Shown: positions 1 through 64,000 of the stretch, piece by piece | Position numbering within the stretch: the first letter of the stretch is position 1 | Layout: every line of letters begins with the position of its first letter | From: Escherichia coli | GTDB taxonomy: Bacteria; Pseudomonadota; Gammaproteobacteria; Enterobacterales; Enterobacteriaceae | NCBI RefSeq assembly: GCF_003790525.1 | Contig: NZ_CP033635.1 | DNA: 64,000 nucleotides | Strand: one strand, 5' to 3' | Notes under the pieces: generated by a model | Seen by the model: the letters and a program-made list of their open reading frames with translations, nothing else | The model's database searches: none | Told to the model about the DNA's origin: nothing | Made by a program: the position numbers and the translations under genes

Positions 1-109
1 AGCGGCGAAAGTTTACGGACATGAATATATAACGCGCAGGATTAAAGGGGTTACGCAAACCAACGTGACAACAACAGACGACTGCGACGCGTTTTTATAG
101 TTTTAGACA

Positions 110-340
110 AAAGCCCTCTACCCCTTCTACCTTAAGAAAATAATTACATATATTTCATGTTGATAGATTGGGTAGATGGCAGGTAGAAGGTACTTAAAAG
201 CCCTCTACACCCTCTACCATAATTCAGGGCATTTGTGAGGGGGTGGTAGATGGCAGGTAGAGGGCCAAAAAAGCCCTCTACCCCGCTGAAATCCGCGCCA
301 TTACTGACCTGAAAGATGATTGTGTAGAGAGGTAGAGGAG
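110..340. repeat. Array of about 10 copies of a 9-bp motif CCCTCTACC / GGTAGAGGG in both orientations; candidate iteron-type origin or regulator-binding array of the upstream island
   Basis: Motif copies read at about 113, 123, 172, 182, 201, 210, 245, 256, 274 and 331. Confidence 0.5.
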
Positions 341-386
341 GTGCACCACAACACAAAACTTTTTAAACACGAGGGTAAAAATAAAA

Positions 387-644
387 ATGCACACATCAGA
401 AAAATTTAACAATCAGAAGAAATCACATAACCGCGCCATTGACCTTACAGAGCACTGGCTGAGGGTGGCGATAAAAATCATCGACCGCAACGCGGGAGAA
501 GGATACGCGAAAGCGCATCCCGAACTGATTAGCGCATTCATGACCACAGCGGCGGCAAACTTTGCCACGCTGACACAACGGGAGATTGCCGAAGCGGAAC
601 AGGTAACAACCATCAACGTTAAAACCAGTGAGGTGGAATCATGA
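387..644 (+). CDS. Hypothetical protein (island)
   Basis: 85-aa ORF; stop overlaps start of the next ORF (ATGA). Confidence 0.4.
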   Translation: MHTSEKFNNQKKSHNRAIDLTEHWLRVAIKIIDRNAGEGYAKAHPELISAFMTTAAANFATLTQREIAEAEQVTTINVKTSEVES

Positions 645-1051
645 CAGCACAGATAGCGGCTTACGGGCGGCTGGTGGCTGACCCGCAGTTAAAGACCACC
701 AGCAAGGGGACACAAATGGCGATGGCGAGTATGGCGGTCCCCCTTCCGTGCAGCCAGGCAGATGACGGAACGGCGACGATGTGGTTATCTGTGCTGGCGT
801 TTGGCAGACAGGCCGAAGCACTGGCAAAGCACCGCAAGGGTGAACTCCTGAGCGTGGCGGGTAACATGCAGGTCAGCCAGTGGACCGGACAGAACGGGGA
901 AACGCGGCAGGGCTGGCAGGTTATCGCAGACAGCGTAATCAGTGCGCGGACAGTGCGACCGGGCGGAAAAACACGCAAAACCACAGGCGCACAGGGGAAT
1001 AAGCCACCAGCGGGAGGCGATGGCCCCTACGGAGATGATATACCCTTCTGA
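641..1051 (+). CDS. SSB-like single-stranded DNA-binding protein
   Basis: OB-fold-like N-terminus, Gly/Pro-rich linker and C-terminal DDIPF tail as in bacterial SSB. Confidence 0.6.
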   Translation: MTAQIAAYGRLVADPQLKTTSKGTQMAMASMAVPLPCSQADDGTATMWLSVLAFGRQAEALAKHRKGELLSVAGNMQVSQWTGQNGETRQGWQVIADSVISARTVRPGGKTRKTTGAQGNKPPAGGDGPYGDDIPF

Positions 1052-1068
1052 ATCAGGCGGGGAGCAAC

Positions 1069-1389
1069 ATGAACAACAGCACACCGAAGAACCGGACAAT
1101 AAGCGACGCGACAGCAGAAGAACTCGAGAGCAGGGGACTGTGGCGACGGGCTGCCAGAAGGTGGCAGGATGTGATGATTACTCTTCAGGAAGACAGGCAC
1201 AGAGAACTTGCGGCAATGAGAGCAAGGGAATGTATCAGGAAGGCAAAGCGCCCGATACCTGAAAACCGTTATGATGTTCACGCAGTCAGAAGGGCCGCAG
1301 ACAGGACAATACAACAGATGGGGCTACCGTCGCTTACTGATGAAATATGGCGTGATTACCCTGATAACGTAAATGATGACGGTTATTAA
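1069..1389 (+). CDS. Small regulator, possibly PerC-family
   Basis: 106 aa with AEELESRGLWRRAARRW motif recalled from the PerC/Pch family; memory-based. Confidence 0.3.
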   Translation: MNNSTPKNRTISDATAEELESRGLWRRAARRWQDVMITLQEDRHRELAAMRARECIRKAKRPIPENRYDVHAVRRAADRTIQQMGLPSLTDEIWRDYPDNVNDDGY

Positions 1390-1468
1390 CAGGCGGGGAA
1401 ACACGACACCAGCGGGAGCGACACGGGGTAGCAGATGCCGCTGGTGGAACAGCACAAAGGGGGAGAAC

Positions 1469-2053
1469 ATGACAAAGCTGACCATTAACCGAAAACCAAA
1501 AGGCATATACGGCACACCGCAGAAAAAGACGCAGGAGGCTGAACAGCCGGATAAAACCACACCAGCGCAAAAGCAGAGCCGCGAGCAGAAAACACAACAG
1601 AAGACGGCAGCAAAACGCAAATCAGAAAAGAGCCGGAAAAAAAATATCAGACGCGTTGAACGCCTTGCCGCGCTCTGGCCTGAACTTTTCAGCCAGGAAT
1701 CGCCCAGACCGCTTAAGGTTGGCATATTTGATGACCTGATGGAGGATATTACTGCGAGAGGTATTTCATTAGGTCAGGGAGCGCTTCGCGCAACGCTGGC
1801 GTATTATGTCAGTTCAGTGCGATATTACCGTTCCCTGATGGCTGGTGGCGTGCGTTACGACCTGAAAGGCCATCCGTGCGGGGAGGTGACACAGGAGCAC
1901 CAGTTGAACGCGGGGAAGCGACTGGATGAGATGAAGAAAAAACAGCAGGAGCGCAGAAACATGAAGGCAGAAAATAAGCATAACGGTAAGCCACCAGCAG
2001 GGCATAATATTATTCTGAAAAATGCCAGTTCCTCGGGCGTACGGAAAGCATAA
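1469..2053 (+). CDS. ProQ/FinO-domain RNA-binding protein
   Basis: RPLKVGIFDDL and YYVSSVRYYRSL...GGVRYDLKGHPCGEV closely resemble the E. coli ProQ N-terminal domain; start at ATG 1469 after a GGGGGAG SD (ORF track starts at 1373). Confidence 0.7.
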   Translation: MTKLTINRKPKGIYGTPQKKTQEAEQPDKTTPAQKQSREQKTQQKTAAKRKSEKSRKKNIRRVERLAALWPELFSQESPRPLKVGIFDDLMEDITARGISLGQGALRATLAYYVSSVRYYRSLMAGGVRYDLKGHPCGEVTQEHQLNAGKRLDEMKKKQQERRNMKAENKHNGKPPAGHNIILKNASSSGVRKA

Positions 2054-2077
2054 AACCCTGACCACATGAAGAGACGA

Positions 2078-2105
2078 AGCCGGAGTAGTCCGGCTTTATT
2101 TTTTA
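2078..2105 (+). terminator. Intrinsic terminator after the ProQ/FinO-like gene
   Basis: agccggagtagtccggct hairpin followed by a T-run. Confidence 0.6.
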
Positions 2106-2110
2106 TGGGT

Positions 2111-2225
2111 CCTTTCCGGCATGTGGACCCGTTACGGGGCGGCGACCTCGCGCAAAACAACTCCTTATGAAATTTTTACGGGAAATTCAGATCCGTTCTT
2201 CTTTTTTGTAAGTCATTGTGTATAT
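2111..2225 (+). other. Lambda-type cos site (cosQ-cosN-cosB); cosN GGGCGGCGACCT at 2137-2148
   Basis: gggtcctttccgg...gttacggggcggcgacctcgcg...tatgaaatttt...ccgttcttctt matches the phage lambda cos junction as recalled. Confidence 0.65.
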
Positions 2226-2340
2226 TGAATTTTATTTGTTCTGAGAAAGGATCTGATAAGGCTTCGTTTCGCCTGAAAAGGCAGTTTTAAGATCCTTTCT
2301 TAAAAAAACGGGTCATTTTCTTGCTGGAGGGGATGCTGGT

Positions 2341-2925
2341 GTGAGGGTTAACAAGAAAAAGCTGGCTGAGATTTTTGATGTTGATGTGCGGACTATATCC
2401 ACCTGGCAAAATCAGGGGCTGCCGCTGATATCAGGCGGCGGGAAAGGGAATGAAGCGATTTTTGATACGGGAAAAGCGATTGAGTGGTTCGCTCAGCGTG
2501 AGGCCGACATTGAAAATGAAAAACTTCGTAAGGAAGTCGACGATATGCGCGTGGCTGCTGAGTCGGATCTGCAGCCCGGTACGATTGATTACGAACGCTA
2601 CCGTCTCACAAAAGCACAGGCAGATGCGCAGGAACTTAAAAACGAGCGCGATCGCGGTGACGTGATTGATACAGAGTTTTGCATGTACGCGCTTTCAAAA
2701 CTGGCGAGACAGATTTCATCAATCATGGACAGCCTCCCGCTTACTATGCAAAGGAGCTTCCCACAGATGACCCCCGCCATGCTGGATGGCCTGAAAAAAG
2801 AAGTTGTCAGAGCCTGTAACGCATGCACAAAACTTGATGAAAACATCCCGCGAATGCTGTCCGATTATCTGATGGAAACTACCGGAAATGTGCCTGATAA
2901 GTTTCAGCCGGATAAAGACAAGTAA
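2341..2925 (+). CDS. Nu1-like small terminase subunit homolog; no large subunit follows
   Basis: MRVNKKKLAEIF...GGGKGNE...ENEKLRKEV...LQPGTIDYERYRLTKAQADAQELKN tracks lambda Nu1 along its length; GTG start. Confidence 0.75.
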   Translation: MRVNKKKLAEIFDVDVRTISTWQNQGLPLISGGGKGNEAIFDTGKAIEWFAQREADIENEKLRKEVDDMRVAAESDLQPGTIDYERYRLTKAQADAQELKNERDRGDVIDTEFCMYALSKLARQISSIMDSLPLTMQRSFPQMTPAMLDGLKKEVVRACNACTKLDENIPRMLSDYLMETTGNVPDKFQPDKDK

Positions 2926-3086
2926 CGTAGTGCACAATGACCGAAGCCAGTTTACTGACTGGCTTTCAGCGTTGCGCTGGTGGGCGTTATGCGTCAGTGA
3001 TGAACAAAAAACAATCGAAATCGACACCGAAAAATAAAACATCAAGTCATATCAATATATTGCATTGGTGGTGATAACGAATAAAA

Positions 3087-3467
3087 ATGCAAAAACTAGC
3101 CTTTTTCCGCGATGCTCCCGCCCCGTGGCAGGGCACCCCACAAGGAGGACCCGCCATCACTATGGAGGACATGACCATGACCATGACCGAGACCGAAGCG
3201 ATCGGGATAATCCGCAGTATTACCGGAATCAGCCAGCAGGCTGGCGAACAGGAGGCCACGCAGCCGGACAGCGTGATAGCCGAAAATTACGCGTGTGTTG
3301 TTGCTGAGGTGATGCGCCGTGATGGTATTGAGCTTAACGGCGTGGATATGCGCAACATACGAACCAGAGTCCTTGAGTTGCTGGCATACCGTCGCCGTTC
3401 TCAACAACGGAGGGAGAGCGCGAAAAACACTTATCAGTGGAAGAAGCCGGAACGGTTGCGGCGGTAG
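3087..3467 (+). CDS. Hypothetical protein; start uncertain (possibly near 3162)
   Basis: ORF track; several in-frame ATGs with SD-like sequences. Confidence 0.3.
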   Translation: MQKLAFFRDAPAPWQGTPQGGPAITMEDMTMTMTETEAIGIIRSITGISQQAGEQEATQPDSVIAENYACVVAEVMRRDGIELNGVDMRNIRTRVLELLAYRRRSQQRRESAKNTYQWKKPERLRR

Positions 3468-4488
3468 ATTCCTGATATTCAGGAAAACCACGAATCCGGG
3501 GGTTTTACTGGCGCGGTGTACACGGTGGAACGCATAGCGTTACCTGACTTATTGCATTGTAAAAAGTTAGAAAGGCACGGCCTGTAAGATGGGATGTTGT
3601 GAGTAGTTTAAAGCTACCCGCAAATTCTTTCGTTGTGCTGGCACAGGCGGTTAAACCGTCGGTAACTGGATAATCCCCACTGGGGGAAAAGCTGGCTACA
3701 TCCCTCACATCTGAGGACTGATAATGCGACATTGCGCTGGCTGGTGGGTGAGTTGCAGATTTGCAACTCGACCATGAAACTACGGAAACTACCCGTAGTT
3801 TGGGTAGTAAGAGTAACACCCAGATTTTGGGGCTTACTCGCGATACCCAAATAAAGGGTATCGGTGGAAGAAATATCGTTTCTCATATGTAAGTACCGAG
3901 GGCGGAATTCCGCCTTCGGTTACTTATTGTGCTCATTCACAGGGAGGGGCGGGTCAAATCTCTGTACCCTGACGTCTTCAGGACTGCCCGCCCCATCGAT
4001 TTTTTATACCCGCGAAAAATGAAAAACGCTTCACGCTGGTGGGCCTGATGCCGATATGGGGAGCCGCATACCGGAGAATATCCACCAGCACGGCAACAGC
4101 AGAATAGCCCCGACACAGAAAAACCACGAATATGGGGTTTTTGTTATGGCATGGTCATGATGACCGCCCCTGCTCTGAATGGTGGAAATCACCACGCAGA
4201 TCATCCACCAGCTTCATGACGGATAGCCGGAAAATGATAATGATTAAAGCGTGTTGATCTTTGTTCGCGGTTGTTCGATATTGTTCGTGAAGCGGTGTAG
4301 TTAATGGTGTAGTTAATATCACTGTTTTTGACGGGCTTGTTATTTGCAACATAATGAAAAATAAAGACTAATTAACTAAATGATATAAGATAGTTATCTA
4401 TCATGTGGAGTAGATTGGTCAGGCAAATAAGCTCTTGTCAGCGGCAGGGCGTTCTGCCGATAACCGTAACCGAAGATGATAACTGACA

Positions 4489-4809
4489 ATGGGTAAAACG
4501 AACGACTGGCTGGACTTTGATCAACTGGCGGAAGAAAAAGTTCGCGACGCGCTAAAACCGCCATCTATGTATAAAGTGATATTAGTCAATGATGATTACA
4601 CTCCGATGGAGTTTGTTATTGACGTGTTACAAAAATTCTTTTCTTATGATGTAGAACGTGCAACGCAATTGATGCTCGCTGTTCACTACCAGGGGAAGGC
4701 CATTTGCGGAGTCTTTACCGCCGAGGTTGCAGAAACCAAAGTGGCGATGGTGAACAAGTACGCGAGGGAGAATGAGCATCCATTGCTGTGTACGCTAGAA
4801 AAAGCCTGA
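4489..4809 (+). CDS. clpS: ATP-dependent Clp protease adaptor ClpS
   Basis: 106-aa translation matches ClpS. Confidence 0.95.
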
Positions 4810-4839
4810 ATGCAGGCATAAAAATTGGGGGAGGTGCCT

Positions 4840-7116
4840 ATGCTCAATCAAGAACTGGAACTCAGTTTAAATATGGCTTTCGCCAGAGCGCGCGAGCACC
4901 GTCATGAGTTTATGACCGTCGAGCACTTGTTACTGGCGCTGCTCAGTAACCCATCTGCCCGGGAGGCGCTGGAAGCGTGTTCTGTGGATTTGGTTGCGCT
5001 CCGTCAGGAACTGGAAGCCTTTATTGAACAAACCACACCCGTTCTGCCTGCCAGTGAAGAGGAGCGCGACACACAGCCGACGCTGAGTTTTCAGCGTGTA
5101 CTGCAACGTGCGGTCTTCCATGTCCAGTCCTCCGGTCGCAATGAGGTTACCGGTGCAAACGTTCTGGTCGCTATTTTTAGCGAACAGGAGTCGCAGGCGG
5201 CATATCTGTTGCGTAAACATGAAGTCAGCCGTCTCGATGTGGTGAACTTTATCTCTCATGGCACGCGTAAAGACGAGCCGACACAGTCTTCTGATCCTGG
5301 CAGCCAGCCAAACAGCGAAGAACAAGCTGGTGGGGAGGAACGTATGGAGAATTTCACGACGAACCTGAATCAGCTTGCGCGAGTGGGCGGAATCGACCCA
5401 CTGATTGGTCGTGAGAAGGAGCTGGAGCGTGCTATTCAGGTTCTCTGCCGTCGCCGTAAAAACAACCCGCTGCTGGTGGGGGAATCTGGTGTCGGTAAAA
5501 CCGCGATTGCGGAAGGTCTTGCCTGGCGAATTGTTCAGGGCGATGTGCCGGAAGTGATGGCTGACTGTACGATTTACTCTCTCGATATCGGTTCTCTGTT
5601 AGCGGGCACTAAATATCGCGGCGACTTTGAAAAACGTTTTAAAGCGTTGCTCAAGCAGCTGGAGCAGGACACTAACAGCATCCTGTTTATTGATGAGATC
5701 CACACCATTATCGGTGCGGGTGCAGCGTCTGGTGGTCAGGTCGATGCGGCTAACCTGATCAAACCGTTGCTCTCCAGCGGTAAAATTCGCGTAATTGGTT
5801 CGACAACCTATCAGGAGTTCAGCAACATTTTCGAGAAAGACCGTGCTCTGGCGCGTCGCTTCCAGAAAATTGATATTACTGAACCGTCGATCGAAGAAAC
5901 TGTTCAAATCATCAATGGCCTGAAACCGAAGTACGAAGCGCACCATGACGTGCGTTATACCGCAAAAGCGGTGCGTGCAGCGGTAGAGCTGGCGGTGAAA
6001 TACATTAACGATCGTCATCTGCCGGATAAAGCCATTGACGTTATCGACGAAGCGGGCGCTCGCGCACGCCTGATGCCGGTAAGCAAACGCAAGAAAACCG
6101 TTAATGTGGCGGATATTGAGTCTGTGGTGGCCCGTATTGCGCGCATTCCAGAGAAGAGTGTTTCGCAGAGTGACCGCGATACCCTGAAAAACCTCGGCGA
6201 TCGCCTGAAAATGCTGGTCTTCGGTCAGGATAAAGCCATTGAGGCGCTGACTGAAGCCATTAAGATGGCGCGTGCAGGTTTAGGTCACGAACATAAACCG
6301 GTCGGTTCGTTCCTGTTTGCCGGTCCTACCGGGGTCGGGAAAACAGAGGTGACGGTACAGCTTTCGAAAGCTTTGGGCATTGAGCTTCTGCGCTTTGATA
6401 TGTCCGAGTATATGGAACGCCATACCGTCAGCCGTCTGATTGGTGCGCCTCCGGGATACGTTGGTTTTGATCAGGGGGGGCTGCTGACCGATGCGGTCAT
6501 CAAGCATCCGCACGCGGTACTGCTGCTGGACGAAATCGAGAAAGCGCATCCGGACGTGTTCAATATTCTGTTGCAGGTGATGGACAACGGTACGCTGACC
6601 GATAACAACGGACGCAAAGCGGACTTCCGTAACGTGGTATTGGTGATGACCACCAACGCTGGGGTACGAGAAACTGAGCGTAAATCGATTGGTCTTATCC
6701 ATCAGGACAACAGCACCGATGCGATGGAAGAGATCAAGAAGATCTTTACGCCGGAGTTTCGTAACCGTCTCGACAACATTATCTGGTTCGATCATCTCTC
6801 CACCGACGTGATCCATCAGGTAGTGGATAAATTCATCGTCGAGTTGCAGGTTCAGCTGGATCAGAAAGGTGTTTCTCTGGAAGTGAGCCAGGAAGCGCGT
6901 AACTGGCTGGCCGAGAAAGGTTACGACCGGGCAATGGGCGCACGTCCGATGGCGCGTGTCATCCAGGACAACCTGAAAAAACCGCTCGCCAACGAACTGT
7001 TGTTTGGTTCGCTGGTGGACGGCGGTCAGGTGACGGTTGCGCTGGATAAAGAGAAAAATGAGCTGACTTACGGATTCCAGAGTGCACAAAAGCACAAGGC
7101 GGAAGCAGCGCATTAA
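4840..7116 (+). CDS. clpA: ATP-dependent Clp protease ATP-binding subunit ClpA
   Basis: Two AAA+ modules with Walker A GESGVGKT and GPTGVGKT; start [10 protein letters not shown] inside the track ORF. Confidence 0.95.
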
Positions 7117-7140
7117 TCTGATTGTCTGGTAGGTTGGTGA

Positions 7141-7179
7141 AGTCCGTAATCTCGAAAGAGGTTACGGACTTTTTGTTTG
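7141..7179 (+). terminator. clpA intrinsic terminator
   Basis: agtccgtaatctcgaaagaggttacggact hairpin plus T-run. Confidence 0.7.
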
Positions 7180-7399
7180 TAGGGTGGAGGAGGTTCAGAC
7201 CCTTTTTTTGATGATGATGGTAAGTTGTTGATAATTAGTGCTGCGGGAAGGTAAGGATAAAAAAGGGTGGTAGCAGGAAAATGAGATGGTTTTGCTTTAT
7301 TAATAACGGACTAAACGTGTAGTATTTGAGCTCACTGCCGTACAGGCAGATAAAATGCGAAAAAAAGCCCGTACTTTCGTACGAGCTCTTCTTTAAATA

Positions 7400-7487
7400 T
7401 GGCGGTGAGGGGGGGATTCGAACCCCCGATACGTTGCCGTATACACACTTTCCAGGCGTGCTCCTTCAGCCACTCGGACACCTCACC
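7400..7487 (-). tRNA. serW: tRNA-Ser (GGA anticodon)
   Basis: Reverse complement gives GGTGAGGTGTCCGAGTGGCTGAAGGAGCACGCCTGGAAAGTGTG...GGTTCGAATCCCCCCCTCACCGCCA with long variable arm. Confidence 0.9.
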
Positions 7488-7676
7488 AAATTGTTTTGCT
7501 GCCAAACCTCATGGGTGGCAACGGGGCGCTACTATAGGGAGTTGGAGTAAAACGGTCAAGAAGAATTTTAATGATAATTATTGTTTGCTCATACTGTAAA
7601 CAAGTTGTGCAGTATATCTACATCGAGACAAGTTATGGACTTATACTTCCAAAGTACTTCATACATATCACAAAAT

Positions 7677-7704
7677 AAAAAGGTCGGTTAAACCGACCTT
7701 TTAC
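7677..7704 (-). terminator. infA terminator (bidirectional hairpin)
   Basis: aaaaggtcggtttaaccgacctttt. Confidence 0.6.
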
Positions 7705-7740
7705 TCGTTCTTTCTCTTCGCCCATCAGGCGGTAAAACAA

Positions 7741-7962
<222 letters not shown>

Positions 7963-8243
7963 ATCCTCTGGGGTATCACTACCGTAATTTGAACCGGCAA
8001 GATAATGCCGAAGTTCTGTAAATAAGTAAAGATTTGCGCGCTAAATCGCAACAAACAGGTTCGGCACATTACTCCGAAAACACACGGCTAAGCCGCACCA
8101 AAAGCGCAACGTATAAGGGAGCGGTGAGATAAACGATGGGCGTTACCTGACGCGAAAAATTCCTTATCGGCAGCGGGGTAATGAGCGTAACCAACTCTGC
8201 GACCGCAATTATAACACTCTGGGGAGAAATGTGCCGAAAACAT

Positions 8244-8948
8244 TCATTCTTGTGGTGAAAACAAGCACCGTGGTACCCAGAAATTATTCGGCAATCGTCC
8301 GAGGCGCATTTGATTGAGATAATTTAGATAATCCCGGCGGGGAATTTCGCAGGCACCAAGCGAAGCTGTGTGATCGTTAAGGACCTGGCAGTCGATAAGC
8401 TTACCGCCATGACCAATAAATTCCTCACAGAATACCAGAAGCGCCGTTTTAGACGCATTTTCCATCCGGCTGAACATGGACTCGCCACAAAATAGCGTTC
8501 CCTGGGCCACGCCGTACATACCGCCGACAAGCTCATCTTCACGCCAGACTTCAATAGAGTGGGCATGACCGAGTTCGTGAAGGCGATGGTAGGCTTCGAC
8601 CACGCCACGCGTGATCCAGGTTCCTTCTTCGCGATCGCTGGCACAGCCTTCAATGACCTGACCAAAAGCGTAATTCATCGTGACTCGATAGGGCGAGCGT
8701 TTATGAAATCGCTTCATACTACGGCTGATATGCAGTGATTCTGGCCATAGCACCGCGCGGGGATCGGGCGACCACCAGAGGATGGGGTCGCCTGGAGAAA
8801 ACCACGGAAAAATACCACGCTGGTAAGCCATTAACAGGCGCGCAGGGCTAAGATCGCCCCCCAGTGCCAGCAGGCCGTTAGGCTCACGTAATGCGCCTTC
8901 CGGGGAAGGGAAGGCTATTGAATGGCGAGAAAGCTGAACCAGGCGCAT
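8244..8948 (-). CDS. aat: Leucyl/phenylalanyl-tRNA-protein transferase
   Basis: 234-aa translation; conserved position between infA and cydC. Confidence 0.9.
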
Positions 8949-8989
8949 GACCGCAAAACTCCACGCAAGTCGGATCGTTCAATAATAGC

Positions 8990-10711
8990 TTACAAACCCT
9001 GCTTAAACTGGTAATAACGCCCCTGTCGGGCAAGCAGTTCTGCGTGAGTACCTTGCTCAATAATTTGCCCGTTGTCCATCACTATTATTTGCTGGAAACG
9101 AGAGAGCCCGCGAAGTCGATGGGTGACCATTAACACCGTTTTCTCACGCATCATTTCTGCAAGTAATTCAAGGATCTGACTTTCAGTTGTGGCATCTAAG
9201 CCTTCGGTAGGTTCATCCAGCAATACCAGTGGCGCATCATGTAACAGCGCACGGGCGATAGCCAGACGGCGCAGTTCACCACCGGAGAGCTGGCGTCCGC
9301 CTTCACCCAACCAACTGTTGAGACCTGCATCCTCGAGCAGCTTCTCCAGACCAACGCGACGCAAGATCTCCGCCAGAGCCTCATCACTACTATCAGGCGA
9401 GGCGAGTAACAGATTATCACGCAGCGTGGCGCTAAACAGATGCACTCGCTGTGGCACAACGCTGATGGTCTGTCGTAGAGTCGCTTCATTCAGGCTGGCT
9501 ATGGGGCTATCGTTAAGCAAAATCTCGCCCTGTTGCGGGTCCCATGCGCGGGTCAGCAGTTGTAACAATGTTGATTTGCCGCATCCGGTTCGCCCGAGAA
9601 TCGCTATATGTTCTCCGGCGTTTACCTGAAGAGAAATCCCTTTAAGTGCCTGTTGGGATTGCTCTGGATAAGTGAACTGAACATCCCGTAATGTCAGCGA
9701 AACACGATCGGCAACACGAGTTTGGGTATCAGGGAAGGTGACTTCCGGTTTTTGATCCGTTAAGTCAGTGATCCGTACGGCAGAGGCAATGACTTGCCCC
9801 AGATGCTGAAATGCACCCGTTACTGGTGCCAGTGCTTCAAACGCGGCTAACGCGCAGAAGACAAACAGGGCAATTAACGCGCCGGGTTGAGCATTGCCGC
9901 CAACGCCGCCAGACGCCATCCACAGCATCAGGATCACCGCTAACGCGCCAATGAGCAGCATTATCGCTTGCGACAATGCGGTGAGTTCAGATTGACGACG
10001 TTGCGATTCCAGCCACTGAATTTCGGTATTCTCTAACTGCGTGCGATAACGATCGCTGGCACCAAAAATGGTCAGCTCAGCTTGCCCTTGCAGCCAGGCC
10101 GTCAGTTGTTGGCGATACTGCCCGCGAAGATGAGTCAGATTTTGCCCGGTGCTTTTTCCCGCACGATAAAACAGTGGTGGCATAAGGAAAAGCGTCAGTA
10201 ACATAATGCCGCCCAGCGTAAAGGCGAGGGTGAAATCAAGGAAACTTAACCCGATTGTCACCACCATAATCACCACAAAAGCGCCCACCAGCGGCGAGAT
10301 AACGCGCAGGTAAAGATGATCGAGCGTATCAACATCCGCCACCACGCGGTTGAGCAATTCGCCCTGACGATAGCGCGCCAGTCCGGCAGGGGAGAGGGGC
10401 AGCAATTTGCTGAAGGTATAAATGCGCAGATGCTGCAACACGCGGAAAGTCGCGTCGTGACTTACCAGGCGTTCAAAATAGCGCCCGGCAGTACGGGTGA
10501 TTGCTGCGCCACGCACGCCCGCAGCGGGTAGCATATAGTTGAAGCTGTACAGTCCGGCAACCCCCGCAACCGCTGAGGCGGAGAGGAACCAGCCCGAAAG
10601 TGTCAACAGACCGATGCTGGCGAGCAGCGTGACAATTGCCAGCACAATACCAAGACTTAACATCCATTTATGACGTTTATACAGTGCCAGATAGGGTAGC
10701 AAAGCGCGCAT
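8990..10711 (-). CDS. cydC: Cysteine/glutathione ABC exporter subunit CydC
   Basis: N-terminal 6-TM domain plus C-terminal ABC ATPase (GRTGCGKST, LSGGE). Confidence 0.9.
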   Translation of the reverse strand: MRALLPYLALYKRHKWMLSLGIVLAIVTLLASIGLLTLSGWFLSASAVAGVAGLYSFNYMLPAAGVRGAAITRTAGRYFERLVSHDATFRVLQHLRIYTFSKLLPLSPAGLARYRQGELLNRVVADVDTLDHLYLRVISPLVGAFVVIMVVTIGLSFLDFTLAFTLGGIMLLTLFLMPPLFYRAGKSTGQNLTHLRGQYRQQLTAWLQGQAELTIFGASDRYRTQLENTEIQWLESQRRQSELTALSQAIMLLIGALAVILMLWMASGGVGGNAQPGALIALFVFCALAAFEALAPVTGAFQHLGQVIASAVRITDLTDQKPEVTFPDTQTRVADRVSLTLRDVQFTYPEQSQQALKGISLQVNAGEHIAILGRTGCGKSTLLQLLTRAWDPQQGEILLNDSPIASLNEATLRQTISVVPQRVHLFSATLRDNLLLASPDSSDEALAEILRRVGLEKLLEDAGLNSWLGEGGRQLSGGELRRLAIARALLHDAPLVLLDEPTEGLDATTESQILELLAEMMREKTVLMVTHRLRGLSRFQQIIVMDNGQIIEQGTHAELLARQGRYYQFKQGL

Positions 10712-12478
10712 TTAAATCTCCTCCTGACGATGGGCCAGCAATGTGGCGAAAGGACCACCAGCCACGCTTAATTCCGCGTAACGTCCTTGCTCAATAATCT
10801 GACCATCCTGCATTACCCAAATGACATCCCAGTCAGCAAGATCTTCTAACTGGTGGGTGACCATTAACGTTGTCTGGCGCAGAGAGGCGGCATTAAGCGC
10901 CTCCATTACGCGCTGTTCACTGTGAGCATCAAGGCTGGCAGCGGGTTCATCCAACAGTAATAGCGAACAGGGATTCAGTAATGCTCGGGCCACCGCCACG
11001 CGCTGCGCCTGCCCCACGGAAAGGCGGGCAGCCTGGTCACCAACAGGCGTATCAACGCCTTGTGGCAGGAGCGGTAGAAACTCACTGACCCAGGCGTTAT
11101 CCAGTGCTGCTTGTAACTCGTGTTCGTTGGCATCAGGTCGCGCCAGTAGTACGTTATCCCGTAGTGTTGCTGCCGGTAATTGTGGGTTTTGCCCAACCCA
11201 GGAGAGATGTTTACGCCATGATTCTGGTGATAAATCGCGTAATTCTATCCCGTTGATTCGTAGCGATCCCTGATATGAGAGAAAACCAGAAAGCGCGTTC
11301 AGCAGTGAGCTTTTACCTGAACCGCTGCGACCAACCAACACTGCACGTTGGCCTGCTGGCAAAGTAAAGTTCAGCGGTCCGGCCAGCGTTTTACCTTCTG
11401 GTGATGTAATAAACAGCTCCTCGGCTTCAATGGTCACCGGATCGGTCGATGCTAATTCCGCCTCACCACGCTGCGGATGGGCAAGCGGGGTTTCCATAAA
11501 CGTTTTCAAACTGTCAGCTGCACCAACAGCCTGGGCTTTAGCATGATAAAACGTACCGAGATCGCGTAATGGCTGGAAAAACTCCGGCGCAAGGATCAGG
11601 GCCAGAAAACCCGCAGCCAGCGTCACGCCAGTATCATAGTGACCAAAATCCAGCTCGCCGAGATAGGAAAAACCAAAGTAGACCGCCACCAGAGCAATTG
11701 ACAGCGAGGTAAAAAATTCGAGAATGCCGGAGGATAAAAACGCCAGCCGTAGCACTTCCATTGTCCGTTGGCGGAAATCTTCCGAAGCAGAACGAATACT
11801 TTCAATTTCAGCTTCACCACGACCAAAAATACGCAATGTTTCCATGCCGCGCAGGCGATCGAGAAAATGCCCACTTAAGCGAGCAAGAGCGAGAAAGTTA
11901 CGTCGGTTAGCATCGGCAGCCCCCATTCCAACCAGCGCCATAAACAACGGAATTAACGGAGCAGTGCCCAGCAGAATGAGCGCCGCAGCCCAGTTAGAGG
12001 GGAAGATAGCCACCACAATCAGCAACGGCACCGACACTGCCAGCGCCATTTGCGGCAGGTAGCGTGCATAGTAATCATGCATATCGTCAATTTGCTCGAG
12101 TACCAGCGTCGCCCAGCTCCCCGCCGGTTTACCCTGAATCCACGCTGGCCCTGCTTGTTGCAGACGGTCGAGAACCTGACGGCGGATGGCAAAGCGGATA
12201 TGCTGCCCGGCGTGATAACCCACCCGTTCGCGTAACCAGACCACCCATGCGCGCAGTACAAAGGTCAGAACCAGTAACGTAAAGGGAAGCAGCAGGGCTT
12301 CACGGGGAATATTCTCCATAATCATATGTTGCAGAATTCGCGCCATGAACCAGGCCTGGGCAATGATCAATATGCCGCTCACAAAGCCCAGCAGACGAGA
12401 AATATTCAGCCAACGTTGGGAGATGACGCTTTGCTGTTTTAACCAGCGGGTTAACTCTTTTTGACGGGATTTATTCAT
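10712..12478 (-). CDS. cydD: Cysteine/glutathione ABC exporter subunit CydD
   Basis: TM domain plus ABC ATPase (GRSGSGKSS, LSVGQ); abuts cydC. Confidence 0.9.
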   Translation of the reverse strand: MNKSRQKELTRWLKQQSVISQRWLNISRLLGFVSGILIIAQAWFMARILQHMIMENIPREALLLPFTLLVLTFVLRAWVVWLRERVGYHAGQHIRFAIRRQVLDRLQQAGPAWIQGKPAGSWATLVLEQIDDMHDYYARYLPQMALAVSVPLLIVVAIFPSNWAAALILLGTAPLIPLFMALVGMGAADANRRNFLALARLSGHFLDRLRGMETLRIFGRGEAEIESIRSASEDFRQRTMEVLRLAFLSSGILEFFTSLSIALVAVYFGFSYLGELDFGHYDTGVTLAAGFLALILAPEFFQPLRDLGTFYHAKAQAVGAADSLKTFMETPLAHPQRGEAELASTDPVTIEAEELFITSPEGKTLAGPLNFTLPAGQRAVLVGRSGSGKSSLLNALSGFLSYQGSLRINGIELRDLSPESWRKHLSWVGQNPQLPAATLRDNVLLARPDANEHELQAALDNAWVSEFLPLLPQGVDTPVGDQAARLSVGQAQRVAVARALLNPCSLLLLDEPAASLDAHSEQRVMEALNAASLRQTTLMVTHQLEDLADWDVIWVMQDGQIIEQGRYAELSVAGGPFATLLAHRQEEI

Positions 12479-12600
12479 TGCACGCTTAGCAGGTGAGTTA
12501 TCAGAATTATTTGCAGAGCAATGTTACAACGAGGAAAAAATAAAGGCGACCCATAGTCGCATGGTGTCGCCTTCTTTACTTTTGTTACTGATTTGTAAAA

Positions 12601-13683
<1,083 letters not shown>

Positions 13684-14110
13684 TCAAATTCTCCCGTCAT
13701 TATCACCTCTGCTACTTAAATTTCCCGCTTTATAAGCCGATTAAATGATGAATAAACGCCCCTGTTAATGAATATCTGGCATGTTGTACTAAAAATCGAT
13801 GTTTTGCTTTGACAATCCCCTGGTGTTTTGCGAAAACATTCTAGGAAGAAAAAAAACAGTATTCTTATATGCGCATAATCATGCATGTAAATACCATGTT
13901 TACCGTGCTAGTGAAATCTACGTATGGCGTGGACAGACGCCATTCGTGATGTCGATAGCTGCCACAAGGCAACGGTCTTCTCACCGTAGACCCAGGCATT
14001 GCGCGCCGTGAATCTTCATGATTTCGGTCTATCGTGACGGGTAGCGACTCTGAACAGTGATGTTTCAGGGTCAGACAGGAGTAGGGAAGGAATACAGAGA
14101 GACAATAATA

Positions 14111-14605
14111 ATGGTAGATAGCAAGAAGCGCCCTGGCAAAGATCTCGACCGTATCGATCGTAACATTCTTAATGAGTTGCAAAAGGATGGGCGTATTTCT
14201 AACGTCGAGCTTTCTAAACGTGTGGGACTTTCCCCAACGCCGTGCCTTGAGCGTGTGCGTCGGCTGGAAAGACAAGGGTTTATTCAGGGCTATACGGCGC
14301 TGCTGAACCCCCATTATCTGGATGCATCACTTCTGGTATTCGTTGAGATTACTCTGAATCGTGGCGCACCGGATGTGTTTGAACAATTCAATACCGCTGT
14401 ACAAAAACTTGAAGAAATTCAGGAGTGTCATTTAGTGTCCGGTGATTTCGACTACCTGTTGAAAACACGCGTGCCGGATATGTCAGCTTACCGTAAGTTG
14501 CTGGGGGAAACCCTGCTGCGTCTGCCTGGCGTCAATGACACACGGACATACGTTGTTATGGAAGAAGTCAAGCAGAGTAATCGTCTGGTTATTAAGACGC
14601 GCTAA
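14111..14605 (+). CDS. lrp: Leucine-responsive regulatory protein
   Basis: MVDSKKRPGKDLDRIDRNILNELQKDGRISNVELSKRVGLSPTPC...; internal start of the track ORF. Confidence 0.95.
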   Translation: MVDSKKRPGKDLDRIDRNILNELQKDGRISNVELSKRVGLSPTPCLERVRRLERQGFIQGYTALLNPHYLDASLLVFVEITLNRGAPDVFEQFNTAVQKLEEIQECHLVSGDFDYLLKTRVPDMSAYRKLLGETLLRLPGVNDTRTYVVMEEVKQSNRLVIKTR

Positions 14606-14645
14606 CACGGAACAGGTGCAAAATCGGCGTATTTTGATTACACTC

Positions 14646-14661
14646 CTGTTAATCCATACAG
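14646..14661. promoter_or_regulatory. LexA-box-like CTGT-N8-ACAG upstream of ftsK
   Basis: CTGTTAATCCATACAG about 80 bp upstream of the ftsK start. Confidence 0.45.
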
Positions 14662-14739
14662 CAACAGTACTGGGGTAACCTGGTACTGTTGTCCGTTTTA
14701 GCATCGGGCAGGAAAAGCCTGTAACCTGGAGAGCCTTTC

Positions 14740-17700
14740 TTGAGCCAGGAATACACTGAAGACAAAGAAGTCACATTGACAAAGTTAAGTAGCGGCCGCC
14801 GCCTTCTGGAGGCGTTGCTGATCCTTATTGTCCTGTTTGCCGTCTGGTTGATGGCTGCCTTACTAAGCTTTAACCCTTCGGACCCCAGCTGGTCGCAAAC
14901 GGCCTGGCATGAACCTATCCATAATTTAGGTGGGATGCCCGGTGCATGGCTGGCAGATACGCTGTTCTTTATTTTTGGAGTGATGGCTTACACCATTCCC
15001 GTCATTATTGTCGGCGGTTGTTGGTTTGCCTGGCGTCATCAGTCCAGCGACGAATACATTGATTATTTTGCCGTTTCGCTACGCATCATTGGCGTTTTGG
15101 CGCTCATCCTTACCTCCTGTGGTCTGGCGGCAATCAACGCTGACGATATCTGGTATTTTGCCTCCGGTGGCGTCATTGGCAGCTTACTGAGCACTACGCT
15201 ACAACCACTGCTACACAGTAGCGGGGGAACTATTGCACTGCTCTGCGTTTGGGCAGCGGGCCTGACGCTGTTCACCGGTTGGTCATGGGTGACCATTGCT
15301 GAAAAACTCGGCGGCTGGATTTTAAATATTCTTACCTTCGCCAGTAATCGTACCCGTCGCGATGATACCTGGGTCGATGAAGATGAGTATGAAGACGACG
15401 AAGAATATGAAGAAGATGAAAGTCACGGCAAACAGCATGAATCACGCCGTGCCCGTATTCTTCGCGGCGCGCTAGCGCGTCGTAAACGGTTGGCGGAAAA
15501 ATTCATTAATCCGATGGGGCGGCAAACAGACGCTGCGTTGTTCTCCGGTAAGCGGATGGATGATGACGAAGAGATTACCTACACTGCACGCGGTGTGGCT
15601 GCCGACCCTGACGACGTCCTCTTTTCGGGCAATCGTGCAACGCAGCCAGAATATGACGAGTACGATCCATTATTAAACGGTGCGCCAATTACCGAACCTG
15701 TTGCTGTAGCAGCTGCTGCTACCACGGCGACACAAAGCTGGGCTGCGCCGGTTGAACCTGTGACTCAGACGCCGCCTGTTGCCTCTGTTGATGTTCCACC
15801 TGCACAACCTACAGTAGCCTGGCAGCCTGTACCGGGGCCACAAACGGGAGAGCCGGTTATTGCTCCTGCACCGGAAGGTTACCCACAGCAGCCACAATAT
15901 GCGCAGCCTGCAGTGCAATATAATGAGCCGCTGCAACAACCAGTACAGCCACAGCAGCCGTATTATGCACCTGCAGCTGAACAATCTGCGCAACAACCTT
16001 ACTACGCTCCTGCGCCGGAACAGTCTGCGCAACAGCCGTATTACGCCCCTGCGCCAGAACAATCGGTGGCAGGTAACGCCTGGCAAGCCGAAGAGCAGCA
16101 ATCCACTTTTGCTCCACAGTCTACATACCAGACGGAGCAAACTTATCAGCAGCCAGCCGCTCAGGAGCCGTTGTACCAACAGCCGCAACCCGTTGAACAG
16201 CAGCCTGTTGTGGAGCCTGAACCCGTTGTAGAAGAGACAAAACCCGCGCGTCCGCCGCTTTACTATTTTGAAGAAGTGGAAGAGAAGCGTGCCCGTGAAC
16301 GTGAACAACTTGCGGCCTGGTATCAACCGATTCCAGAACCTGTTAAAGAACCAGAACCGATCAAATCTTCGCTAAAAGCACCTTCTGTTGCAGCAGTACC
16401 TCCAGTGGAAGCCGCTGCCGCCGTTTCTCCGCTGGCATCTGGCGTGAAAAAAGCGACACTGGCGACGGGGGCTGCCGCAACCGTTGCCGCGCCAGTCTTC
16501 AGTCTGGCAAATAGCGGTGGACCGCGTCCACAGGTCAAAGAGGGGATTGGCCCCCAGTTGCCACGACCGAAACGCATCCGCGTGCCAACTCGTCGTGAAC
16601 TGGCGTCTTACGGTATTAAGCTGCCCTCACAGCGTGCGGCAGAAGAAAAAGCCCGTGAAGCCCAGCGCAATCAGTATGATTCTGGCGATCAGTATAACGA
16701 TGATGAAATCGATGCGATGCAGCAGGATGAACTGGCGCGTCAATTCGCCCAGACACAGCAGCAACGCTACGGCGAACAGTATCAACATGATGTGCCCGTG
16801 AACGCAGAAGATGCAGATGCTGCGGCAGAGGCTGAACTGGCTCGTCAGTTTGCTCAAACTCAACAACAACGTTATTCCGGCGAACAACCGGCTGGGGCGA
16901 ATCCGTTCACTCTGGATGATTTTGAATTTTCGCCAATGAAAGCGTTGCTGGATGATGGTCCACACGAACCGCTGTTTACGCCAATTGTTGAACCTGTACA
17001 GCAGCCGCAACAACCGATTGCACCGCAGCAACAGTATCAGCAGCCGCAGCAACCAGTTGCGCCGCAGCCGCAGTATCAGCAGCCGCAACAGCCGGTTGCA
17101 CCGCAGCAGCAATATCAGCAGCCGCAACAGCCGGTTGCACCACAGCCGCAATATCAGCAGCCGCAACAGCCAGTTGCGCCGCAGCCGCAGTATCAGCAGC
17201 CACAACAACCGGTTGCGCCGCAGCAGCAATATCAGCAGCCACAACAGCCAGTTGCGCCGCAGCCGCAGTATCAGCAGCCACAACAGCCAGTTGCGCCACA
17301 GCCGCAGGATACCCTGCTTCATCCGCTGTTGATGCGTAATGGCGACAGCCGTCCGTTGCATAAACCGACGACGCCGCTGCCTTCTCTGGATTTGTTGACG
17401 CCGCCGCCGAGCGAAGTGGAGCCGGTAGATACCTTTGCGCTTGAACAAATGGCGCGTCTGGTGGAAGCGCGTCTGGCTGATTTCCGTATTAAAGCCGATG
17501 TCGTCAATTACTCTCCGGGGCCAGTTATCACTCGCTTTGAACTTAACCTGGCACCTGGCGTAAAAGCGGCGCGCATTTCTAACTTGTCACGGGACCTTGC
17601 CCGTTCACTTTCGACGGTGGCGGTGCGTGTCGTTGAAGTTATTCCTGGCAAACCCTATGTAGGTCTGGAGTTACCGAATAAAAAACGACAAACCGTTTAT

Positions 17701-18849
17701 CTGCGCGAAGTTTTGGATAACGCCAAATTCCGCGATAATCCGTCGCCATTAACCGTGGTGCTGGGTAAAGATATCGCCGGTGAGCCGGTGGTTGCCGATC
17801 TGGCAAAAATGCCGCACTTGTTGGTTGCGGGGACTACCGGTTCCGGTAAGTCTGTCGGGGTGAACGCGATGATCCTGAGCATGCTTTATAAAGCACAGCC
17901 AGAAGATGTGCGTTTCATCATGATCGACCCGAAAATGCTGGAGCTTTCGGTTTATGAAGGCATTCCGCATCTGTTAACGGAAGTTGTTACTGATATGAAA
18001 GATGCCGCCAACGCGCTGCGCTGGTGTGTTAACGAGATGGAGCGTCGTTATAAACTGATGTCTGCGCTGGGTGTGCGTAATCTGGCGGGTTATAACGAAA
18101 AAATTGCTGAAGCCGATCGCATGATGCGTCCGATTCCAGACCCGTACTGGAAGCCGGGTGACAGTATGGATGCCCAGCATCCGGTGCTGAAAAAAGAACC
18201 GTACATTGTGGTGTTGGTGGACGAATTTGCCGACCTGATGATGACGGTAGGTAAAAAAGTGGAAGAGCTTATAGCACGTCTGGCGCAAAAAGCCCGTGCC
18301 GCGGGTATCCACCTCGTACTGGCAACGCAGCGTCCATCGGTTGATGTTATTACTGGTCTGATTAAAGCGAATATTCCGACCCGTATCGCCTTTACCGTAT
18401 CCAGTAAGATTGACTCACGTACCATTCTTGATCAGGCTGGCGCGGAATCACTGCTGGGTATGGGGGATATGCTTTACTCTGGGCCGAACTCCACGTTGCC
18501 GGTACGTGTTCATGGTGCTTTTGTTCGCGATCAGGAAGTTCATGCCGTGGTGCAGGACTGGAAAGCGCGTGGTCGCCCACAGTATGTTGATGGCATCACC
18601 TCCGACAGTGAAAGCGAAGGTGGCGCGGGCGGTTTCGATGGCGCTGAAGAACTGGATCCGTTGTTCGATCAGGCGGTGCAGTTTGTCACTGAAAAACGCA
18701 AAGCATCAATTTCTGGCGTACAGCGTCAGTTCCGCATTGGTTATAACCGTGCAGCGCGTATTATCGAACAGATGGAAGCGCAGGGGATTGTCAGCGAACA
18801 GGGGCACAACGGTAATCGTGAAGTGCTGGCCCCACCGCCGTTTGACTAA
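14740..18849 (+). CDS. ftsK: DNA translocase FtsK
   Basis: N-terminal membrane domain, Pro/Gln-rich linker, C-terminal motor (GTTGSGKS) and gamma domain; 1369 aa. Confidence 0.95.
16990..17310 (+). repeat. In-frame tandem repeats (about 42 bp) encoding [10 protein letters not shown](P/Q)QYQ in the FtsK linker
   Basis: About eight consecutive near-identical units. Confidence 0.8.
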
Positions 18850-18863
18850 TTAATGCATCGTAT

Positions 18864-18895
18864 GCCGGAAAAGGCGCGGTAGCGTCGCATCCGGC
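18864..18895. repeat. REP-like palindromic element between ftsK and lolA
   Basis: gccggaaaaggcgcggtagcgtcgcatccggc resembles the REP consensus. Confidence 0.5.
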
Positions 18896-19004
18896 ACTCT
18901 ATCAACTGAAAATTCAGTATTTTCTTCTTTCCTCAAGCTGATTATTAGCCTGGAATAGAGAGTAGAGGGAGCTCCCGGTCGGGAGTGACGTAATTTGAGG
19001 AATA

Positions 19005-19619
19005 ATGATGAAAAAAATTGCTATCACCTGTGCATTACTCTCAAGCTTAGTAGCAAGCAGCGTTTGGGCTGATGCCGCAAGCGATCTGAAAAGCCGCCTG
19101 GATAAAGTCAGCAGCTTCCACGCCAGCTTCACACAAAAAGTGACTGACGGTAGCGGCGCGGCGGTGCAGGAAGGTCAGGGCGATCTGTGGGTGAAACGTC
19201 CAAACTTATTCAACTGGCATATGACTCAACCTGACGAAAGCATTCTGGTTTCTGACGGTAAAACACTGTGGTTCTATAACCCGTTCGTTGAGCAAGCTAC
19301 GGCAACCTGGCTGAAAGATGCCACCGGTAATACGCCGTTTATGCTGATTGCCCGCAACCAGTCCAGCGACTGGCAGCAGTACAATATCAAACAGAATGGC
19401 GATGACTTTGTCCTGACGCCGAAAGCCAGCAATGGCAATCTGAAGCAGTTCACCATTAACGTGGGACGTGATGGCACAATCCATCAGTTTAGCGCGGTGG
19501 AGCAGGACGATCAGCGCAGCAGTTATCAGCTGAAATCCCAGCAAAATGGGGCTGTGGATGCAGCGAAATTTACCTTCACCCCGCCGCAAGGCGTCACGGT
19601 AGATGATCAACGTAAGTAG
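19005..19619 (+). CDS. lolA: Outer-membrane lipoprotein carrier LolA
   Basis: [34 protein letters not shown]...; signal peptide. Confidence 0.9.
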
Positions 19620-19629
19620 AGGCACCTGA

Positions 19630-20973
19630 GTGAGCAATCTGTCGCTCGATTTTTCGGATAATACTTTTCAACCTCTGGCCGCGCGTATGCGGCCAGAAAA
19701 TTTAGCACAGTATATCGGCCAGCAACATTTGCTGGCTGCGGGGAAGCCGTTGCCGCGCGCTATCGAAGCCGGGCATTTGCATTCTATGATCCTCTGGGGG
19801 CCGCCGGGTACCGGCAAAACAACCCTCGCTGAAGTGATTGCCCGCTATGCGAACGCTGATGTGGAACGTATTTCTGCCGTCACCTCTGGTGTGAAAGAGA
19901 TTCGCGAGGCGATCGAGCGCGCTCGGCAAAACCGCAATGCAGGTCGCCGCACTATTCTTTTTGTTGACGAAGTTCACCGTTTCAACAAAAGCCAGCAGGA
20001 TGCATTTCTGCCACATATTGAAGACGGCACCATCACTTTTATTGGCGCAACCACTGAAAACCCGTCGTTTGAGCTTAATTCGGCACTGCTTTCCCGTGCC
20101 CGTGTCTATCTGTTGAAATCCCTGAGTACAGAGGATATTGAGCAAGTACTGACTCAGGCGATGGAAGACAAAACCCGTGGCTATGGTGGTCAGGATATTG
20201 TTCTGCCAGATGAAACACGACGCGCCATTGCTGAACTGGTGAATGGCGACGCGCGCCGGGCGTTAAATACGCTGGAAATGATGGCGGATATGGCCGAAGT
20301 CGATGATAGCGGTAAGCGGGTCCTGAAACCTGAATTACTGACCGAAATCGCCGGTGAACGTAGCGCCCGCTTTGATAACAAAGGCGATCGCTTTTACGAT
20401 CTGATTTCCGCATTGCATAAGTCGGTACGTGGTAGCGCACCCGATGCGGCGCTGTACTGGTATGCGCGAATTATTACCGCCGGTGGCGATCCGTTATATG
20501 TTGCGCGTCGTTGCCTGGCAATTGCTTCCGAAGATGTCGGCAATGCCGACCCACGGGCGATGCAGGTGGCAATTGCGGCCTGGGATTGCTTTACTCGCGT
20601 TGGCCCGGCGGAAGGTGAACGCGCCATTGCTCAGGCGATTGTTTACCTGGCCTGCGCGCCAAAAAGCAACGCTGTCTACACCGCGTTTAAAGCCGCGCTG
20701 GCCGATGCTCGCGAACGTCCCGATTATGACGTGCCGGTTCATTTGCGTAATGCGCCGACGAAATTAATGAAGGAAATGGGCTACGGGCAGGAATATCGTT
20801 ACGCTCATGATGAAGCAAACGCTTATGCTGCCGGTGAGGTTTATTTCCCGCCGGAAATAGCACAAACACGCTATTATTTCCCGACAAACAGGGGCCTTGA
20901 AGGCAAGATTGGCGAAAAGCTCGCCTGGCTGGCTGAACAGGATCAAAATAGCCCCATAAAACGCTACCGTTAA
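19630..20973 (+). CDS. rarA: Replication-associated recombination protein RarA (MgsA)
   Basis: AAA+ Walker [10 protein letters not shown], 447 aa; GTG start. Confidence 0.9.
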
Positions 20974-21042
20974 TGTTATCGTTGCGGTAATGTTGTTACT
21001 GTATCCCTGTGGTCGCAGGCTGTGGCCACATCTCCCATTTAA

Positions 21043-22356
<1,314 letters not shown>

Positions 22357-22374
22357 TACCCAATTTTTCTGAAT

Positions 22375-22405
22375 CTAAAAAGCGCCTGCGGGCGCTTTTG
22401 CATGG
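22375..22405 (+). terminator. serS terminator hairpin containing the prophage attL core (22385-22399)
   Basis: aaaaagcgcctgcgggcgctttt; CCTGCGGGCGCTTTT repeated at 59774-59788. Confidence 0.7.
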
Positions 22406-22554
22406 TACTTAACTATATGAAAATAAATGGATTTTATTTTCATGTGTCCAGATAATGTCCATCTTTGAAGAAAAAAGTCCACAATACTGACGTTGTGGGC
22501 TTTTCTTTTTCCTGATGGTGTCGTGCCGTCAGTGCAACGAACCAAAGGGAGGGG

Positions 22555-22782
22555 ATGTTGATGTTGTTTTCCCTTCGCACCAGCTTTAAAGCCACTCTTG
22601 TTAACGATGATGGTACGCCACGGATCACGGCCGAGGTGAGGAATGTGACACCTGATGATATCGGGAAGGTGGCGGAACTTGTCAGGGATGTTTTTGGTAC
22701 TCCTTCCGGTACCTGCCGTTCAGACTCTGCGGCCAGGGTTGACAGGCAGGATGTTAACGCCGGGTGGCTTACGCGCCTCTGA
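22555..22782 (+). CDS. Hypothetical 75-aa protein at the attL end
   Basis: Strong SD GGGAGGGG before the ATG; preceded by a terminator hairpin. Confidence 0.35.
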   Translation: MLMLFSLRTSFKATLVNDDGTPRITAEVRNVTPDDIGKVAELVRDVFGTPSGTCRSDSAARVDRQDVNAGWLTRL

Positions 22783-22932
22783 ATGATGATGCCCTCACTG
22801 GTGAGGGTGACAAAAAAGCCCTCTCAATGGCGGGCAAATCTGGTTTTTTGTTTTGTCTCTACAGGGAAAGGGCGCCATATCGGCCCACCCCAACAACCGG
22901 ATAGCGGGGAATTTCTCCCCCGCTGCGGTTTC

Positions 22933-23073
22933 TTACGGTTTACACTGCAAGAACGCCGCAAAACGCGCTCCCCAGATATCAAAGCTGAATTCACATAACG
23001 AATCGTGGACCATCCAGATGACCAGGGTTATTGTCAGGCATAAAATGCCAACAATAATCGTTTTTTGCGGTAT
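22933..23073 (-). pseudogene. Hok/Gef-family toxin paralog with ATA in the start position
   Basis: Frame gives IPQKTIIVGILCLTITLVIWMVHDSLCEFSFDIWGARFAAFLQCKP; same length and context as the intact copy at 24938-25078. Confidence 0.45.
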
Positions 23074-23173
23074 AGCGCTTGCTCCTTTTACAAAGAGGCG
23101 CTAACCTTCCACTTGTCACGGTAGGAAGGGTCAGGCCTCGGTTAAACACAGATGTTTTCCGGGGCCTTTCCAC
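22991..23173 (-). CDS. Mok-like reading frame overlapping the hok-like ORF
   Basis: ORF overlaps the hok paralog in another frame; paralog of 24945-25178. Confidence 0.3.
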   Translation of the reverse strand: MERPRKTSVFNRGLTLPTVTSGRLAPLCKRSKRYTAKNDYCWHFMPDNNPGHLDGPRFVM

Positions 23174-23283
23174 ATCCGGCCTTCAGGTTTTCCCTCCGGC
23201 CATCAGCCGAAAGGCACCCGTTTCTTTTTGTTGCGGCAATATTTCAGGTGTCAGTTGGGGTGGGCTGTATCTTGTCTGATGCA

Positions 23284-23382
23284 TAAAAAAATGCCCGCGC
23301 TTTGGCGGGCAAAAGACAAGACTTTTCGTTTGTATATCATGGATAATGGACACCCCTTCCTGTTGTCAGGTGGCAGGCACCC
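23284..23382 (-). ncRNA. Candidate small RNA or leader unit X1
   Basis: Minus-strand -35 TTGAGA (23412-23417), 17-bp spacer, -10 TAGATT (23389-23394); ends at hairpin plus U-run. Confidence 0.3.
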
Positions 23383-23486
23383 GTGGTTAATCTACTGTTT
23401 TTGTGCTTTTGTCTCAACCCTGAAGTTTTCATGGAAAATCAGGGTTGCTTCATATGTGCCAGGAAGGTGCGGCTATGATAACTGCC

Positions 23487-23578
23487 AAAAAAAGCCCGCT
23501 TTCCGGCGGGCAAAACAGCAATGTGAGTTGTCTGTCATTGATACTGGACAGCCTTCCTGTTGTCAGGTGGAAGGTACC
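23487..23578 (-). ncRNA. Candidate small RNA or leader unit X2
   Basis: TTGAGA-N17-TAGATT on the minus strand, then terminator. Confidence 0.3.
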
Positions 23579-23930
23579 CGTGGTTAATCTACTGTCTTTG
23601 TGCTTTTGTCTCAACCCTGAAGTTTTCATGGAAAATCAGGGTTGCTTCATGTGAACCAGGAAGGTGAGGCGATGGTAACCGCCAAAAAAATGCCCGCTTT
23701 CCGGCGGGCAAAACAAGGAAGTACGGATCATGTATTATTGATTACGAGGCATTCCACCATGCCCACGTTTAATTTAGCTAGTTTTCATTTTATTCACAAT
23801 ATAGTTACTTATCATATTTATGAACAAAACTGTAATTTCATCTATAGGTATAAGTGATTTGCATTAACATGTTTCTTCTGTATTGCTGTTGGTTTTCCGA
23901 TGCTGATATTTATGATACATTCAGGGGCAA

Positions 23931-24002
23931 ATGAGGTTGTTCCACAGAAACGATGTTGAGATATTTCTGCTCCAGAAAGGACAAGCTAAAAAAATAAAGT
24001 GA
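23931..24002 (+). pseudogene. Disrupted paralog (Y1) of the small protein at 25756-25971
   Basis: MRLFHRNDVEIF... then premature stop; conserved AT-rich upstream region. Confidence 0.3.
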
Positions 24003-24135
24003 AATTATGATATGTCAGGGATGTTCAGGCATGTCAGTGTCTTATTAATAAACTCGTTGCTGCTGTAATAACACCAAAAAAATCAAAGCATAATCTGCAT
24101 GTTGTTCCTGATGACCCAATAACCACAAAAGAATA

Positions 24136-24228
24136 AAAAAATGCCCGCTTTCCGGCGGGCAAAACAGCAATGTGAGTTGTCTGTCATTGATACTGGACAC
24201 CCTTCCTGTTGTCAGGTGGAAGGCACCC
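24136..24228 (-). ncRNA. Candidate small RNA or leader unit X3
   Basis: TTGAGC-N17-TAGATT on the minus strand, then terminator. Confidence 0.3.
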
Positions 24229-24586
24229 GTGGTTAATCTACTGTCTTTGTGCTTTTGGCTCAACCCTGAAGTTTTCATGGAAAATCAGGGCTGCTTTGTG
24301 TGCGCCAGGGAAGGCGCCTCGATGGCAGGCGCAAAAAAAATGCCCGTGCTTCGGCGGGCAAAATAAGGAAGTACAGGTTACATGTTATTGATAAAGTAGC
24401 ATTGCTCTGTCCGTCTTTAATCTAACGAGTTTTGAGTTTTTTCACAATATTGTTACCTGTCATGTTATAGATGAAACTGCAATTTCATCTATAGGTATAA
24501 ATGATTTGTATTAATGTGTGTCCACTGTTTGTCTGCTTTCTGGTTTTCAGTTGACTGTGTTTCTGATGAATTCAGGAGGTTGTCTT

Positions 24587-24685
24587 ATGAGGCTGTTCCA
24601 CAGAAACGATATTGAGATTGAACTGCATTTCTCCTCCGGTGAGGATAAGGTTAAATCATTGTTGATGAAAAAAACAAAGATTTAA
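24587..24685 (+). pseudogene. Truncated paralog (Y2) of the small protein at 25756-25971
   Basis: MRLFHRNDIEIELHFSSGEDKVKS then divergence and stop; SD AGGAGG. Confidence 0.3.
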
Positions 24686-24815
24686 TTTATTGATATAAAG
24701 GATTTGTATCAGCGTATGTCCACGCAGTGACCACATTTTCGAGAGGTAGAGTAAGCCCGCAACATTGCGGGCTTTGTCTTATAGTCTGATCACTGTTTCA
24801 AGTCGGTGAGGACAC

Positions 24816-24852
24816 CAAAAAGAAAACCCGCAGTTTTTATGCTGCGGGTTTG
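24816..24852 (-). terminator. Intrinsic terminator downstream of the hok-like gene
   Basis: Minus strand aaacccgcagcataaaaactgcgggttt plus T-run. Confidence 0.6.
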
Positions 24853-24937
24853 TTGTTCATGTCTGTGAGATAGGGTGCCTTATCGACCTTACCCTGGCAA
24901 CCGATTGACGGGGGATTGCTCCCCCGTCGCGGTTTCC

Positions 24938-25078
24938 TTACTTCTTACATTGTAAGAACGCCGCAAACTCCGCTCCCCAGAAGCTCATCCGTATTTCGCA
25001 CAGCGAACCGTGCAATATCCAGATGATGAGGATTGCCGTCACGCAGAACGTGATGGCCGTAAGCGATTTTTGCGACAT
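24938..25078 (-). CDS. Hok/Gef-family type I toxin homolog (46 aa)
   Basis: MSQKSLTAITFCVTAILIIWILHGSLCEIRMSFWGAEFAAFLQCKK; TM helix plus SLCEIR...AAF as in Hok; SD AAGGAG. Confidence 0.65.
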   Translation of the reverse strand: MSQKSLTAITFCVTAILIIWILHGSLCEIRMSFWGAEFAAFLQCKK

Positions 25079-25178
25079 AGCACTTGCTCCTTTTCCGGAG
25101 AGGCGCTAACCTTTCACTTGTCAAGGTAATGCGGTTAGGGCCTCGGTTAAACAGAAATGTTTTCCGGGGCCTTTCCAC
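24945..25178 (-). CDS. Mok-like reading frame overlapping the hok-like ORF
   Basis: ORF track; overlaps the hok homolog in another frame. Confidence 0.3.
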   Translation of the reverse strand: MERPRKTFLFNRGPNRITLTSERLAPLRKRSKCYVAKIAYGHHVLRDGNPHHLDIARFAVRNTDELLGSGVCGVLTM

Positions 25179-25314
25179 ATCCGGCCTTCAGGTTTTCCCT
25201 CCGGCCATCAGCCGAAAGGCACCCGCGCGTAATTTAACTGTTTCTTTTTGTTGCGGCAATATTTCAGGTGTCAGTTGGGGTGGGCTGTATCTTGTCTGAT
25301 GCATAAAAAAATGC

Positions 25315-25400
25315 CCGCGCTTCGGCGGGCAAAAAACAAGACTTTTCGTTTGTATATCATGGATAATGGACACCCTTCCTGTTGTCAGGGGGAGGTACCC
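25315..25400 (-). ncRNA. Candidate small RNA or leader unit X4
   Basis: -35 and -10 hexamers kept (TTGAGC, TAGATT) while the 17-bp spacer differs from X1-X3. Confidence 0.3.
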
Positions 25401-25755
25401 GTAGCTAATCTACTCACTTTGTGCCCGCAGCTCAACCCTGAAGTTTTCATGGAAAATCAGGGCTGCTTTGTGTGCGCCAGGGAAGGCGCCTCGATGGCAG
25501 GCGCAAAAAAAATGCCCGCTCTCCGGCGGGCAAAACAATGATCTACGTCACATTATATTGATAACCGGGCATTCCTCCATGCCCATTTTTAATTTAGCCA
25601 TTTTTCATTTTGTTCACAATATAGTTATCTATCATATTCATGAATGAAATTATAATTTCATCTATAGGTATAAATGATTTGTGTTAATATGTTTCTCCTG
25701 TCTAACTGTTTTCTCATTTTTCGATACTAGTATTTCTGATATATTCAGGGGGCGT

Positions 25756-25971
25756 ATGAGATTGTTCCGAAGAAACGATATTGAGATTGAACTGCATTTC
25801 TCCTCCGGTGAGGATAAGGTTAAATCAATAAAGGTGAAACTAAGACATGCCCGGGATGTTCAGGCGTGTCAGTGTCTTATTGATGAACTCGTTGCTGCCG
25901 GAGGAACGCCAAAAAAACAAAAATATAATCTGCACGTGGTTCCTGATGACCCCATAACCACAAAAGAATAA
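25756..25971 (+). CDS. Hypothetical small protein (72 aa), intact member of the three-copy 'Y' family
   Basis: MRLFRRNDIEIELHFSSGEDKVKS...; SD AGGGGG; AT-rich upstream region. Confidence 0.45.
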   Translation: MRLFRRNDIEIELHFSSGEDKVKSIKVKLRHARDVQACQCLIDELVAAGGTPKKQKYNLHVVPDDPITTKE

Positions 25972-26113
25972 AAAAATGCCCGCTTTCCGGCGGGCAAAAA
26001 ACAATTTAGGTCATATTTCATCATGGATAATTAAATACTTGCCCGTGGTTGCGGGAAAGTATCTGCCGTTAATCTACTTGCCTTATGATGTCCTCTCAAC
26101 CTGATTATTGTTC

Positions 26114-26365
26114 TTAAATATCAAGATTAATCTGAGTATTCCCCCTGTGAGATCCCGGAAAATCTTCCCACGGTATCCGCTCTGTACCCTGCGGCGACGG
26201 GGCGCGTTTTGATGTGAATTTGTTAAAACCCTCCAGTGTGGTAAAGCCGATCCCGCATTCGAGGTTATTGCACTGGTAGTACTTCAGGCGAACTGTGCCT
26301 GAATCATTTTCATTGCGACTGGTGCGGATACGTGCGGATGCACCGCATAGGGGACAACGGAACAT
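26114..26365 (-). CDS. ogr: Ogr/Delta-type zinc-finger late-gene activator
   Basis: MFRCPLCGASARIRTSR...YYQCNNLEC resembles P2 Ogr C2C2 finger. Confidence 0.85.
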   Translation of the reverse strand: MFRCPLCGASARIRTSRNENDSGTVRLKYYQCNNLECGIGFTTLEGFNKFTSKRAPSPQGTERIPWEDFPGSHRGNTQINLDI

Positions 26366-26408
26366 GGCTTCTCCTTATCTGGCTGAGTGGAGATGGCTCA
26401 TTTTAATT

Positions 26409-27500
26409 TTATCCGCCTGAATCTGCTATCCATTCGGGGATTTTCGCTTCCAGCTCCAGTTGTGTGGTGAAGCCGCTTTCATCTATGATGTGCTCCACCC
26501 TGGCAATAATCCAGTCCTGATTGTCCACCTCGCTTTTAAAACCTGTTACCCTGCCGTGCATTTCGGGATACAGGTCGGCACGACCCCGTGCCAGAGTGAT
26601 GGAGAATGCCGCTGCTCCCCGCTGTAACTCCTGCCACTTTGCCGCAGCTGCACGTCGTGCGGTTTCTTCATTCTGGTAAGTCCTGCGCAGAACGTAGACG
26701 TTCCCTTCCGCGCCTTCCATGTAATCACCCTCCCGGCTGCTGCTCTTCTCCTGTTTCTGTTTCCCGGCTTCCCTGCGTCGCTTCACGTTCACTTTTTTCT
26801 TGTGCCCGAACTTCAGATCGAGCCAGTGCGCCCGGACCCCCGTATACGCATCACGGTCAGCAATGCGAAAGCGGTGACTGTCGCCGCTGCTGCGGGTAAT
26901 GGCGAACGAAGGCAGGGCTCTTCCGTCCGGCCCGGTTCCGCCACCCGGCAGAATGAATAACAGGCTGCCGTTTTTTACGGTGGCAATCGCACCCAGCATT
27001 TCAGCCATGCGGGTCAGGAAGGATATATCGCTCTCTTCGGTCTGGTCAGCGTGGTCAATTTCGATATCCATGAGGATTTCGCTTATCTGTGTCTTCAGGC
27101 CGTAGCGGTGAGCGATGGCTGACACAACCTGTTTTACGGTCACGTCGTGCCAGGATACCTCCCGCCTCACGTTGAACTCTTCCCGAAAATCTGCGCTGCT
27201 GGCGGTGATGATCAGTTTATCTGGAGGTCCTTCCCACGCAACCTCATCAACGACGTAGGTGCCCTTGTTAACCAGTGATTCTCCTCGCCAGCCAATCATC
27301 ACTCTCAGGCGTGCGCCACGTGGTGGCAACTGTAACTGCCCGTCCGTATCGTCAAGGGTGAGGGTGACGCGGTCTGCCTCAAAGGCCCGGTTATCCGTCA
27401 GGGTCAGCGTCATGAGTCGCTCTGTGAGGTTTGCCAGTGTGTTGTTGTTGATGGTGATGTCGATATCCGGTGACGGAACGGTAACTGACAGCTCTTTCAT
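26409..27500 (-). CDS. D: P2 gpD-like tail protein
   Basis: TLTDNRAFEADRVTLTLDDTDGQ...SWHDVT...REGDYMEGAEGNV resemble P2 D; start at MKELSVT with SD AGGAGA. Confidence 0.85.
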   Translation of the reverse strand: MKELSVTVPSPDIDITINNNTLANLTERLMTLTLTDNRAFEADRVTLTLDDTDGQLQLPPRGARLRVMIGWRGESLVNKGTYVVDEVAWEGPPDKLIITASSADFREEFNVRREVSWHDVTVKQVVSAIAHRYGLKTQISEILMDIEIDHADQTEESDISFLTRMAEMLGAIATVKNGSLLFILPGGGTGPDGRALPSFAITRSSGDSHRFRIADRDAYTGVRAHWLDLKFGHKKKVNVKRRREAGKQKQEKSSSREGDYMEGAEGNVYVLRRTYQNEETARRAAAAKWQELQRGAAAFSITLARGRADLYPEMHGRVTGFKSEVDNQDWIIARVEHIIDESGFTTQLELEAKIPEWIADSGG

Positions 27501-27567
27501 GGTGTTCTCTCCTGGTGCGTTCTGTAATGGTTTCATGCACCGCAGCGGCGTTGAATGGCTGTTTTGT

Positions 27568-27585
27568 TGTCGCTGTCAGGAGACA
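27568..27585. promoter_or_regulatory. Ogr-type late-promoter dyad TGT-N12-ACA between divergent D and FI
   Basis: TGTTGTcgctgtcaggagACAACA, about 76 bp from the D ATG and 85 bp from the FI ATG. Confidence 0.5.
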
Positions 27586-27661
27586 ACATCAAAGGGGTGA
27601 GATTACCGCGTGTGTGGGTAATGATTACGCAAAATCAACCAGCCAGACAAGGGTGAAACAT

Positions 27662-28945
27662 ATGAGTGAAACACGCTTTCATGGTGCGCGCGTAAGGGAA
27701 AGTACCGGCCTTGCCACCGCCATTAATGATGTGGATTCCAGTGTTATTGGTATTGTGGCTACGGCAGATGACGCGGATGAAACTCTGTTCCCGCTGAACA
27801 AACCCACACTGCTGACCCGCGTCAGTGATGTGCTGGGTAAGGCCGGCACAAAGGGGACGCTTTACAAATCGCTTAAGGCTGTCGCCGACCAGGTGAGCAC
27901 GAAGGTGATTGTGGTGCGCGTTCCTGATGCCAGTTCTCAGGGCGCCCCGGATACAGGAGTTACATCATTCGGTCATCTGGATCCTGAAGACAGGGCATTT
28001 TTTGGTATTGATGAGTCTGAAGATGCACATCCTGTATACCCACACAAAACGCAGGACCAGTATGTCATTGGTGGCACGGATGGCGACGGTAATTATACCG
28101 GTATGTATGCACTTCTGATAGCTGAACAGGATGATGCCATCGGTTACCGTCCGCGCATCATCGCAGCTCCCGGACTGGATACTGAAGCTGTCACAAAATC
28201 CCTGTGTGTAATTGCAGAAAAACTTCGCGCATTTGTCTACGCGGGCTGTCACAACTGCAAGAAGCCCGCCGATGCAATCAGCTACCGCGCCAGATTTAAC
28301 GAGCGCGAACTTATGCTGGTCTGGCCGGACTTCATCGCCCATAACCCGAAATCCGGCGCTAATGAGGTCTTCCCGGCTGTGGCGTACGCCTGCGGTTTAC
28401 GTGCACGTATTGACCACGAACAGGGCTGGCATAAATCGCTGTCCAACGTGCCGGTAAGAAATGTGCTGGGTATTTCCAGCCCGGTGTTCTGGTCCCTTCA
28501 GTCCGAAGACAGCGATGCCAACAATCTCAACAACAAGGAAATCACTACCATCATTTGCCGTAACGGTTTCCGCTTCTGGGGCAACCGTACGCCGGAAACG
28601 AAGGCGTATATCTTTGAGGTGTACACGCGAACCGCTCAGGTGCTGGCTGATTCCATTGCGGAAGCGCAGTTTGAAACGATTGATGCCCCGCTGACCCCTG
28701 CTAATGTGAAAGACGTGTTAAGCGCAATTCGCGCAAAACTGGATGCGCTGGTTACGTCAGGACGTCTCATTGGTGCGGAGTGCTGGTATGACGTGGTGGA
28801 TAACAGCACCACGGAACTTCGTCAGGGACGCGTGCGTATCCGCTACAAGTACACGCCCGTTCCGCCGCTTGAGGATATGGAACTTTACCAGGCGTTTACT
28901 GATGAATTCTTTGGTCCTGCATTTGCGACGCTTGGAGGTGCTTAA
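27662..28945 (+). CDS. FI: Tail sheath protein (P2 FI-like)
   Basis: MSETRFHGARVRE...DETLFPLNKPTLL...KGTLYKSLKAVADQ resembles P2 FI. Confidence 0.85.
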   Translation: MSETRFHGARVRESTGLATAINDVDSSVIGIVATADDADETLFPLNKPTLLTRVSDVLGKAGTKGTLYKSLKAVADQVSTKVIVVRVPDASSQGAPDTGVTSFGHLDPEDRAFFGIDESEDAHPVYPHKTQDQYVIGGTDGDGNYTGMYALLIAEQDDAIGYRPRIIAAPGLDTEAVTKSLCVIAEKLRAFVYAGCHNCKKPADAISYRARFNERELMLVWPDFIAHNPKSGANEVFPAVAYACGLRARIDHEQGWHKSLSNVPVRNVLGISSPVFWSLQSEDSDANNLNNKEITTIICRNGFRFWGNRTPETKAYIFEVYTRTAQVLADSIAEAQFETIDAPLTPANVKDVLSAIRAKLDALVTSGRLIGAECWYDVVDNSTTELRQGRVRIRYKYTPVPPLEDMELYQAFTDEFFGPAFATLGGA

Positions 28946-29463
28946 TGGCCGTACCAAAAAATCTCAGGGTGTTCACGCTGTTTACTGACGGGGTGAACCA
29001 GATTGGCAGGGTGACCGGCTTCACGCCCCCCAAACTGACCCGTAAAACGGAAGCCTATCGCGGTGGTGGTATGGCCGGCGCGGTGAATATCGACCTTGGT
29101 CTGGATGACGGCGCGCTGGATGCGAGTTTCACCATGGGCGGGCCGACCCGCGAACTGTTCCTTAAGTACGGCGGCACGATCGACGGTACGCTGCTGCGCT
29201 TTGTCGGTGAGTACTACAACGATGAAGAGCAGAGCGACCTGTATGAAATTGAGCTTCGCGGCCGCGTGACGGAAATTGATACGGGGGAGGCAAAACAGGG
29301 TGAGGTCACGTCTCACACCTATGCGGTCAGGAGTACCTACTACAAACTCAGCATTAACGACCGTCCGGTGCTGGAGATTGATTTACTGAACCACATCGAA
29401 CGCAAGGACGGCAAAAACGTCTTCCCGGACCGCGTGCGCTCGGCGATTGGTCTTGGTGGTTAA
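28945..29463 (+). CDS. FII: Tail tube protein (P2 FII-like)
   Basis: 172 aa directly after the sheath gene. Confidence 0.8.
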   Translation: MAVPKNLRVFTLFTDGVNQIGRVTGFTPPKLTRKTEAYRGGGMAGAVNIDLGLDDGALDASFTMGGPTRELFLKYGGTIDGTLLRFVGEYYNDEEQSDLYEIELRGRVTEIDTGEAKQGEVTSHTYAVRSTYYKLSINDRPVLEIDLLNHIERKDGKNVFPDRVRSAIGLGG

Positions 29464-29513
29464 TGTTTCCCACGGCGGCGCGCGGCGTCGCCCCCTGATT
29501 TGAGGTTTTATGC

Positions 29514-29876
29514 ATGAAAGAAAATCCGGTTGTTGCCCCTGTTACTGACGGTGCTGATGCGGCGGACGTGACCAGTGAGCGCGGCGTGACGCTGAAAACG
29601 CCCCTTGTGCTCGGTAACAAAAAAATCACGTATGTGGAAATCACGCCTGCTGTACAGCAGGCCGGTTCACTGCGCGGGCTGTCACTGCTTGACGTGCTGA
29701 ACATGAAAACGGACGCGATGTTTGAGTTACTCCCGCGCGTCACTTCGCCGCGACTGGACGAGGTTCTGCTTAAGCGCATGGGGTCCGCTGATTTTATTCA
29801 GCTGTGCGGGGTGGCGGTTAATTTTTTGGCCGGTCAGGACTCTGGCGGGAAGAGCGGGGCGGCGACGGCAGGCTGA
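29514..29876 (+). CDS. E: Tail assembly chaperone (P2 E-like); E+E' product by -1 frameshift would extend to about 30040
   Basis: Position between tube and tape measure; slippery heptamer near the 3' end. Confidence 0.7.
   Translation: MKENPVVAPVTDGADAADVTSERGVTLKTPLVLGNKKITYVEITPAVQQAGSLRGLSLLDVLNMKTDAMFELLPRVTSPRLDEVLLKRMGSADFIQLCGVAVNFLAGQDSGGKSGAATAG
29822..29828 (+). promoter_or_regulatory. Candidate -1 programmed frameshift heptamer T_TTT_TTG (E/E')
   Basis: In-frame AAT TTT TTG; -1 frame continues about 70 codons to TGA at 30038-30040. Confidence 0.55.
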
Positions 29877-30026
29877 TAACCGTCGTGCCCTTTGAGCACA
29901 TTGAAGACTTTGTGGCGGATATCGCCGTTATTTTCAACTGGTCTCCCGCTGAAATCTTCCTGATGGATCCCGGCGAGGTGGTCGCCTGGCGTGAGCGGGC
30001 GGCCCTTCGCAGCGGGAACGCAGAGC

Positions 30027-33000
30027 ATGAAAACGCTTGATATACGGGTCGCCTTCAGCGCTGTTGACAGGCTGACCCGTCCCACCGAAAACGCCCGTCG
30101 CATGATGGGCCAGCTTGGCGACTCCATACAGAGAACGCAGGGTGCGATCAAAAACCTGGAACGCTACGCCCGTTCATTTGATCGCGCCCGCGAGGCTGCA
30201 AACAAGGCCGGAAACGGCATTGTCAGGGCGCAACGCCAGTTAAGCGCACTTCAGCAAATTCAGCGCGCCGGAACCGTGCTGTCTGACAAACAGAAAAAGC
30301 TGATGAACGATTTGAGCCTCAAACTTGAGCGTCTCAATGAGGTCCGTGCGCGTGAAGTTCAGCGAATGCGCGAACTGGGTGGTGAGCTGCGGCGCCACGG
30401 TATTGCGCTTTCCGGCAGTGACAACACCATTCAACAGGCCATACGGCGAACACAGCAATACAACGACCAGCTGGAACGCGAACGGCAGGCGCTGGCACGT
30501 GTCACGCAGGCACGCCAGCAATATTCCCGTGCTCAGGAGACGGCGGGAAAACTTAAAACGGTCGGACTTACGGCGGTTGGTACGGCGGCGGCAGGCGGCT
30601 ATGCGGCCGGACGTTTCCTGCAACCGGCGGTCAGTTTTGGTAAGGAGATGTCACGCGTCCAGGCGCTGACCCGTATTGACAAAAACAGTCCGCAGTTTAA
30701 GGCGCTGCGCGAACAGGCCATTAAGCTGGGCTCTGAAACGCAGTTTACCGCCGGTGATGCTGCCAGCGGTCAGGCGTTCCTTGCCATGGCCGGCTTCACA
30801 CCACAGGCCATACAGGCGGCGCTACCCGGCGTGCTTGATCTGGCAATGGCTGCAGGGATGGACCTGGGACAGACTGCCGATATCAGTTCGAATATCCTCA
30901 CACAGTTTGGTCTGTCCGCTGACCAGATGGATCGCGTGGGTGACACGCTGGCCGCCACCTTCACACGAACCAATACGGATCTCCGTTCACTGGGTGAAAC
31001 CATGAAGTACACGGGTCCGGTTGCAGCTTCACTTGGCCTGTCCCTTGAACAGGCGGCAGCCATGACGGGTGTCCTTGGCAGTGTGGGGATCCGTGGAAGT
31101 GATGCAGGTACGGCGCTGCGTGCCAGTCTGTCACGTCTGGTTGATCCGCCGAAGGCCGCTGCAATGGCACTGAAAGAGCTTGGCGTGGAGACGCAGAATG
31201 CTTACGGGAACATGCGCCGGATGGAAAATATCCTGAATGAGCTGTACCAGGCCACCCGAAAATACGGTAATGCCGCGCAGGTCTCCTTTTTCAGGGCTAT
31301 TGCCGGGCAGGAGTCCTATGTTTCCCTGATGAATCTTGTCACTGCGGCGGGGGAAAATAATCTTCCCCGTCTTACGCAGGAGATTGAACTGGCCACCGGG
31401 GAACTTAATCACACTGCCCGTGTTATGGCTGATAACCTGGACGGTGACCTGAAATCACTGAACAGCGCATGGGAAGGACTGCGTATCCGTGTCGCTGACC
31501 TCGTTGACGGGCCGCTGCGTTCTGTCACGCAGTCGTTCACCCGGGTTATTGCGAAAGTCACCGCGCTGGCTCAGGCGCACCCTGAACTGACAAAACAACT
31601 GCTGATTGCCGGTGGTGTACTGCTGGCTGCGGTTGCGGCCATGGGGGCGCTGTCACTTGCCACTGGTGTGTTGATGGGGCCGCTGGCAAAACTGCGTCTT
31701 GGGTTTGCCCTGCTGACCGGCACATCCGGCCTCGGTCGTGCGCTGCCGTTACTGACGCAGCTGCGCGGCGTACTCGGTGGTCCGCTGGGCGGTATCGGTG
31801 GCTGGCGCGTGCTGTTTGTCGGTATCACCTCCGGTGCCGGACGGTTTGCTGCACTGCTGGGCGTAGTTGCGGGGCGGCTTCGTGGTGTGCAGGCGGGACT
31901 TGGCGCGCTGCGTGGTGGTCTGCTGGCTGCGTTCACTTCACCTGGCGGCGCACTGATTTCACTGGGGCGCGGTATCGGAATACTGGCGCTCAGACTGTCA
32001 GGTCTGCCCGCACTGTGGGGGATGGTGAGTGGTGCGGTGGGCGCACTTGGCGGGGCGCTGGGTTTTCTGTTAAGTCCGGTGGGCCTTGTGGTGGCGACAC
32101 TGGTCGGTGCGGCAGTGCTTATCTGGCGGCACTGGGACCAGCTGAAGGCTGTCGTGGGCGGGTTCTTGTCCGGCCTGTGGCAGGGGCTTACGCCACTGCG
32201 CGAGGCTGTGGCACCACTGGGACCGCTGTTTGAGTATGTCGGGCAGACAATCGGGCGTGTGTGGCAGTGGTTCGTGGATTTGTTCGCGCCGGTAAGCACA
32301 ACAAAGGATGAGCTGGACAAGTGCACGGAAGCCGGGCGTACGTTCGGGCAGAAGGTAGGGGAGTTTATCAGCAATCTGGTGACCGGTCCGGTTACGCTGC
32401 TGATTGACTCATTAACCCGGGTGCTGGAAAAACTCGGGCTGATTCCGTCGGCGGTTGAGCGCGCCCGGAAAAAGGCGGAAGAACTAAAACAGAAGGAGTT
32501 GCTGAACGAGAAAGCTGCCATGCTTCTGGCGGATGTTAACGTCATTAATCCGCCGAAAAAGGACGAGGATAAAAAAGACGGCGAAAAACCCAAAGGGGGG
32601 CAACCACCCCTGACGGGGGAGAATACCGGCACTATGCGCCGCCTGAACAAAATCGTCGATAACACCGGTGGTCTGCTGGATGAGGCGAAACAGGCGAAAA
32701 AACGCGCTGGTCCCGGCGATATTATCTTTAAAAACCTGCCGGAAGCGCTGGCCGTTCGTGGTGAGTGGAAGGAGGAACGCTTTAACCGAGCAGCTTCCCT
32801 GTTACCGGGTAGTGTCAGTGAGCCACCTGTCAGACTGCCGCAGGTGCCGTCGGTCAGTGTGCCTTCGTTGCCACCGCTGCCAGCGCCACCGCCTGTCAGT
32901 GTTTCGCCGCTGATATCCACCACGGCGAACGTGTCGCCGGTCGTGAAGCCGGTGGTGTCCGTGAATAATGTGCCGGTTATTCCTCCGGTCGTCCGTCCGG

Positions 33001-33338
33001 TACTGTCCGGTAATATTACGCCAGTGGTTCCGCCGGTGATCAAACCGGTTATGACTCACGATGTCATGCCGACGTTCTCCCCGCTAATGACACCAGTGAT
33101 GGCGGCAACATCCCGTCCGGTGGTTGAGGCTGTGCGCCAGCCCATATCCCCCGCATCGCCCCGACCGCGCCAGAGTGAGCCGGCACCATGGGGATTAACT
33201 GGCGAACTGCATATTCACCTGCATGATGTTCACACGCAAAACCCGCGCGAACTGGCAAAAATGGTGGGTGATGCCGTCCGTGCGGAAATGGAACGCCGTA
33301 TCCGCCAGACAGTCGGTAGTTTCCGTGACAGAGATTAG
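30027..33338 (+). CDS. T: Tail tape measure protein (P2 T-like)
   Basis: About 1103 aa, coiled-coil N-terminus, Gly/Ala-rich hydrophobic middle; start MKTLDIRV. Confidence 0.85.
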   Translation: MKTLDIRVAFSAVDRLTRPTENARRMMGQLGDSIQRTQGAIKNLERYARSFDRAREAANKAGNGIVRAQRQLSALQQIQRAGTVLSDKQKKLMNDLSLKLERLNEVRAREVQRMRELGGELRRHGIALSGSDNTIQQAIRRTQQYNDQLERERQALARVTQARQQYSRAQETAGKLKTVGLTAVGTAAAGGYAAGRFLQPAVSFGKEMSRVQALTRIDKNSPQFKALREQAIKLGSETQFTAGDAASGQAFLAMAGFTPQAIQAALPGVLDLAMAAGMDLGQTADISSNILTQFGLSADQMDRVGDTLAATFTRTNTDLRSLGETMKYTGPVAASLGLSLEQAAAMTGVLGSVGIRGSDAGTALRASLSRLVDPPKAAAMALKELGVETQNAYGNMRRMENILNELYQATRKYGNAAQVSFFRAIAGQESYVSLMNLVTAAGENNLPRLTQEIELATGELNHTARVMADNLDGDLKSLNSAWEGLRIRVADLVDGPLRSVTQSFTRVIAKVTALAQAHPELTKQLLIAGGVLLAAVAAMGALSLATGVLMGPLAKLRLGFALLTGTSGLGRALPLLTQLRGVLGGPLGGIGGWRVLFVGITSGAGRFAALLGVVAGRLRGVQAGLGALRGGLLAAFTSPGGALISLGRGIGILALRLSGLPALWGMVSGAVGALGGALGFLLSPVGLVVATLVGAAVLIWRHWDQLKAVVGGFLSGLWQGLTPLREAVAPLGPLFEYVGQTIGRVWQWFVDLFAPVSTTKDELDKCTEAGRTFGQKVGEFISNLVTGPVTLLIDSLTRVLEKLGLIPSAVERARKKAEELKQKELLNEKAAMLLADVNVINPPKKDEDKKDGEKPKGGQPPLTGENTGTMRRLNKIVDNTGGLLDEAKQAKKRAGPGDIIFKNLPEALAVRGEWKEERFNRAASLLPGSVSEPPVRLPQVPSVSVPSLPPLPAPPPVSVSPLISTTANVSPVVKPVVSVNNVPVIPPVVRPVLSGNITPVVPPVIKPVMTHDVMPTFSPLMTPVMAATSRPVVEAVRQPISPASPRPRQSEPAPWGLTGELHIHLHDVHTQNPRELAKMVGDAVRAEMERRIRQTVGSFRDRD

Positions 33339-33349
33339 GAGTACCTCTC

Positions 33350-33838
33350 ATGATGATGATTTACGGCATGTTTGTTTTTGAGTTGCGTACGCTGCCTCAT
33401 CAACAACTGCAACATAATAAAACCTGGCGCCACGTTAAAAATGAACGCATCAATCGTTCGGCCAGCTGGCAGTATATCGGGGCGGGTGACGACCAGATCA
33501 CGTTGTCCGGTGTGCTTTATCCCGAAATTACCGGCGGTGAGGTTTCCCTCAGCCTTTTAACGACGCAGGCTTACACTGGTCGCCCATGGCCGCTGATTGA
33601 CGGTGTGGGGCAGATATACGGCATGTATGTGATAACGGCTGTCCGCACAACGCGAAGCGAACTTGACCGCCACGGTAAGGCCAAAAAAATTGAGTTCACT
33701 GTCAGTCTGGAACGCTGTGATGAGGATTTGCGGGAGAGTATGGCCTCGTCGCCGGTGTCTGATATGCTTTCGGGAATGAAAGGGAAGTTAAGTTCGGTCT
33801 GGAATACCACAGTAAGCGGCGTAAATGATCTGATGTGA
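33350..33838 (+). CDS. U: Tail protein (P2 U-like)
   Basis: MMMIYGMFVFELRTLPHQQLQ...ITLSGVLYPEITGG resembles P2 U. Confidence 0.75.
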   Translation: MMMIYGMFVFELRTLPHQQLQHNKTWRHVKNERINRSASWQYIGAGDDQITLSGVLYPEITGGEVSLSLLTTQAYTGRPWPLIDGVGQIYGMYVITAVRTTRSELDRHGKAKKIEFTVSLERCDEDLRESMASSPVSDMLSGMKGKLSSVWNTTVSGVNDLM

Positions 33839-33845
33839 AGGTAAT

Positions 33846-33865
33846 GTGCCGCATTCTTGCGGCAC
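33846..33865. terminator. Bidirectional hairpin between convergent U (+) and G (-)
   Basis: gtgccgcattcttgcggcac. Confidence 0.5.
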
Positions 33866-33908
33866 CTGCATGATGAATTATTTATGAATGCCCGTTCCTT
33901 TTCCCCGC

Positions 33909-34520
33909 TCATTCCATTTCTGGTGGTGTTTCCGGCCAGCTTATTTCAGGCTCCGTGCTGATATCCAGTGCGTTCAGCTCGTCGATATAATCCAGCACGG
34001 CATTCAGTTTTGCCGTTTCTTCTGGTGTCAGACTGCGACCTGCCCGCAACTTAAGGTTGATGAGGTCGATGGACTTCATCGCCTGATCCACCCGTTCCTT
34101 GCGTTGCTGTCTGGCAACCTCCAGCTCTTCGGCTTGCTGCCGTTCTGTATCGGTTACCCACGCCTCACCGTTCCAGGTATCCCATGGTGTGGCAGGCTGT
34201 TTTGTCGTTGTCCCTTCCGGGTAGTCACCTGGTTGGGTAATCTGGACCGGATTACCGTTCTCTGTGCTGTATACCGTCTCTCCACGATGATCGGGGACAT
34301 ACTCCCACCCGTCCAGCGTGGACGTCCGGCAAATCACGTAACCCGGCATTGCCTCTGGCGGGGCATCGGCGCATGAATGTGCCGGGGTACCCACCCCCAG
34401 GGCGAGATACTCCACAGAGGATGAGGTGTATTCCCGGGTTTCCTCATCATAGTGATATACAGTGATATCGCCTGCGAAAGTGGCGATACCGTTTTCATCC
34501 AGAACTGCAGTGTTACTCAT
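33909..34520 (-). CDS. G: Tail fiber assembly protein (P2 G-like)
   Basis: 203 aa downstream of the tail fiber gene. Confidence 0.7.
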   Translation of the reverse strand: MSNTAVLDENGIATFAGDITVYHYDEETREYTSSSVEYLALGVGTPAHSCADAPPEAMPGYVICRTSTLDGWEYVPDHRGETVYSTENGNPVQITQPGDYPEGTTTKQPATPWDTWNGEAWVTDTERQQAEELEVARQQRKERVDQAMKSIDLINLKLRAGRSLTPEETAKLNAVLDYIDELNALDISTEPEISWPETPPEME

Positions 34521-36754
34521 TAAACTGCCCTCACAATATAATTAAAAGCGATATTGCGCGGTCTGATCGCTATCCATCTGTCTTTTTCATTACTCACCAG
34601 CTTACCGGCTCTGGCTATTGCCCATCTGTCAACTGGTTTTGTGCCGTACAGGATGCCGTTACCGGTTCTGGGTTGATCAGGGGTTATGTTTATGATGTCG
34701 TTATCATGTGATGCAAATGAAATCCCTGCCTGAATATCTGCACCTCCCGCTACGCCGTGGTACGCCTGTATGGCGGTACAAATATATGTTGCTTCCTGTG
34801 TGGATAACAATAAGCGTCCCCTGTCAATCATTCGCAGGTCATCCCATCCACGAATAAATTCCCCGCGCAAATCTGGTAGCCTGAGGTCAGGGTAGGCCAC
34901 CGCCAGTTTTGGGTATTTTGTACGCGTGAATGCGGCACCGTTGCACTGTAACCACCCCTCAGGTGGTCTTGACGAAGGCCACGGAACGGGTACGCCAACT
35001 GGCAGCGTCGAGCCTTCTCCTAAACCAAAGTAATCAAGAATATCTTTTATGCTTTGTTTACCCATGATGACGCGGGCAACAGACGAAAAAACAGGGGCGT
35101 CTGTGATCTGAGCCCAGCGATGAGTGTGGGCTGCCGAGGCTTTGCTGTTGGCAAGGTCATACGCAGCTTTAACAGCTTTTGGTGTGGCCGCCAGCGTTTC
35201 GGAATTGCTGTTTGTGGCGCTGCTTAGCTGTACGATGCCTTTGCGTCCGGTGGTTGCATCCTGTCCTGTATACTTGCTCGTCAGCATATCGTGTAAGGCT
35301 TTAACCGCTTTGGGGGTGGCGGCCTCAGTCTCTGACTCACTGTTTGTGGCACTGCTCAGCTGTACGGTGCCTTTTGCCGTCAGCGAGGCTGATGGCACAC
35401 CTGTTATCTGATTCCACGGGTGGGTGTGGCTGGCGGGTGCTTTACCGGCTGCAAGGTCATATGCAGCCTTGACGGCTCTTGGTGTGGCCGCCAGCGTTTC
35501 GGAATTGCTGTTTGTATCGCTGCTCAGCTGTACGATGCCTTTGCGTCCAGTTGTTGCATCTGTGTTTGTCACCTCCACCCACTCTGACCATGGGCCGTTA
35601 CCGTTAAAGTTTCCGGTAACTGTCCTGATAAATTTTCGTGGCGGATCCCAGCTCGTGTATTCATGCTGGCAGAATCCCCATGCACCAACACGGATGCGTA
35701 ACTCTCCTGCCTTCTCTACAGGATAGTTTCTGTCTGTTCTCGCACCTGAGTCACTCTGCTGGTAATAATCTCCCGCGTCTTCCTTACGCCCCAGAGTGTT
35801 CAGGTCTGTTTCCCCCAGGGATGTTGTTGGCTTCACGAACGCCATGCTCAGTGCATCACTTACTGCCTTCGGTGTGGCCGCCAGTGTTTCGGAATTGCTG
35901 TTTGTGGCGCTGCTCAGCTGTACGATGCCTTTGCGTCCGGTGGTTGCATCCTGTCCTGTATACTTGCTCGTCACCATATCGTGTAAGGCTTTAACCGCTT
36001 TGGGGGTGGCCGCCTCAGTCTCTGACTCACTGTTTGTGGCACTGCTCAGCTGTACGGTGCCTTTTGCCGTCAGCGAGGCTGATGGCACACCAGTTATCTG
36101 ATTCCACGGGTGGGTGTGGCTGGCGGCTGCTTTACCGGCTGCAAGGTCATATGCAGCCTTGACGGCCTTCGGTGTGGCGGCCAGTGTTTCAGAGGTGCTG
36201 TTTGTGGCGCTGCTCAGTTGGGTGAATCCTTTTTCTGTCAGTGTCGCGTCAGGGTGGTTACGGGAACGTGCGTGTTCCGCCATTTTCTCATCAATGTAGT
36301 CCGTGGTCGGCAGAATTGTTGTTGTGTCCATGACCAGTTCCACCACGGCGTCGGAGGTGACGGTGATTACTGCACGGAATATCTGCGCCCGCCCTGAACC
36401 TTCCTCTCTGGTGGGCTTGTAACTTTCAGCGGTATTTCCTACTGCAATCATTGTACCTGTATCATCAAACACACCAATTTCACGCACCCAGAATCCGCCG
36501 GTTTCAGGAGGAATGACCAGTTCGGCGATGAGGCGGTTCGGGTTCTCCGGGTCGGTGAAGACGCGGTTGACAGACTGGCGCCAAACCTCATTGTAAAGCG
36601 ATGTCTGGTTTTTCTGCGGCTGACGAAGCTCTCCATTGCCGTCCCCTACAGCCATGTGCGTAAGGCGTACAGGTCTACCGCCAGGCGCCGTTGTTGCGGC
36701 CAGCTTTGCCAGCCCGATGTCGGTGATAAGGGTTCTGAATTTTCTCGTGCTCAT
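34520..36754 (-). CDS. H: Tail fiber protein (P2 H-like) with internal repeated modules
   Basis: 744 aa; repeated TGRKGIVQLSSATNSNSETLAATPKAVKAAYDLA and TAKGTVQLSSATNSESETEAATPKAVKALHDM blocks. Confidence 0.8.
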   Translation of the reverse strand: MSTRKFRTLITDIGLAKLAATTAPGGRPVRLTHMAVGDGNGELRQPQKNQTSLYNEVWRQSVNRVFTDPENPNRLIAELVIPPETGGFWVREIGVFDDTGTMIAVGNTAESYKPTREEGSGRAQIFRAVITVTSDAVVELVMDTTTILPTTDYIDEKMAEHARSRNHPDATLTEKGFTQLSSATNSTSETLAATPKAVKAAYDLAAGKAAASHTHPWNQITGVPSASLTAKGTVQLSSATNSESETEAATPKAVKALHDMVTSKYTGQDATTGRKGIVQLSSATNSNSETLAATPKAVSDALSMAFVKPTTSLGETDLNTLGRKEDAGDYYQQSDSGARTDRNYPVEKAGELRIRVGAWGFCQHEYTSWDPPRKFIRTVTGNFNGNGPWSEWVEVTNTDATTGRKGIVQLSSDTNSNSETLAATPRAVKAAYDLAAGKAPASHTHPWNQITGVPSASLTAKGTVQLSSATNSESETEAATPKAVKALHDMLTSKYTGQDATTGRKGIVQLSSATNSNSETLAATPKAVKAAYDLANSKASAAHTHRWAQITDAPVFSSVARVIMGKQSIKDILDYFGLGEGSTLPVGVPVPWPSSRPPEGWLQCNGAAFTRTKYPKLAVAYPDLRLPDLRGEFIRGWDDLRMIDRGRLLLSTQEATYICTAIQAYHGVAGGADIQAGISFASHDNDIINITPDQPRTGNGILYGTKPVDRWAIARAGKLVSNEKDRWIAIRPRNIAFNYIVRAV

Positions 36755-36757
36755 GGT

Positions 36758-37324
36758 TCAGTCTTCCGGGTAAATGGTGATGATGTCGCCGTCGTAACCT
36801 GCGGCAGCGGCGTAAATGGCACCGTGTATTTCCTGGATGATACTAAGCCCCACGAGGTGGCGGCTGACGGGGCGCGCATCGGCAATCAGACGCTCCATTT
36901 CTTCATGCAGCTCTTCACTTACTCCGGTTTCAAGTGTGCCAATCTCAATGGTGAAGGTCCCGGGCGAGCCGTCAAACTCCCACCATTCTGATACACGGAT
37001 GAGGTAGCCCAGTGGTTCAACGATGCGGCGGAGTGCACTGATGGTCCCTTTGTGGCGATGTATCATCCATGCGTCCCGAATCACCTGTCGCCTGGTCTCT
37101 TCCGGCCAGTTGCGGTCCCAGCTGTCAACGGAACATGCCCATGCAAGGTAGGGCAGGAGGTGAGCAGGGCAGCGGTCCGGCGACCACAGGGTGTCGGCGT
37201 CCACCGGTATGGTACTGATGCGTACTCCTGTCGCCTCTGTGGCGCGCATGAATGGCCCTGCGGACGGTGGAAGCAGTGATGTACTGTGCTGTGCGCTGTC
37301 TGTTTTTTTCCTGTCACTCATTGC
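36758..37324 (-). CDS. I: Baseplate protein (P2 I-like)
   Basis: Position and size; start chosen at MSDRKK. Confidence 0.7.
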   Translation of the reverse strand, partial: AMSDRKKTDSAQHSTSLLPPSAGPFMRATEATGVRISTIPVDADTLWSPDRCPAHLLPYLAWACSVDSWDRNWPEETRRQVIRDAWMIHRHKGTISALRRIVEPLGYLIRVSEWWEFDGSPGTFTIEIGTLETGVSEELHEEMERLIADARPVSRHLVGLSIIQEIHGAIYAAAAGYDGDIITIYPED

Positions 37325-38210
37325 GTCCTCCTTCGCTGATGCTGAATGTGGTACATCTGGCTGCCTGAGTGTCACTGATGGTGATGTTCTGCGTGGGTTT
37401 TATGACCTCAACGCGCTGGACACCGTGAACATGCAGCGCTGCAGTGATGGCTGACAGGGCCACGTCCTGACCGATACGGCCCTGGTCTGCCAGCCATGCA
37501 CGGAAAGCGGCGTCAGCGGCCGCAAGCATGGGTTCAGACTCCGGCCCTGGATAAAAATACAGCTTCGCTTCCATTACCCAGTTCACGATGGTAGCACTCT
37601 GCACAGTCAGGCGGTCGGCAACCGGGCGCACGTTCTCGGCATTCAGGGCGGTGCGCACCGTGTTCAGTAACGCCTCACCGGCGGTGCCGTCACCGTCTGC
37701 TGACAGGATGGAGACGGTGACTGTGGCCGGTGACGGGCTGATGGCGCGCGCATCACGGACAAGACCGCTTGCGCTCCGGGCAAAATACTCATACGCGCCG
37801 GACGGTCCGGCCACACTCAGGCCGTCCCAGGCTGACTGGGCACGCAGACGCAGCGATGTGTCGCTTTCCATCACTGCTTCCGTGGTATCAGTGGCCGGAT
37901 GAATGACCAGGCGGCGGGTGTTGTTGTTGGCGGCCAGATTGTCCAGGTCACTGCCCCGGCTGTGGCTGAGCATGCAGGCGCGGGCGGCTTCATTGATGCG
38001 CTGGCGAAGCAGCATTTCACGAAAGGCCATGGCCTGGGAAATGATGTTCAATGGCTCGGATTCCAGAGTAAGGGCACGGGTGACGGCGGCGCGGTATTCT
38101 TCCGGGAAGGAGCTCACCATCATGGTTTTAATGTCTGCCAGGATGGACTCAAAATCCGGCTGCGCGATGATGGCCGGTTCCGGTAACTGTGACAGGTCAA
38201 CGGAAGGCAT
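37314..38210 (-). CDS. J: Baseplate protein (P2 J-like)
   Basis: 298 aa in the V-W-J-I-H-G block. Confidence 0.75.
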   Translation of the reverse strand: MPSVDLSQLPEPAIIAQPDFESILADIKTMMVSSFPEEYRAAVTRALTLESEPLNIISQAMAFREMLLRQRINEAARACMLSHSRGSDLDNLAANNNTRRLVIHPATDTTEAVMESDTSLRLRAQSAWDGLSVAGPSGAYEYFARSASGLVRDARAISPSPATVTVSILSADGDGTAGEALLNTVRTALNAENVRPVADRLTVQSATIVNWVMEAKLYFYPGPESEPMLAAADAAFRAWLADQGRIGQDVALSAITAALHVHGVQRVEVIKPTQNITISDTQAARCTTFSISEGGRNE

Positions 38211-38213
38211 GAT

Positions 38214-38564
38214 TTACTCCCTCAGGGTGATACTGAATGTGATGTTCTGCATGGTTTCGGTGATGATGCCGGATAACGTCACCACGGCGCGTCCGCCAGC
38301 CCGCCAGTTCACATCGACGTTCTGCAGTGCTATACGGGGTTCATGGCGCGCCAGCGCAGTCACCGTGGCGCTCATGCACTGTAAACGCGTGGTGTCGTTC
38401 ATGGGCTCGTCGATGAGGTCCGGTAACAGGCTGCCGTATTCGCGGCGCATCACCCGGCTGCCTGGCGGTGTGGTCAGGATATCCCGCACGCTGTTTTTCA
38501 GGTGTTCGCTGTCGCTCAGCGTGCCGGTTCCCTGCGGGTTCATCCCCCTGTAAACAGCGGTCAT
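38214..38564 (-). CDS. W: Baseplate protein (P2 W-like)
   Basis: About 116 aa from MTAVYRGMNP; the track ORF extends upstream. Confidence 0.7.
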   Translation of the reverse strand: MTAVYRGMNPQGTGTLSDSEHLKNSVRDILTTPPGSRVMRREYGSLLPDLIDEPMNDTTRLQCMSATVTALARHEPRIALQNVDVNWRAGGRAVVTLSGIITETMQNITFSITLRE

Positions 38565-39142
38565 TGCGGGCCTCCCGTGGTGCCCGGGCCCGTCCTGACG
38601 CCACCGTGGGTGTGCGTATGAACGGTGATACCGTTGGATGTCAGGCTGCCGCCGCTGTGGGATATGCTGCCGCGCATCTCGCCGCCGTTCTGCACCTCCA
38701 GGGTGGCGGTGATAAGTTTGCGGGTACACACCACCTCCGACGTGTCCAGGGTGATGCGCGTGTCGGCCTGAATGCTGGCTGTTTTAATCCCCTTAACCTC
38801 CAGTGCACCGGCGTCTGCATCGTAGCGGAATACCGCACCGTCCGGTGCTGTCATGATGATTTCCTTCAGTGTGCTGCCCGGTGCCGGGATATCATCGCTC
38901 CAGAGGCTGCCGATGATTATCGCGGTTTCGGGATTACCACCGATACAGACGAACGCCACCTGTTCACCGGTGGCTGGCGGCACCCAGACACTGAACGCGC
39001 CCGCCCGCGCGGTGCTCCAGCGAAGCCAGCCTGTCTCCAGTCCGCCACTGCGCACCCGGACCTCCCAGGTCTGCGGGTTCACGTCGAAAATCACGCCGGT
39101 TCTGATGATGTTGCTGATAAGGCGCATTAATTCCGCGTTCAT
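38561..39142 (-). CDS. V: Baseplate spike/hub protein (P2 V-like)
   Basis: 193 aa; position. Confidence 0.75.
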   Translation of the reverse strand: MNAELMRLISNIIRTGVIFDVNPQTWEVRVRSGGLETGWLRWSTARAGAFSVWVPPATGEQVAFVCIGGNPETAIIIGSLWSDDIPAPGSTLKEIIMTAPDGAVFRYDADAGALEVKGIKTASIQADTRITLDTSEVVCTRKLITATLEVQNGGEMRGSISHSGGSLTSNGITVHTHTHGGVRTGPGTTGGPQ

Positions 39143-39795
39143 GCCACAGCCCTCGCGATATTGTCCATAATGATACGCTGAATAAGTCGTTCATCTGCCG
39201 GTGTTATTCCAAGAAGTTCACGGGCCGGATAATCCGTATACATCCCTGCGGCCACCCGGTCGCGCTCCCCGAACTGGTGAACGCGGGCAATGCGTGCCGC
39301 CACGCCGCTGTAGCCCACCGTCACGCCTGATGCGTCCGCCTTCACTTTCAGATAACGGGCCGTGCGCAGCTTCGCAAACATCGGCACCGTTTTTGTGGTG
39401 TCACGGTTGATGCGGCGTGTCCTGATTTCAAGGAAACGGAGGATATCACTCCGGTAAAAGGTACGTATGCCGCTCCGGTCTTCATCCCAGCCGGTGATGG
39501 TCTGGCCGTATTTTCCTGAACCGTGATGCCAGTTTTTCAGGGTGCGGTTCTGGTTTTGCCAGATAAAGCTGATGCGCTCCTGAAGGCGTGATATACGGCG
39601 TTTACGGCGTGTCCACACCGAACCGTCCGGCGCTTTCTGGGCGCGCATCCGGCTCTGGTTCACGCGCCGCAGCTCCTTACCCACATGCGCGGCAATGCGC
39701 TTCACTGCCTGCGGGCTGGTTGCCAGCCGGATATTGACAAACATGTTACTCATTCCTTCAGCGGGAACGAGGTTACGGTATCTCAGTTTCCCCAT
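39139..39795 (-). CDS. S: Tail completion protein (P2 S-like); start uncertain
   Basis: Position after R; ORF longer than P2 S. Confidence 0.55.
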   Translation of the reverse strand: MGKLRYRNLVPAEGMSNMFVNIRLATSPQAVKRIAAHVGKELRRVNQSRMRAQKAPDGSVWTRRKRRISRLQERISFIWQNQNRTLKNWHHGSGKYGQTITGWDEDRSGIRTFYRSDILRFLEIRTRRINRDTTKTVPMFAKLRTARYLKVKADASGVTVGYSGVAARIARVHQFGERDRVAAGMYTDYPARELLGITPADERLIQRIIMDNIARAVA

Positions 39796-39810
39796 AACAT
39801 TCTCCGCGTG

Positions 39811-40275
39811 TTATCCGGTGACAATGTTCCACGTCACATCCTCCAGAATGTGTGACCAGTCGCCGTCCTGCGGGATGCGTGATTTCGGCTCCGGTAGATG
39901 TTCTGTCATGAGGGTGCCGTCATCCCTGCGGGTGACGCGCACGCGTTCACGTAACGGCAGCTCAAACAGCACGTCCGCGCTGTCGTCGTCGTTAATGGCC
40001 GCCGTGAACTGAATATCGTTGTTGCGCTCAGGATTAAGCAGCAACTGCGGCTGGTTCTCTGCCAGCCAGACAATCAGTGGAAGCGTCAGGTTGTCCAGAT
40101 CGCCCGTGTAGTCCATCACGAACATCACCAGCCGGTAGTTGTACACGAACGTCGGCGTCTCGCCGGTGGTCTCTATCCCGCCACGTTCAATGAACACGGT
40201 GAACTTTTCCGGGTTGGCCCTGCACCACCGGCACGCTGTACTCATGTGTGTGCTCAGGGATTTACTTTTCAGCAT
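39811..40275 (-). CDS. R: Tail completion protein (P2 R-like)
   Basis: 154 aa from MLKSKSLSTH. Confidence 0.65.
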   Translation of the reverse strand: MLKSKSLSTHMSTACRWCRANPEKFTVFIERGGIETTGETPTFVYNYRLVMFVMDYTGDLDNLTLPLIVWLAENQPQLLLNPERNNDIQFTAAINDDDSADVLFELPLRERVRVTRRDDGTLMTEHLPEPKSRIPQDGDWSHILEDVTWNIVTG

Positions 40276-40546
40276 GCGCCTCTCCGTTCTGTCGGTTGAG
40301 TCTCCGGCGCTCCATCGCCTCAATGGCCCGTTTGTCTGCGTTGCAGGTTTCCAGTGCATCCAGGAGGCTGTCGCTCCATATCCCGATATTTCCCCAGGTG
40401 GGGTGTTCAGGGAAGGGCGGGGGCCGTGTTCCCGTCGTCAGTCCCGCCGGAATGAACCGGAAGGAGGGCGCGGGCAGTGGCGCGTTCCGTGTGTTCGCGC
40501 AGCCGGTCAGTAAAACGGTGGTCAGGAAGAGTGCCGGCGCACTCAT
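40262..40546 (-). CDS. lysC: o-spanin lipoprotein (LysC/Rz1-like)
   Basis: Lipobox LLTGC, proline-rich; overlaps the 3' end of the lysB-like gene. Confidence 0.6.
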   Translation of the reverse strand: MSAPALFLTTVLLTGCANTRNAPLPAPSFRFIPAGLTTGTRPPPFPEHPTWGNIGIWSDSLLDALETCNADKRAIEAMERRRLNRQNGEAHAEK

Positions 40547-40814
40547 CCGTCGCAGCAATTTCGCGAAGCTGTTCACGTCTGACTTCTCCTTCCTGTGCCC
40601 TTTTCTGTCGCTGCGTCATCACCTCATGCAGTACGGCGGAGGCATCGCTGATAACGGCGGAGGACTCACGCAGCGCCCGGCTGTATTCGCCCAGCTGCTG
40701 CTCTGCGGCGTCACGTGCCTCACCGGCACGCCCCAGCCGGTATGACTGCCACATGGCCGCCGCCGTCAGGGTGGTCACCATGAGGGCAACAATCACGGCG
40801 TAAACCGGTCTCAT
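40407..40814 (-). CDS. lysB: i-spanin (LysB/Rz-like)
   Basis: N-terminal TM helix then charged coiled coil. Confidence 0.55.
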   Translation of the reverse strand: MRPVYAVIVALMVTTLTAAAMWQSYRLGRAGEARDAAEQQLGEYSRALRESSAVISDASAVLHEVMTQRQKRAQEGEVRREQLREIAATDECAGTLPDHRFTDRLREHTERATARALLPVHSGGTDDGNTAPALP

Positions 40815-41356
40815 GTGCTGCCTCCCGTGTCGCGAAGACACCACTGTCTGAACTCCTCCCGGCGGTTAACCAGCCCCTGTGAGCGGCGTCCGCCACTGTT
40901 GACAAAATCGGTCAGTCTCCCGCACATCGCCACCCAGCGGTGCGCCTGTGCGTGCTTCCAGATGGTGGTGCGCTGCCGGTTGCCGCTCCTGTCCCGGTAC
41001 CACATCAGGCCGGTACAGCCGACGTTGAACGCCGCGTCGGTCATCGCCTCAAAGGCGGACTGGGGCATGGCGGCACCGCTGAAGTTCTGGTTGATACAGT
41101 TTTCCGCGTGCCGCAGGTCATTCACCCAGCGGCGGGCCACCTCCTTTTCTCCGTAAACCCGGTTCTCCACGCCCCCTGTTGAACCACATCCCACGGTCAT
41201 TACTCCTGCAATATCACGGTACGGTGTCGCCCGGCACTCTTCCCGGGTGGCGATTTTTATCTGTGCTTCCCGTGAGGTTCTCAGTTCACCGGGTGCCATG
41301 GAGACGCCCAGCGCCACAATGGCCGCCACCGCATAACGTTTTACCGGCAGTTTCAC
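40811..41356 (-). CDS. Endolysin (lysozyme family) with N-terminal SAR-like hydrophobic segment
   Basis: YAVAAIVALGVSMAPG then lysozyme-like motifs; C-terminus resembles phage 21 R-type SAR endolysins. Confidence 0.7.
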   Translation of the reverse strand: MKLPVKRYAVAAIVALGVSMAPGELRTSREAQIKIATREECRATPYRDIAGVMTVGCGSTGGVENRVYGEKEVARRWVNDLRHAENCINQNFSGAAMPQSAFEAMTDAAFNVGCTGLMWYRDRSGNRQRTTIWKHAQAHRWVAMCGRLTDFVNSGGRRSQGLVNRREEFRQWCLRDTGGST

Positions 41357-41643
41357 CGCTCTTCTCCGTCCTGTCTCACGCTGTCCAGTGCCCGTCTCTC
41401 ACCGTCGTGAAGCTCGCGGTTTTCTGAACGTGCCAGGATGCGGGCGATAAGGTCATTGCGGCGCTTCATTGCCTGCTCCGTACGCCTGCGGTGGCACCAG
41501 GCATGGATGGCGGAAAGTGACCCCAGAAGCAGCCCGGCCAGCGCAATTTTTTCGCTGATGGTCATAACACCAATGGTTGTTGCCGTCACTGACGCCCAGA
41601 AGGTGATCCAGTCACTGACGCGCTGAAAAAATCCCGTCACCAT
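41353..41643 (-). CDS. Holin
   Basis: 96 aa with two TM segments and charged C-terminus, directly upstream of the endolysin. Confidence 0.6.
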   Translation of the reverse strand: MVTGFFQRVSDWITFWASVTATTIGVMTISEKIALAGLLLGSLSAIHAWCHRRRTEQAMKRRNDLIARILARSENRELHDGERRALDSVRQDGEER

Positions 41644-41834
41644 AGCTTTACCTTTTCGCGTTGCTGTTTCCTTTCCGGCTCCGGCATCTCCACCTCCTGT
41701 CCCGCTTCCAGAATTACCTGGCGGCAGAGCCCTGGATTGGCATCAAGTACCTGTGCGGTCACCCCCTGCGTGGTGCCGTAGTGCCGGAAACAGAGTAAAT
41801 CGACGGTATCCCCCTGGAGTGCCCTCACTTTCAT
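41637..41834 (-). CDS. X: Tail protein X (P2 X-like)
   Basis: About 65 aa from MKVRALQGDTVD. Confidence 0.6.
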   Translation of the reverse strand: MKVRALQGDTVDLLCFRHYGTTQGVTAQVLDANPGLCRQVILEAGQEVEMPEPERKQQREKVKLW

Positions 41835-42328
41835 CACACCAGCTCCGCAAAAAGACGGGGGCGACCCAGAATATCTGCCACGGACCAGCGCACATCGCGC
41901 CATAAGTCTTCCATCTGCTCATCCAGTGCGTCAGCCCGGCGGTCCCCCTTGTCGGTGGTGTCCACATCCCGCCAGCGTTCCAGAATCAGGGCGCGGGTGG
42001 CGCTGTAGACGGCGTTGCGGTAATGCCATACGTTGACGCTCTCACCGTTGATGGTGGCGGCAGGCACTTCTGCGAGGATGCTGAACCCTGCGGCAGACTG
42101 CGCCTTCTGCCACTCTTCCAGCTCCCGCGTGACGTGAGCCACGGCTCCCGTGGCAACGTGCGCCAGACGTGTGGAGGTGATGCGGCCCGGCAGGCGTACT
42201 GCAAGGCGCAGCTCCCGCAGCACAATCTCCGGCCAGAATGCCCCGGCGGTGATGGTGGCGTCGCCGTCGTCGGTGTCGGGGATATCGTCCCGTGCAGGGG
42301 CGGCTTCCGGTCTTGCGACCATGCTCAT
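41834..42328 (-). CDS. L: Head completion protein (P2 L-like)
   Basis: About 164 aa from MSMVARPEA with SD AAGGAG. Confidence 0.65.
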   Translation of the reverse strand: MSMVARPEAAPARDDIPDTDDGDATITAGAFWPEIVLRELRLAVRLPGRITSTRLAHVATGAVAHVTRELEEWQKAQSAAGFSILAEVPAATINGESVNVWHYRNAVYSATRALILERWRDVDTTDKGDRRADALDEQMEDLWRDVRWSVADILGRPRLFAELV

Positions 42329-42430
42329 AAATCGCTCCTTCAGAAAAAAAGGCGGTGGGTGCCGGGTGTAAGGGGAACGGAAAACCGTAACCGGAACGCC
42401 CGGCACGCCGCCTTCTGACGGGGTCAGCCG

Positions 42431-43207
42431 TTAACCACGTTTCGCCTTCGCTTTCGCCTTCGGCGTCGTGGTCTGTTCTCTGGTTGTATCTTTCTGTGCC
42501 GCAGGCTCCTGTGCGGCAGCGGCTTCATCCTGTCCGGCCTTTTTCAGGGCCCGTGAAAGCGTGGCAATCTCACGTTTTACCCCCGCATTCGGGTTAAGGT
42601 GCATTGCCTCACGGAACAGCTTCAGACTCACCGCCATGCTGTCGGCATCGGTCAGGCCACGACGGGCAAAGGCGCATGCCTTGCACAGCTTGGCGCGGAC
42701 CTCATCGGGCATGTCCCGGTTCGCGACAATTTGCCAGAGGGTGTCCAGCGGTTCGATGTAGCCGGACAAATCGGCGTGTGCATCCGTTCCGGCCTGTGTC
42801 AGAACAGGGTTGCAGATTTCCTCGGTCAGTACCGTGGCTGCCGTACGCCCGAAGTTGTCAGGCATCGTGAGGTTGTGGCGAACCACATAATCCCCGATGC
42901 GCAGTGCAAGCGCCAGGTCGCCACAGTCCACGGCCCACACCATGAGTGTGGCTATCACCTCATCCTGCTGTCCGCCGTCGGCTTCCAGCGTGCCGTCTAT
43001 CCAGCCTGCAAAACCCGGCAGCATTTCACGCTTGAGCGCGGCCTTTGCCGCTTTTGCCTGGACGCCCTTTATGCGTTGCTGTGCCAGGCGCAGACGGTGA
43101 AGGACCTGCTCATGAGCCGTGCGGGCCACGATATCCTCGTTTTCTGCTGCCGTTCCTGCCCGTAAAGCCATCACGTGCTGGAAATGAGCCTGTGCCGGTG
43201 TCAGCAT
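42431..43207 (-). CDS. M: Terminase small/endonuclease subunit (P2 M-like)
   Basis: 258 aa; position between capsid gene and L. Confidence 0.75.
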   Translation of the reverse strand: MLTPAQAHFQHVMALRAGTAAENEDIVARTAHEQVLHRLRLAQQRIKGVQAKAAKAALKREMLPGFAGWIDGTLEADGGQQDEVIATLMVWAVDCGDLALALRIGDYVVRHNLTMPDNFGRTAATVLTEEICNPVLTQAGTDAHADLSGYIEPLDTLWQIVANRDMPDEVRAKLCKACAFARRGLTDADSMAVSLKLFREAMHLNPNAGVKREIATLSRALKKAGQDEAAAAQEPAAQKDTTREQTTTPKAKAKAKRG

Positions 43208-43209
43208 GG

Positions 43210-44349
43210 TTAATCCTCCTCTTCCCCTGCATCCTTGTCTTCAGCCTGCGCTGACAGTGCTTTTATGCCCTCCCGGTACCAGTCCGGCGCGTCATGGTCA
43301 TATTCGGCAAAGCTGATATTCTCAATCAGTGCGCACTTACCATGGTCCTCAACCACATAGCAGTCGTTAACGGACTGATAGATGGCGATACGGTTGTATT
43401 CGGGCTCATCCTTCATGAGACGACGCATGGACCCCTTCTGCCAGTAAACCGACAGGTTGCTGAATGAGGTGATGAGCATTGACTGAGCCGGGAAAAATGG
43501 CGCAAGGTACACATCAAGGTCGCCAATGGTCCGCGTTGACACAATGAGCTGTCCGGCAAGCAGTTCGGCATTCGCATTCTGCATGCTGATACTGTTCAGG
43601 ACCGGCAGGCGCAGGGAGTTAAAGAGGTTTCGCCCCATGATGACAACGAGGTCGTCTGCGTCCTTGTGCCATTCGTCAAGCAGGGATGAGCGTGCATCCT
43701 GGACCAGTGCATCGGGATTGGCGTATCTGCCTGTGTATGCCACCGAATTGTCCATATTGCGCGCAGTCAGCATCACGTCTTTCATGACGCGTTGCGGGGC
43801 CTGGTCCCTGATATCCTGCAGCCACCCCTTATTGACGTCCTCAAGTCGCGGGTGTTTTTTTATATCCGAGACTTCCGCATGGTGCGTACCGTTAAAACCT
43901 GTCATGATGCGATCAAGTGCCACCTGTCTGGCAATCTGGCGACTCACACGCAGCTGGAAGTCAGGGTGTCCGGCCCACATGTCAAGCTGAGGGTAGGAGA
44001 TGAAGGTGTCGTAGTTCACCTGCTCGCACTCATAGCGTCGCGCTTTCATGTCCACCACATTCAGCGGGTTACGACGATTTGTACCGTCATAACTGCTGTT
44101 CGTGCGCGCAACCGGCCCGGTGGTGTCCAGGAGTACCTTTTCACCTTTCTGCTCTGTCACACCAATGCTGTTGGCTTTCTGAAGAAAATCATGGCTTTCC
44201 TTTGATGCGTTTTCAAATCTCTGCTGCACTGCCGGCTGTACCGAAAAGCGGGAGGAGAGCGCAGATATCGTGATGTTATTCATCTCCGCCTGTTGTGCCT
44301 GGTAAGCAAAAAGCTCGGCCCGCGCGGCATCGCTCATGATCAGATTCAT
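43210..44349 (-). CDS. N: Major capsid protein (P2 N-like)
   Basis: 379 aa; position. Confidence 0.85.
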   Translation of the reverse strand: MNLIMSDAARAELFAYQAQQAEMNNITISALSSRFSVQPAVQQRFENASKESHDFLQKANSIGVTEQKGEKVLLDTTGPVARTNSSYDGTNRRNPLNVVDMKARRYECEQVNYDTFISYPQLDMWAGHPDFQLRVSRQIARQVALDRIMTGFNGTHHAEVSDIKKHPRLEDVNKGWLQDIRDQAPQRVMKDVMLTARNMDNSVAYTGRYANPDALVQDARSSLLDEWHKDADDLVVIMGRNLFNSLRLPVLNSISMQNANAELLAGQLIVSTRTIGDLDVYLAPFFPAQSMLITSFSNLSVYWQKGSMRRLMKDEPEYNRIAIYQSVNDCYVVEDHGKCALIENISFAEYDHDAPDWYREGIKALSAQAEDKDAGEEED

Positions 44350-44377
44350 CGGTTATCACCTCTTGTGGTTATTTCTG

Positions 44378-45214
44378 TCAGTAGTCAGCCAGTTGTCTGG
44401 ACTGCCCGCCGGTTGCCGTAAAACGACTTTCCTGATCAGCGTCCAGTCCGCGCAGTCTGTTTTTCAGCTCTGCCAGCTCAGTGGACAGGGTGGCGATTTT
44501 CTGTCTGTCTGCCTGATGGCGCGATTCCAGTGCACTGAAGCGGTCGAGAAGGTCGGCATGCGATGAGGCTATCCCCTCAACGGCGTCATGAATGCGGGAG
44601 AACCGGGTGTCGTCAGCCCTGCGTCCTCGCCCAATCATGTTCATCACGCGGTTAAGCCACTGCGCACCTTCCTCGCTGCGGCGCTCCGTCAGTTCGATCA
44701 CTTCAGCCTCAATGGCGTCAGAGAACATCGGTGCTTCCGTCTGCTGATTATTGAAGGTCATGACCGAACGGCGCTGCTGCAGGGCGAACTGAAGACGCTC
44801 CGTGCCGATGCTTGCCGGGGTGTCTGTCATGGCAAGGCCAATAAGATACGGGGTGCCCGTAGGGGTGAAATTTCGTGCCAGCTCAATACTGGAGTAAATT
44901 TTCTTACCCCGGGAGACCAGATTTTTCATGCGGTCGGTGGGTTCGATTTCCGCATACAGCGCAGTACGACCGACCAGCGGACCTTCGGTGATTTCTTCTG
45001 TGCTCAGTGCCGTCACATCACCCATGGCGGAAAATTCACTGGACGGAACCGGTGAAAGCCAGTGCTCCACGTTCACGCGTGCGCCGTAAATCTCAGGGTT
45101 GAAGTTACTGGCCGCCGCGCGCAAATCTGCGGCACTGATTTCGCGACCGTCTGCGGTGGGACCGGAAACGGCCACGCGGAATGTTTTACGGGATGTTTTT
45201 TTCTGTTCAGGCAT
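44378..45214 (-). CDS. O: Capsid scaffold protein (P2 O-like)
   Basis: About 278 aa from MPEQKKTSRK with SD GAGGG; the track ORF extends to 45355. Confidence 0.75.
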   Translation of the reverse strand: MPEQKKTSRKTFRVAVSGPTADGREISAADLRAAASNFNPEIYGARVNVEHWLSPVPSSEFSAMGDVTALSTEEITEGPLVGRTALYAEIEPTDRMKNLVSRGKKIYSSIELARNFTPTGTPYLIGLAMTDTPASIGTERLQFALQQRRSVMTFNNQQTEAPMFSDAIEAEVIELTERRSEEGAQWLNRVMNMIGRGRRADDTRFSRIHDAVEGIASSHADLLDRFSALESRHQADRQKIATLSTELAELKNRLRGLDADQESRFTATGGQSRQLADY

Positions 45215-45284
45215 TGTCGGGCCCTCGTGATGATCGTTTGTCTCATGATGGCAAAACGGGGCAGGGACAGACAAAGTGCGTTTG

Positions 45285-45302
45285 TTGTAAGCGAATGCCG
45301 AC
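45285..45302. promoter_or_regulatory. Ogr-type late-promoter dyad TGT-N12-ACA between divergent O and P
   Basis: TGTTGTaagcgaatgccgACAACA, about 79 bp from the O ATG and 76 bp from the P ATG. Confidence 0.5.
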
Positions 45303-45368
45303 AACACCGGGCATGGCAGGAGGCCTGTAAGGGGTGAGTAAACTGCCTGAATCACATGAGGGGGAGAA

Positions 45369-47120
45369 ATGATTCAGGATACATTTGTTCGCCAGCGGGC
45401 ACGCCAGCTGTACTGGCAGGGTTACCCTGTTGCGGAAATTTCCCGCCTTATGGGTATCAACCAGAACACGATCCATTCGTGGAAAAAACGCGACCAGTGG
45501 GATGAGACGCCCCCGGTTCAGCGTGTCACGCAGTCCATGGATGCGCGACTCATTCAGCTCACGGAAAAACAGAATAAAACAGGCGGGGACTTTAAGGAAA
45601 TTGATTTGCTGACCCGTCAGCTTAAAAAGCTGCATGACGGTCTGCCGGATGAGACGGCAACAGGAAAGAAAGGCCGGGCGAAAAAACACAAAAATCATTT
45701 CACGCCGGAACAGATCGCGGCGCTGCGGGAAAAAATTACCGACAGGCTGGCCGGACACCAGCGCAAATGGCTTGATGCTATCGGTGCCTGTGAGCGTGCC
45801 GGAATTACTGACAGGATGATCCTGAAATCCCGCCAGATTGGGGCGACCTGGTATTTTGCGCAGGAAGCGCTGCTGATGGCGCTGCGTGACGATGTGGCAC
45901 AACCTTACCAGCGTAACCAGATTTTTTTGTCTGCGTCTCGTCGTCAGGCGCTCCAGTTTAAAAGCATTATTCAGAAGGCTGCATCTGAAGTTGATGTGGA
46001 ACTGAAAGGGGGCGATAAAGTCATCCTCTCCAACGGTGCAGAGCTGCATTTTCTCGGCACTTCTGCGGCCACCGCGCAAGCGTACACAGGGAATCTGTAT
46101 TTTGATGAGTTTTTCTGGACGGGGCGTTTCGCAGAGCTGCGCAAGGTGGCTGCTGCTATGGCAACGCTGGATGGTTTGCGGTGTACCTATTTTTCCACGC
46201 CATCAAGTGAAACACATGAGGCGTATGCATACTGGAACGGCGATCACTGGAATGAAGGGCTTCGTACTCATAAACGTCAGCATTTTGATGTGAGCTGGAA
46301 TGCGCTTCATAACGGCCTTATCTGTCCTGACTATATCTGGCGGCAAATTGTGACGCTGGAAGATGTGGTCAGTCAGGGATGGACGTTAACCAACATTGAC
46401 AAAATCCGGCGCAATAACACTGAAGACGAGTTCCGCAATCTCTACATGTGTGAATTTGCTCGCGAAGGGGAATCGGCATTTAACCTGAATATCCTGATTG
46501 GCTGCGGTGTTGACGGATACGACGAGTGGCCGGACTGGAAGCCGTTTGCACCGCGTCCGATGGGGAACCGCCCTGTGTGGATTGGGTACGACGCCAACGG
46601 CAGTAGCGGGAACGGTGACAGCGGGGCGGTTGTCGTGGTGGTGCCGCCAGCCGTACCGGGCGGGCGTTTTCGCACCGTGGAGACGCGGCGGGTGCAGGGG
46701 CTGGAGTTTGAGGCGCAGGCGAAGGTGATTGAAGAGTTCACCTTTCGCTATAACGTTGAGCATATCGGTATTGACGTAACCGGCGGTCACGGGGATGCGG
46801 TGTATCAGATTGTGAAGCGCTTTTTTCCGGCAGCCATTCCCTACACCTTCACCCTGTCATCAAAGCGCACGCTGGTTCTGAAGATGCTGCAGCTCATGCG
46901 CGCCGGGCGGTGGGAGTACGACCGCAGCGAGCGCGAACTGGTGAGCGCCTTTAACGCGGTACGCAAAACAAAAACGCAGGCCGGATTTATCACCTACGAA
47001 ACAGATCGCGCAAGAGGCGTAAGCCATGGCGATCTTGCATGGGCCACCATGCTGGCCGTTATCAACGAACCTGTCGGCGGTGAACATGATGCCGCCCCCT
47101 TCAGTGTTACGGAGTTCTGA
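45369..47120 (+). CDS. P: Terminase large (ATPase) subunit (P2 P-like)
   Basis: 583 aa; position. Confidence 0.9.
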   Translation: MIQDTFVRQRARQLYWQGYPVAEISRLMGINQNTIHSWKKRDQWDETPPVQRVTQSMDARLIQLTEKQNKTGGDFKEIDLLTRQLKKLHDGLPDETATGKKGRAKKHKNHFTPEQIAALREKITDRLAGHQRKWLDAIGACERAGITDRMILKSRQIGATWYFAQEALLMALRDDVAQPYQRNQIFLSASRRQALQFKSIIQKAASEVDVELKGGDKVILSNGAELHFLGTSAATAQAYTGNLYFDEFFWTGRFAELRKVAAAMATLDGLRCTYFSTPSSETHEAYAYWNGDHWNEGLRTHKRQHFDVSWNALHNGLICPDYIWRQIVTLEDVVSQGWTLTNIDKIRRNNTEDEFRNLYMCEFAREGESAFNLNILIGCGVDGYDEWPDWKPFAPRPMGNRPVWIGYDANGSSGNGDSGAVVVVVPPAVPGGRFRTVETRRVQGLEFEAQAKVIEEFTFRYNVEHIGIDVTGGHGDAVYQIVKRFFPAAIPYTFTLSSKRTLVLKMLQLMRAGRWEYDRSERELVSAFNAVRKTKTQAGFITYETDRARGVSHGDLAWATMLAVINEPVGGEHDAAPFSVTEF

Positions 47121-48175
47121 TGAGCAGAAAAAATAAACAACGACGTACGAACGCCCGCGCAGCGCAGGGCAGCCTTGCGGATTCCCTGCGAAGCGACCCG
47201 ACACTGAGTGCCTTCACGTTTGAAGGACCTTACCGGCTGTCAGGGGCCGACCTGCTGGACAGCATGTACTGCGCCGACAACGGGCGGTGGTTTGAAACGC
47301 CCGTTGACTGGTACGGACTGGCACGGGCTGCCCGCCAGACGTCCTGGCACCAGTCGGCGCTCAGCTTCAAACGTAATGTGCTGCTGGGCTGCTATATTCC
47401 ACATCCTCTGCTGTCCCGCCAGGAGTTCGCCGGGGTGGCGATGGACTGGTTTGTGTTCGGTAATGCCTGTCTTGAGCTGCGGCGCAACATGCTTGGCGAA
47501 CCGCTGGCCCTGCGCCGGGCGCTGGCGAAATACATGCGACGTGGCAGCGATATGAAATCATGGTGGTATATACAGGAAGGACAGGAAGAGTACCGCTTTC
47601 GTGAGGGGACGATATGCCACCTGATGAATCCTGATATCAACCAGGAGATTTACGGGATGCCGGATTACCTGGGCGGCCTGCTGTCTGCCAGCCTGTCACA
47701 TTCCGCCGATATCTTCCGCAAGCTCTACTACGATAACGGCTCACACGCGGGCTGTATTGTCTACATCGGTGCGGCGCAGGTTGACCGTGAAAGCATGGAA
47801 AAACTGCGGGAAACACTGCAAAGCGCGCGTGGTGGCGGGGCGTTTAAAAATCTGCTCATCCACGCGGCGGGAGGTGGTAAGGATGGCGTACAGATTTTGC
47901 CGTTTCAGCAAATCACCGCAAAGGATGAGTTCATGAACGTCAAGGCTGCATCGCGTGATGATGTGCTGTCCGTGCACCGTGTACCGCCGCAGCTGATGGG
48001 GGCCATGCCGGGTGAGAAGGGGTCATTCGGGGATGTGGAGAAGGCAGCCCGTGTGTTTGCCATTAACGAACTGATGCCCGTCATGGAAGCAATGAAACAC
48101 GTCAACGACTGGCTGGGCGAAGAGGTGATCCGTTTTAACCCTTACGCACTGTTAGACACCCAGCCCATATCCTGA
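47120..48175 (+). CDS. Q: Portal protein (P2 Q-like)
   Basis: 351 aa; position after P. Confidence 0.9.
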   Translation: MSRKNKQRRTNARAAQGSLADSLRSDPTLSAFTFEGPYRLSGADLLDSMYCADNGRWFETPVDWYGLARAARQTSWHQSALSFKRNVLLGCYIPHPLLSRQEFAGVAMDWFVFGNACLELRRNMLGEPLALRRALAKYMRRGSDMKSWWYIQEGQEEYRFREGTICHLMNPDINQEIYGMPDYLGGLLSASLSHSADIFRKLYYDNGSHAGCIVYIGAAQVDRESMEKLRETLQSARGGGAFKNLLIHAAGGGKDGVQILPFQQITAKDEFMNVKAASRDDVLSVHRVPPQLMGAMPGEKGSFGDVEKAARVFAINELMPVMEAMKHVNDWLGEEVIRFNPYALLDTQPIS

Positions 48176-48202
48176 CGCGCTTCGCTTGTCTGCTGCTTCG
48201 CC

Positions 48203-48225
48203 GGGGCATAAAAAATTTATGCCCC
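48203..48225. terminator. Hairpin between the portal gene and the cargo gene
   Basis: ggggcataaaaaatttatgcccc. Confidence 0.5.
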
Positions 48226-48241
48226 GACTCTCCAGCTCTGC

Positions 48242-48955
48242 TTAACGAAGTGCTGATGGCGCTCGCTTTTTCAGGTGATTAGCGATGTGCTTTTTCATGT
48301 GCATAACAACATCGCCCCAGGCTTCTTCGCTGGGTTTATTGATAAATACGCGAACAGAAATATCGTCTTCCACCCGGACTCTCAGAGACACCCGTTCCGC
48401 ATCTACTGAATATAATTCAAGTGCAATAACCACGCTTACCGGGTAGCTGCTGTCAGATGACTTAACCCAGGTTCGCACGGCCATGCGGAAAATATTGTCT
48501 GGTGCAGATGCGATATTGTGGACTGAAAGAGGACTAAAATCCGCCGCTGTCTTACATGGCAAGCCTGTCTCCACGTAGCGGTGCAGGTCGCCATCATCGT
48601 CTTCCCAGTACATGGATGGAAGCCCCAGCCATTCTTCATAGAAATCAATCAGCCTTGCCGCTTCATCCCGCAAAATTTGAGCTGCCTCAGCGCGTTTTTC
48701 TTCAGCTTCACGATTGATCTGGCATAAATCATTAAAGTGGCTCATGACATTATCCTCTTTTGAGTTGATGCCTGCCGCTATTCTGACTTTGCCCGGGTTC
48801 TCCTGCAAGCTGGTTATTCCTTCAGATAATTTCACAACATCTCCAACCTTGTAGCCATCATCGCCGGGCGGATGCTTACGCAACCCCGCAACTCTGACGA
48901 CATATTCTCGCTGCCTCAGTGCGATTTTGACGGCCTTATCTTTCACCCCCATCAA
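48242..48955 (-). CDS. Uncharacterised cargo protein at the P2 tin/old position (237 aa, or 167 aa from an internal start at about 48745)
   Basis: Own transcription unit; internal ATG has SD AAGAGGATAA; no motif recognised. Confidence 0.5.
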   Translation of the reverse strand: MMGVKDKAVKIALRQREYVVRVAGLRKHPPGDDGYKVGDVVKLSEGITSLQENPGKVRIAAGINSKEDNVMSHFNDLCQINREAEEKRAEAAQILRDEAARLIDFYEEWLGLPSMYWEDDDGDLHRYVETGLPCKTAADFSPLSVHNIASAPDNIFRMAVRTWVKSSDSSYPVSVVIALELYSVDAERVSLRVRVEDDISVRVFINKPSEEAWGDVVMHMKKHIANHLKKRAPSALR

Positions 48956-49235
48956 ATCAAGCTTTTACGTCTTTTTTACGCTCAGCGTGAGAAATACAGC
49001 CATTCTGTTGTGTCGCTGCAACATCGTTCAGGGAATGCTATTTACCCCCTGAAACGCGGGCTGTTCCCCCGTCACCTGCGCGCAGAAAAAGGCCTTTTTT
49101 CGTGCACGCACGGATCCCCGACGGATCCAGACGCCACACGGGCCGGAAGGGCAAAAAGTCGTTCAAAAAAATTGTGCAAATTTGTGCACTATTGTGCATT
49201 GAAATAAACGCCCTGGAGGAGGGCGTTTTGCTCAT

Positions 49236-49637
49236 CTATTTATAGCCTTGCCCCTTACTGGCCAGCGCCCTGATGGCAGGGCGTGCCAACACCATATTTT
49301 GGCAATGATGAATTGCCCGGCAAAATTCATCTCTACCCATTGGATGCTCAACTGGCAATGTAAAATACAGGTTCCATGCATCGCCTAAAAGTTGGGCTAT
49401 CTTTTGTTCTTCAGATGTCAGCAAGCGGTACTCCCCATCCTTGATGTAGTCACTTGTGCCATCGACCTGCTGTTCTGCAATGTGGAAAGCACCTATTGGT
49501 TTTGCTTCCAGCGATGCCAAAGCAATCCGTGCCAGTTTTTCCGCTTCTTCGGCTGGCAGTACAACGTTGCTACCAGGTCCGTATGTTTCGCGCCACTGCC
49601 TGATTGTCAGTAGTCGCTCTTTGGTTATAGTGGTCAT
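49236..49637 (-). CDS. Hypothetical protein (133 aa), last gene of the operon downstream of A
   Basis: ORF track; start overlaps upstream ORF; followed by a terminator at about 49210-49232. Confidence 0.45.
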   Translation of the reverse strand: MTTITKERLLTIRQWRETYGPGSNVVLPAEEAEKLARIALASLEAKPIGAFHIAEQQVDGTSDYIKDGEYRLLTSEEQKIAQLLGDAWNLYFTLPVEHPMGRDEFCRAIHHCQNMVLARPAIRALASKGQGYK

Positions 49638-49843
49638 TTGTTAATCCTCAAAACTTTATGCCCGGGCGCAAAAGCACGAGTTTTGTCTTTGCTTATTCGC
49701 CAGCCATCCTTACGCGCCTCTTTTGCACAGCCAGTCCATGACGTACCGATATATTCACCGAAGTCTGGCGTTTGATATTTACCATTTGTACACTGGCGAC
49801 AATCACAATAGAGATGCATGGTGTAACTTGCGGCAATAGCCAT
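49634..49843 (-). CDS. Hypothetical Cys-rich small protein (69 aa), possible zinc ribbon
   Basis: CDCRQC...C pattern; translationally coupled to neighbours. Confidence 0.4.
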   Translation of the reverse strand: MAIAASYTMHLYCDCRQCTNGKYQTPDFGEYIGTSWTGCAKEARKDGWRISKDKTRAFAPGHKVLRINK

Positions 49844-49844
49844 A

Positions 49845-50174
49845 TCAGTCTCCTTTGATGCCAGTGTTTACAACCTGACAAGCCTCTTTGAGCACCCAGT
49901 CAACAGCGTCTTGCCATGCTCCGGTTTCGACTGGCGGATTCTCACGCTTTACCAGTTCATAGAAACGTACTGCTCTAACCAGTCCATCTGACGGTTTTGC
50001 CTGTAGTGCAGCCTGAGCTATGCGGTATACCTGGAGCATACAGGCGTCGTTGATATCCATTCCGAATGGAATATCTGATGACTGAGATTCCACATCTTCC
50101 AGCCTGGCAATTTCTTTACGTAAGAAGCCTTTCAGTTCCTGCTTCTGTTTCCTGTTCATATATTTTTCCTTCAA
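49845..50174 (-). CDS. Hypothetical protein (109 aa)
   Basis: ORF track; coupled within the operon. Confidence 0.45.
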   Translation of the reverse strand: MKEKYMNRKQKQELKGFLRKEIARLEDVESQSSDIPFGMDINDACMLQVYRIAQAALQAKPSDGLVRAVRFYELVKRENPPVETGAWQDAVDWVLKEACQVVNTGIKGD

Positions 50175-50365
50175 AGTTCGGTTCGCTGACAGGGTTTCTC
50201 TTTACGGCAGACAATGACGCTTCCTTTGCTCGAGTCGGTGATTGTTACCGTGCCGTCATCACACTGGACAATGACAACGGTGTTGCTCTTTTTCGCTACG
50301 CAGTTCGGCGTGGCTGATTGTGCGAATGGCGCGAAAAACAGCAGAAAAAGTAATATTCTGCTCAC
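50171..50365 (-). CDS. Candidate small secreted Cys-containing peptide (about 63 aa, GTG start)
   Basis: SD GGGAGGAAA before GTG; hydrophobic signal-like N-terminus and four Cys. Confidence 0.3.
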   Translation of the reverse strand: MSRILLFLLFFAPFAQSATPNCVAKKSNTVVIVQCDDGTVTITDSSKGSVIVCRKEKPCQRTEL

Positions 50366-50793
50366 TGTTGTTTCCTCCCGTTCTGTGCTGGTCTGGCGAA
50401 TGAATTGCGTTGTGGTGAAAAGACCATTCGCGCCAGCGCGGCCTTGTGATTGACTGTGTTCAGTGTTCTGGCCAGTCCGCCGTTGTGCCTGCGTGTCCGC
50501 TCTTCGTGATATCTCTGCATGATTTTCCCGGCAGGCGTGCACGGCTCCGGTTCCTCCGGCGAACGGCGCGGACGAATGACGACAGTCCAGCTATGGCTCT
50601 CGCTGCCCGGCCGCCTGTTGAGTATGTCGGCGATGGTGGTCTCCGTGGTGCGATCGGGGCTGACTATCGTGATTTCCAGCTCGTCGCCCGGTTGTGGCCT
50701 TGTGGCAGGCCTGAACAGTGTCAGCACCGGCATACGCTGGCGCATGATGGCCTCAAACTGTGGGCGCTGCATGGTGCAGCAAAATCGCGTCAT
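50362..50793 (-). CDS. Hypothetical protein (143 aa), translationally coupled to A
   Basis: Start overlaps the A stop. Confidence 0.45.
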   Translation of the reverse strand: MTRFCCTMQRPQFEAIMRQRMPVLTLFRPATRPQPGDELEITIVSPDRTTETTIADILNRRPGSESHSWTVVIRPRRSPEEPEPCTPAGKIMQRYHEERTRRHNGGLARTLNTVNHKAALARMVFSPQRNSFARPAQNGRKQQ

Positions 50794-53300
50794 GCTCCCG
50801 CCTCCACTGGCTGCTCTGTGATGATGTGACGGGCTGACTCATCCCAGTACGCTGTTCCCCCGTTATCCAGACGCACACGGGCACCGTTACGCACGGAGAT
50901 GATGGCCGCGTCAGGCAACTGCACACCCAGCGCATCAAGTTCGCGGGCGATTTGCGTGTCCGTCGCGGTATCCGCAGGCACGACAATCCCCACCCTTACA
51001 GGGGTGTCAGATGCCGGTGTGGTGTCGTTTTGTCCGGTTTTTGCGCCCGACGGCTGATTTTTAATCTGATTACGCAGTTTTCTCCGATCGCCCCTGCTTA
51101 ACGTATTCAGCCAGCTTTCCAGGTTCTCTTCGGGAAGCGTCAGTCGTCCGGGGTCCTGCCTGTTTTCTGGTCCGTGATTGTCTGTTTTTTCATCCCGGGG
51201 ACAGTTATTGCCACGAGTCCAAGGGGCGACGGGGTCGCCCTGAAGGTCAAAACCCTCGCCCGTGCGGTTGTCTGGTATTGTTTCTTTTTTAACCAGTTTC
51301 CACTCGTCCGGATGGGTGCATATGGTGTACCGCTCTCCGAGCGACGGGGCGCAGATTCCGTAGATACGTTGAGGGAATTCACCGTAGTCGTTGGCTTCGT
51401 CTGCGGTTTCGTATGCGGTGCGGACCAGATACTGGTTGCGCGGAATGAGCACACCACCCTGTTTCATGATGTAGGTGGCAAAACATCCCACATCTGCGGC
51501 AGCCATAATGGCGTCAATATCGTCATGATCGAGGTGCTTCGGTGATGCCGGGTTGCGCTCCATCTGGCTTGCAAGGCGGCGGAGTTCACGCCATACCTGG
51601 CGGGGCGGAATGCCGAAAAACTGGAACTGACGGATGCGGTGAAGGCTTGCCCAGGCAATGGCGTTCTCCACGGTTTCCGCCATGGTTTTCCCGGATTCCT
51701 CATCAACGTAAGGTTTTCCGGTTTTCGGATCATTGTTGTGGAAAGCGCTGGCGTCCAGGTTCTTACCGATATAGGTTGCGATATAGCTTGCCGGTGTGCC
51801 TTTTTCCGGGTCTATCTTCTCGCATTTAAAGCGCGGTGAAATATCGTCCCCCAGTTCGTGGCGATCTGATTTAATTGCTGCTTCGCGCATAATTTCGATG
51901 ATGCGCTCTGCGTTCTCCGGGGAAGTGAATACCAGCATATGCCAGTGTGGCGTGCCGTCATGGTGTGGCTCAGCGGTTCGCACGCCGTACCAGCCCAGCC
52001 CCTCTTTTTTTATTTTTTTTCTTACGGCTGCGAAGAAGTCGTAAACCAGATAATCACTGGCATCTCGTACTGTGGCACCGTTGTATTTCGGGTTCAGGCT
52101 GCCGTTCTCGTTCACGCTGTGAAAGCGGGAAGGGGTGGTTACTGTGATGAAGAATGCGACGTCAGCCCGTAATTCGGCCACCATCTCCATCCCTCTGACG
52201 CAGACCATCATTTCATTGCGGCGGTTGCGTGGATTACCCAGGCCAGCCCAGTACACGTCCTCCAGACTCAGGCGCTCGCCGTCTTCGTTTTCAATATCCC
52301 AGCTTTTGAGAAAGTCACAGGTGCGCTGGCGCTTCTCGCGGAACTCCAGTAGTGACTCATGGCTGATATAGGGGGATTGTTTACGTGACACTCTGCCGGC
52401 GGCGCGCAGTAACTCCTCCCGCCAGAGATCGGCGACGTGGCGTAACTGGTTGTTCCACCAGGTCGCGCAGGTGATGCGCAGTACCGCACCCGGAACCCGT
52501 TCAGGGTCCGGCGGTGTGCGTCGGTTGTGCCTGATTTCGAGTTCCGGCCAGTATGGCGGGACCATGCCCAGAATTAAGGCTGTGCGTGCCACCTTCTGGT
52601 AGGCCAGCAGCCAGATAACCGGGCTGTCATTATCCTTGCCTGTCCGTTCAAGAACTTCATCACATATGCGTTCAAATTCTGCGGCGAATGCCTGGGCTGT
52701 CAGTGTGGCGATGCGCTGGATTTCGTCACGGGTGAGTTGCGGCAGTGTGAGCAGTTCTTCAAGGCGATGGCGCACGACGGTGGTTTTGAATGCCGGCGTT
52801 GCAAAGCGGTCGTTAACCCTTTCAATACGTTTCAGGCGCGCACGCAGTCCACGGCGAACGAAATTATCGGCCACGTATGCGCTGTTGTTTTTTACACCTT
52901 CACTGCGGGCACTTTGCTGTTTCCGGTTCAGTCGTGCCAGATCACGGATCAACACACTGGCAAGAAACGAGGGCAGGGTGCGAAGTTCGGCTATCGCCTC
53001 CGATACCGCCGTTGGCGGATTTTCGCGTCTGTGTCGTGCCAGCTTATCCAGCCTTATCTGCCGCTCTTCGTCCCGGTGAAGGTGTGAATTAATTTGCTTA
53101 CCTTTGTCCGTGGTTGTCAGGAAGGCCACGGTTTCTTCATCCAGCCGGGCCTCAGTGCGAATGTCTTCGGTGAGGTAGTCACGGATTGCCCGTTGTAATG
53201 CGGTTGGCTTCTGCGGTAATGCTCTGCCGAATGTCTCAGGATCAATAACCGGCAGCGGGGCGTTCCACGGGTACGCCAGGTGCGTGTGGTGATGGCTCAT
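50790..53300 (-). CDS. A: Replication initiation protein (P2 A-like)
   Basis: 836 aa; position downstream of the regulatory genes. Confidence 0.85.
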   Translation of the reverse strand: MSHHHTHLAYPWNAPLPVIDPETFGRALPQKPTALQRAIRDYLTEDIRTEARLDEETVAFLTTTDKGKQINSHLHRDEERQIRLDKLARHRRENPPTAVSEAIAELRTLPSFLASVLIRDLARLNRKQQSARSEGVKNNSAYVADNFVRRGLRARLKRIERVNDRFATPAFKTTVVRHRLEELLTLPQLTRDEIQRIATLTAQAFAAEFERICDEVLERTGKDNDSPVIWLLAYQKVARTALILGMVPPYWPELEIRHNRRTPPDPERVPGAVLRITCATWWNNQLRHVADLWREELLRAAGRVSRKQSPYISHESLLEFREKRQRTCDFLKSWDIENEDGERLSLEDVYWAGLGNPRNRRNEMMVCVRGMEMVAELRADVAFFITVTTPSRFHSVNENGSLNPKYNGATVRDASDYLVYDFFAAVRKKIKKEGLGWYGVRTAEPHHDGTPHWHMLVFTSPENAERIIEIMREAAIKSDRHELGDDISPRFKCEKIDPEKGTPASYIATYIGKNLDASAFHNNDPKTGKPYVDEESGKTMAETVENAIAWASLHRIRQFQFFGIPPRQVWRELRRLASQMERNPASPKHLDHDDIDAIMAAADVGCFATYIMKQGGVLIPRNQYLVRTAYETADEANDYGEFPQRIYGICAPSLGERYTICTHPDEWKLVKKETIPDNRTGEGFDLQGDPVAPWTRGNNCPRDEKTDNHGPENRQDPGRLTLPEENLESWLNTLSRGDRRKLRNQIKNQPSGAKTGQNDTTPASDTPVRVGIVVPADTATDTQIARELDALGVQLPDAAIISVRNGARVRLDNGGTAYWDESARHIITEQPVEAGA

Positions 53301-53305
53301 TCCGC

Positions 53306-53719
53306 TTACTCCCCTGCTGTTGCCTTCTGAAATGCAGCCCGGTACAGCACAAGAAGGCGCTGGTATTCAGCGATAAAGTCTTCTGCTGTTTTAATCCCTT
53401 TCACGACCACGCTGTGGGTGGTCATTTCCAGAACGAGCACCATTTCTGACGATGACCAGCTGATAACGCTGCTGTCGCACCCGTTGATGTGGAACAGGCC
53501 CAGCTCCAGGCTGTGGTTCTGGTCTCTGACATCCACGCGGTAACGGTCGTCAACGGTGAAGGAAAAATCCCCGTATGTGGCAGCGCTGCGGGCTGCCTGT
53601 TTACAGGCGCGGCGGTAATAGTCGTGCAGGTCATTGAGACGGGAAGCGAGGCGTGGATCCACCGCCCACATCCAGTTAAAAAAATCCTGAATATCTGAAA
53701 GTCCCTTAACGCTCTTCAT
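53306..53719 (-). CDS. Hypothetical early-region protein (137 aa)
   Basis: ORF track; immediately upstream of A. Confidence 0.5.
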   Translation of the reverse strand: MKSVKGLSDIQDFFNWMWAVDPRLASRLNDLHDYYRRACKQAARSAATYGDFSFTVDDRYRVDVRDQNHSLELGLFHINGCDSSVISWSSSEMVLVLEMTTHSVVVKGIKTAEDFIAEYQRLLVLYRAAFQKATAGE

Positions 53720-53787
53720 GAGAACCTCCGGAAACGGACGTGCGGAAGCCTCCCGCGTACGGGGGCGGGATGGCTCCGGGATGTTGA

Positions 53788-54012
53788 TTAGTGGTGGTGC
53801 TGGTTAATGAGGTCCTGCAGCTCGCGCAGGTCATCCACCAGGTAGCTGAATACAGCGGCGGAATACATGTTTGACAGTGCGTGGCTGCGCTCATGCAGCA
53901 TATTGATGTGCATGATATGCGCGACGCGGAATGCGCGGAAAAGTCTGCGGTTGATTTCAGTCTGGATGTGACGACGCGCAGCGTATGCGCGCTGTTGTTT
54001 GCGGTTTGCCAT
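53788..54012 (-). CDS. Hypothetical early-region protein (74 aa)
   Basis: ORF track. Confidence 0.45.
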   Translation of the reverse strand: MANRKQQRAYAARRHIQTEINRRLFRAFRVAHIMHINMLHERSHALSNMYSAAVFSYLVDDLRELQDLINQHHH

Positions 54013-54020
54013 GGTGTGGC

Positions 54021-54245
54021 CTCTGTAGTTGCAAGTTTTGAAAACTCACCATCCAGAGGTTGCAATTCTGGGTGGCGAGACGTACAGGGTTGCAACCACC
54101 GGCAACTACAGAAACCGGCCCGACCGAAGTCGGCCCCATACGCCCCGCCATAATTCTGGCGCGAAAAAGACGTGGCGATACGGTACGCACAAAAAAACCG
54201 CTGGCGCGGTTGTGCGCTGTAGTTGTCAGCGGGGGTTGCAATCCC
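54021..54245. repeat. Cluster of GTTGCAA(C)/TAGTTGCAA motifs in a 320-bp intergenic region
   Basis: Six copies in both orientations at about 54026, 54057, 54087, 54101, 54219 and 54233. Confidence 0.45.
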
Positions 54246-54332
54246 GGCACCCGTTTTATGAGGTGCAGCGGAAATGTAACCTGACTGATTGCGGCATGGC
54301 AAGCGGTTTTTTTGTGTGTGCATAGTGGTTAC

Positions 54333-54971
54333 TCAGTCCGGTAGCAGTTCGCAAAGCACGGTGTCAGCGGCGGTATATCGTGCGTAAAGCCGGGCGAGGA
54401 CCCATCTTTTAAGGGATATCCCGGCCGTGTCCCGGATGTACTTTCTGATTTCGCTGAATGTCATCCCCTGTTCATCGCGCAGTTCAGTTACCAACTCCAC
54501 CAGGTGATCGCTGTATCTGGCTCTGTGGTGGAGTTCCCCGTATTTCCTGAACCGGTACCCTCTTTTTCTCAGGTTCAGTCCCACCGTGGATGTCGAGCGC
54601 CCCAGTTCATTCGCGAGTTCCCGGATGGTTTTTGTGTGGCGATTCCTGATGAGCGTGTTGAGTTCTTTTGTATTCAGGGGGGGTTGTTTGGTGTGGATAA
54701 CCCCCTGAGAGAGCAAAAGACGGATGCGGCTTCGTATTGCTGGCCCGGTTCTCTGAAAGTGTTTTGTCAGTTCTGGTACGGTGTGGGAGGGGTATAAACC
54801 GACCAGTAGAGCATCTTCCTGTTGTGTCCAGGCTCTGACATGCTTCGGTGGTACACCTGATACACCCATAGGTTTAAGTGCGGGCATAGTTGTTCTCCGT
54901 TGTTCTGTTTTGTGTCGGGGTAATGGTCCGGTTTTTTCGCCTTCAACCGGAAAAGAAGGGCGTGTTAGCAT
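54333..54971 (-). CDS. Early-region protein with repeated helix-turn-helix-like segments; start possibly internal (MPALKPMG)
   Basis: Basic, HTH-like stretches. Confidence 0.45.
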   Translation of the reverse strand: MLTRPSFPVEGEKTGPLPRHKTEQRRTTMPALKPMGVSGVPPKHVRAWTQQEDALLVGLYPSHTVPELTKHFQRTGPAIRSRIRLLLSQGVIHTKQPPLNTKELNTLIRNRHTKTIRELANELGRSTSTVGLNLRKRGYRFRKYGELHHRARYSDHLVELVTELRDEQGMTFSEIRKYIRDTAGISLKRWVLARLYARYTAADTVLCELLPD

Positions 54972-55121
54972 TGATGAATCCGCCGTTCAGTGGATCTGGC
55001 GGACACTTTGTTCAACACGCCCGGGGGTAAAGATGTCTGGCTGCAAAAATTCCACGAGCCAGGTTACCCTGCACTCTGCGCTGATTAGGGGCAGAGCGAT
55101 GACGATGAGGGATAAAACACC

Positions 55122-55604
55122 ATGCAAAACAACCAACGTAAAAAATCGAGAGAACGGGATGAGGTCATGTTCCGTCTCTGGTACAGCTACTGGCTGGAGC
55201 GCATCGCGGCGGTATTCAATCGTCGCCTTGATGCGATCATCAACATTTTGATCCTTGCGGCGGGTGCGTTCATCGTAGCCGGCTGGCATTTCGGCTGGGT
55301 GCTTGGGGCAGTGGTGGTGGTTCTCGGAGCCTGTAATTTCATATGTCGTTTCGGGCAACGTGCGCAGGCGGCGAGTGAGCATGCCCATCGCTACAATGAG
55401 TTGATTACCAAAAGCGCCCTCCTCAGTACGGAAGCTCTGCTGGCACGCCTTCCAGAGCTTGAGATGCATGACTCTCCTGTCCTGGAATGCATGGAAAATG
55501 TGGCGTACAACAAAGCCTGTATGTCTCTGAATATCAGTCATCGTGAATCTCTCTCTTTCGCTGAAAAGATGATGGCTGCCATTACGATCGGTTTTTCCCG
55601 ATAA
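55122..55604 (+). CDS. Small membrane protein (160 aa, two adjacent TM helices), opposite strand to all neighbours
   Basis: SD GAGGG; INILILAAGAFIVAGW and GWVLGAVVVVLGACNFI hydrophobic segments. Confidence 0.55.
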   Translation: MQNNQRKKSRERDEVMFRLWYSYWLERIAAVFNRRLDAIINILILAAGAFIVAGWHFGWVLGAVVVVLGACNFICRFGQRAQAASEHAHRYNELITKSALLSTEALLARLPELEMHDSPVLECMENVAYNKACMSLNISHRESLSFAEKMMAAITIGFSR

Positions 55605-55643
55605 GTGCCCTGCGTGTGTCATCTGACGCTCGCCATGTTCCCG

Positions 55644-55856
55644 TCAGTCGTTCGGGTTTATGACGTAATCCACGACGTTTTCCACGCGGCGGCGTAATTC
55701 CCTGTGTATCTGGCCTGGTGTTGCTGGTTCGCCCGGTTGCCCCAGGCCTGCCACAAAATCGTCGATTTCACTCATAAGCAGGTTGCGCATTACGGCGATA
55801 TGGTGACGCGCCTCTTTGCCTGGTCTGCGTGCGTTGGTATCGTGTTTGCTGCTCAT
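55644..55856 (-). CDS. Hypothetical small protein; start chosen at MSSKHDTN
   Basis: ORF track with internal start to avoid overlap. Confidence 0.4.
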   Translation of the reverse strand: MSSKHDTNARRPGKEARHHIAVMRNLLMSEIDDFVAGLGQPGEPATPGQIHRELRRRVENVVDYVINPND

Positions 55857-56062
55857 GTTCTTACCTCGCTTATTATCTCGAGTTCGCGCCATGACTCTGT
55901 CAGGACGGTTATCTGTGACCCGTCCGTCAGGTGGACGTAAATCAGTTCGTCACCTGCCGGGCATCGGGTGGTGGTGGCGATGACACTGCTTTCCACTTCG
56001 TATTCCATCCCGGATGTATCGGTAAAAAGCGTTTTATTGCGTCTTCTCAGAATTGCAGTCAT
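55853..56062 (-). CDS. Hypothetical small protein (69 aa)
   Basis: ORF track. Confidence 0.4.
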   Translation of the reverse strand: MTAILRRRNKTLFTDTSGMEYEVESSVIATTTRCPAGDELIYVHLTDGSQITVLTESWRELEIISEVRT

Positions 56063-56072
56063 GGTGTGGCCC

Positions 56073-56366
56073 TCAGTGTATTCGTGATGACGTGCCAGCC
56101 TCAGTGCTCTGAAGCTGACGTCTGAGGTTTTTCAGCTCCTGAGCCAGCCTGATGTTTTCTTCCCGGAACTCAGAAAGCGCCTGCACGGCAAGGGCGATGG
56201 CTATCGCTTCTGTCTGGTGCATCATGGCTAATAATATTTCTTCCGGATGTTCCATTAATTCACGGCTTAGTTTGTTTTTTTTCTTAATTAATTTGTTTGT
56301 GCCTTCGATTATTTTGTTGACCTGTTCACTGTTATCAATGATTCGGTTTTTTTTATTATTAAGCAT
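56073..56366 (-). CDS. Hypothetical coiled-coil protein (97 aa) in an AT-rich segment
   Basis: Lys/Asn-rich, A/T-rich codons unlike flanking genes. Confidence 0.45.
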   Translation of the reverse strand: MLNNKKNRIIDNSEQVNKIIEGTNKLIKKKNKLSRELMEHPEEILLAMMHQTEAIAIALAVQALSEFREENIRLAQELKNLRRQLQSTEAGTSSRIH

Positions 56367-56568
56367 TCCTGATTTCTCCTTTTTGAGCGGGTCAACCCCT
56401 CCGCGTGAGCGGATGTTTCTGGTTGTTTCTGGTGTTAAACGCCTGTTTATTTACGGCGCTTATCGCCAGTAAATAACGATTCAATGGTGTTAATGCTGTT
56501 AATTACCCGCATAATCCCCACAGCGCAAATAATGGCAAGGATAAGAATTAACCATGACATAAATACGC

Positions 56569-56811
56569 TCATGCTTCCTCCTGAATTACAAAGGGGGTTA
56601 TTACGTTTCCTTCAGACAGGTCTTTATTAATGGCCTGTAATTCCGTCAGAGCTTCATTATCTCCGGAACCAAAGGCGCAACAGGTCAGGCCCTTGATTGC
56701 TGTAGTCAGTGCTGCAAGTGAAACAGCGTCACCGTTAGTGCCACGGCTTGTAAGTCCGTAATGGTAATTCTGAAGCGCGTCGTTAATGAGTTCTTTATAG
56801 GCTCTTTTCAT
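56569..56811 (-). CDS. Hypothetical small protein (80 aa)
   Basis: ORF track. Confidence 0.45.
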   Translation of the reverse strand: MKRAYKELINDALQNYHYGLTSRGTNGDAVSLAALTTAIKGLTCCAFGSGDNEALTELQAINKDLSEGNVITPFVIQEEA

Positions 56812-56849
56812 CTTGCTGCCTCTTCTGTCTTATTAAGACTCCTTTTGCC

Positions 56850-57158
56850 TTAGTAGTCGGTATGCTGAAAGCTGCGCCCCTCGATTAAGCGGTCGGCAGT
56901 TCGCAAGGCTTCGTGCAGTGTGAAATCCTGTCCGAACTGATTGTCGCCGCTGCTCAGTGCAAAAATGCGGTTTCCGGTAAACGGATTGCGGTGGCATCTG
57001 TGGATCACGAGTCCGGCCTGCTCAATCAGCCAGGTGTGTTGACCAGTCTGTTTTACAGCATGACCGCCCGGCGTTGCGTGTGTTTCGCGCAGGCTCCAGC
57101 GGTTATTGCTGCGTGGTGCACTGTTGCGGAAATGTGGCTGTGAATAATGTTTTCGCAT
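56850..57158 (-). CDS. Hypothetical protein (102 aa)
   Basis: ORF track. Confidence 0.45.
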   Translation of the reverse strand: MRKHYSQPHFRNSAPRSNNRWSLRETHATPGGHAVKQTGQHTWLIEQAGLVIHRCHRNPFTGNRIFALSSGDNQFGQDFTLHEALRTADRLIEGRSFQHTDY

Positions 57159-57440
57159 TATTTATCTCCTGCGCTTATTTTTCCTTCTATGCAATCTTTC
57201 ATGAATAACAAATACTCATTGGCTTCCTCTTCCGTTTTTAATATTCTCTCCAGATAGAAATTCTGAAAGTGTATATAGACTTATGCTCCTACCTTTGTTG
57301 TGGCTATTATGTCTTTTGCTTTAAAGTGCAATGCGTCACTACTTCTGGAGGTTAATCTTTGTCTTGGTTTCATGTTGTTGTCTTCCTTTACTTGAATACT
57401 ATTGCGGAAATATAGCTACGAATGATTACGTTGTGTGCCT

Positions 57441-57647
57441 CTACCTGATGAGCCAGATGACAAACGCTGTAAGTCCCGCGCCAACAACTATTGGAAAAAG
57501 CCCTTTAGAATAAGCTGCGACGTAATGAACGTTGAGGACAATAAAACGTTCTTTTTGTCCTGTTAGCTTGCCAAGCAGATAAATCACTACTACGCCTAAT
57601 TCCAGGAATATAATGTTCAAAACGGCATTGATGATATTGCTGGTCAT
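57441..57647 (-). CDS. Small hydrophobic membrane protein (68 aa)
   Basis: Two predicted TM helices; follows the cox-like gene. Confidence 0.35.
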   Translation of the reverse strand: MTSNIINAVLNIIFLELGVVVIYLLGKLTGQKERFIVLNVHYVAAYSKGLFPIVVGAGLTAFVIWLIR

Positions 57648-57655
57648 TTTCGTGT

Positions 57656-58177
57656 TTAGCCGGGCTGGTTGTTTTTGAGTTGCTCCAGTTTTGAAACTCT
57701 GGGGGAGTAAACCTGCTTACCTTTAACGGTCTGGCAGTCCTCCTTGTTTGCCGGTGAAAACTTTCTTTTCTTGCGGTCGTACGTCCAGTAGCTTTTCCAG
57801 TTGTGCCACTCTGGCGGTTCGCACTCCAGTAGTTCGTCGGCTAGTTCGTCCCAGGCTTTGGCGTTAAACCACCATGTACCGTCTGACTTTTCATCTTCGG
57901 GATTTGAGCGCGTTTTGTGACCCGGCATCTGCCCGCGCTGAATGGCGGCGCGTAGCGCAGATTTTGTTACCCCCAGATAGGCAGCCCCTTTTTCCAGTGA
58001 CACAAGTCCTGCGACTGGGCCGTCCAGTCGTAGGGTTGCGCCCTTTTTGTAGGACGGTCTGGTTTTGGTTTCCAGGTGTTCGTTGTCGTTGGCAGCTTCA
58101 ATGAATTCATTGTCCGCGCCATCATCCTGAACCGGTTGAGCGCCAGATAACTCTTTGTCGGCAATAATCTCCCGCAT
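57656..58177 (-). CDS. Cox/Apl-like HTH excisionase-regulator candidate (173 aa)
   Basis: Divergent from the C repressor gene; HTH-like AYLGVTKSALRAAIQRGQMPGHK. Confidence 0.45.
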   Translation of the reverse strand: MREIIADKELSGAQPVQDDGADNEFIEAANDNEHLETKTRPSYKKGATLRLDGPVAGLVSLEKGAAYLGVTKSALRAAIQRGQMPGHKTRSNPEDEKSDGTWWFNAKAWDELADELLECEPPEWHNWKSYWTYDRKKRKFSPANKEDCQTVKGKQVYSPRVSKLEQLKNNQPG

Positions 58178-58280
58178 TTGTTATCCTCTTGCATTGGTGC
58201 GCTTGTTGCGCCTTTTGATGATTTTTGATGACTTGTAAAGATAATCGTACGGTTATCTTTTGTAGGAGATTAATCCCCAA
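58178..58280. promoter_or_regulatory. Divergent early promoter/operator (lysis-lysogeny switch) region
   Basis: Between cox-like and C genes; palindrome AGATAATCGTACGGTTATCT and direct repeats TGATGA. Confidence 0.45.
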
Positions 58281-58622
58281 ATGAGTATCTTGTCAATAGA
58301 CTATGCGAAAAAGTTGCGTTTGATACGCAAGACGGAAGGGCTAACTCAAAAGCAATTTGCTGATATTACAGGGTTATCTCTGGCAACTGTCAGGAATTAT
58401 GAGTCAGGGCAAAAGATCGCCAGAGCAAAGATTGTTGAGGCCGTCCTTCAAGTGGATCGGTTTGAAAAATATATGTTCTGGCTAATCAAAGATAAGACGC
58501 TACCTGTTGCCGGTCAGATCGCCCCGGCTCTCTCTCTTGATGGCTCCACGCAGTCGGAGGACGATCAGGTTTCAACCCGCAATACCCAAAAATCACCCCA
58601 ATCAGGCCGCAATGCTGGCTGA
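58281..58622 (+). CDS. C: Immunity repressor (P2 C-like)
   Basis: HTH LTQKQFADITGLSLATVRNYESGQ and GQIAPAL as in P2 C. Confidence 0.8.
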   Translation: MSILSIDYAKKLRLIRKTEGLTQKQFADITGLSLATVRNYESGQKIARAKIVEAVLQVDRFEKYMFWLIKDKTLPVAGQIAPALSLDGSTQSEDDQVSTRNTQKSPQSGRNAG

Positions 58623-58682
58623 CGCTGTATATTGAACGGGCGGCGTTCAGTAAGCAGGGGTTAACAGGTTTATCCGTCGGAG

Positions 58683-59687
58683 GTGCTGATCATGTCGATT
58701 AAGCAACTCAAAGACGGACGTTATCAGGTTGATGTAAGGCCTCAGGGGGCGGGAGGAAGGCGGATTCGTAAGATTTTCACCCTGAAATCAAAGGCGCAGG
58801 AATTCGAAAGATACGTTCTTCAGAATTTCCACAATAACCCGTGGCAGGCAAGGCCCGCCGATCAACGGCGGTTATCAGAACTGATTGAGGTGTGGTGGAT
58901 GCTTGATGGTCGTAATCAGGCATATGGTGATACCTACAGAACCAGACTGGAGAAGGTGATACGTGAAATGGGGGACCCGCGCGCCAGCCAGATGACACGA
59001 AAATTCGTGATTGAGTATCGCTCGGATAAGTTGCAGGCGGGACTGATGCCGTCCAGTATCAATCGCGACCTGTGCGCCTTATCTGCGATGTTTTCGTTGT
59101 TAATTGACGCGGAGGTTTATCATAACGAAAACCCTGTGCGCGGAATACGTAAACTCAAGGTTCAGAATACAGAAATGGCCTTTCTTTCAGATGACGAGAT
59201 TGATCGCCTTCTGAAACGGCTTGAGGGTGATGCACGACGCATTGCCATTCTGTGCCTTTCGACCGGGGCCAGATGGAAAGAGGCGTCAACGCTTCGCGGG
59301 GAACACATCGTGGGTAACAGGGTGACGTTCTTTAACACAAAGAACGGGAAATCGCGCTCGGTTCCTGTAGCTGATTCCGTTGTGCCGTTAATTAAAACCC
59401 GCCGGACCGGCCTGTTATATCAGGTTGATTATCTCAGTTTCAGGGAGATCCTTCAGGAGGTGAAGCCCGACTTACCCAAAGGGCAGGCCACGCATGTCAT
59501 GCGGCACACGTTCGCCACGCATTTCATGATGAACGGCGGGAACATCGTCACGTTGCAGAGGATCCTGGGTCACGCCACGATTCAGCAAACGATGACGTAT
59601 GCGCATTTTTCACCGGACTTTTTACAGGATGCGATCAGCTTTAATCCGCTGGCTGAAAGTGTCCATAAACTGTCCATCGACCAGTAA
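58683..59687 (+). CDS. int: Tyrosine integrase (P2 Int-like)
   Basis: KQLKDGRYQVDVRP...AILCLSTGARW...HVMRHTFATHF...LGHATIQQTMTYAHF close to P2 Int. Confidence 0.9.
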   Translation: MLIMSIKQLKDGRYQVDVRPQGAGGRRIRKIFTLKSKAQEFERYVLQNFHNNPWQARPADQRRLSELIEVWWMLDGRNQAYGDTYRTRLEKVIREMGDPRASQMTRKFVIEYRSDKLQAGLMPSSINRDLCALSAMFSLLIDAEVYHNENPVRGIRKLKVQNTEMAFLSDDEIDRLLKRLEGDARRIAILCLSTGARWKEASTLRGEHIVGNRVTFFNTKNGKSRSVPVADSVVPLIKTRRTGLLYQVDYLSFREILQEVKPDLPKGQATHVMRHTFATHFMMNGGNIVTLQRILGHATIQQTMTYAHFSPDFLQDAISFNPLAESVHKLSIDQ

Positions 59688-59773
59688 TTATTTGTGATAA
59701 TTTGCTCCCCTTGTTTTTGTTTACTTATTGAAAAATAAGGAAATCAGCAAGAGGAGTAAGTACCGTTAAATCT

Positions 59774-59788
59774 CCTGCGGGCGCTTTT
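59774..59788. other. attR core CCTGCGGGCGCTTTT
   Basis: Identical 15-mer at 22385-22399. Confidence 0.7.
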
Positions 59789-59983
59789 TTTGTCTCCCTT
59801 TGATACCGAACAATAATTACTCCTCACTTACACGTAATACTACTTTCGAGTGAAAATCTACCTATCTCTTTGATTTTCAAATTATTCGATATATACAAGC
59901 CTATATAGCGACCTGCTATAGAAATAATTACACAATACGGTTTGTTACTGGAATCAATCGTGAGCAAGCTTGAGTGAGCCATT

Positions 59984-62428
59984 ATGAAAACGAAAATCCC
60001 TGATGCGGTATTGGCTGCTGAGGTGAGTCGCCGTGGTTTGGTAAAAACGACAGCGATCGGCGGCCTGGCAATGGCCAGCAGCGCATTAACATTACCTTTT
60101 AGTCGGATTGCGCACGCTGTTGATAGTGCCCTTCCGGCAAAGTCAGACGAAAAGGTAATCTGGAGCGCCTGTACAGTTAACTGTGGTAGCCGCTGCCCGC
60201 TACGTATGCACGTTGTGGACGGTGAAATTAAATATGTTGAAACGGATAATACCGGCGATGACAACTATGACGGCCTGCACCAGGTGCGCGCCTGTCTGCG
60301 TGGGCGTTCCATGCGTCGCCGTGTCTACAATCCGGACCGCCTGAAATATCCGATGAAACGAGTCGGGGCGCGCGGTGAAGGCAAATTCGAGCGCATTAGC
60401 TGGGAAGAAGCCTACGACATCATCGCGACCAATATGCAGCGCCTGATCAAAGAGTACGGCAACGAGTCTATCTATCTGAACTATGGTACCGGTACGCTGG
60501 GCGGCACCATGACCCGCTCCTGGCCGCCGGGAAATACCCTGGTCGCTCGCCTGATGAACTGCTGCGGCGGTTATCTGAACCATTACGGTGACTACTCTTC
60601 CGCGCAAATTGCGGAAGGTTTGAACTATACCTACGGCGGCTGGGCAGATGGTAACAGCCCGTCGGATATCGAAAACAGTAAACTGGTAGTGCTGTTTGGT
60701 AATAACCCTGGCGAAACGCGAATGAGTGGCGGTGGGGTGACTTACTATCTTGAACAGGCGCGCCAGAAATCTAATGCTCGCATGATCATCATCGATCCGC
60801 GCTATACCGACACCGGTGCCGGGCGCGAAGATGAGTGGATCCCTATTCGTCCGGGAACAGATGCCGCACTGGTTAACGGTCTGGCGTATGTCATGATCAC
60901 CGAAAACCTGGTGGATCAGGCATTCCTCGATAAATATTGCGTTGGCTACGACGAGAAAACACTGCCAGCCAGTGCGCCGAAAAATGGTCACTATAAAGCT
61001 TATATTCTGGGTGAAGGGCCAGATGGCGTGGCTAAAACGCCGGAATGGGCCTCGCAAATCACTGGTGTTCCGGCAGACAAAATCATCAAATTGGCTCGTG
61101 AAATCGGTAGTACCAAACCGGCGTTTATCAGCCAGGGATGGGGCCCGCAGCGTCACGCTAACGGTGAAATCGCAACCCGTGCTATCTCGATGCTGGCGAT
61201 TCTGACCGGTAACGTTGGTATTAACGGAGGCAACAGCGGCGCGCGTGAAGGTTCATACAGCTTACCGTTTGTCCGTATGCCGACCCTCGAAAACCCGATC
61301 CAGACCAGCATTTCGATGTTTATGTGGACCGATGCCATTGAACGTGGCCCGGAAATGACAGCGCTGCGTGATGGTGTGCGCGGGAAAGATAAGCTGGATG
61401 TGCCGATCAAAATGATCTGGAACTATGCCGGTAACTGCCTGATTAATCAGCATTCTGAAATCAACCGTACCCATGAAATCCTTCAGGATGATAAGAAGTG
61501 CGAGCTGATTGTGGTTATCGACTGCCACATGACCTCATCGGCGAAATATGCTGACATCCTGCTGCCTGACTGCACCGCTTCAGAACAGATGGACTTTGCA
61601 CTGGATGCATCCTGCGGGAATATGTCTTACGTGATTTTCAACGATCAGGTGATTAAACCGCGCTTTGAATGTAAGACCATCTATGAAATGACCAGCGAAC
61701 TGGCAAAACGTCTTGGCGTTGAGCAACAATTTACTGAGGGCCGTACCCAGGAAGAGTGGATGCGGCATCTGTATGCCCAGTCGCGGGAAGCGATTCCTGA
61801 ACTGCCAACGTTTGAAGAGTTCCGTAAGCAGGGGATCTTTAAAAAGCGCGACCCACAAGGGCATCACGTTGCTTATAAAGCTTTCCGTGAAGATCCGCAG
61901 GCAAATCCACTGACCACGCCATCGGGGAAAATTGAGATTTATTCGCAGGCGCTGGCTGACATTGCCGCGACCTGGGAATTGCCAGAAGGTGATGTGATCG
62001 ATCCACTGCCGATCTACACGCCGGGCTTTGAAAGTTATCAGGATCCGCTGAACAAACAGTATCCGCTGCAGCTTACGGGTTTCCACTATAAATCTCGCGT
62101 TCACTCAACTTACGGCAACGTTGATGTGCTGAAAGCAGCTTGCCGTCAGGAAATGTGGATCAACCCGCTTGATGCGCAAAAACGCGGTATCAACAACGGC
62201 GATAAAGTCAGGATCTTTAACGATCGTGGTGAGGTTCATATTGAGGCGAAAGTGACGCCACGAATGATGCCGGGTGTGGTCGCACTGGGTGAAGGTGCCT
62301 GGTATGACCCGGATACAAAACGTGTCGATAAGGGCGGTTGTATCAACGTACTGACCACTCAACGTCCGTCTCCTCTCGCTAAGGGGAATCCGTCACATAC
62401 AAACCTTGTTCAGGTTGAAAAGGTGTAA
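59984..62428 (+). CDS. dmsA: DMSO reductase catalytic subunit
   Basis: Tat signal, Cys cluster, 814 aa. Confidence 0.95.
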   Translation: MKTKIPDAVLAAEVSRRGLVKTTAIGGLAMASSALTLPFSRIAHAVDSALPAKSDEKVIWSACTVNCGSRCPLRMHVVDGEIKYVETDNTGDDNYDGLHQVRACLRGRSMRRRVYNPDRLKYPMKRVGARGEGKFERISWEEAYDIIATNMQRLIKEYGNESIYLNYGTGTLGGTMTRSWPPGNTLVARLMNCCGGYLNHYGDYSSAQIAEGLNYTYGGWADGNSPSDIENSKLVVLFGNNPGETRMSGGGVTYYLEQARQKSNARMIIIDPRYTDTGAGREDEWIPIRPGTDAALVNGLAYVMITENLVDQAFLDKYCVGYDEKTLPASAPKNGHYKAYILGEGPDGVAKTPEWASQITGVPADKIIKLAREIGSTKPAFISQGWGPQRHANGEIATRAISMLAILTGNVGINGGNSGAREGSYSLPFVRMPTLENPIQTSISMFMWTDAIERGPEMTALRDGVRGKDKLDVPIKMIWNYAGNCLINQHSEINRTHEILQDDKKCELIVVIDCHMTSSAKYADILLPDCTASEQMDFALDASCGNMSYVIFNDQVIKPRFECKTIYEMTSELAKRLGVEQQFTEGRTQEEWMRHLYAQSREAIPELPTFEEFRKQGIFKKRDPQGHHVAYKAFREDPQANPLTTPSGKIEIYSQALADIAATWELPEGDVIDPLPIYTPGFESYQDPLNKQYPLQLTGFHYKSRVHSTYGNVDVLKAACRQEMWINPLDAQKRGINNGDKVRIFNDRGEVHIEAKVTPRMMPGVVALGEGAWYDPDTKRVDKGGCINVLTTQRPSPLAKGNPSHTNLVQVEKV

Positions 62429-62438
62429 GGAGTAACCG

Positions 62439-63056
62439 ATGACAACCCAGTATGGATTTTTTATTGATTCCAGCCGTTGCACCGGTTGCAAAACCTGCGA
62501 GCTGGCCTGTAAAGACTACAAAGATTTGACGCCAGAAGTCAGTTTCCGCCGCATTTATGAATATGCTGGCGGCGACTGGCAGGAAGATAACGGTGTCTGG
62601 CACCAGAACGTGTTTGCCTACTATCTGTCGATTTCATGTAACCACTGCGAAGATCCGGCTTGTACTAAAGTCTGCCCGAGCGGTGCGATGCATAAACGTG
62701 AAGATGGTTTTGTTGTGGTCGATGAAGATGTGTGCATTGGCTGCCGCTACTGCCATATGGCTTGCCCGTATGGCGCACCGCAATATAACGAAACGAAAGG
62801 CCGTATGACCAAATGCGATGGTTGTTATGACCGTGTTGCGGAGGGGAAAAAGCCGATCTGTGTTGAATCTTGCCCGCTGCGGGCGCTGGATTTCGGCCCT
62901 ATCGACGAGCTGCGTAAAAAACATGGCGATCTGGCGGCCGTTGCGCCGTTGCCGCGAGCTCACTTTACCAAACCGAATATTGTGATCAAACCCAATGCCA
63001 ACAGCCGCCCGACCGGGGATACCACTGGCTATCTGGCAAACCCGAAGGAGGTGTGA
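62439..63056 (+). CDS. dmsB: DMSO reductase iron-sulfur subunit
   Basis: Four ferredoxin-type Cys clusters. Confidence 0.95.
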   Translation: MTTQYGFFIDSSRCTGCKTCELACKDYKDLTPEVSFRRIYEYAGGDWQEDNGVWHQNVFAYYLSISCNHCEDPACTKVCPSGAMHKREDGFVVVDEDVCIGCRYCHMACPYGAPQYNETKGRMTKCDGCYDRVAEGKKPICVESCPLRALDFGPIDELRKKHGDLAAVAPLPRAHFTKPNIVIKPNANSRPTGDTTGYLANPKEV

Positions 63057-63057
63057 G

Positions 63058-63921
63058 ATGGGAAGTGGATGGCATGAATGGCCGCTGATGATCTTCACGG
63101 TCTTCGGGCAATGTGTAGCGGGTGGTTTTATCGTTCTGGCTTTGGCGCTGCTCAAAGGCGACCTGCGAGCAGAAGCCCAGCAGCGTGTTATTGCCTGCAT
63201 GTTTGGTTTATGGGTGCTGATGGGCATTGGCTTTATCGCCTCTATGCTTCATCTTGGTTCACCGATGCGCGCCTTTAACTCGCTCAACCGGGTAGGGGCT
63301 TCAGCACTCAGTAACGAAATCGCCAGCGGTTCGATCTTTTTTGCTGTTGGTGGCATCGGCTGGTTACTGGCAATGCTGAAAAAGCTGTCACCGGCATTGC
63401 GTACGCTGTGGCTGGTGGTGACGATGGTTCTTGGCGTCATCTTTGTCTGGATGATGGTGCGTGTCTATAACAGCATCGATACCGTACCTACCTGGTACAG
63501 CATCTGGACGCCGATGGGCTTCTTCCTGACGATGTTTATGGGCGGCCCGTTACTGGGTTACCTGTTGTTGAGTCTGGCTGGCGTCGATGGCTGGGCGATG
63601 CGTCTGCTGCCAGCAATTTCTGTACTGGCACTGGTAGTGAGTGGCGTGATGTCAGTGATGCAGGGCGCAGAGCTGGCGACTATTCATAGTTCTGTGCAGC
63701 AGGCCGCAGCGCTGGTGCCGGACTATGGTGCGCTGATGTCCTGGCGGATCGTGCTTTTGGCCGTTGCCCTGTGCTTGTGGATTGCACCACAGCTAAAAGG
63801 TTATCAGCCTGCGGTTCCGCTACTTTCTGTATCATTCATTCTGCTTCTGGCAGGGGAATTAATCGGTCGCGGCGTATTCTATGGTTTGCATATGACCGTG
63901 GGGATGACCGTCGCAAGCTAA
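63058..63921 (+). CDS. dmsC: DMSO reductase membrane anchor subunit
   Basis: Polytopic membrane protein; start MGSGWHEWPLMIF inside the track ORF. Confidence 0.9.
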   Translation: MGSGWHEWPLMIFTVFGQCVAGGFIVLALALLKGDLRAEAQQRVIACMFGLWVLMGIGFIASMLHLGSPMRAFNSLNRVGASALSNEIASGSIFFAVGGIGWLLAMLKKLSPALRTLWLVVTMVLGVIFVWMMVRVYNSIDTVPTWYSIWTPMGFFLTMFMGGPLLGYLLLSLAGVDGWAMRLLPAISVLALVVSGVMSVMQGAELATIHSSVQQAAALVPDYGALMSWRIVLLAVALCLWIAPQLKGYQPAVPLLSVSFILLLAGELIGRGVFYGLHMTVGMTVAS

Positions 63922-64000
63922 TCAGTAACAACCGGGGTTTCGGCCCCGGTTCTCTTTTATTTCTGCTTCGTTAACGTGTCATAACTGGTCATCAAATTAC

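Follow-up and report, generated by a model that had tools for sequence, protein, structure and literature searches.

In bacteriophage P2 (Peduovirus) the tail genes FI...U, D and ogr run in the same direction as V...G, with Z/fun lying between G and FI, a separate pV promoter accompanied by orf30, and an annotated ogr/F-operon terminator. P2 has an Ogr-type activator, and TGT-N12-ACA-type sites lie ~56 bp upstream of its mapped late starts. The divergent promoters pO and pP share one such site, a single activator site being annotated for the pair in the P2 record; measured from the dyad centres, the mapped starts in that record are at +56 for pP and pO and at +57 to +59 for pF. TGT-N12-ACA is the published consensus of P2-type late promoters, and in Smp131 the PP'/PO' dyad is also reported to be shared (PMC3931495). 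The co-directional order of P2 is found in vB_YenM_42.18 and ENT90 as well. P88 and the Citrobacter phage Shae_phiSM (PhiSM; both Xuanwuvirus) have a different arrangement, in which ogr and D diverge from FI-FII-E-E'-T-U and the latter block converges on the tail-fibre genes. This arrangement is already known, in that it can be seen in annotated public genomes, beginning with the KSP20 fragment and P88. No remark on the inversion was found in the literature searched; the P88, PhiSM and SEN4 papers are silent on it, and those on Burkholderia, Xenorhabdus and Pseudomonas tailocins deal with other topics.

The window analysed here, a stretch of 64,000 nucleotides from Escherichia coli, contains a prophage at ~22385-59788 with serS on one flank and dmsA on the other. 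The prophage is intact and P2-like (Peduoviridae), and its nearest kin are the phages of the P88 group. Its gene set is that of P2, with the P2-type virion module present: divergent Q-P and O-N-M-L, X, the lysis genes, R-S, V-W-J-I-H-G, and FI-FII-E-T-U-D. Synteny of this module with P2 was seen by tblastn and the PHROG matches agree, while the PGAP annotation of an identical prophage includes the names 'major capsid protein, P2 family', GPO scaffold, gpM, portal and terminase. Gene identities and strands (Table 1) were assigned from ORFs, PHROGs, the RefSeq/PGAP annotation of that identical prophage, Pfam, and NCBIfam/TIGR profiles. As originally predicted from the sequence by itself, ogr, D and V-W-J-I-H-G lie on the minus strand, and the plus strand carries FI-FII-E-T-U; an E' frame follows E. 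The P2 record confirms that G, FI...U, D and ogr are co-directional in P2. After H, the minus strand continues with I, J, W and V. The canonical P2 order, with FI...D co-directional with V...G, is thus not the one found here, the FI...U block being inverted; in addition, S and V are contiguous and orf30 is lacking. Because several accepted genera carry the same inversion, gene order is no criterion for membership of the Peduoviridae. The start of D is at 27500, not 27536, and is preceded by an AGGAGA ribosome-binding site. The ogr product scores 40 bits against the NCBIfam Ogr equivalog, under the cut-off of 116 bits, which marks the predicted activator as a divergent Ogr.

Table 1. Features of the inverted tail module and its surroundings, in window coordinates.
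Feature	Coordinates	Strand	Basis
Intrinsic terminator after ogr, end of D-ogr unit	25977-25996	-	7-pair stem then TTTTTTTATT
ogr, 83 aa, Ogr/Delta-type zinc-finger late activator	26114-26365	-	Pfam Ogr_Delta PF04606 E 7.8e-14; PHROG 603; PGAP name in identical prophage
D, 363 aa, baseplate hub / late control D family	26409-27500	-	PHROG 52 E 1e-147; PGAP start; 79% identical to P88 D
Divergent D/FI intergenic region, predicted bidirectional late promoter	27501-27661		Spacer length, central dyad
Candidate -10 of D promoter, GAAACCAT, +43 to +50 from dyad centre	27527-27534	-	Offset as P2 pO hexamer region
Exact palindrome TGTTGT-N12-ACAACA (includes TGT-N12-ACA), predicted Ogr site	27565-27588 (centre 27576.5)		Exact-pattern match
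Candidate -10 of FI promoter, TAATGATT, +43 to +50 from dyad centre	27619-27626	+	Conserved offset in relatives
FI, tail sheath, 427 aa	27662-28945	+	PHROG 23; 77% identical to P88 FI
FII, tail tube	28945-29463	+	TIGR01611 above curated cut-off; PHROG 55
E, tail assembly chaperone	29514-29876	+	PHROG 103; PGAP 'GpE family phage tail protein'
E' frame, chaperone pair with E (pair 29514-30040)	29885-30040	+	PHROG 103; PGAP
T, tape measure, 1103 aa	30027-33338	+	TIGR01760; PHROG 28
U, tail protein	33350-33838	+	PHROG 76 E 3e-71; 80% identical to P88 U
GC-rich hairpin in 70-bp convergent U/G gap	33847-33866		GTGCCGCA-TTCT-TGCGGCAC; 8-bp stem, 4-nt loop
G, tail fibre assembly protein	33909-34520	-	PHROG 105 E 2e-87
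H, tail fibre	34520-36754	-	PHROGs 988 and 381
Second exact TGTTGT-N12-ACAACA, central in divergent O/P intergenic region	45283-45306		Exact-pattern match

The module of P88 and PhiSM matches that of the prophage in order and strands, with amino-acid identities of 79% (D), 77% (FI) and 80% (U), a D/FI spacer of 163 bp carrying the same TTGTTGT half-site, and a hok/gef locus adjoining ogr as in the prophage. An Rfam search of the low-GC region beside ogr gave sub-threshold sok matches only. The ICTV convention for a genus is a genome-wide nucleotide similarity to its members of ~70% or more. The prophage lies below this level for Xuanwuvirus: in a rough coverage and identity estimate (not VIRIDIC), the best phage records cover only 16% of positions 26000-34600 and 41% of positions 34600-59590, at ~78% identity. 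The Enterobacter phage phiT5282H (Novemvirus) has an identical layout with ogr after D and a short convergent tfa/U gap that contains a hairpin and lacks an invertase; its D, FI and T proteins are 74%, 67% and 50% identical to those of the prophage, the tail-tube and sheath proteins being more distant. Klebsiella 3LV2017 (Reginaelenavirus), ST16-OXA48phi5.4 (Reipivirus), Salmonella SEN4 (Senquatrovirus) and Serratia KSP20, from other hosts and with protein identities of 51-74%, have the same inverted module, again with ogr after D, a spacer of ~160 bp and a central dyad; the cargo between their fibre genes and U is variable.

The inverted layout therefore spans five ICTV genera of Peduoviridae (Xuanwuvirus, Novemvirus, Reginaelenavirus, Reipivirus and Senquatrovirus) plus KSP20. 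In a tblastn search against all phage records, wherever a listed record matched D at 59.5% identity or more and its FI was also among the matches listed, D and FI were adjacent and on opposite strands. A neighbour-joining tree of D, FI and FII (three proteins only, 876 ungapped columns, and a small sample of 11 taxa) placed the inverted phages in one clade in 200 of 200 bootstraps, with the prophage sister to P88 and PhiSM. The prophage has all the traits of this clade: D and FI are neighbours that diverge from a spacer of ~160 bp, U converges on the genes for the tail fibre, and ogr lies downstream of D. Among 5426 complete E. coli genomes, 1140 align with the D/FI junction as a single piece. 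The original prediction implied that the orientation was unusual, and had itself named comparison with reference P2-like genomes as the test of that claim; the comparison found the same orientation to be common, and the implication is wrong. The inverted tail module is standard for a whole Peduoviridae clade and carries little weight as a discovery, and the 'canonical P2 order' should not serve as the template for judging P88-like prophages, which are found in about one fifth of complete E. coli genomes.

Because the inverted phages form one clade, a single old and fixed inversion is the simplest account of the layout, and we consider it very probable that the arrangement is typical of the lineage, neither a switch nor an artefact. 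FI-FII-E-E'-T-U and the late promoter of this block would have been inverted once in the common ancestor of the P88 group and fixed since. A flip of the 6.4-kb block during contig joining has a negligible probability and was rejected, since region 25500-48500 has one colinear match at 99.5-100% in each of 20 independent complete E. coli genomes, 26 records match at 99% or more over the D/FI junction, and isolated phages have the same order. This agrees with the earlier view that the layout is functional and not a misassembly, as it is identical in independent complete genomes and common to inducible or plaque-forming phages (P88, PhiSM). The presence of a DNA invertase directly beside U in P88 and PhiSM could point to a programmed segment, inverted by a site-specific invertase of the Gin/Cin/Hin type, of which the window would hold one of two states. 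However, the P88 enzyme adjoins alternative tail-fibre cassettes, its usual target, and the window contains no invertase homologue, either by tblastn with the P88 invertase or in the PGAP annotation. No inverted-repeat pair linking 27500-27662 with 33838-33909 was found, and the relatives and near-identical genomes all have a single orientation, every match covering at least 80% of the query being colinear; programmed inversion was accordingly rejected as extremely improbable. Inversion on several independent occasions, or lately in this prophage alone, might be favoured by a palindromic late-promoter site that makes such flips easily tolerated, and P2-like phages are known to have other rearrangements of their tail genes (Smp131; PMC3931495). 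It is nevertheless very unlikely, given the monophyly of the inverted genomes in all 200 bootstraps and the breakpoints, spacer length and alignable spacer motifs that they have in common.

The D/FI spacer, measured from ATG to ATG, is 167 bp in the prophage and 159-167 bp in seven phages of five genera, with the dyad central. Here the TGT-N12-ACA dyad of Ogr-dependent P2 late promoters is present in an extended, exactly palindromic form, TGTTGT-N12-ACAACA. With its 12 specified bases, this palindrome is expected ~0.003 times in 64 kb and occurs twice, between D and FI and between O and P, the latter copy lying at distances of 80.5 bp (O) and 74.5 bp (P) from the two flanking ATGs. The earlier observation that the central Ogr-type dyad mirrors the O/P arrangement is thus borne out, the palindrome being the same at both places and the P2 site serving both pO and pP. 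The bare TGT-N12-ACA pattern was dropped as evidence since by itself it is not rarer than chance would give, with 11 matches where 15.6 are expected; information comes only from the extended exact palindrome and from where it lies. All eight aligned relatives keep the left half-site, TTGTTG; on the right side, ACA is degenerate in P88, PhiSM, phiT5282H and ST16-OXA48phi5.4. Both arms have weak -10-like hexamers at +43 to +50 from the dyad centre, a geometry compatible with the mapped P2 pO and pF. The candidate on the D side is at an offset equal to that of the P2 pO hexamer region (GGAAACTG; mapped start at +56), and of the six relatives compared, five have nAnnnT hexamers there and SEN4 has no clear one; the D-side hexamers are weak (GAAACC, GACCAT, AATCAT). 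On the FI side, the relatives have conserved GATGAT, GATTAT, GAATAT or AATGAT at the corresponding offset. A sigma-70 scan found a strong promoter on neither side of the spacer.

These features suggest a model in which the inversion would have broken up the P2 F operon (FI...U-D), leaving FI...U and D-ogr as separate, divergent units with one palindromic Ogr site in the middle of a spacer whose length is probably constrained at ~160 bp. Ogr bound at this site would activate RNA polymerase in both directions, with starts ~56 bp to each side, as at P2 pO/pP. From the palindrome and its geometry we infer that Ogr binds here, that both promoters depend on it and that the single site drives both operons, the D-side promoter being a prediction. 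The FI...U unit would stop at the U/G hairpin, meeting the end of the long O...S-V...G unit, and the D-ogr unit at the canonical terminator past ogr. On balance we favour the reading that pF and its Ogr site, moved beside D, became a second bidirectional late promoter; the late regulon would then rest on two symmetric Ogr sites (D/FI and O/P), giving two predicted bidirectional late regions against one in P2, and ogr would be fed back only through D. The weakness of the D-side hexamers, not obvious in SEN4, and the sigma-70 result would also fit a site that serves the FI promoter only, with D and ogr transcribed from an Ogr-independent promoter (weak constitutive or ogr-proximal only) and the central position of the dyad incidental; in P2 a separate promoter for ogr lies at the end of D, and in the prophage the D stop, upstream of ogr, is overlapped by TAAAAT-like hexamers. 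We judge this unlikely, as D is an essential tail gene expressed in P2 solely from the Ogr-dependent F operon, the spacer length and central dyad are conserved over five genera despite high sequence divergence, and nAnnnT hexamers occur at the mirrored offset in most relatives. With a shared Ogr site, as we favour, the clade would be a clean natural case of an operon that could be split by an inversion, thanks to a palindromic activator site, with the stranded gene (D) still controlled.

The terminator after ogr matches in position that annotated in P2. A hairpin between the convergent U and G genes, also noted originally, is present and is a candidate end of the FI...U unit. The hairpin has a U-tract on neither strand and was not called by the terminator scan, and a reading of it as a canonical bidirectional terminator is unsupported. 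In relatives, hairpins with A-runs and T-runs lie right after U. The proposal that the Z/fun position is absent stands for this prophage in so far as there is nothing at that place and no Z/fun homologue was found anywhere in the window, but does not stand for the relatives, in which the convergent tail-fibre/U junction is a cargo slot. In P88 and PhiSM the slot between U and G, only 70 bp in the prophage, is occupied by an invertase together with alternative fibre cassettes; at the fibre/U junction of ST16-OXA48phi5.4 there are a DUF262 gene and a second gene. Within the module itself, the prophage FI has a 33-aa insertion relative to P88 FI, and its T protein is 168 aa longer than that of P88 (935 aa), the P2 protein having 815 aa.

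Gene calls from the ORF listing, PHROGs, NCBIfam, Pfam and the PGAP table agreed with one another and confirmed that the FI-to-U tail block is inverted relative to the P2 order. In P2 the genes V...G, FI...U, D and ogr all lie on a single strand, and the prophage differs by an in-place inversion of exactly the FI-to-U block; the start of D, first placed at 27536, was corrected to 27500. At the S/V boundary (38561-39800) S overlaps V, with no intergenic gap, orf30 or separate region of the type of the P2 late promoter pV. What in P2 are two operons, O...S and V...G, here appear to be fused into one long minus-strand unit.

Positions and strands of genes and other features in the window
Feature	Position	Strand
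ftsK, lolA, rarA, serS	14740-22356	
Direct repeat CCTGCGGGCGCTTTT, left copy	22385-22399	
Sub-threshold Rfam sok matches	23062-23219, 25065-25224	
hok/gef ORF	24938-25078	-
ogr	26114-26365	-
D	26409-27500	-
Palindrome, D/FI spacer	27565-27588	
FI	27662-28945	+
FII	28945-29463	+
E	29514-29876	+
E'	29885-30040	+
T	30027-33338	+
U	33350-33838	+
U/G hairpin	33847-33866	
G	33909-34520	-
H	34520-36754	-
I, J, W, V, S, R, lysis genes, X, L, M, N, O (after H)		-
Palindrome, O/P spacer	45283-45306	
P, Q		+
C4 antisense RNA (Rfam)	54068-54155	-
isrK (Rfam)	54191-54266	-
STnc130 sRNA (Rfam)	59759-59893	-
Direct repeat CCTGCGGGCGCTTTT, right copy	59774-59788	
dmsABC-ycaC	59900-64000	

The implied premise that this layout is unusual was not borne out, as reference P2-like phages commonly carry the same orientation. 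The nearest phage records (P88, P884B11, 500465-2 and Shae_phiSM) are annotated with the same order: a block of sheath, tube, E, E', T and U lies on the strand opposite to D and converges on the fibre genes. When 50,697 phage records were searched by tblastn with D and FI, the two genes were adjacent and on opposite strands in every record listed with both a D match of at least 59.5% identity and an FI match; opposite-strand records comprised P88-like coliphages, phiT5282H, many Klebsiella phages, KSP20, SEN4/5, 520873 and 503458. Local tblastn synteny of representative phages placed the inverted layout, with ogr following D, in Xuanwuvirus (P88, PhiSM), Novemvirus (phiT5282H), Reginaelenavirus (3LV2017), Reipivirus (ST16-OXA48phi5.4), Senquatrovirus (SEN4) and the KSP20 fragment; the genes remain co-directional in P2, vB_YenM_42.18 (Firavirus) and ENT90. 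A neighbour-joining tree of concatenated D, FI and FII united the inverted genomes in one clade (200 of 200 bootstraps), with P88/PhiSM as sister of our prophage.

The prophage belongs to, and works like, this P88-related clade of Peduoviridae; its ∼78% nucleotide identity to Xuanwuvirus extends over 16-41% of the length, a rough similarity that would place it outside that genus. Since P88 is inducible and lytic (PMC5285337) and PhiSM functions as a temperate phage (PMC6456863), the layout is compatible with a viable phage. The earlier view of it as functional was largely right. The arrangement is already known, being plain in public annotated genomes; a limited literature search found no published discussion of the inversion. 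Three of these records carry annotation slips: in P88 the ogr homologue that follows D (1091-1339, 71% identity) is left unannotated, product names are off by one gene in Shae_phiSM (2294-4745), so that D is called ogr and the sheath 'late control gene D protein', and the D CDS of KSP20 runs through the promoter spacer into FI.

An assembly artefact is ruled out by single colinear matches in complete E. coli genomes, as originally predicted. Twenty such genomes match at least 80% of the 23 kb at 25500-48500, and the matches listed are single colinear pieces at 99.5-100%. The D/FI junction (861-bp query, at least 80% of length aligned) occurs in 1140 of 5426 complete genomes, single-piece alignment being judged on sampled matches among the 1140. 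An invertible switch is likewise rejected: no inverted repeats joining the two block junctions were found, the 64-kb window holds no invertase homologue, and none of the complete E. coli matches to either query has the block in the opposite orientation.

At the 70-bp U/G gap the single predicted hairpin exists, but it lacks a U-tract and does not qualify as a canonical terminator. No homologues of Z/fun, old, tin or orf30 were found within the 64-kb window. The fibre/U junction of P88 and PhiSM holds an invertase with alternative fibre cassettes and that of ST16-OXA48phi5.4 a DUF262 gene plus another gene, whereas T5282H, 3LV2017 and SEN4 have only a terminator-like hairpin. The clade has retained a slot for cargo where the fibre genes meet the sheath module; in this prophage the slot is empty.

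The D/FI spacer contains an exact palindrome TGTTGT-N12-ACAACA, the predicted binding site of the late activator Ogr, whose only other exact copy in the 64 kb lies at the centre of the divergent O/P spacer (about 0.003 copies expected by chance against the 2 present). The published consensus TGT-N12-ACA (PMC3931495) is uninformative alone, with 11 matches in the window against 15.6 expected; the extended palindrome and its placement carry the signal. Measured from ATG to ATG, the spacer is kept at 159-167 bp in seven phages, which represent five genera, with the dyad near its middle, though the sequences are heavily diverged. All eight sequences in the alignment share the left half-site TTGTTG; the right is degenerate in four. 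Counted from the dyad centre, mapped P2 late starts lie at +56 (pP, pO) and +57 to +59 (pF), and -10-like hexamers fall between +43 and +50. Both arms of our site have such hexamers at that offset, TAATGATT on the FI side and GAAACCAT on the D side; GAAACCAT resembles GGAAACTG of P2 pO, and most relatives have these hexamers as well. The P2 record annotates one activator site for both pO and pP, and coincident PP'/PO' dyads are reported for Smp131 (PMC3931495).

From the palindrome, the spacer geometry and the P2 pO/pP and Smp131 parallels, we infer that the D/FI spacer is quite likely a second late promoter that works in both directions, with transcription predicted to start near 27633 (plus strand) and 27520 (minus strand). 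In P2, D is an essential tail gene, last in the Ogr-dependent F operon; splitting FI...U from D would deprive D of its promoter, and the spacer would supply one. The main rival is that D is served by an Ogr-independent promoter. With a bidirectional D/FI promoter, no more than two symmetric sites (D/FI and O/P) would drive the late regulon, because S and V are contiguous with no orf30 gap. The simplest history is an inversion with one breakpoint upstream of the activator site of pF and the other in the U-D interval, after which the palindromic site would have ended up adjoining D. The D-ogr gap (26366-26420 region) is shorter than that of P2 (43 versus 81 bp); the D stop is overlapped by TAAAAT-like hexamers, upstream of an AAGGAGAAG ribosome-binding site, which could be a candidate counterpart of P2's own ogr promoter.

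The T (tape measure) ORF is intact at 1103 aa, compared with 935 in P88 and 815 in P2, and self-BLAST found no internal repeat. Strain TUM1886 has an identical, PGAP-annotated prophage copy in which T is labelled an incomplete pseudogene and 1.1 kb is left unannotated, probably an annotation artefact. Compared with its P88 counterpart, the sheath protein FI carries an insertion of 33 aa (27938-28045, residues about 93-128), probably a surface loop; P2 FI, too, differs in length at this site.

The window is chromosomal E. coli DNA. Its 37-kb P2-like prophage sits between serS and dmsA, and several E. coli genomes match dmsABC-ycaC at 100%. The flanking 15-bp direct repeat is a putative att core. 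Its left copy forms a hairpin directly after serS; as the right copy falls within the STnc130 match (126.9 bits), the phage appears to integrate at the 3' end of this sRNA gene or in its terminator. Rfam matches above gathering score in the prophage early region are to C4 antisense RNA (80.1 bits) and to isrK (60.1 bits). Between attL and ogr, 3.7 kb (22400-26110) of low GC (0.44-0.47) is highly repetitive: an intrinsic terminator on the minus strand (AAAAAAATGCCCGCTTTCCGGCGGGCAAA) occurs nine times, a ∼174-nt unit four times and a 48-nt box five times, one box (26054-26101) lying directly 3' of the ogr stop. It contains a single intact hok/gef ORF and sub-threshold sok matches (E about 1e-8); its repeated terminator-bounded units may be small RNAs or decayed hok/sok loci. 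The whole block accompanies the prophage (26 genomes), and the hok parts are widespread.

Follow-up and report, generated by a model that had tools for sequence, protein, structure and literature searches.

The question raised by this locus is which factor acts on two palindromes of the same form that lie between divergently transcribed late genes, and whether one central site can serve the promoters on both of its sides. The stretch of DNA analysed (the window, 64 kb of an E. coli chromosome) carries a P2-family prophage, P88-like (Xuanwuvirus-type), with a synteny that agrees with that of P88 and P2.

Extended dyads in the divergent late-gene gaps

The genes flanking the dyads are D, FI, O and P, all of them late genes according to the RefSeq annotation and Pfam. 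The tail gene D (26409..27500, minus strand; PF05954) is the leading gene of a predicted D-ogr late transcription unit, and it diverges from the tail operon FI-FII-E-E'-T-U (27662..33838, plus strand), a block that is inverted relative to P2 and whose predicted driver is pFI. The O-N-M-L-X-lysis-R-S-V-W-J-I-H-G operon (33909..45214, minus strand), which has no separate pV gap, would be driven by pO and diverges from the P-Q operon (45369..48175, plus strand; terminase, portal), for which pP is the predicted driver. D/FI and O/P are the only two divergent late-gene gaps and each of them holds one dyad. The tape-measure gene is marked as partial in RefSeq, hence the prophage may be not fully functional.

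Dyad 1, TGTTGTCGCTGTCAGGAGACAACA, occupies 27565..27588 (centre 27576.5) and is the predicted Ogr-family activator site common to pD and pFI, while dyad 2, TGTTGTAAGCGAATGCCGACAACA (45283..45306, centre 45294.5), is the predicted site common to pO and pP. In both, the core TGT-N12-ACA and the extended 6+6 arms are perfect. The first-pass annotation had described the form TGTTGT-N12-ACAACA in both gaps, and this was confirmed: the window contains two exact matches, still only two if one mismatch is allowed, against an expectation of about 0.003. The near-central position that it had noticed was also borne out, as the centres lie 3-5 bp off the midpoints of the D-ogr/FI gap (27581, between the D start at 27500(-) and the FI start at 27662(+)) and of the O/P gap (45291.5, between the O start at 45214(-) and the P start at 45369(+)). 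Its coordinates correspond to the inner TGT-N12-ACA cores, exactly so for 27568-27585; the second core is at 45286-45303, one base away from where it had been placed. The minimal TGT-N12-ACA motif shows no enrichment (11 occurrences versus 15.6 expected in the window), thus only the extended arms carry signal.

We also considered a third site, either equivalent to pV or serving ogr. Extended dyads with up to three mismatches occur at chance level (32 found versus 29.6 expected) and add no further copy in the prophage intergenic gaps. Moreover, genes S and V overlap, and we conclude from these observations that a pV analogue is absent.

It could be argued that the palindromes are not activator sites, but that they arose by chance, act as RNA hairpins or terminators, or bind some other protein, for instance CRP, Cox or the immunity repressor. 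Any palindrome can fold, the two dyads do form modest hairpins (z-scores of -1.1 to -2.5), and the lack of enrichment of the minimal motif would also fit. However, the rarity of the extended form makes chance a poor explanation, and both dyads lack a T tract and lie upstream of the predicted starts. CRP sites present their triplets as TGT-N10-ACA, whereas the spacing here is N12. No RNA family was found by Rfam at either dyad. The hairpin is not conserved, since in relatives one arm is kept but the changes in the spacer are not compensated, and the right arm departs from a perfect match. Being weak, devoid of a T tract and not conserved, the hairpin or terminator reading was ruled out, and the explanation as a whole is very improbable.

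The reading that we prefer, with a probability of about three in four, is that both dyads are sites of the prophage's own Ogr-family activator, each one predicted from the sequence to serve two opposed late promoters. TGT-N12-ACA is the P2 late-promoter consensus (PMC3931495), which, together with the Ogr/Delta protein (PF04606) encoded in the same element and the conservation described below, supports the proposal of the first-pass annotation that these are Ogr-type sites.

Predicted promoter geometry and the comparison with P2

Positions are given here as x, the number of nucleotides beyond the 24-bp dyad frame, and a -10-like hexamer was defined by A as its second and T as its sixth base. 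Exactly one such hexamer per direction is present in the search range, at x32-37 or x33-38, in all four half-promoters of the window and in all four mapped P2 promoters. The opposed hexamers stand at x32-37 and x33-38 around dyad 1, and at x33-38 on both sides of dyad 2. P2 late-promoter starts fall at x44-46 (four mapped promoters), and from the -10-like positions matching P2 the starts in the window are predicted at 55.5-56.5 bp from the dyad centres.

For pFI, the predicted -10 is AATGAT (27620..27625, plus strand; x32-37), with a start near 27632, and it is kept as (A/G)AT(G/T)AT across four genera. A -35-like GTGAGA (27597..27602, plus strand) is found 17 bp upstream of it, within the first copy of a 10-mer, AAGGGGTGAG, discussed below. 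The predicted -10 of pD is AACCAT (27527..27532, minus strand; x33-38). Its predicted start near 27520 would give a leader of 20 nt, which includes a ribosome-binding site (GGAGAG), ahead of the D start codon at 27500. The aligned relatives share the pattern (A/G)A(C/T)C(A/C)T for this -10, except the frameshifted genome 503458, where it is out of register.

In the other gap, the predicted -10 of pP is TAAACT (45339..45344, plus strand; x33-38; start near 45351), which is TAATCT in nearly all relatives, and that of pO is CATCAT (45245..45250, minus strand; x33-38; start near 45238), where TGCCATCATG is unchanged in all relatives compared. Scanning the D/FI and O/P gaps revealed no consensus sigma-70 promoter, the best hexamers matching at 3-4 of 6 positions, as is expected of activator-dependent promoters.

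It counts against the preferred reading that the pD -10 candidate is weak, with AACCAT here and GACCAT in P88, where the leader would be only 13 nt.

The closest parallel is found in P2 itself. The P2 RefSeq record (NC_001895) annotates at 3057-3087 a single 'activator binding site; pO, pP promoters', and the two starts, 3016(-) and 3127(+), are each 55.5 bp from the centre of TGTTGT-N12-CCATCC (3060-3083); for the window, the predicted starts are about 56.5 bp away. Dyad 2 is by position the counterpart of this site, which shares with it the location between divergent O and P, the TGTTGT arm, the 12-bp arm spacing, the -10-like hexamers at x32-38 and the arrangement of one site for two opposed promoters, predicted in the window. 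The two differ in the right arm (CCATCC in P2, ACAACA in the window), and P2 has its perfect arm towards P, whereas P88-type relatives have theirs towards O. The P2 O/P intergenic sequence is otherwise not alignable to that of the window. The suggestion that one central site may serve both directions is thus supported by the P2 record and by a geometry repeated in four half-promoters; two-way use of a central activator site is not new, as it is already annotated there.

The related activators of P4 (delta) and 186 (B) act on dyads of this type, with the centre near -55; delta is covalently duplicated, and there is an additional site in the promoters of P4. The -55 footprint figure for P2-type sites was taken from secondary citations and from the P2 record.

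In Stenotrophomonas phage Smp131, a single TGT-N12-ACA dyad was assigned to both PP' and PO' (PMC3931495), and TGTTGT-X13-ACAACA was reported for the Ralstonia P2-like phage phiRSY1 (PMC5694545). The phiRSA1 and phiRSY1 sites have the same extended arms as those of the window, with a spacing of 13 instead of 12. The sites of these three phages, likewise sequence predictions, also lie upstream of late operons with no sigma-70 consensus nearby, although hosts and gene orders differ from those of the window.

Dyad 1 resembles the P2 pF activator site (17555-17583), which is upstream of the tail-sheath gene FI, has its better arm (TTGT) distal to FI and its -10 at x33-38, and is centred 57.5 bp from the start. 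The P2 pF site is nevertheless a one-way site, D being the last gene of the F operon. Since the FI-U block is inverted in the window, the pF-type site there also faces D-ogr. Moreover, the start of D overlaps the end of U in P2, whereas here D is preceded by a gap of 161 bp and by a ribosome-binding site of its own, so that a promoter facing D is required.

Each dyad may instead be an Ogr-type site working in one direction: pFI at dyad 1, as in P2 pF, and perhaps only pO or pP at dyad 2, with D-ogr depending on a weak promoter of separate origin, on ogr's own promoter alone or on minus-strand read-through. P2 offers no precedent for a promoter ahead of D, among the four -10 candidates that of pD is the weakest (3 of 6 positions), and in relatives a perfectly conserved arm exists on one side only. 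No clear terminator was found between G and the antisense of U-FI, where the only hairpin (33846-33865) has no T tract. Read-through would, however, need 6 kb of antisense transcription, no consensus sigma-70 promoter faces D, and P2 itself serves pO and pP from one site. Furthermore, three of the four genera keep the D-side block CATG(A/C)(A/G)ACCAT at a fixed distance from the dyad, and in the remaining one this place is taken by GATCCT, whose second and sixth bases are again A and T. We consider one-way use unlikely, and retain the reading of each dyad as a site for two opposed promoters.

Conservation in relatives and the shared 10-mer

The comparison covered over 70 distinct relatives, which belong to four genera (Xuanwuvirus, Gemsvirus, Reginaelenavirus and Novemvirus), with 49 distinct sequences at D/FI and 29 at O/P. 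Throughout, the TTTGTTGT arm and the -10-like elements are kept and the spacer varies freely. At D/FI, the left arm TTTGTTGT and parts of both -10-like blocks are invariant, with a variable 12-bp spacer; at O/P, neither the left TGTTGT arm nor CATCAT varies, and TAATCT/TAAACT is almost constant. The right arm is imperfect in most relatives (AGAACG, AGAATG or AGACCC), which indicates that a fully symmetric site is not required.

The right arms of the two gaps pair up within genomes, as ACAACA/ACAACA, AGAACG/AGAACA, ACAACC/ACAACC and AGACCC/AGACCA. A strict co-variation of right arm and activator was weakened by L021, whose Ogr is 97.6% identical to that of the window and yet whose D/FI arm is AGAACG.

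The 10-mer AAGGGGTGAG had been pointed out as following both dyads. It is indeed present in exactly two copies in the window, 27592-27601 and 45329-45338, both on the plus strand and downstream of a dyad, but the implied role as a common element is not supported, for the registers differ and the O/P copy is not conserved. It begins 3 nt past dyad 1 (x4-13) and 22 nt past dyad 2 (x23-32). The copy at 45329..45338, which adjoins the pP -10, is specific to the lineage of the window and was found in none of the relatives outside it, among 29 distinct sequences.

A second functional element in both gaps, for instance the site of another factor or a shared promoter sub-element, would account for the number, strand and placement of the copies and for the retention at D/FI of the core of the first one, AGGGGTGAGATTAC, which is kept in the Xuanwuvirus group only. 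A 10-mer common to two gaps of this size arises in only about 3% of shuffles, although this statistic is post hoc. Against such an element, the 10-mer overlaps the -35 region at pFI but lies in the spacer beside the -10 at pP, and even the D/FI gap lacks it in 3LV2017, T5282H and L021. By register and missing conservation a common promoter element was ruled out; a functional role common to both gaps is improbable, and the sharing is probably incidental.

The activator gene and the late regulon

The presumed binder of both dyads is encoded just downstream of D by ogr (26114..26365, minus strand), an 83-aa zinc-finger protein of the Ogr/Delta family (PF04606), to which P4 delta and 186 B also belong. 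It scores 52.4 bits against PF04606 (cut-off 26.3) and is 42% identical to P2 Ogr. All four cysteines are present, as CX2CX24CX4C, but the zinc-finger loop has 24 residues versus 22 in P2 Ogr, a difference that counts against the preferred reading. A homologue is directly downstream of D in the four relatives (4/4) with an intact D; in phage 520873, where D is disrupted, it is found about 1 kb further on. An intrinsic terminator follows ogr (25977..25996, minus strand), with a 7-bp GC-rich stem and then T7, and P2 has a terminator at the same place. A candidate -10 of ogr's own promoter, TAAAAT (26406..26411, minus strand), overlaps the D stop codon, in surroundings that resemble the annotated P2 ogr -10.

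We infer that the Ogr homologue binds the dyads, each of which would lie upstream of two weak sigma-70 promoters in opposed orientation, at a distance of about 55-57 bp (pD/pFI at dyad 1, pO/pP at dyad 2), and that it would recruit RNA polymerase on both sides. By analogy with P2 Ogr, for which a genetic interaction with rpoA109 is reported (PMC11434276), recruitment may proceed via the alpha C-terminal domain. In this manner two sites would control the whole late regulon, about 22 kb. As pD would read into ogr, which lies some 1.1 kb downstream, and as far as the terminator described above, the activator would reinforce its own synthesis.

A broader scenario, for and against which we find the balance about even, joins these points. 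The inverted FI-U block would have brought the palindromic pF activator site directly before D-ogr, so that no more than two bidirectional Ogr sites may fire the entire late regulon in Xuanwuvirus, Gemsvirus, Reginaelenavirus and Novemvirus. With ogr 1.1 kb downstream of its own target promoter, a short direct positive feedback would replace the P2 read-through of the 6-kb F operon. If this scenario is true, the right-arm co-variation within genomes would reflect co-evolution with the activator of each lineage.

Since the P2 reference already lists one site for both pO and pP, the understanding of P2-type late regulation is unchanged. No description of late promoters for this prophage type was found in the literature searched, and the papers on P88 and phiSM make no mention of them. 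The analysis names two control points and four predicted promoters of the late regulon for a prophage type that occurs in numerous genomes of E. coli, Citrobacter, Klebsiella and Enterobacter, and it suggests that, where the activator site is palindromic, a gene block can be inverted and its control kept.

Prophage layout and the two palindromes

The window contains a P2-family prophage, situated between serS and dmsA, which shares ~72-79% nucleotide identity with phage P88 and other Xuanwuvirus-type phages. Its layout was taken from the RefSeq annotation together with Pfam, in window coordinates, and comprises a gene encoding an ogr-like zinc finger (26114-26365, minus strand), gene D (26409-27500, minus), the FI-FII-E-E'-T-U block (27662-33838, plus), the genes from O through G (45214 down to 33909, minus) and P-Q (45369-48175, plus), beyond which the early genes, cox, C and int are found. 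The tape-measure gene (29991-33338, plus) is a single unbroken ORF of 1115 aa in the window and is overlapped by an antisense ORF of 490 aa (31571-33043, minus). RefSeq lists it as a partial pseudogene with a gap of ~1.1 kb behind it and, since it is marked there as partial, the prophage may be functionally incomplete.

Several other features were observed in and around the prophage. Between the convergent genes U and G there is a perfect 8-bp GC-rich hairpin, GTGCCGCA-TTCT-TGCGGCAC (33846-33865), which lacks a T tract on either strand; it may terminate transcription in both directions or stabilise RNA. The region 22900-26000 holds two to four diverged direct copies of modules of 70-230 nt (63-99% identical), among them the Hok/Gef gene region (24938-25078, minus) and a terminator-like AAAAAAATGCCCGC...GCGGGCAAAA; these modules look like remnants of one prophage end, stacked at the attachment junction on the serS side. 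Within the early region of the prophage Rfam identified a C4 antisense RNA (54068-54155, minus, 80 bits) adjoining isrK (54191-54266, minus, 60 bits), a pair suggesting that a P2-like phage here carries an immunity or anti-repressor module based on antisense RNA of the c4/isrK type. Rfam also located the host sRNA STnc130 (59759-59893, minus) next to dmsA, just beyond the int end of the prophage, and a tRNA gene is present in the host flank (7403-7487, minus).

The extended dyad TGTTGT-N12-ACAACA matches exactly two places in the 64-kb window, namely TGTTGTCGCTGTCAGGAGACAACA at 27565-27588 in the gap between D and FI and TGTTGTAAGCGAATGCCGACAACA at 45283-45306 in the gap between O and P; no third copy was found in the window even when up to one mismatch was allowed. 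From base composition and shuffles only ~0.003 exact copies are expected per 64 kb. The minimal TGT-N12-ACA motif is not enriched in the window (11 observed against 15.6 expected) and the extended pattern with up to three mismatches occurs at chance level (32 against 29.6), so what stands out is the two perfect copies and their placement. The first-pass annotation had described both dyads as lying almost exactly midway between the divergent genes, which is correct: dyad 1 is centred at 27576.5 in a gap (27501-27661) with its midpoint at 27581, and dyad 2 at 45294.5 in a gap (45215-45368) with its midpoint at 45291.5. The positions it gave were those of the inner TGT-N12-ACA core, exact for the first dyad and shifted by one base for the second, whose core is really at 45286-45303.

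Promoter geometry in comparison with P2

The proposal that these dyads are sites for an Ogr-family activator is supported and agrees with a feature already annotated in P2. The P2 record (NC_001895) has one "activator binding site; pO, pP promoters" at 3057-3087, with annotated starts for the P operon at 3016 (minus) and for the O operon at 3127 (plus). The dyad frame within it, TGTTGT-N12-CCATCC (3060-3083), has both starts 55.5 bp from its centre, and this single annotated site with equidistant starts means that a central two-way site was already established for P2. A summary of the TGT-N12-ACA consensus and of its Ogr dependence is given in PMC3931495, where the PP' and PO' promoters of phage Smp131 are also assigned to one dyad, and the extended form, TGTTGT-X13-ACAACA, has been described for phages phiRSA1 and phiRSY1 (PMC5694545).

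All sequences were anchored on the 24-bp dyad frame, with x counted in bp outward from the frame end, and hexamers with A at position 2 and T at position 6 starting at x29-36 were listed. In P2, where four promoters have annotated starts (at x44-46), each of the four shows exactly one such hexamer: GAAAAT at pF (x33-38), CAATCT at pV, GAAACT at pO and TAGCCT at pP (x32-37 in these three). Exactly one was likewise found at each of the four half-promoters of the window, these being AATGAT for pFI (x32-37; 27620-27625, plus), AACCAT for pD (27527-27532, minus), which is a weak candidate, TAAACT for pP (45339-45344, plus) and CATCAT for pO (45245-45250, minus), the last three at x33-38. The positions of these -10-like hexamers predict transcription starts near 27632 (plus), 27520 (minus), 45351 (plus) and 45238 (minus), at distances of 55.5-56.5 bp from the dyad centres, and transcripts from such starts would carry leaders of 18-30 nt, each including an RBS. 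A scan of both gaps revealed no consensus sigma-70 promoter, as expected for activator-dependent promoters.

The arrangement of the sites matches the annotated P2 feature, and the modest twist is a predicted bidirectional pF/pD site. In comparison with P2 the FI-U block is inverted here, whereas the direction of D-ogr is unchanged. D of P2 lacks its own promoter, its start overlapping the end of U; here D is preceded by a gap of 161 bp, an RBS and a conserved -10-like block whose spacing from the dyad is the standard one. The inversion of FI-U would thus have created the bidirectional site, which on sequence comparison is conserved across at least four genera.

The first-pass annotation had also pointed out AAGGGGTGAG as following both dyads. 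The two exact copies are real, but they are placed differently, one at x4-13 of pFI (27592-27601), overlapping a -35-like GTGAGA that is 17 bp from AATGAT, and the other at x23-32 of pP (45329-45338), abutting the -10. The O/P copy exists only in the window's own lineage, the AGGGGTGAGATTAC core at D/FI is conserved only within the Xuanwuvirus group, being missing in phages 3LV2017 and T5282H and in the mosaic IMG/VR locus L021 (IMGVR_UViG_2778261447_000012), and a 10-mer common to both gaps arises in ~3% of shuffled gap pairs. We regard the repeat as incidental; AAGGGGTGAG may contribute to the -35 region of pFI.

Conservation of the sites in related phages

The comparison covered the Xuanwuvirus phages P88, 520873, 503458, P884B11 and Shae_phiSM, the Gemsvirus 500465-2, the Reginaelenavirus 3LV2017, the Novemvirus T5282H and 160 IMG/VR loci. 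The divergent D-ogr/FI and O/P layout is common to all relatives that could be examined. Among 49 distinct D/FI sequences the arm TTTGTTGT and parts of both -10-like blocks are invariant, and the 12-bp spacer varies freely (e.g. CGCCGTGGCGGG, CGCCGGGCGGCA, CGTCGAATCGGG, AAGCGAACGGTG). The right arm ACAACA is confined to the window's own lineage, the others having AGAACG, AGAATG, AGAATA, ACAACC or AGACCC. The 29 distinct O/P sequences all share TGTTGT and TGCCATCATG; almost every one carries TAATCT or TAAACT as its P-side element, and their right arms read AGAACA, ACAACA, AGAGCA or AGACCC.

Arms that are kept around a spacer free to vary are the signature of a protein-binding site and not of an RNA hairpin. 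The hairpin reading was rejected also because the folds are weak, a T tract is lacking and no Rfam family matches at either dyad. As the site is usually asymmetric in the relatives, the perfect palindromes represent a lineage-specific form, more symmetric than is usual, of a conserved site.

In each of four genomes compared, the two sites have identical or almost identical right arms, which differ between lineages (D/FI and O/P, respectively: ACAACA and ACAACA in the window, AGAACG and AGAACA in P88, ACAACC and ACAACC in 3LV2017, AGACCC and AGACCA in T5282H). This co-variation may reflect co-evolution with the Ogr of each lineage, against which stands the fact that L021 has an Ogr near-identical to that of the window and yet a different D/FI right arm. 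L021 is a mosaic upstream of FI: rightwards of and including the pFI -10 its sequence is that of the window, on the D side it belongs to another lineage, and the recombination junction lies between dyad and -10; the spacer of its dyad, TGTTGTAAGCGAACGGTGAGAACG, begins like that of the window's O/P dyad.

The ogr gene and the late regulon

The 83-aa product of the ogr-like gene (26114-26365, minus) matches the Pfam Ogr_Delta family (52.4 bits against a cut-off of 26.3), shares 42% identity with P2 Ogr and has four cysteines spaced CX2CX24CX4C. An Ogr homologue is encoded immediately 3' of D in P88, 3LV2017, T5282H and L021, and ~1 kb past the last D fragment in phage 520873, in which D is disrupted. 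The Ogr-family genes of P88 (34476-34724) and of Klebsiella phage 3LV2017 (33280-33525) are both missing from the deposited annotations. A strong intrinsic terminator (25977-25996, minus) follows ogr, as is also the case in P2. A TAAAAT (26406-26411, minus) overlapping the D stop codon, in surroundings that resemble the annotated -10 of P2 ogr, is a candidate for ogr's own promoter.

We propose that Ogr would first be made from this candidate promoter and would then bind both dyads, each bound Ogr activating the two weak flanking promoters through contact with the alpha C-terminal domain, by analogy with P2; given the asymmetry that the site usually has in relatives, the two directions may be served unequally. 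PMC11434276 cites a genetic interaction between Ogr and the alpha subunit (rpoA109). D-ogr, FI-U, O-G and P-Q would be turned on in this way. There is no separate pV in the window, where S and V overlap and no third dyad was found, so that two sites would cover the ~22 kb of late genes. The former pF site appears to have gained a second client, D-ogr. If it does also serve D, an Ogr-dependent promoter would lie 1.1 kb upstream of ogr, and from the observed gene order and sequence features we infer a short positive-feedback loop on ogr.

Follow-up and report, generated by a model that had tools for sequence, protein, structure and literature searches.

Introduction

Why does a P2-type prophage of Escherichia coli encode a tail tape measure protein (TMP) far longer than that of P2, and do the additional residues lengthen the tail? 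The question is raised by a gene within a 64,000-nt stretch of DNA (RefSeq assembly GCF_003790525.1, contig NZ_CP033635.1; the window in what follows), for which a sequence-only reading had claimed about 1103 aa against roughly 815 aa for P2 T, together with a Pro/Val-rich repetitive C-terminal region. The first claim is borne out, as the gene encodes a TMP that exceeds P2 gpT (815 aa) by 288 aa; the second also holds, given the composition of aa 916-1045 and a P-V-V-x period at the protein level. With a probability of about 85%, the gene is the intact tape measure of a complete P88-like (P2-family) prophage, consisting mostly of a clade-typical body and owing its length chiefly to a Pro/Val spacer of roughly 100 residues near the C-terminus; the allele is the product of a one-module deletion.

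Gene Identity and Neighbourhood

The features of the gene and its surroundings are listed in Table 1. The gene runs from ATG to stop as a single open frame, without a stop or frameshift across 3312 nt. The mechanical ORF begins earlier, at GTG 29991; the start at 30027 (MKTLDIRV...) agrees with that of every homologue. PF10145 matches with the whole model covered (E=2.6e-52; score 178 bits, cutoff 33.2), the PHROG 28 match of the 1103-aa protein has E=1.9e-179, and P2 gpT aligns in BLASTP (E=3e-65) along aa 4-544 at 32% identity and along aa 645-806 at 34%. Profile match, gene position, homology to P2 gpT, and the helical and hydrophobic make-up all place the protein in the P2 gpT-type tape measure family. 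A two-gene reading, raised by some PHROGs that match the C-terminal part only and by the PGAP annotation, which ends at aa 732, was rejected because there is no stop codon; it is also ruled out by the homologous region being one ORF in P88 and other phages. A 490-aa antisense ORF at 31571-33043, matched by no Pfam family, is taken to arise incidentally from the G+C richness of the sense frame.

The sheath and tube genes are followed by gpE, the T_TTT_TTG slip site and its E' frame, the TMP gene, and gpU; the order in P2 is identical, with the same E/E+E' arrangement. The E' extension terminates 14 nt within the TMP gene, and in RefSeq 29885-30040 carries the label GpE family protein. The prophage lies between serS and dmsA and has the full P2-type gene set from ogr to integrase; an Rfam scan of the repeat-rich region 22300-26500 gave no match. 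When the window and the TUM1886 annotation are compared with P88 and P2, the FI-FII-E-T-U block is found inverted with respect to both D/ogr and the baseplate/fibre genes, which is the P88/Xuanwuvirus layout: the gene of the P88 TMP (YP_009113088.1, 935 aa; Xuanwuvirus, Peduoviridae) has the same neighbourhood and orientation, with D on the opposite strand followed by FI-FII-E-E'-T-U, whereas P2 shows no such inversion of its tail operon against D. Judged by gene order, the prophage is P88-like, and it may lie outside Xuanwuvirus, identity having been compared for the TMP (55-68% aa to P88-group phages); the ICTV genus convention is about 70% nucleotide identity genome-wide.

Table 1. Coordinates of the TMP gene, its parts and the neighbouring tail genes in the window.
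Feature	Position	Strand	Basis and remarks
gpD-like baseplate hub protein	26409..27500	-	PF05954, PHROG 52; divergent, layout as in P88
Tail sheath, 427 aa	27662-28945	+	PF04984, PF17482, PF04985 found across sheath/tube pair; RefSeq coordinates
Tail tube, 172 aa	28945-29463	+	PF04984, PF17482, PF04985 found across sheath/tube pair; RefSeq coordinates
gpE-like tail assembly chaperone, 120 aa	29514..29876	+	PHROG 103, E=4.7e-31; upstream of T as in P2
T_TTT_TTG slippery heptamer (29822-29828) and -1 frame E' extension	29822..30040	+	read from sequence
Tail tape measure protein gene (P2 gpT homologue)	30027..33338	+	1103 aa, intact; PF10145, PHROG 28
N-terminal long helices, aa 3-178, Arg/Gln/Ala-rich; putative coiled-coil end of ruler	30033..30560	+	AF2, composition
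Helical-bundle region, aa 185-470, with PF10145 (aa 228-427)	30579..31436	+	pLDDT >93 throughout; Pfam
Gly/Leu/Ala-rich hydrophobic block, aa 505-700, three or four membrane-like segments	31539..32126	+	composition, Kyte-Doolittle
Lineage-specific Pro/Val-rich tract, aa ~926-1035	32802..33131	+	composition, proline spacing
Crossover point, codons 1026-1027; one 231-nt module lost relative to 1180-aa alleles	33102..33107	+	DNA comparison with CM2
Conserved C-terminal segment, aa 1056-1103 (G-E-L-H-I-H-L-H ... RELAKMVG..VRAEMERR)	33192..33335	+	conservation, AF2
gpU-like tail protein	33350..33838	+	PF06995, E=2.8e-41

Protein Architecture

The AF2 model, a monomer with a mean pLDDT of 68.6 that is uninformative on the packed state inside the tube, predicts helices across most of aa 3-564 and 664-824. 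The N-terminal helices span aa 3-80, 87-123, and 131-178, and block-mean pLDDT is 84-96 over aa ~31-160, falling toward both ends. The hydrophobic block contains 58% L+G+A, and Kyte-Doolittle windows of at least 1.6 occur at aa 521-554, 595-614, and 667-703. The exception to the otherwise mostly α-helical prediction is aa 825-1072, where no helix is predicted and pLDDT is below 50. A helix at aa 1073-1096 (pLDDT 78-84) lies in the C-terminal segment, which is kept in P88, Novemvirus, Reipivirus, and metagenomic relatives and is presumed, by analogy with other contractile tails, to be the baseplate-hub anchor.

If the steps established for lambda, TP901-1, and T4 apply here, several TMP copies would be held by gpE/E+E' chaperones, the baseplate hub would hold the conserved C-terminus, and polymerisation of the tube and sheath around the TMP would proceed as far as its N-terminal end; during infection, the TMP would exit C-terminus first, and its hydrophobic segments would help open an inner-membrane channel. 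The domains of the T4 TMP and its channel formation have been described (bioRxiv 10.64898/2026.03.06.709160).

Length Compared with Homologues

P2-type TMPs are fixed at 812-815 aa; P2 gpT and 186 G (812 aa), the latter compared by length only, are 288-291 aa shorter than the window TMP, which belongs to the same family (PF10145) and occupies the same slot after E/E+E' and before U. The C-terminal 100 aa of the P2 protein are unrelated sequence with no Pro/Val tract. P88-type TMPs have 933-936 aa, and those of the sister genera Novemvirus and Reipivirus have 988-995 aa. Because the relatives of the prophage already reach 935 or 988-995 aa, P2 is, on this sequence comparison, the wrong comparator, and about 60% of the length beyond that of P2 is usual in the clade. 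Among 144 diverse representatives, the median is 880 aa and the 95th percentile 1093, with at least 1103 aa in 5. The sequence-only reading had proposed that an alignment showing normal length for the prophage subgroup would remove the anomaly; this is half the case, since the protein is longer than is normal for the named genus (935 aa) but normal for its own E. coli sub-lineage, in which 22 complete genomes carry the 1103-aa form at full length and at least 99.5% identity and others carry forms of 1173-1180 aa. Strains with the 1103-aa allele include TUM1886, NRZ14408, and B771.

The P88 and window TMPs are collinear throughout, with 55% identity counting gaps and 68% over aligned columns; their first 20 residues show one difference, and the C-terminal motif and last ~50 aa can be aligned. 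They differ in that P88 lacks ~87 aa of the central block and has a Pro-rich linker of ~35 aa, compared with ~110 aa in the window. The TMPs of phiT5282H (Enterobacter phage, Novemvirus, 988 aa) and ST16-OXA48phi5.4 (Klebsiella phage, Reipivirus, 995 aa) show 51% identity to the window protein, with which they have the hydrophobic central block, the GPGDIVFKNLP motif, and the C-terminal anchor in common, but they have no Pro/Val tract, and their linker before the anchor is about 45-60 aa. The central Gly/Leu/Ala block, also present in P0121 and P0123, is common to the 988-1043-aa relatives and normal in the wider clade, its shortage in P88 being a loss; the Pro/Val tract is specific to the window lineage. 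The 1103 aa are composed of a clade-typical body of ~990 aa (N-terminal long helices, PF10145 helical bundle, hydrophobic block, and further helices), ~14 extra aa in the hydrophobic block, and a Pro/Val tract of ~100 aa.

The Pro/Val Tract

The region aa 916-1045 contains 23% Pro and 21% Val, and its richest 100-aa window has 50% P+V; a level of 40% in such a window is reached by none of the 144 diverse relatives. The core, aa 971-1034, consists of ~16 tetrapeptide P-V-V-x units, with the prolines of aa 971-1031 at spacings of four or multiples of four. The tract sits where there is otherwise only a short linker, after the motif GPGDI(I/V)FKNLP..LAVRGEW and ahead of the conserved C-terminal anchor; in P88 and other phage TMPs it is missing or measures about 35 aa. 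The periodicity can be recognised only in the protein sequence and, in a longer allele, as a DNA module of 80% identity; Tandem Repeats Finder on 29900-33400 returned nothing, the DNA-level repeat being too degenerate, and a generic direct-repeat search at the DNA level gave short chance-level matches only. Pfam has no family matching the tract, and a tblastn query made up of just the tract (aa 905-1060) had no match in 50,697 phage records, a search in which the low-complexity filter may have masked the query. Literature searches on proline-rich tape measure tracts and on Xuanwuvirus tape measures did not find the feature described. Since the tract cannot be α-helical, and AF2 predicts no secondary structure there (pLDDT <50), it is most likely a flexible or extended spacer adjoining the hub anchor.

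The DNA comparison also indicates how the window allele arose. E. coli alleles of 1173-1180 aa (CM2, 23CRST011; e.g., HDP6554638.1) have 94% protein identity to it, the same prophage type, and the same Pro/Val tract, but carry a second 77-aa Pro/Val module, making two modules in total that are 80% identical at the DNA level. The window DNA follows the end of CM2 module 1 through GCG GCA A and then the end of module 2 from ACA TCC CGT on, an exact hybrid. Because module 1 and then module 2 are matched exactly around one crossover, the window allele is, on this comparison, a one-module deletion of the longer form by unequal recombination. The length differences among the variants (6, 15, 21, 90, and 231 nt) are all divisible by three. 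Between the window and CM2 alleles, overall dN/dS is 0.17; aa 181-504 come from a divergent source (dS 0.70), which marks a recombinant segment. Within the tract, this pair differs by 3 substitutions only, so its dN/dS is uninformative there, and the paralogous modules give a dN/dS of about 0.5 on 47 codons only, indicating weak constraint at most. Internal repeats able to expand or contract by recombination, together with hydrophobic segments, have likewise been reported for the TMP of TP901-1 (PMC5099701); there the repeats are of 11 or 18 aa, the four 18-aa ones each starting with Trp, and lie in the measuring part, whereas the repeat of the window TMP has a proline-based 4-aa period and adjoins the C-terminal anchor.

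Tail Length and Possible Roles of the Tract

It is plausible, though unproven, that the tail is modestly longer than that of P88, at about 145-165 nm versus 137-140 nm, the window phage being known from its genes alone. The sequence-only reading noted that tape measure length scales with tail length; taken as a strict ruler, in which each extra residue counts, the TMP would give a tail of ~162-165 nm, clearly beyond P2 or P88, and the 1180-aa alleles one of ~173-177 nm, roughly 6 and 9 tube rings more than P88 at about 4 nm per ring. In TP901-1, the tail lengthens linearly with the number of TMP residues, also when deletions fall in the hydrophobic region, yet extrapolation in the same system leaves about 127 non-measuring residues (PMC5099701). 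Tails of 137-140 nm for P88 and 130-131 nm for pro147 have been reported by one study that measured both, as single rough estimates (PMC5285337). With a TMP of 935 aa, P88 has 0.147-0.150 nm per residue, near the α-helical rise, and a proline-rich extended chain could give even more; on the other hand, from pro147 (815 aa) to P88, 120 additional residues bring only 6-10 nm more tail. Furthermore, the extra residues of the window TMP are predicted by AF2 to be non-helical and disordered instead of forming a helical ruler, and they adjoin the hub anchor, where the TMP is partly buried and not measuring. The coexistence of one- and two-module alleles in otherwise similar prophages also suggests that tract length is not tightly constrained. 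On balance, strict proportionality is possible, at somewhat less than even odds.

Another role would come after ejection, in which the tract, as the first long segment out, acts as an extended spacer across the periplasm or cell wall that places the hydrophobic block at the inner membrane. The comparison made is with the proline-rich spacer of TonB, and it has been reported that the T4 TMP exits C-terminus first and adds a membrane conduit, a proline-rich region being noted in it (bioRxiv 10.64898/2026.03.06.709160). In addition, 23 of the 144 relatives carry Pro-rich C-terminal tracts at a relative position of about 0.7-0.9, with unrelated repeat sequences, and their TMPs are longer (median 955 versus 862 aa, p=0.007); their independent recurrence at one relative position suggests that composition and position, not sequence, are what is selected. 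This role is wholly analogical, however; P2, 186, P88, and most of the other relatives do with little or no tract, and 100-180 aa in extended form would be longer than the periplasm is wide. We therefore regard this role as unlikely. Similarly doubtful is the broader suggestion that the tract is a recombination-prone spacer, adjustable module by module, which would change either tail length in steps of ~77 residues within one lineage or the reach of the ejected C-terminus across the envelope.

The RefSeq annotation implies instead a decaying pseudogene in a defective prophage, with a C-terminal third that has lost its coding function; PGAP flags the gene as "incomplete; missing C-terminus" in TUM1886, CM2, 23CRST011, and F11, and truly broken copies exist (a 1.17-kb deletion with frameshift in LH10-b-1, truncation by a prophage deletion in F11), but this is very improbable for the window gene, in which neither a disrupted frame nor an absent C-terminus was found, given its uninterrupted 3312 nt, its full-length conservation in the 22 complete genomes, a C-terminal ~50 aa conserved with P88 and other genera, indels in multiples of three nt, an identical 1103-aa protein annotated as a full TMP by GenBank submitters, and an otherwise complete prophage. 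The flag probably arises because the PGAP reference proteins have no Pro/Val tract.

Biological Significance

Reading the gene as an intact tape measure corrects an annotation error, by which RefSeq calls an intact structural gene a pseudogene in several complete genomes; such a label can make a seemingly complete prophage look defective. Comparison across genera, P2 against P88-like, overstates the oddity of a 1103-aa TMP. The Pro/Val tract is an ordinary kind of TMP variation, and the identical protein already has a database entry as a tape measure protein. The natural series of 935, 1103, and 1180 aa in closely related E. coli prophages is a potential test set that could show whether a disordered proline-rich segment beside the hub anchor counts toward the ruler; if it does not, the tract would be routine low-complexity variation. 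If the tract were instead an adjustable spacer, the one- and two-module alleles would be natural variants with measurably different particles or host ranges.

Gene Identity, Intactness and Genomic Context

The gene lies in a single uninterrupted frame (mechanical ORF 29991–33338, plus strand), and reading from the ATG at 30027 to the stop at 33336–33338 gives a tape measure protein (TMP) of 1103 aa, whose N-terminus, MKTLDIRVAFSAVDRLTRP, agrees with the starts of all close homologues. The protein matches Pfam family PF10145 (178 bits, aa 228–427) and PHROG 28, "tail length tape measure protein" (E = 1.9e-179). The sequence-only reading had set about 1103 aa against roughly 815 aa for P2 gpT, and both lengths were confirmed: P2 gpT has 815 aa. 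The phage 186 homologue, G, proposed there for comparison, has 812 aa.

The RefSeq annotation of the prophage was taken from the chromosome of E. coli TUM1886, which is 100% identical to the window and in which the prophage is flanked by serS and dmsA. The P2-type complement is full, comprising ogr, D, tail, baseplate, fibre, lysis, head, terminase, portal, replication gene A, cox, repressor and integrase. The gene order is that of P88 (Xuanwuvirus) and differs from that of P2; in the window prophage (26114–38210), as in P88, the FI-FII-E-E'-T-U block is inverted compared with P2, both with respect to D/ogr at one end and with respect to the fibre and baseplate genes at the opposite end. Adjoining U, P88 also has a DNA invertase, which the window prophage lacks at that position. 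The slippery heptamer and its −1 frame reproduce the classic E/E+E' arrangement of the P2 annotation. The sheath is 33 residues longer than the 394-aa protein of P88, with an insertion at aa 89–121, SSQGAPDTGVTSFGHLDPEDRAFFGIDESEDAH, and the remainder is 77% identical. The prophage end adjoining serS is a low-GC stretch (22400–26100, 0.44–0.47), of which 2.5 kb has no RefSeq gene; it consists of a sequence of about 2 kb, directly and imperfectly duplicated, and a 174-nt unit present four times. An annotated Hok/Gef ORF (24938–25078, minus strand) lies within it, and a second, degenerate copy of this ORF is located roughly 2 kb upstream. An Rfam scan of this stretch gave no family at the gathering threshold.

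Coordinates of the tail genes around the TMP gene and of the predicted regions of the TMP
Feature	Position	Description	Basis
gpD homologue	26409–27500	divergent orientation	
Tail sheath	27662–28945	427 aa	
Tail tube	28945–29463		
gpE-like chaperone	29514–29876		
T_TTT_TTG slippery heptamer	29822–29828	−1 frame open to 30040	read from sequence
gpU	33350–33838		
TMP region	aa 3–178	long helices	AlphaFold2
TMP region	aa 185–470	helical bundle, very confident, pLDDT above 93	AlphaFold2
TMP regions	aa 471–564 and 664–824	helices	AlphaFold2
TMP region	aa 565–663	little regular structure; short helices 573–582, 594–601; mostly low confidence	AlphaFold2
TMP region	aa 825–1072	regular structure absent, low confidence	AlphaFold2
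TMP region	aa 1073–1096	C-terminal helix, confident	AlphaFold2

In four complete genomes RefSeq (PGAP) flags the gene as "incomplete; missing C-terminus": the call stops near aa 732 in TUM1886, CM2 and F11 and near aa 592 in 23CRST011, and the 0.8–1.8 kb downstream of it (1.1–1.8 kb in the three intact copies) carries no annotated feature. This pseudogene label is contradicted by several results: the frame is open, other genera conserve the C-terminal residues, the indels are all in frame and the overall dN/dS of the gene is 0.17. In addition, several GenBank accessions give the exact 1103-aa sequence as "phage tail tape measure protein" (30 contigs in a 573-member cluster). The tape measure gene of this P88-like prophage is thus intact and of an ordinary kind. 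E. coli LH10-b-1 and F11 carry the same prophage in degraded form: in LH10-b-1 the TMP gene has a 1.17-kb internal deletion and a frameshift, and in F11 the replication region is joined directly after TMP nt 2269 and the U to portal genes are lost. Many TMP entries from draft assemblies are "partial"; contig breaks within the gene are thus common. An antisense ORF of 490 aa (31571–33043, minus strand) overlaps the gene; Pfam gave no match for it, and it most likely arises as a side effect of the high G+C content of the sense frame.

Length Compared with Relatives

TMP length is essentially fixed at 812–815 aa in P2-proper phages, and is 933–936 aa in dozens of P88-type protein clusters, 988 and 995 aa in the sister-genus phages phiT5282H (Novemvirus) and ST16-OXA48phi5.4 (Reipivirus), and 919–1043 aa in the closest 50%-identity cluster representatives. 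For the 144 full-length representatives nearest to the window TMP, lengths have a median of 880 aa, a 95th percentile of 1093 aa and a maximum of 1424 aa, with at least 1103 aa in five (3.5%); this distribution places the window TMP in the upper tail of the family but inside its range. The earlier observation of a protein much longer than P2 gpT is thus confirmed and its interpretation partly supported: the protein is long for its genus and within the family's range.

Alignment with P88 locates the extra residues in two in-frame blocks. The first, about 87 aa within the Gly/Leu/Ala hydrophobic region (aa ~565–660), is absent from P88, and because Novemvirus, Reipivirus and metagenomic relatives all carry it, it represents a loss in P88 and not an insertion in the window; only about 14 residues of this region (aa ~602–616) are extra in the window lineage. 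The second is the lineage-specific Pro/Val tract (aa ~926–1035), which accounts for the length difference of the linker between the conserved motif GPGDI(I/V)FKNLP..LAVRGEW and the likewise conserved C-terminal segment GE(L/I)H(I/V)HLH...RELA..VG..VRAEMER, about 145 aa in the window and about 45–60 aa in relatives. The excess length thus has two sources, features typical of the clade and a modular Pro/Val spacer. AlphaFold2 was run with a 76-sequence alignment (mean pLDDT 68.6), and from its regions the lineage-specific residues are predicted to be non-helical. Membrane-like segments were found by hydropathy at aa 521–554, 595–614 and 667–703.

The Pro/Val Tract and Its Modules

The Pro/Val-rich, repetitive character read from the sequence at the C-terminal region was borne out. 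Residues 916–1045 contain 23% Pro and 21% Val, the best 100-residue window reaches 50% P+V, and the prolines at 971, 975, 983, 987, 991, 999, 1003, 1007, 1019, 1023 and 1031 recur at intervals of four residues or a multiple of four, which makes about 16 P-V-V-x units. In all 144 representatives, P+V stays below 40% in every 100-residue window.

Among complete E. coli genomes, the 3312-nt allele (at least 99.5% identity) is present in 22, and others carry intact alleles of 3522–3543 nt (1173 and 1180 aa), in which a 77-aa block follows residue 1026 and shares about 80% DNA identity with the module before it. The window sequence equals the end of module 1 of CM2, a strain with a longer allele, up to GCG GCA A, and the end of module 2 from ACA TCC CGT onward. 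Because the match to each flank is exact although the two modules differ by 20%, the loss of one module by unequal recombination in a two-module ancestor would be the simplest history. The length differences of the rarer variants (1098, 1101, 1073 and 1071 aa) are in every case multiples of three nt. The dS between window and CM2 is 0.70 at aa 181–504 (30567–31538) and 0.02–0.22 in the rest of the gene, and the gene is therefore a mosaic, with an internal recombinational replacement covering the PF10145 domain.

Proline-rich tracts occur in 23 of the 144 relatives, a tract being counted where 30-residue windows of 20% Pro or more together cover 40 residues or more. With the window TMP included (145 proteins), its tract ranks in the top four by size. 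For the 15 relatives whose tracts are longest, the scanning window richest in proline falls at relative position 0.69–0.90. Their repeat sequences are mutually unrelated, for instance in the relatives P0240, P0246 (1319 aa), P0259 (1143 aa) and P0215 (1096 aa). Median length is 955 aa with a tract and 862 aa without (Mann–Whitney p = 0.007), so C-terminal proline-rich expansion is a recurrent route to length gain in the family. A literature search found no published description of proline-rich expansion in these TMPs.

Possible Implications for Tail Length

In other phages, tail length is set by the length of the TMP. For TP901-1 a linear relation has been reported, in which each measuring residue contributes about 0.146 nm and about 127 residues do not measure; tails also become shorter when residues of a hydrophobic region are deleted (PMC5099701). 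The T4 tail contains six copies of the TMP, held at the distal tube and hub by a C-terminal loop; the protein exits C-terminus first, a transmembrane segment of it contributes to opening the conduit, and a proline-rich region was noted in it (bioRxiv 10.64898/2026.03.06.709160). By analogy, the hub may anchor the conserved C-terminus of the window TMP; the Pro/Val tract would then sit just above this anchor, as a disordered proline-rich spacer that might count towards the tail-length ruler.

Rough measurements from one study give tails of 137–140 nm for P88 and 130–131 nm for pro147 (PMC5285337), whose TMPs have 935 and 815 aa, respectively. On these rough values, each extra residue corresponds to 0.05–0.08 nm, less than the helical 0.15 nm. 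By extrapolation, the tail of the 1103-aa form would be about 145–154 nm by the empirical slope and about 162–165 nm by proportional scaling, and that of the 1180-aa form about 173–177 nm by proportional scaling.

Follow-up and report, generated by a model that had tools for sequence, protein, structure and literature searches.

A modular tail-fibre gene of a P2-type Escherichia coli prophage and its natural allelic series

Described fibres related to this locus

The range of bacteria open to attack by a phage, or by a particle derived from one, is set by the tail fibres. That conserved stretches of fibres are sites of horizontal exchange is regarded as classical and was reportedly described by Haggard-Ljungquist et al. 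in 1992 and by Sandmeier in 1994; in 1996 Tetart et al. reportedly traced a change of host range in T4 to the duplication of small repeated segments of gp37. Compared with such mosaic fibres, the exchange described here is seen in a single prophage lineage, at the resolution of whole modules and with a crossover located to 17 nt.

The fibre gene discussed here lies in a 64,000-nt stretch of E. coli DNA (contig NZ_CP033635.1), which we call the window. With gpH of P2 and its homologues in Peduovirus and Xuanwuvirus (P2, Wphi, P88 and others) it has in common the PF12571 domain, the gene position and the PF03406 repeats following the N-terminus. However, the match to P2 extends over no more than about 297 aa of its sequence, comprising the N-terminus and a few repeats, and P2-type phage genomes contain no match to the knob insert, to the module order L-S-K-L-S-T described below or to the tip. 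Moreover, the tail block from sheath to gpU is on the opposite strand compared with the P2 homologues. A tblastn search of deposited phages found the N-terminus and some of the repeats to be 58–69% identical in amino acids, and none of these phages covered at least 80% of the 744-aa protein. Megablast against deposited phages yielded only two partial DNA matches. In essence we are dealing with an allele of prophages, and E. coli genomes were therefore compared instead.

The PF03406 repeat family is also present in lambda Stf, in the S proteins of Mu and P1 and in E. coli prophage fibres; under the name Pf2 it has been described in lambda Stf and in O157 prophage fibres with modules of variable length (PMC3368898). 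Mu and P1 use an invertase, whereas the window locus has none. A further relationship exists to the R-type pyocin fibres, the trimeric fibres of P2-like contractile devices, in which Knob2 shapes the killing spectrum, HxH motifs bind iron, and repeats allow the fibre length to be adjusted by duplication (PMC6116203). These fibres (PA0620 and related proteins; pdb entries 6cl5, 6cl6 and 6ct8) resemble the window fibre in the profile and fold of the knob and in HxH motifs within the shaft. In the pyocin fibres a lectin-like C-terminal domain adjoins two knobs in tandem, whereas the window fibre has one mid-shaft knob between repeat blocks, and a collar with a gp37-like tip replaces the lectin domain. 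The pyocin knob has been described as a mobile pseudo-domain spread over several fibre classes (PMC12143355). In type 1 tailocin fibres of Pseudomonas syringae the repeat unit consists of shaft and two knobs; these differ in host and sequence family, and no grammar of PF03406 L and S modules has been described for them. The T4 gp37 tip shares its collar region with the window fibre (2xgf). In contrast to gp37, the window tip is much shorter, with about 90 aa between the collar strands, and the HxH motifs are located in the shaft rather than in the tip.

Within the open-access literature, the scope of our search, no paper was found on a grammar of L, S and K modules in E. coli P2-like prophages, which is weak evidence. 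The window fibre is a clear example of known phage-fibre behaviour and not a new kind of system; it confirms established ideas on mosaic, repeat-built fibres and overturns none of them.

The fibre gene, its domains and its chaperone

Unless stated otherwise, the genes and modules given below are on the minus strand of the window. The reading frame at 34520–36754 opens with an ATG at 36754, ends with a TAA stop at 34520–34522 and encodes 744 aa. Its product corresponds to RefSeq entry WP_103856004.1, labelled 'tail fiber protein', and matches 61 PHROG tail-fibre families piecewise. It belongs to a P2-family prophage integrated beside serS, and the gene order is gpJ (Baseplate_J, 37314–38210), gpI (Tail_P2_I, 36758–37375), fibre and tfa (Caudo_TAP, 33909–34520), followed after 70 nt by a convergent gpU gene. 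The domains are arranged as an N-terminal baseplate-attachment domain, six PF03406 repeats, and a collar with a T4-gp37-like tip. Hence, the earlier note was right in calling this a tail-fibre gene: the Phage_tail_fib, Phage_fiber_2 and Collar domains, the position between gpI and Caudo_TAP and the RefSeq name all agree. Judged from its sequence, the product is the long tail fibre of a P2-type prophage, of the P2 gpH type, and is predicted to form a homotrimer with a role in adsorption.

The N-terminal baseplate-attachment region (aa 1–175; 36230–36754) contains PF12571 (Phage_tail_fib) at aa 4–151, with E = 6.4e-50 and 169.5 bits against a cut-off of 23. Across seven alleles this region is 99.2–100% identical at the nucleotide level, and the full-length alleles that were parsed all have it at the same length. 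The shaft follows with six stretches of PF03406 (Phage_fiber_2; E = 6.4e-104, 339.8 bits, cut-off 22), whose motifs start at aa 176, 232, 276, 406, 462 and 506.

Three module types make up the shaft: a long module L (56 aa, with an HxH motif), a short module S (44 aa) and a module K (130 aa) containing a pyocin-type knob. In the window fibre their order is L-S-K-L-S-T. The first long module, L1 (aa 176–231; 36062–36229), consists of a PF03406 repeat and a tail with the HxH sequence HTH at aa 213. It is followed by S2 (aa 232–275; 35930–36061), which lacks HxH, and by K3 (aa 276–405; 35540–35929), in which a globular knob is inserted after the repeat. The second long module, L4 (aa 406–461; 35372–35539), has HTH at aa 443, and the second short module, S5 (aa 462–505; 35240–35371), differs from S2 by 2 nt. 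The terminal repeat T6 (aa 506–561; 35072–35239; HTH at aa 543) runs into the tip and resembles a repeat of the phage Mu fibre protein S (5yvq, 8ju3; E = 1.4e-7). Every module opens with a motif of about 28 aa, and the units are 132–390 nt long, all lengths being divisible by 3. The modules of 90–100 aa noted earlier are thus L+S pairs (56 + 44 = 100 aa), and the finer unit is the PF03406 repeat of about 42 aa, present in six copies. HxH motifs occur in the fibre only at aa 213, 443 and 543, all in shaft modules, and may bind a metal ion in the trimer.

The knob (about aa 305–398 within K3; 35561–35842) was recognized by profile search, AlphaFold2 and Foldseek. Because searches of PDB and Pfam with the insert as a single sequence gave noise or nothing, a profile from distant homologues was needed. 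Built from 43 knob homologues, this profile matches the R2 and R1 pyocin fibres (6ct8, E = 2.9e-6; 6cl6, E = 1.2e-5; 6cl5, E = 1.8e-4), and the aligned residues of the pyocin chains correspond to Knob2. The AlphaFold2 model (pLDDT 95) has five strands and shows the antiparallel β-sheet fold of a knob. Its best Foldseek matches are again 6cl6, 6cl5 and 6ct8, with a probability of 1.00, a TMq of 0.71 and an rmsd of about 3.2 Å, at E-values of only 0.01–0.02. The domain family has 254 representatives, frequently with several copies per protein. By analogy with the pyocin fibres (PMC6116203), the knob is a putative binder of a cell-surface saccharide. Since all alleles compared encode an identical knob at the protein level, diversifying selection on the knob is not suggested here.

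The C-terminal region (aa 562–744; 34523–35071) comprises a linker, the collar and the receptor-binding tip. PF07484 (Collar) matches aa 587–634 with E = 2.7e-13, and the T4 gp37 tip (2xgf) aligns with aa 582–639 with E = 3.6e-12; a second stretch of 2xgf similarity at aa 732–742, including the last residues NIAFNYIVR, is weak and below threshold. A serial-HxH iron needle domain is not present in the tip, as there is no HxH within aa 562–744. The adjacent tfa gene (33909–34520) encodes an assembly chaperone of 203 aa (PF02413 Caudo_TAP, E = 4.5e-27; phrog_105, E = 2e-87), and the ATG of tfa shares 1 nt with the stop codon of the fibre gene (TAATG). Such a translationally coupled Tfa would help the collar and tip to fold. 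A scan for promoters and terminators around the gap between tfa and gpU returned one weak site inside tfa, no more than in shuffled sequences.

Direct repeats in the shaft

The long internal direct repeats proposed for this gene were confirmed by a repeat search and by dot-plot at an offset of 690 nt. The repeat search aligns 35163–35462 with 35853–36152 (300 nt, 96% identity, spacing 690), and the dot-plot extends this to 35149–35549 against 35839–36239 (401 nt, 88.8% identity). Copy 1 of the duplication (35839–36239; gene nt 516–916) covers L1, S2 and the start of K3, and copy 2 (35149–35549; gene nt 1206–1606) covers L4, S5 and the start of T6. In the core (gene nt 601–840) 58–59 of every 60 positions match, i.e. 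about 98% identity. Exact runs at offset 690 measure 80, 58, 39, 36, 34 and 29 nt, and other runs lie at offsets 300 and 390; all repeat offsets are multiples of 3. In 200 composition-preserving shuffles of the sequence the longest exact repeat was at most 15 nt, compared with 80 nt in the real one. Tandem Repeats Finder reported no tandem repeats at 34000–37300, since different module types are interleaved here and do not form a head-to-tail array.

The coordinates first assigned to the repeats, 35124–35411 and 35796–36101, give the correct 690-nt register but understate the extent of the repeat. They coincide exactly with two antisense reading frames on the plus strand. One could regard these frames as real duplicated genes, since they are open over 95 and 101 codons and near-identical to each other. 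However, both lie wholly inside a sense gene with strong support, RefSeq has no annotated gene at these places, and their sole Pfam match (YlaH, 15.7–15.9 bits) is below the curated cut-off of 27. Their mutual similarity follows from their being the mirror image of the sense-strand duplication. We therefore consider duplicated antisense genes highly improbable.

Long near-identical repeats classically cause misassembly of short reads, and some variant alleles are found only on short draft contigs. Spurious expansion or collapse during assembly, named in the earlier note as the finding that would speak against its claim, thus had to be considered. It does not agree with the gene of identical length (2235 nt, 99.7–100% identity) in 22 complete E. 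coli genome records, which represent about 15 distinct strains once duplicate deposits are allowed for and differ in laboratory, host and country of origin. Hundreds of contigs also encode the 744-aa protein in exact or near-exact form, the gene has an uninterrupted reading frame, and Pfam recognizes a well-formed repeat in every module. An assembly artefact has, in our judgement, almost no chance of being the correct explanation.

Allelic variation and its probable origin

One and the same N-terminus carries 11 module orders in E. coli prophages, in fibres of 626–901 aa with 5–10 repeats and with the knob present or absent. About 640 complete E. coli genomes contain members of this fibre family. 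Nine of these orders were found among the 120 homologues with the best scores out of at least 8000 matches, so that the counts are not population frequencies. The two further ones are the knob-less L-S-L-L-T allele of SCU-115 and a 10-repeat allele of CS5L. Seven of the 11 are located on complete or chromosome-scale assemblies; the other four (L-S-K-L-S-L-T, L-L-S-L-K-L-T, L-S-K-L-L-L-T and L-S-K-L-S-L-L-T) come from draft contigs only (4.7–196 kb), in which repeats assembled from short reads may be misleading. Variant loci were examined individually; BLAST pieces of the span from gpI over the fibre to tfa did not join across rearranged shafts. All full-length alleles among the 120 best homologues consist of the 175-aa N-terminus, a shaft and a 239-aa C-terminal segment, and alleles differ always by whole in-frame modules. 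Alleles with the same tip vary only in length and in the presence of the knob.

The gene flanks are 98.7–100% identical across alleles. SCU-115 has a single mismatch in the 4000 nt upstream of the gene, yet its shaft is different and lacks module K, which in other alleles is found elsewhere in the module order. In alleles Br112, CM2, P0004 and 23CRST011 the identical 168-nt sequence of L4 stands at position 2. The proposal that recombination changes the fibre length is supported by this comparison, i.e. by the 11 orders between flanks at least 98.7% identical, by SCU-115 and by the relocated L module. Composite histories are indicated, since the path from L-S-K-L-S-T to L-S-L-L-T needs at least two events and most pairs of alleles have no single-step path. 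As the 744-aa length is the same in 22 of 22 complete-genome records, the variation is evolutionary and not rapid switching, and the underlying events are rare on epidemiological time-scales.

The second part of the proposal, that recombination changes receptor specificity, receives support at the sequence level from CS5L. In this allele an N-terminus of the window type is joined to the shaft, divergent tip and chaperone of another lineage. Up to nt 552 all 21 informative sites are of the window type, and from nt 570 on all 23 are of the lineage-2 type. The left junction is thus confined to 17 nt (gene nt 553–569) inside repeat 1, at the position equivalent to L1. The lineage-2 segment extends to near the end of tfa, so that tfa was swapped along with the tip. 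Core dS is 0.99–1.13 between the two fibre lineages, compared with 0.05 between the two L-S blocks of the window gene and 0.04 between those of AR_0085. The low value within the gene against about 1.0 between lineages indicates that the near-identical L-S pairs flanking the knob stem from recent duplication or gene conversion.

Comparison of these alleles shows a modular shaft and a natural allelic series, and we think it probable that the repeat tracts serve as substrates of unequal exchange from which this series has arisen. Out-of-register pairing between modules would give in-frame fibres differing by whole modules, because the modules share the start motif of about 28 aa and have lengths divisible by 3. 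At the near-identical tracts, homologous unequal exchange would involve copies within one gene as well as sibling P2-like prophages; the latter can reside on one chromosome. TUM9803 and Ch1 both harbour two sibling prophages, one with a 744-aa allele and one with an allele of 812 aa. The resulting alleles would vary in shaft length, knob presence and knob-to-tip spacing, and now and then the whole cassette of shaft, tip and chaperone would be replaced. The recombination pathway may be RecA or phage-encoded, and an altered length or knob may affect adsorption or host range.

Alternatively, the repeats could be purely structural, with variants arising by RecA-independent slippage or template switching or representing old neutral polymorphism, and host range unaffected. 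The tip common to all alleles of the same lineage, the invariant knob sequence and the stability of the window allele over 22 genome records are consistent with this, and the data do not separate slippage at direct repeats from homologous exchange. Old polymorphism, however, fits poorly to one mismatch in 4 kb in SCU-115 and to a dS of 0.05 between the paralogous blocks. Slippage does not account for CS5L, which joins lineages with a dS of about 1 and requires inter-molecular exchange. Neutrality is questioned by knob loss and altered knob-to-tip spacing, which are plausibly functional by analogy with the role of Knob2 in pyocins. On balance we regard a purely structural role as unlikely.

Programmed switching by a Mu/P1-type invertible segment, a diversity-generating retroelement or a phase-variable contingency locus is a further possibility, and in a related E. 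coli lineage of P2-like fibres tfa is indeed closely followed by a recombinase gene and by an alternative fibre C-terminus in inverted orientation. In the window there is neither a recombinase nor an inverted fibre fragment at this place; instead the convergent gpU gene follows tfa. Inverted repeats within 34000–37300 are short and weak (18–19 nt, 78–79% complementary). No reverse transcriptase is annotated up to 20 kb to the left or right of the identical TUM1886 locus, and the repeats differ from each other by mixed substitutions of the ordinary kind, in disagreement with a retroelement. Phase variation would not be expected from a gene that lacks short tandem repeats and in which all repeat offsets keep the frame. 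Programmed switching is consequently very unlikely, and unequal exchange between shaft modules remains the preferred explanation.

The locus supplies natural frame-safe parts (L, S and knob) and a mapped junction for the swap of tip and chaperone, which could be copied for P2-type particles or pyocins. The E. coli allelic series is ready material for asking if adsorption depends on the length of the fibre and on where the knob is placed. A rather speculative and, in our estimation, doubtful possibility is that the shaft works like a ruler of variable length which spaces two binding sites, the mid-shaft knob and the distal tip, with selection tuning this spacing to the thickness or type of O-antigen or capsule. 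Module shuffling would then serve the adaptation of host range and leave the tip untouched. In natural alleles two to five modules extend from knob to tip and two to four precede the knob, which is sometimes missing.

Modular architecture and internal repeats of the fibre

The P2 gpH-type tail-fibre gene (34520-36754, minus strand) is a single ORF of 744 aa. Its identity as a tail fibre is borne out by a Phage_tail_fib N-terminal domain (aa 4-151; Pfam, E = 6e-50), six Phage_fiber_2 repeats (Pfam, E = 6e-104), a Collar domain (aa 587-634, Pfam) and flanking P2-type tail genes. Baseplate_J and Tail_P2_I genes lie upstream on the same strand, and downstream follows the Caudo_TAP assembly chaperone gene tfa (33909-34520, minus strand), the start ATG of which overlaps the stop codon of the fibre gene (TAATG). 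In strain TUM1886 the identical locus is found within a complete-looking P2-family prophage adjoining serS.

With the recurring motif G-x-x-Q-L-S-S taken as module start, the shaft was split into three module types: L (56 aa, with an HxH motif), S (44 aa, without this motif) and K (130 aa, in which a repeat precedes a non-repeat insert of ~95 aa). The last repeat, T, runs into the tip, so that the module order is L-S-K-L-S-T. The HxH motifs may bind metal ions. The shaft repeat aligns with phage Mu fibre protein S and the C-terminal part with the tip collar of T4 gp37 (2xgf, E = 3.6e-12); the final strand NIAFNYIVR gives a weak, sub-threshold aligned stretch with the same T4 tip.

A repeat search detected a two-copy direct repeat (35163-35462 and 35853-36152; 300 nt, 96% identity, spacing 690 nt) and a 160-nt family of four copies spaced by 300, 390 and 300 nt. 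In the dot-plot suggested by the earlier note, the 690-nt diagonal reaches 401 nt (35149-35549 versus 35839-36239) at 88.8% identity with a core of 58-59 matches per 60, in agreement with the near-identity described there. Exact runs at this offset extend up to 80 nt; none of 200 shuffled versions of the gene contains an exact repeat longer than 15 nt. All repeat offsets in the gene are divisible by 3. The near-identical copies are the L-S pairs preceding and following the insert, and this pair of 100 aa corresponds to the module of 90-100 aa noticed before. The coordinates originally assigned to the repeats (35124-35411 and 35796-36101) are in the right register but too small in extent, and coincide exactly with two antisense ORFs. 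Four such ORFs (35124-35411, 35424-35726, 35796-36101 and 36114-36299, plus strand; 61-101 codons) lie opposite the repeat modules. The three scanned against protein families gave no credible match. The two at the original coordinates mirror the sense-strand duplication and were rejected as genes. Presumably, the antisense ORFs stay open owing to the Ala/Thr/Ser-rich codon usage of the shaft.

The repeats could also have arisen from assembly collapse or expansion. The 2235-nt gene, however, is found at 99.7-100% identity in 22 complete E. coli genome records, about 15 distinct strains by our estimate because some records are duplicate deposits of one clone, and exact or near-exact 744-aa proteins occur on hundreds of contigs, which rules out an artefact. 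The exact protein is named 'short-chain fatty acid transporter' in several NCBI and UniRef records (e.g. P0030, P0040, P0069), which looks like a propagated mis-annotation.

Allelic variation and recombination

Syntenic fibre genes in the same prophage backbone differ in length: SCU-115 encodes 626 aa (L-S-L-L-T, knob absent), Br_112 756 aa (L-L-S-K-L-T), CM2 and 23CRST011 812 aa (L-L-S-K-L-L-T) and CS5L 901 aa with ten repeats. Nine module orders occur among the 120 best-scoring homologues, a tally ranked by score that is not a frequency estimate; in all full-length proteins among them the N-terminus measures 175 aa and the C-terminal segment 239 aa. Over seven alleles, nucleotide identity in the N- and C-terminal flanks of the gene is 98.7-100%. 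SCU-115 differs in its shaft, but its 4000 nt upstream of the fibre gene contain a single mismatch to the window. An identical 168-nt L module, fourth in the window allele, stands second in four others; P0004 has it both second and fifth. Most allele pairs are more than one event apart. With 11 module orders in total (seven on complete or chromosome-scale assemblies, four known from draft contigs only) between near-identical flanks, the comparative evidence supports the proposal that recombination alters fibre length. The pathway acting at the repeats may be RecA or phage-encoded. The window allele is invariant in every complete genome carrying it; therefore, the variation represents evolutionary polymorphism, not rapid switching. 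The chromosomes of TUM9803 and Ch1 each contain two sibling P2-family prophages, one with the 744-aa allele and one with an 812-aa allele, and such co-resident prophages could serve as a substrate for exchange.

The CS5L allele combines the window type with a second E. coli P2-like fibre lineage (lineage 2: G749, ST131, AR_0085). It is of window type at 21/21 informative sites up to nt 552 and of lineage-2 type at 23/23 sites from nt 570 onward, which confines the crossover to 17 nt within the first repeat. From there the foreign sequence extends over a divergent tip and almost the whole of tfa. CS5L is a clean chimera of the two lineages, which supports, at the level of sequence, the suggestion that recombination can alter receptor specificity. 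An effect of module changes on adsorption or host range is conceivable.

Between the two L-S blocks of the window gene dS is 0.05 in the core, and 0.04 in the lineage-2 allele AR_0085, compared with 0.99-1.13 for equivalent blocks between lineages (dN only about 0.1). Thus, protein constraint does not explain the near-identity within the gene, which reflects recent duplication or gene conversion. Overall, the observation of the earlier note is confirmed and its interpretation supported by sequence comparison.

The knob insert and known fibres

The K-module insert alone has no match in Pfam or PDB. When all 1.84 billion representative proteins were scanned, 254 relatives were obtained at E <= 0.001; many of them contain two to five copies. 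A profile built from 43 sequences matches the Knob2 region of R2/R1 pyocin fibres (6ct8, 6cl6, 6cl5; E = 3e-6 to 2e-4), and the same fibres are the best Foldseek matches (probability 1.00, TMq 0.71) of an AlphaFold2 model with pLDDT 95. Profile and model together identify the insert as a pyocin-type knob, which may bind sugars. A study of the pyocin fibre (PMC6116203) places Knob2 among the most variable regions and proposes that it shapes the killing spectrum; the pyocin knob is counted among mobile fibre pseudo-domains in a recent structural atlas (PMC12143355).

Among deposited phages, those of P2 type (P2, Wphi, P88 and relatives) come closest, their amino-acid identity being 58-69% over the N-terminus and some of the repeats; no deposited phage covers at least 80% of the 744-aa fibre. 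The mosaic nature of fibres is an established principle. PF03406 repeats are common to lambda Stf, Mu, P1 and prophage fibres (PMC3368898), fibre length is adjustable through repeats (PMC6116203), and whole-repeat and whole-knob deletions are described for P. syringae tailocin fibres (PMC12208367). No description of the L/S/K module grammar was found in the limited literature searchable. The window fibre is an ordinary, if well-resolved, case of these known principles.

Exclusion of programmed switching, and neighbouring tail genes

Programmed variation systems were excluded: tfa is followed by the convergent gpU gene, neither a recombinase nor a reverse transcriptase nor an inverted piece of a fibre gene is seen or annotated in the neighbourhood, and the fibre region has no short tandem repeats. 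In lineage 2, tfa is directly followed (about 4087-5900 in each locus) by a gene annotated as 'recombinase family protein' and a partial fibre gene in inverted orientation, which together look like an invertible host-range segment of the Mu/P1 style. The L-S arrays of this lineage vary in number (AR_0085, L-S-L-S-L-T; ST131, L-S-L-S-L-L-T).

The sheath, tube, gpE, tape-measure and gpU genes (about 26000-33838, plus strand) are opposite to the V-W-J-I-H-tfa genes (33909-38700, minus strand). They run towards each other and leave 70 nt (33839-33908) between gpU and tfa, an arrangement kept in all sibling prophages seen. In canonical P2 the two blocks have the same orientation. The tape-measure ORF (29991-33338, plus strand) encodes 1115 aa, with a PhageMin_Tail match limited to aa 240-439. 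Its last ~370 aa (about 32223-33338) are Pro/Val-rich (PPLPAPPPVSV, PVVKPVV, PPVVRPV), and no DNA tandem repeat was detected in this region. Between gpU and gpE of TUM9803 and Ch1, where the tape-measure gene is expected, ~3.5 kb have no called gene. In five genomes besides that of the window the orthologue is annotated by NCBI as a pseudogene 'missing C-terminus' with about 1.1 kb left unannotated, and in one sibling prophage another gene call gives 1173 aa.
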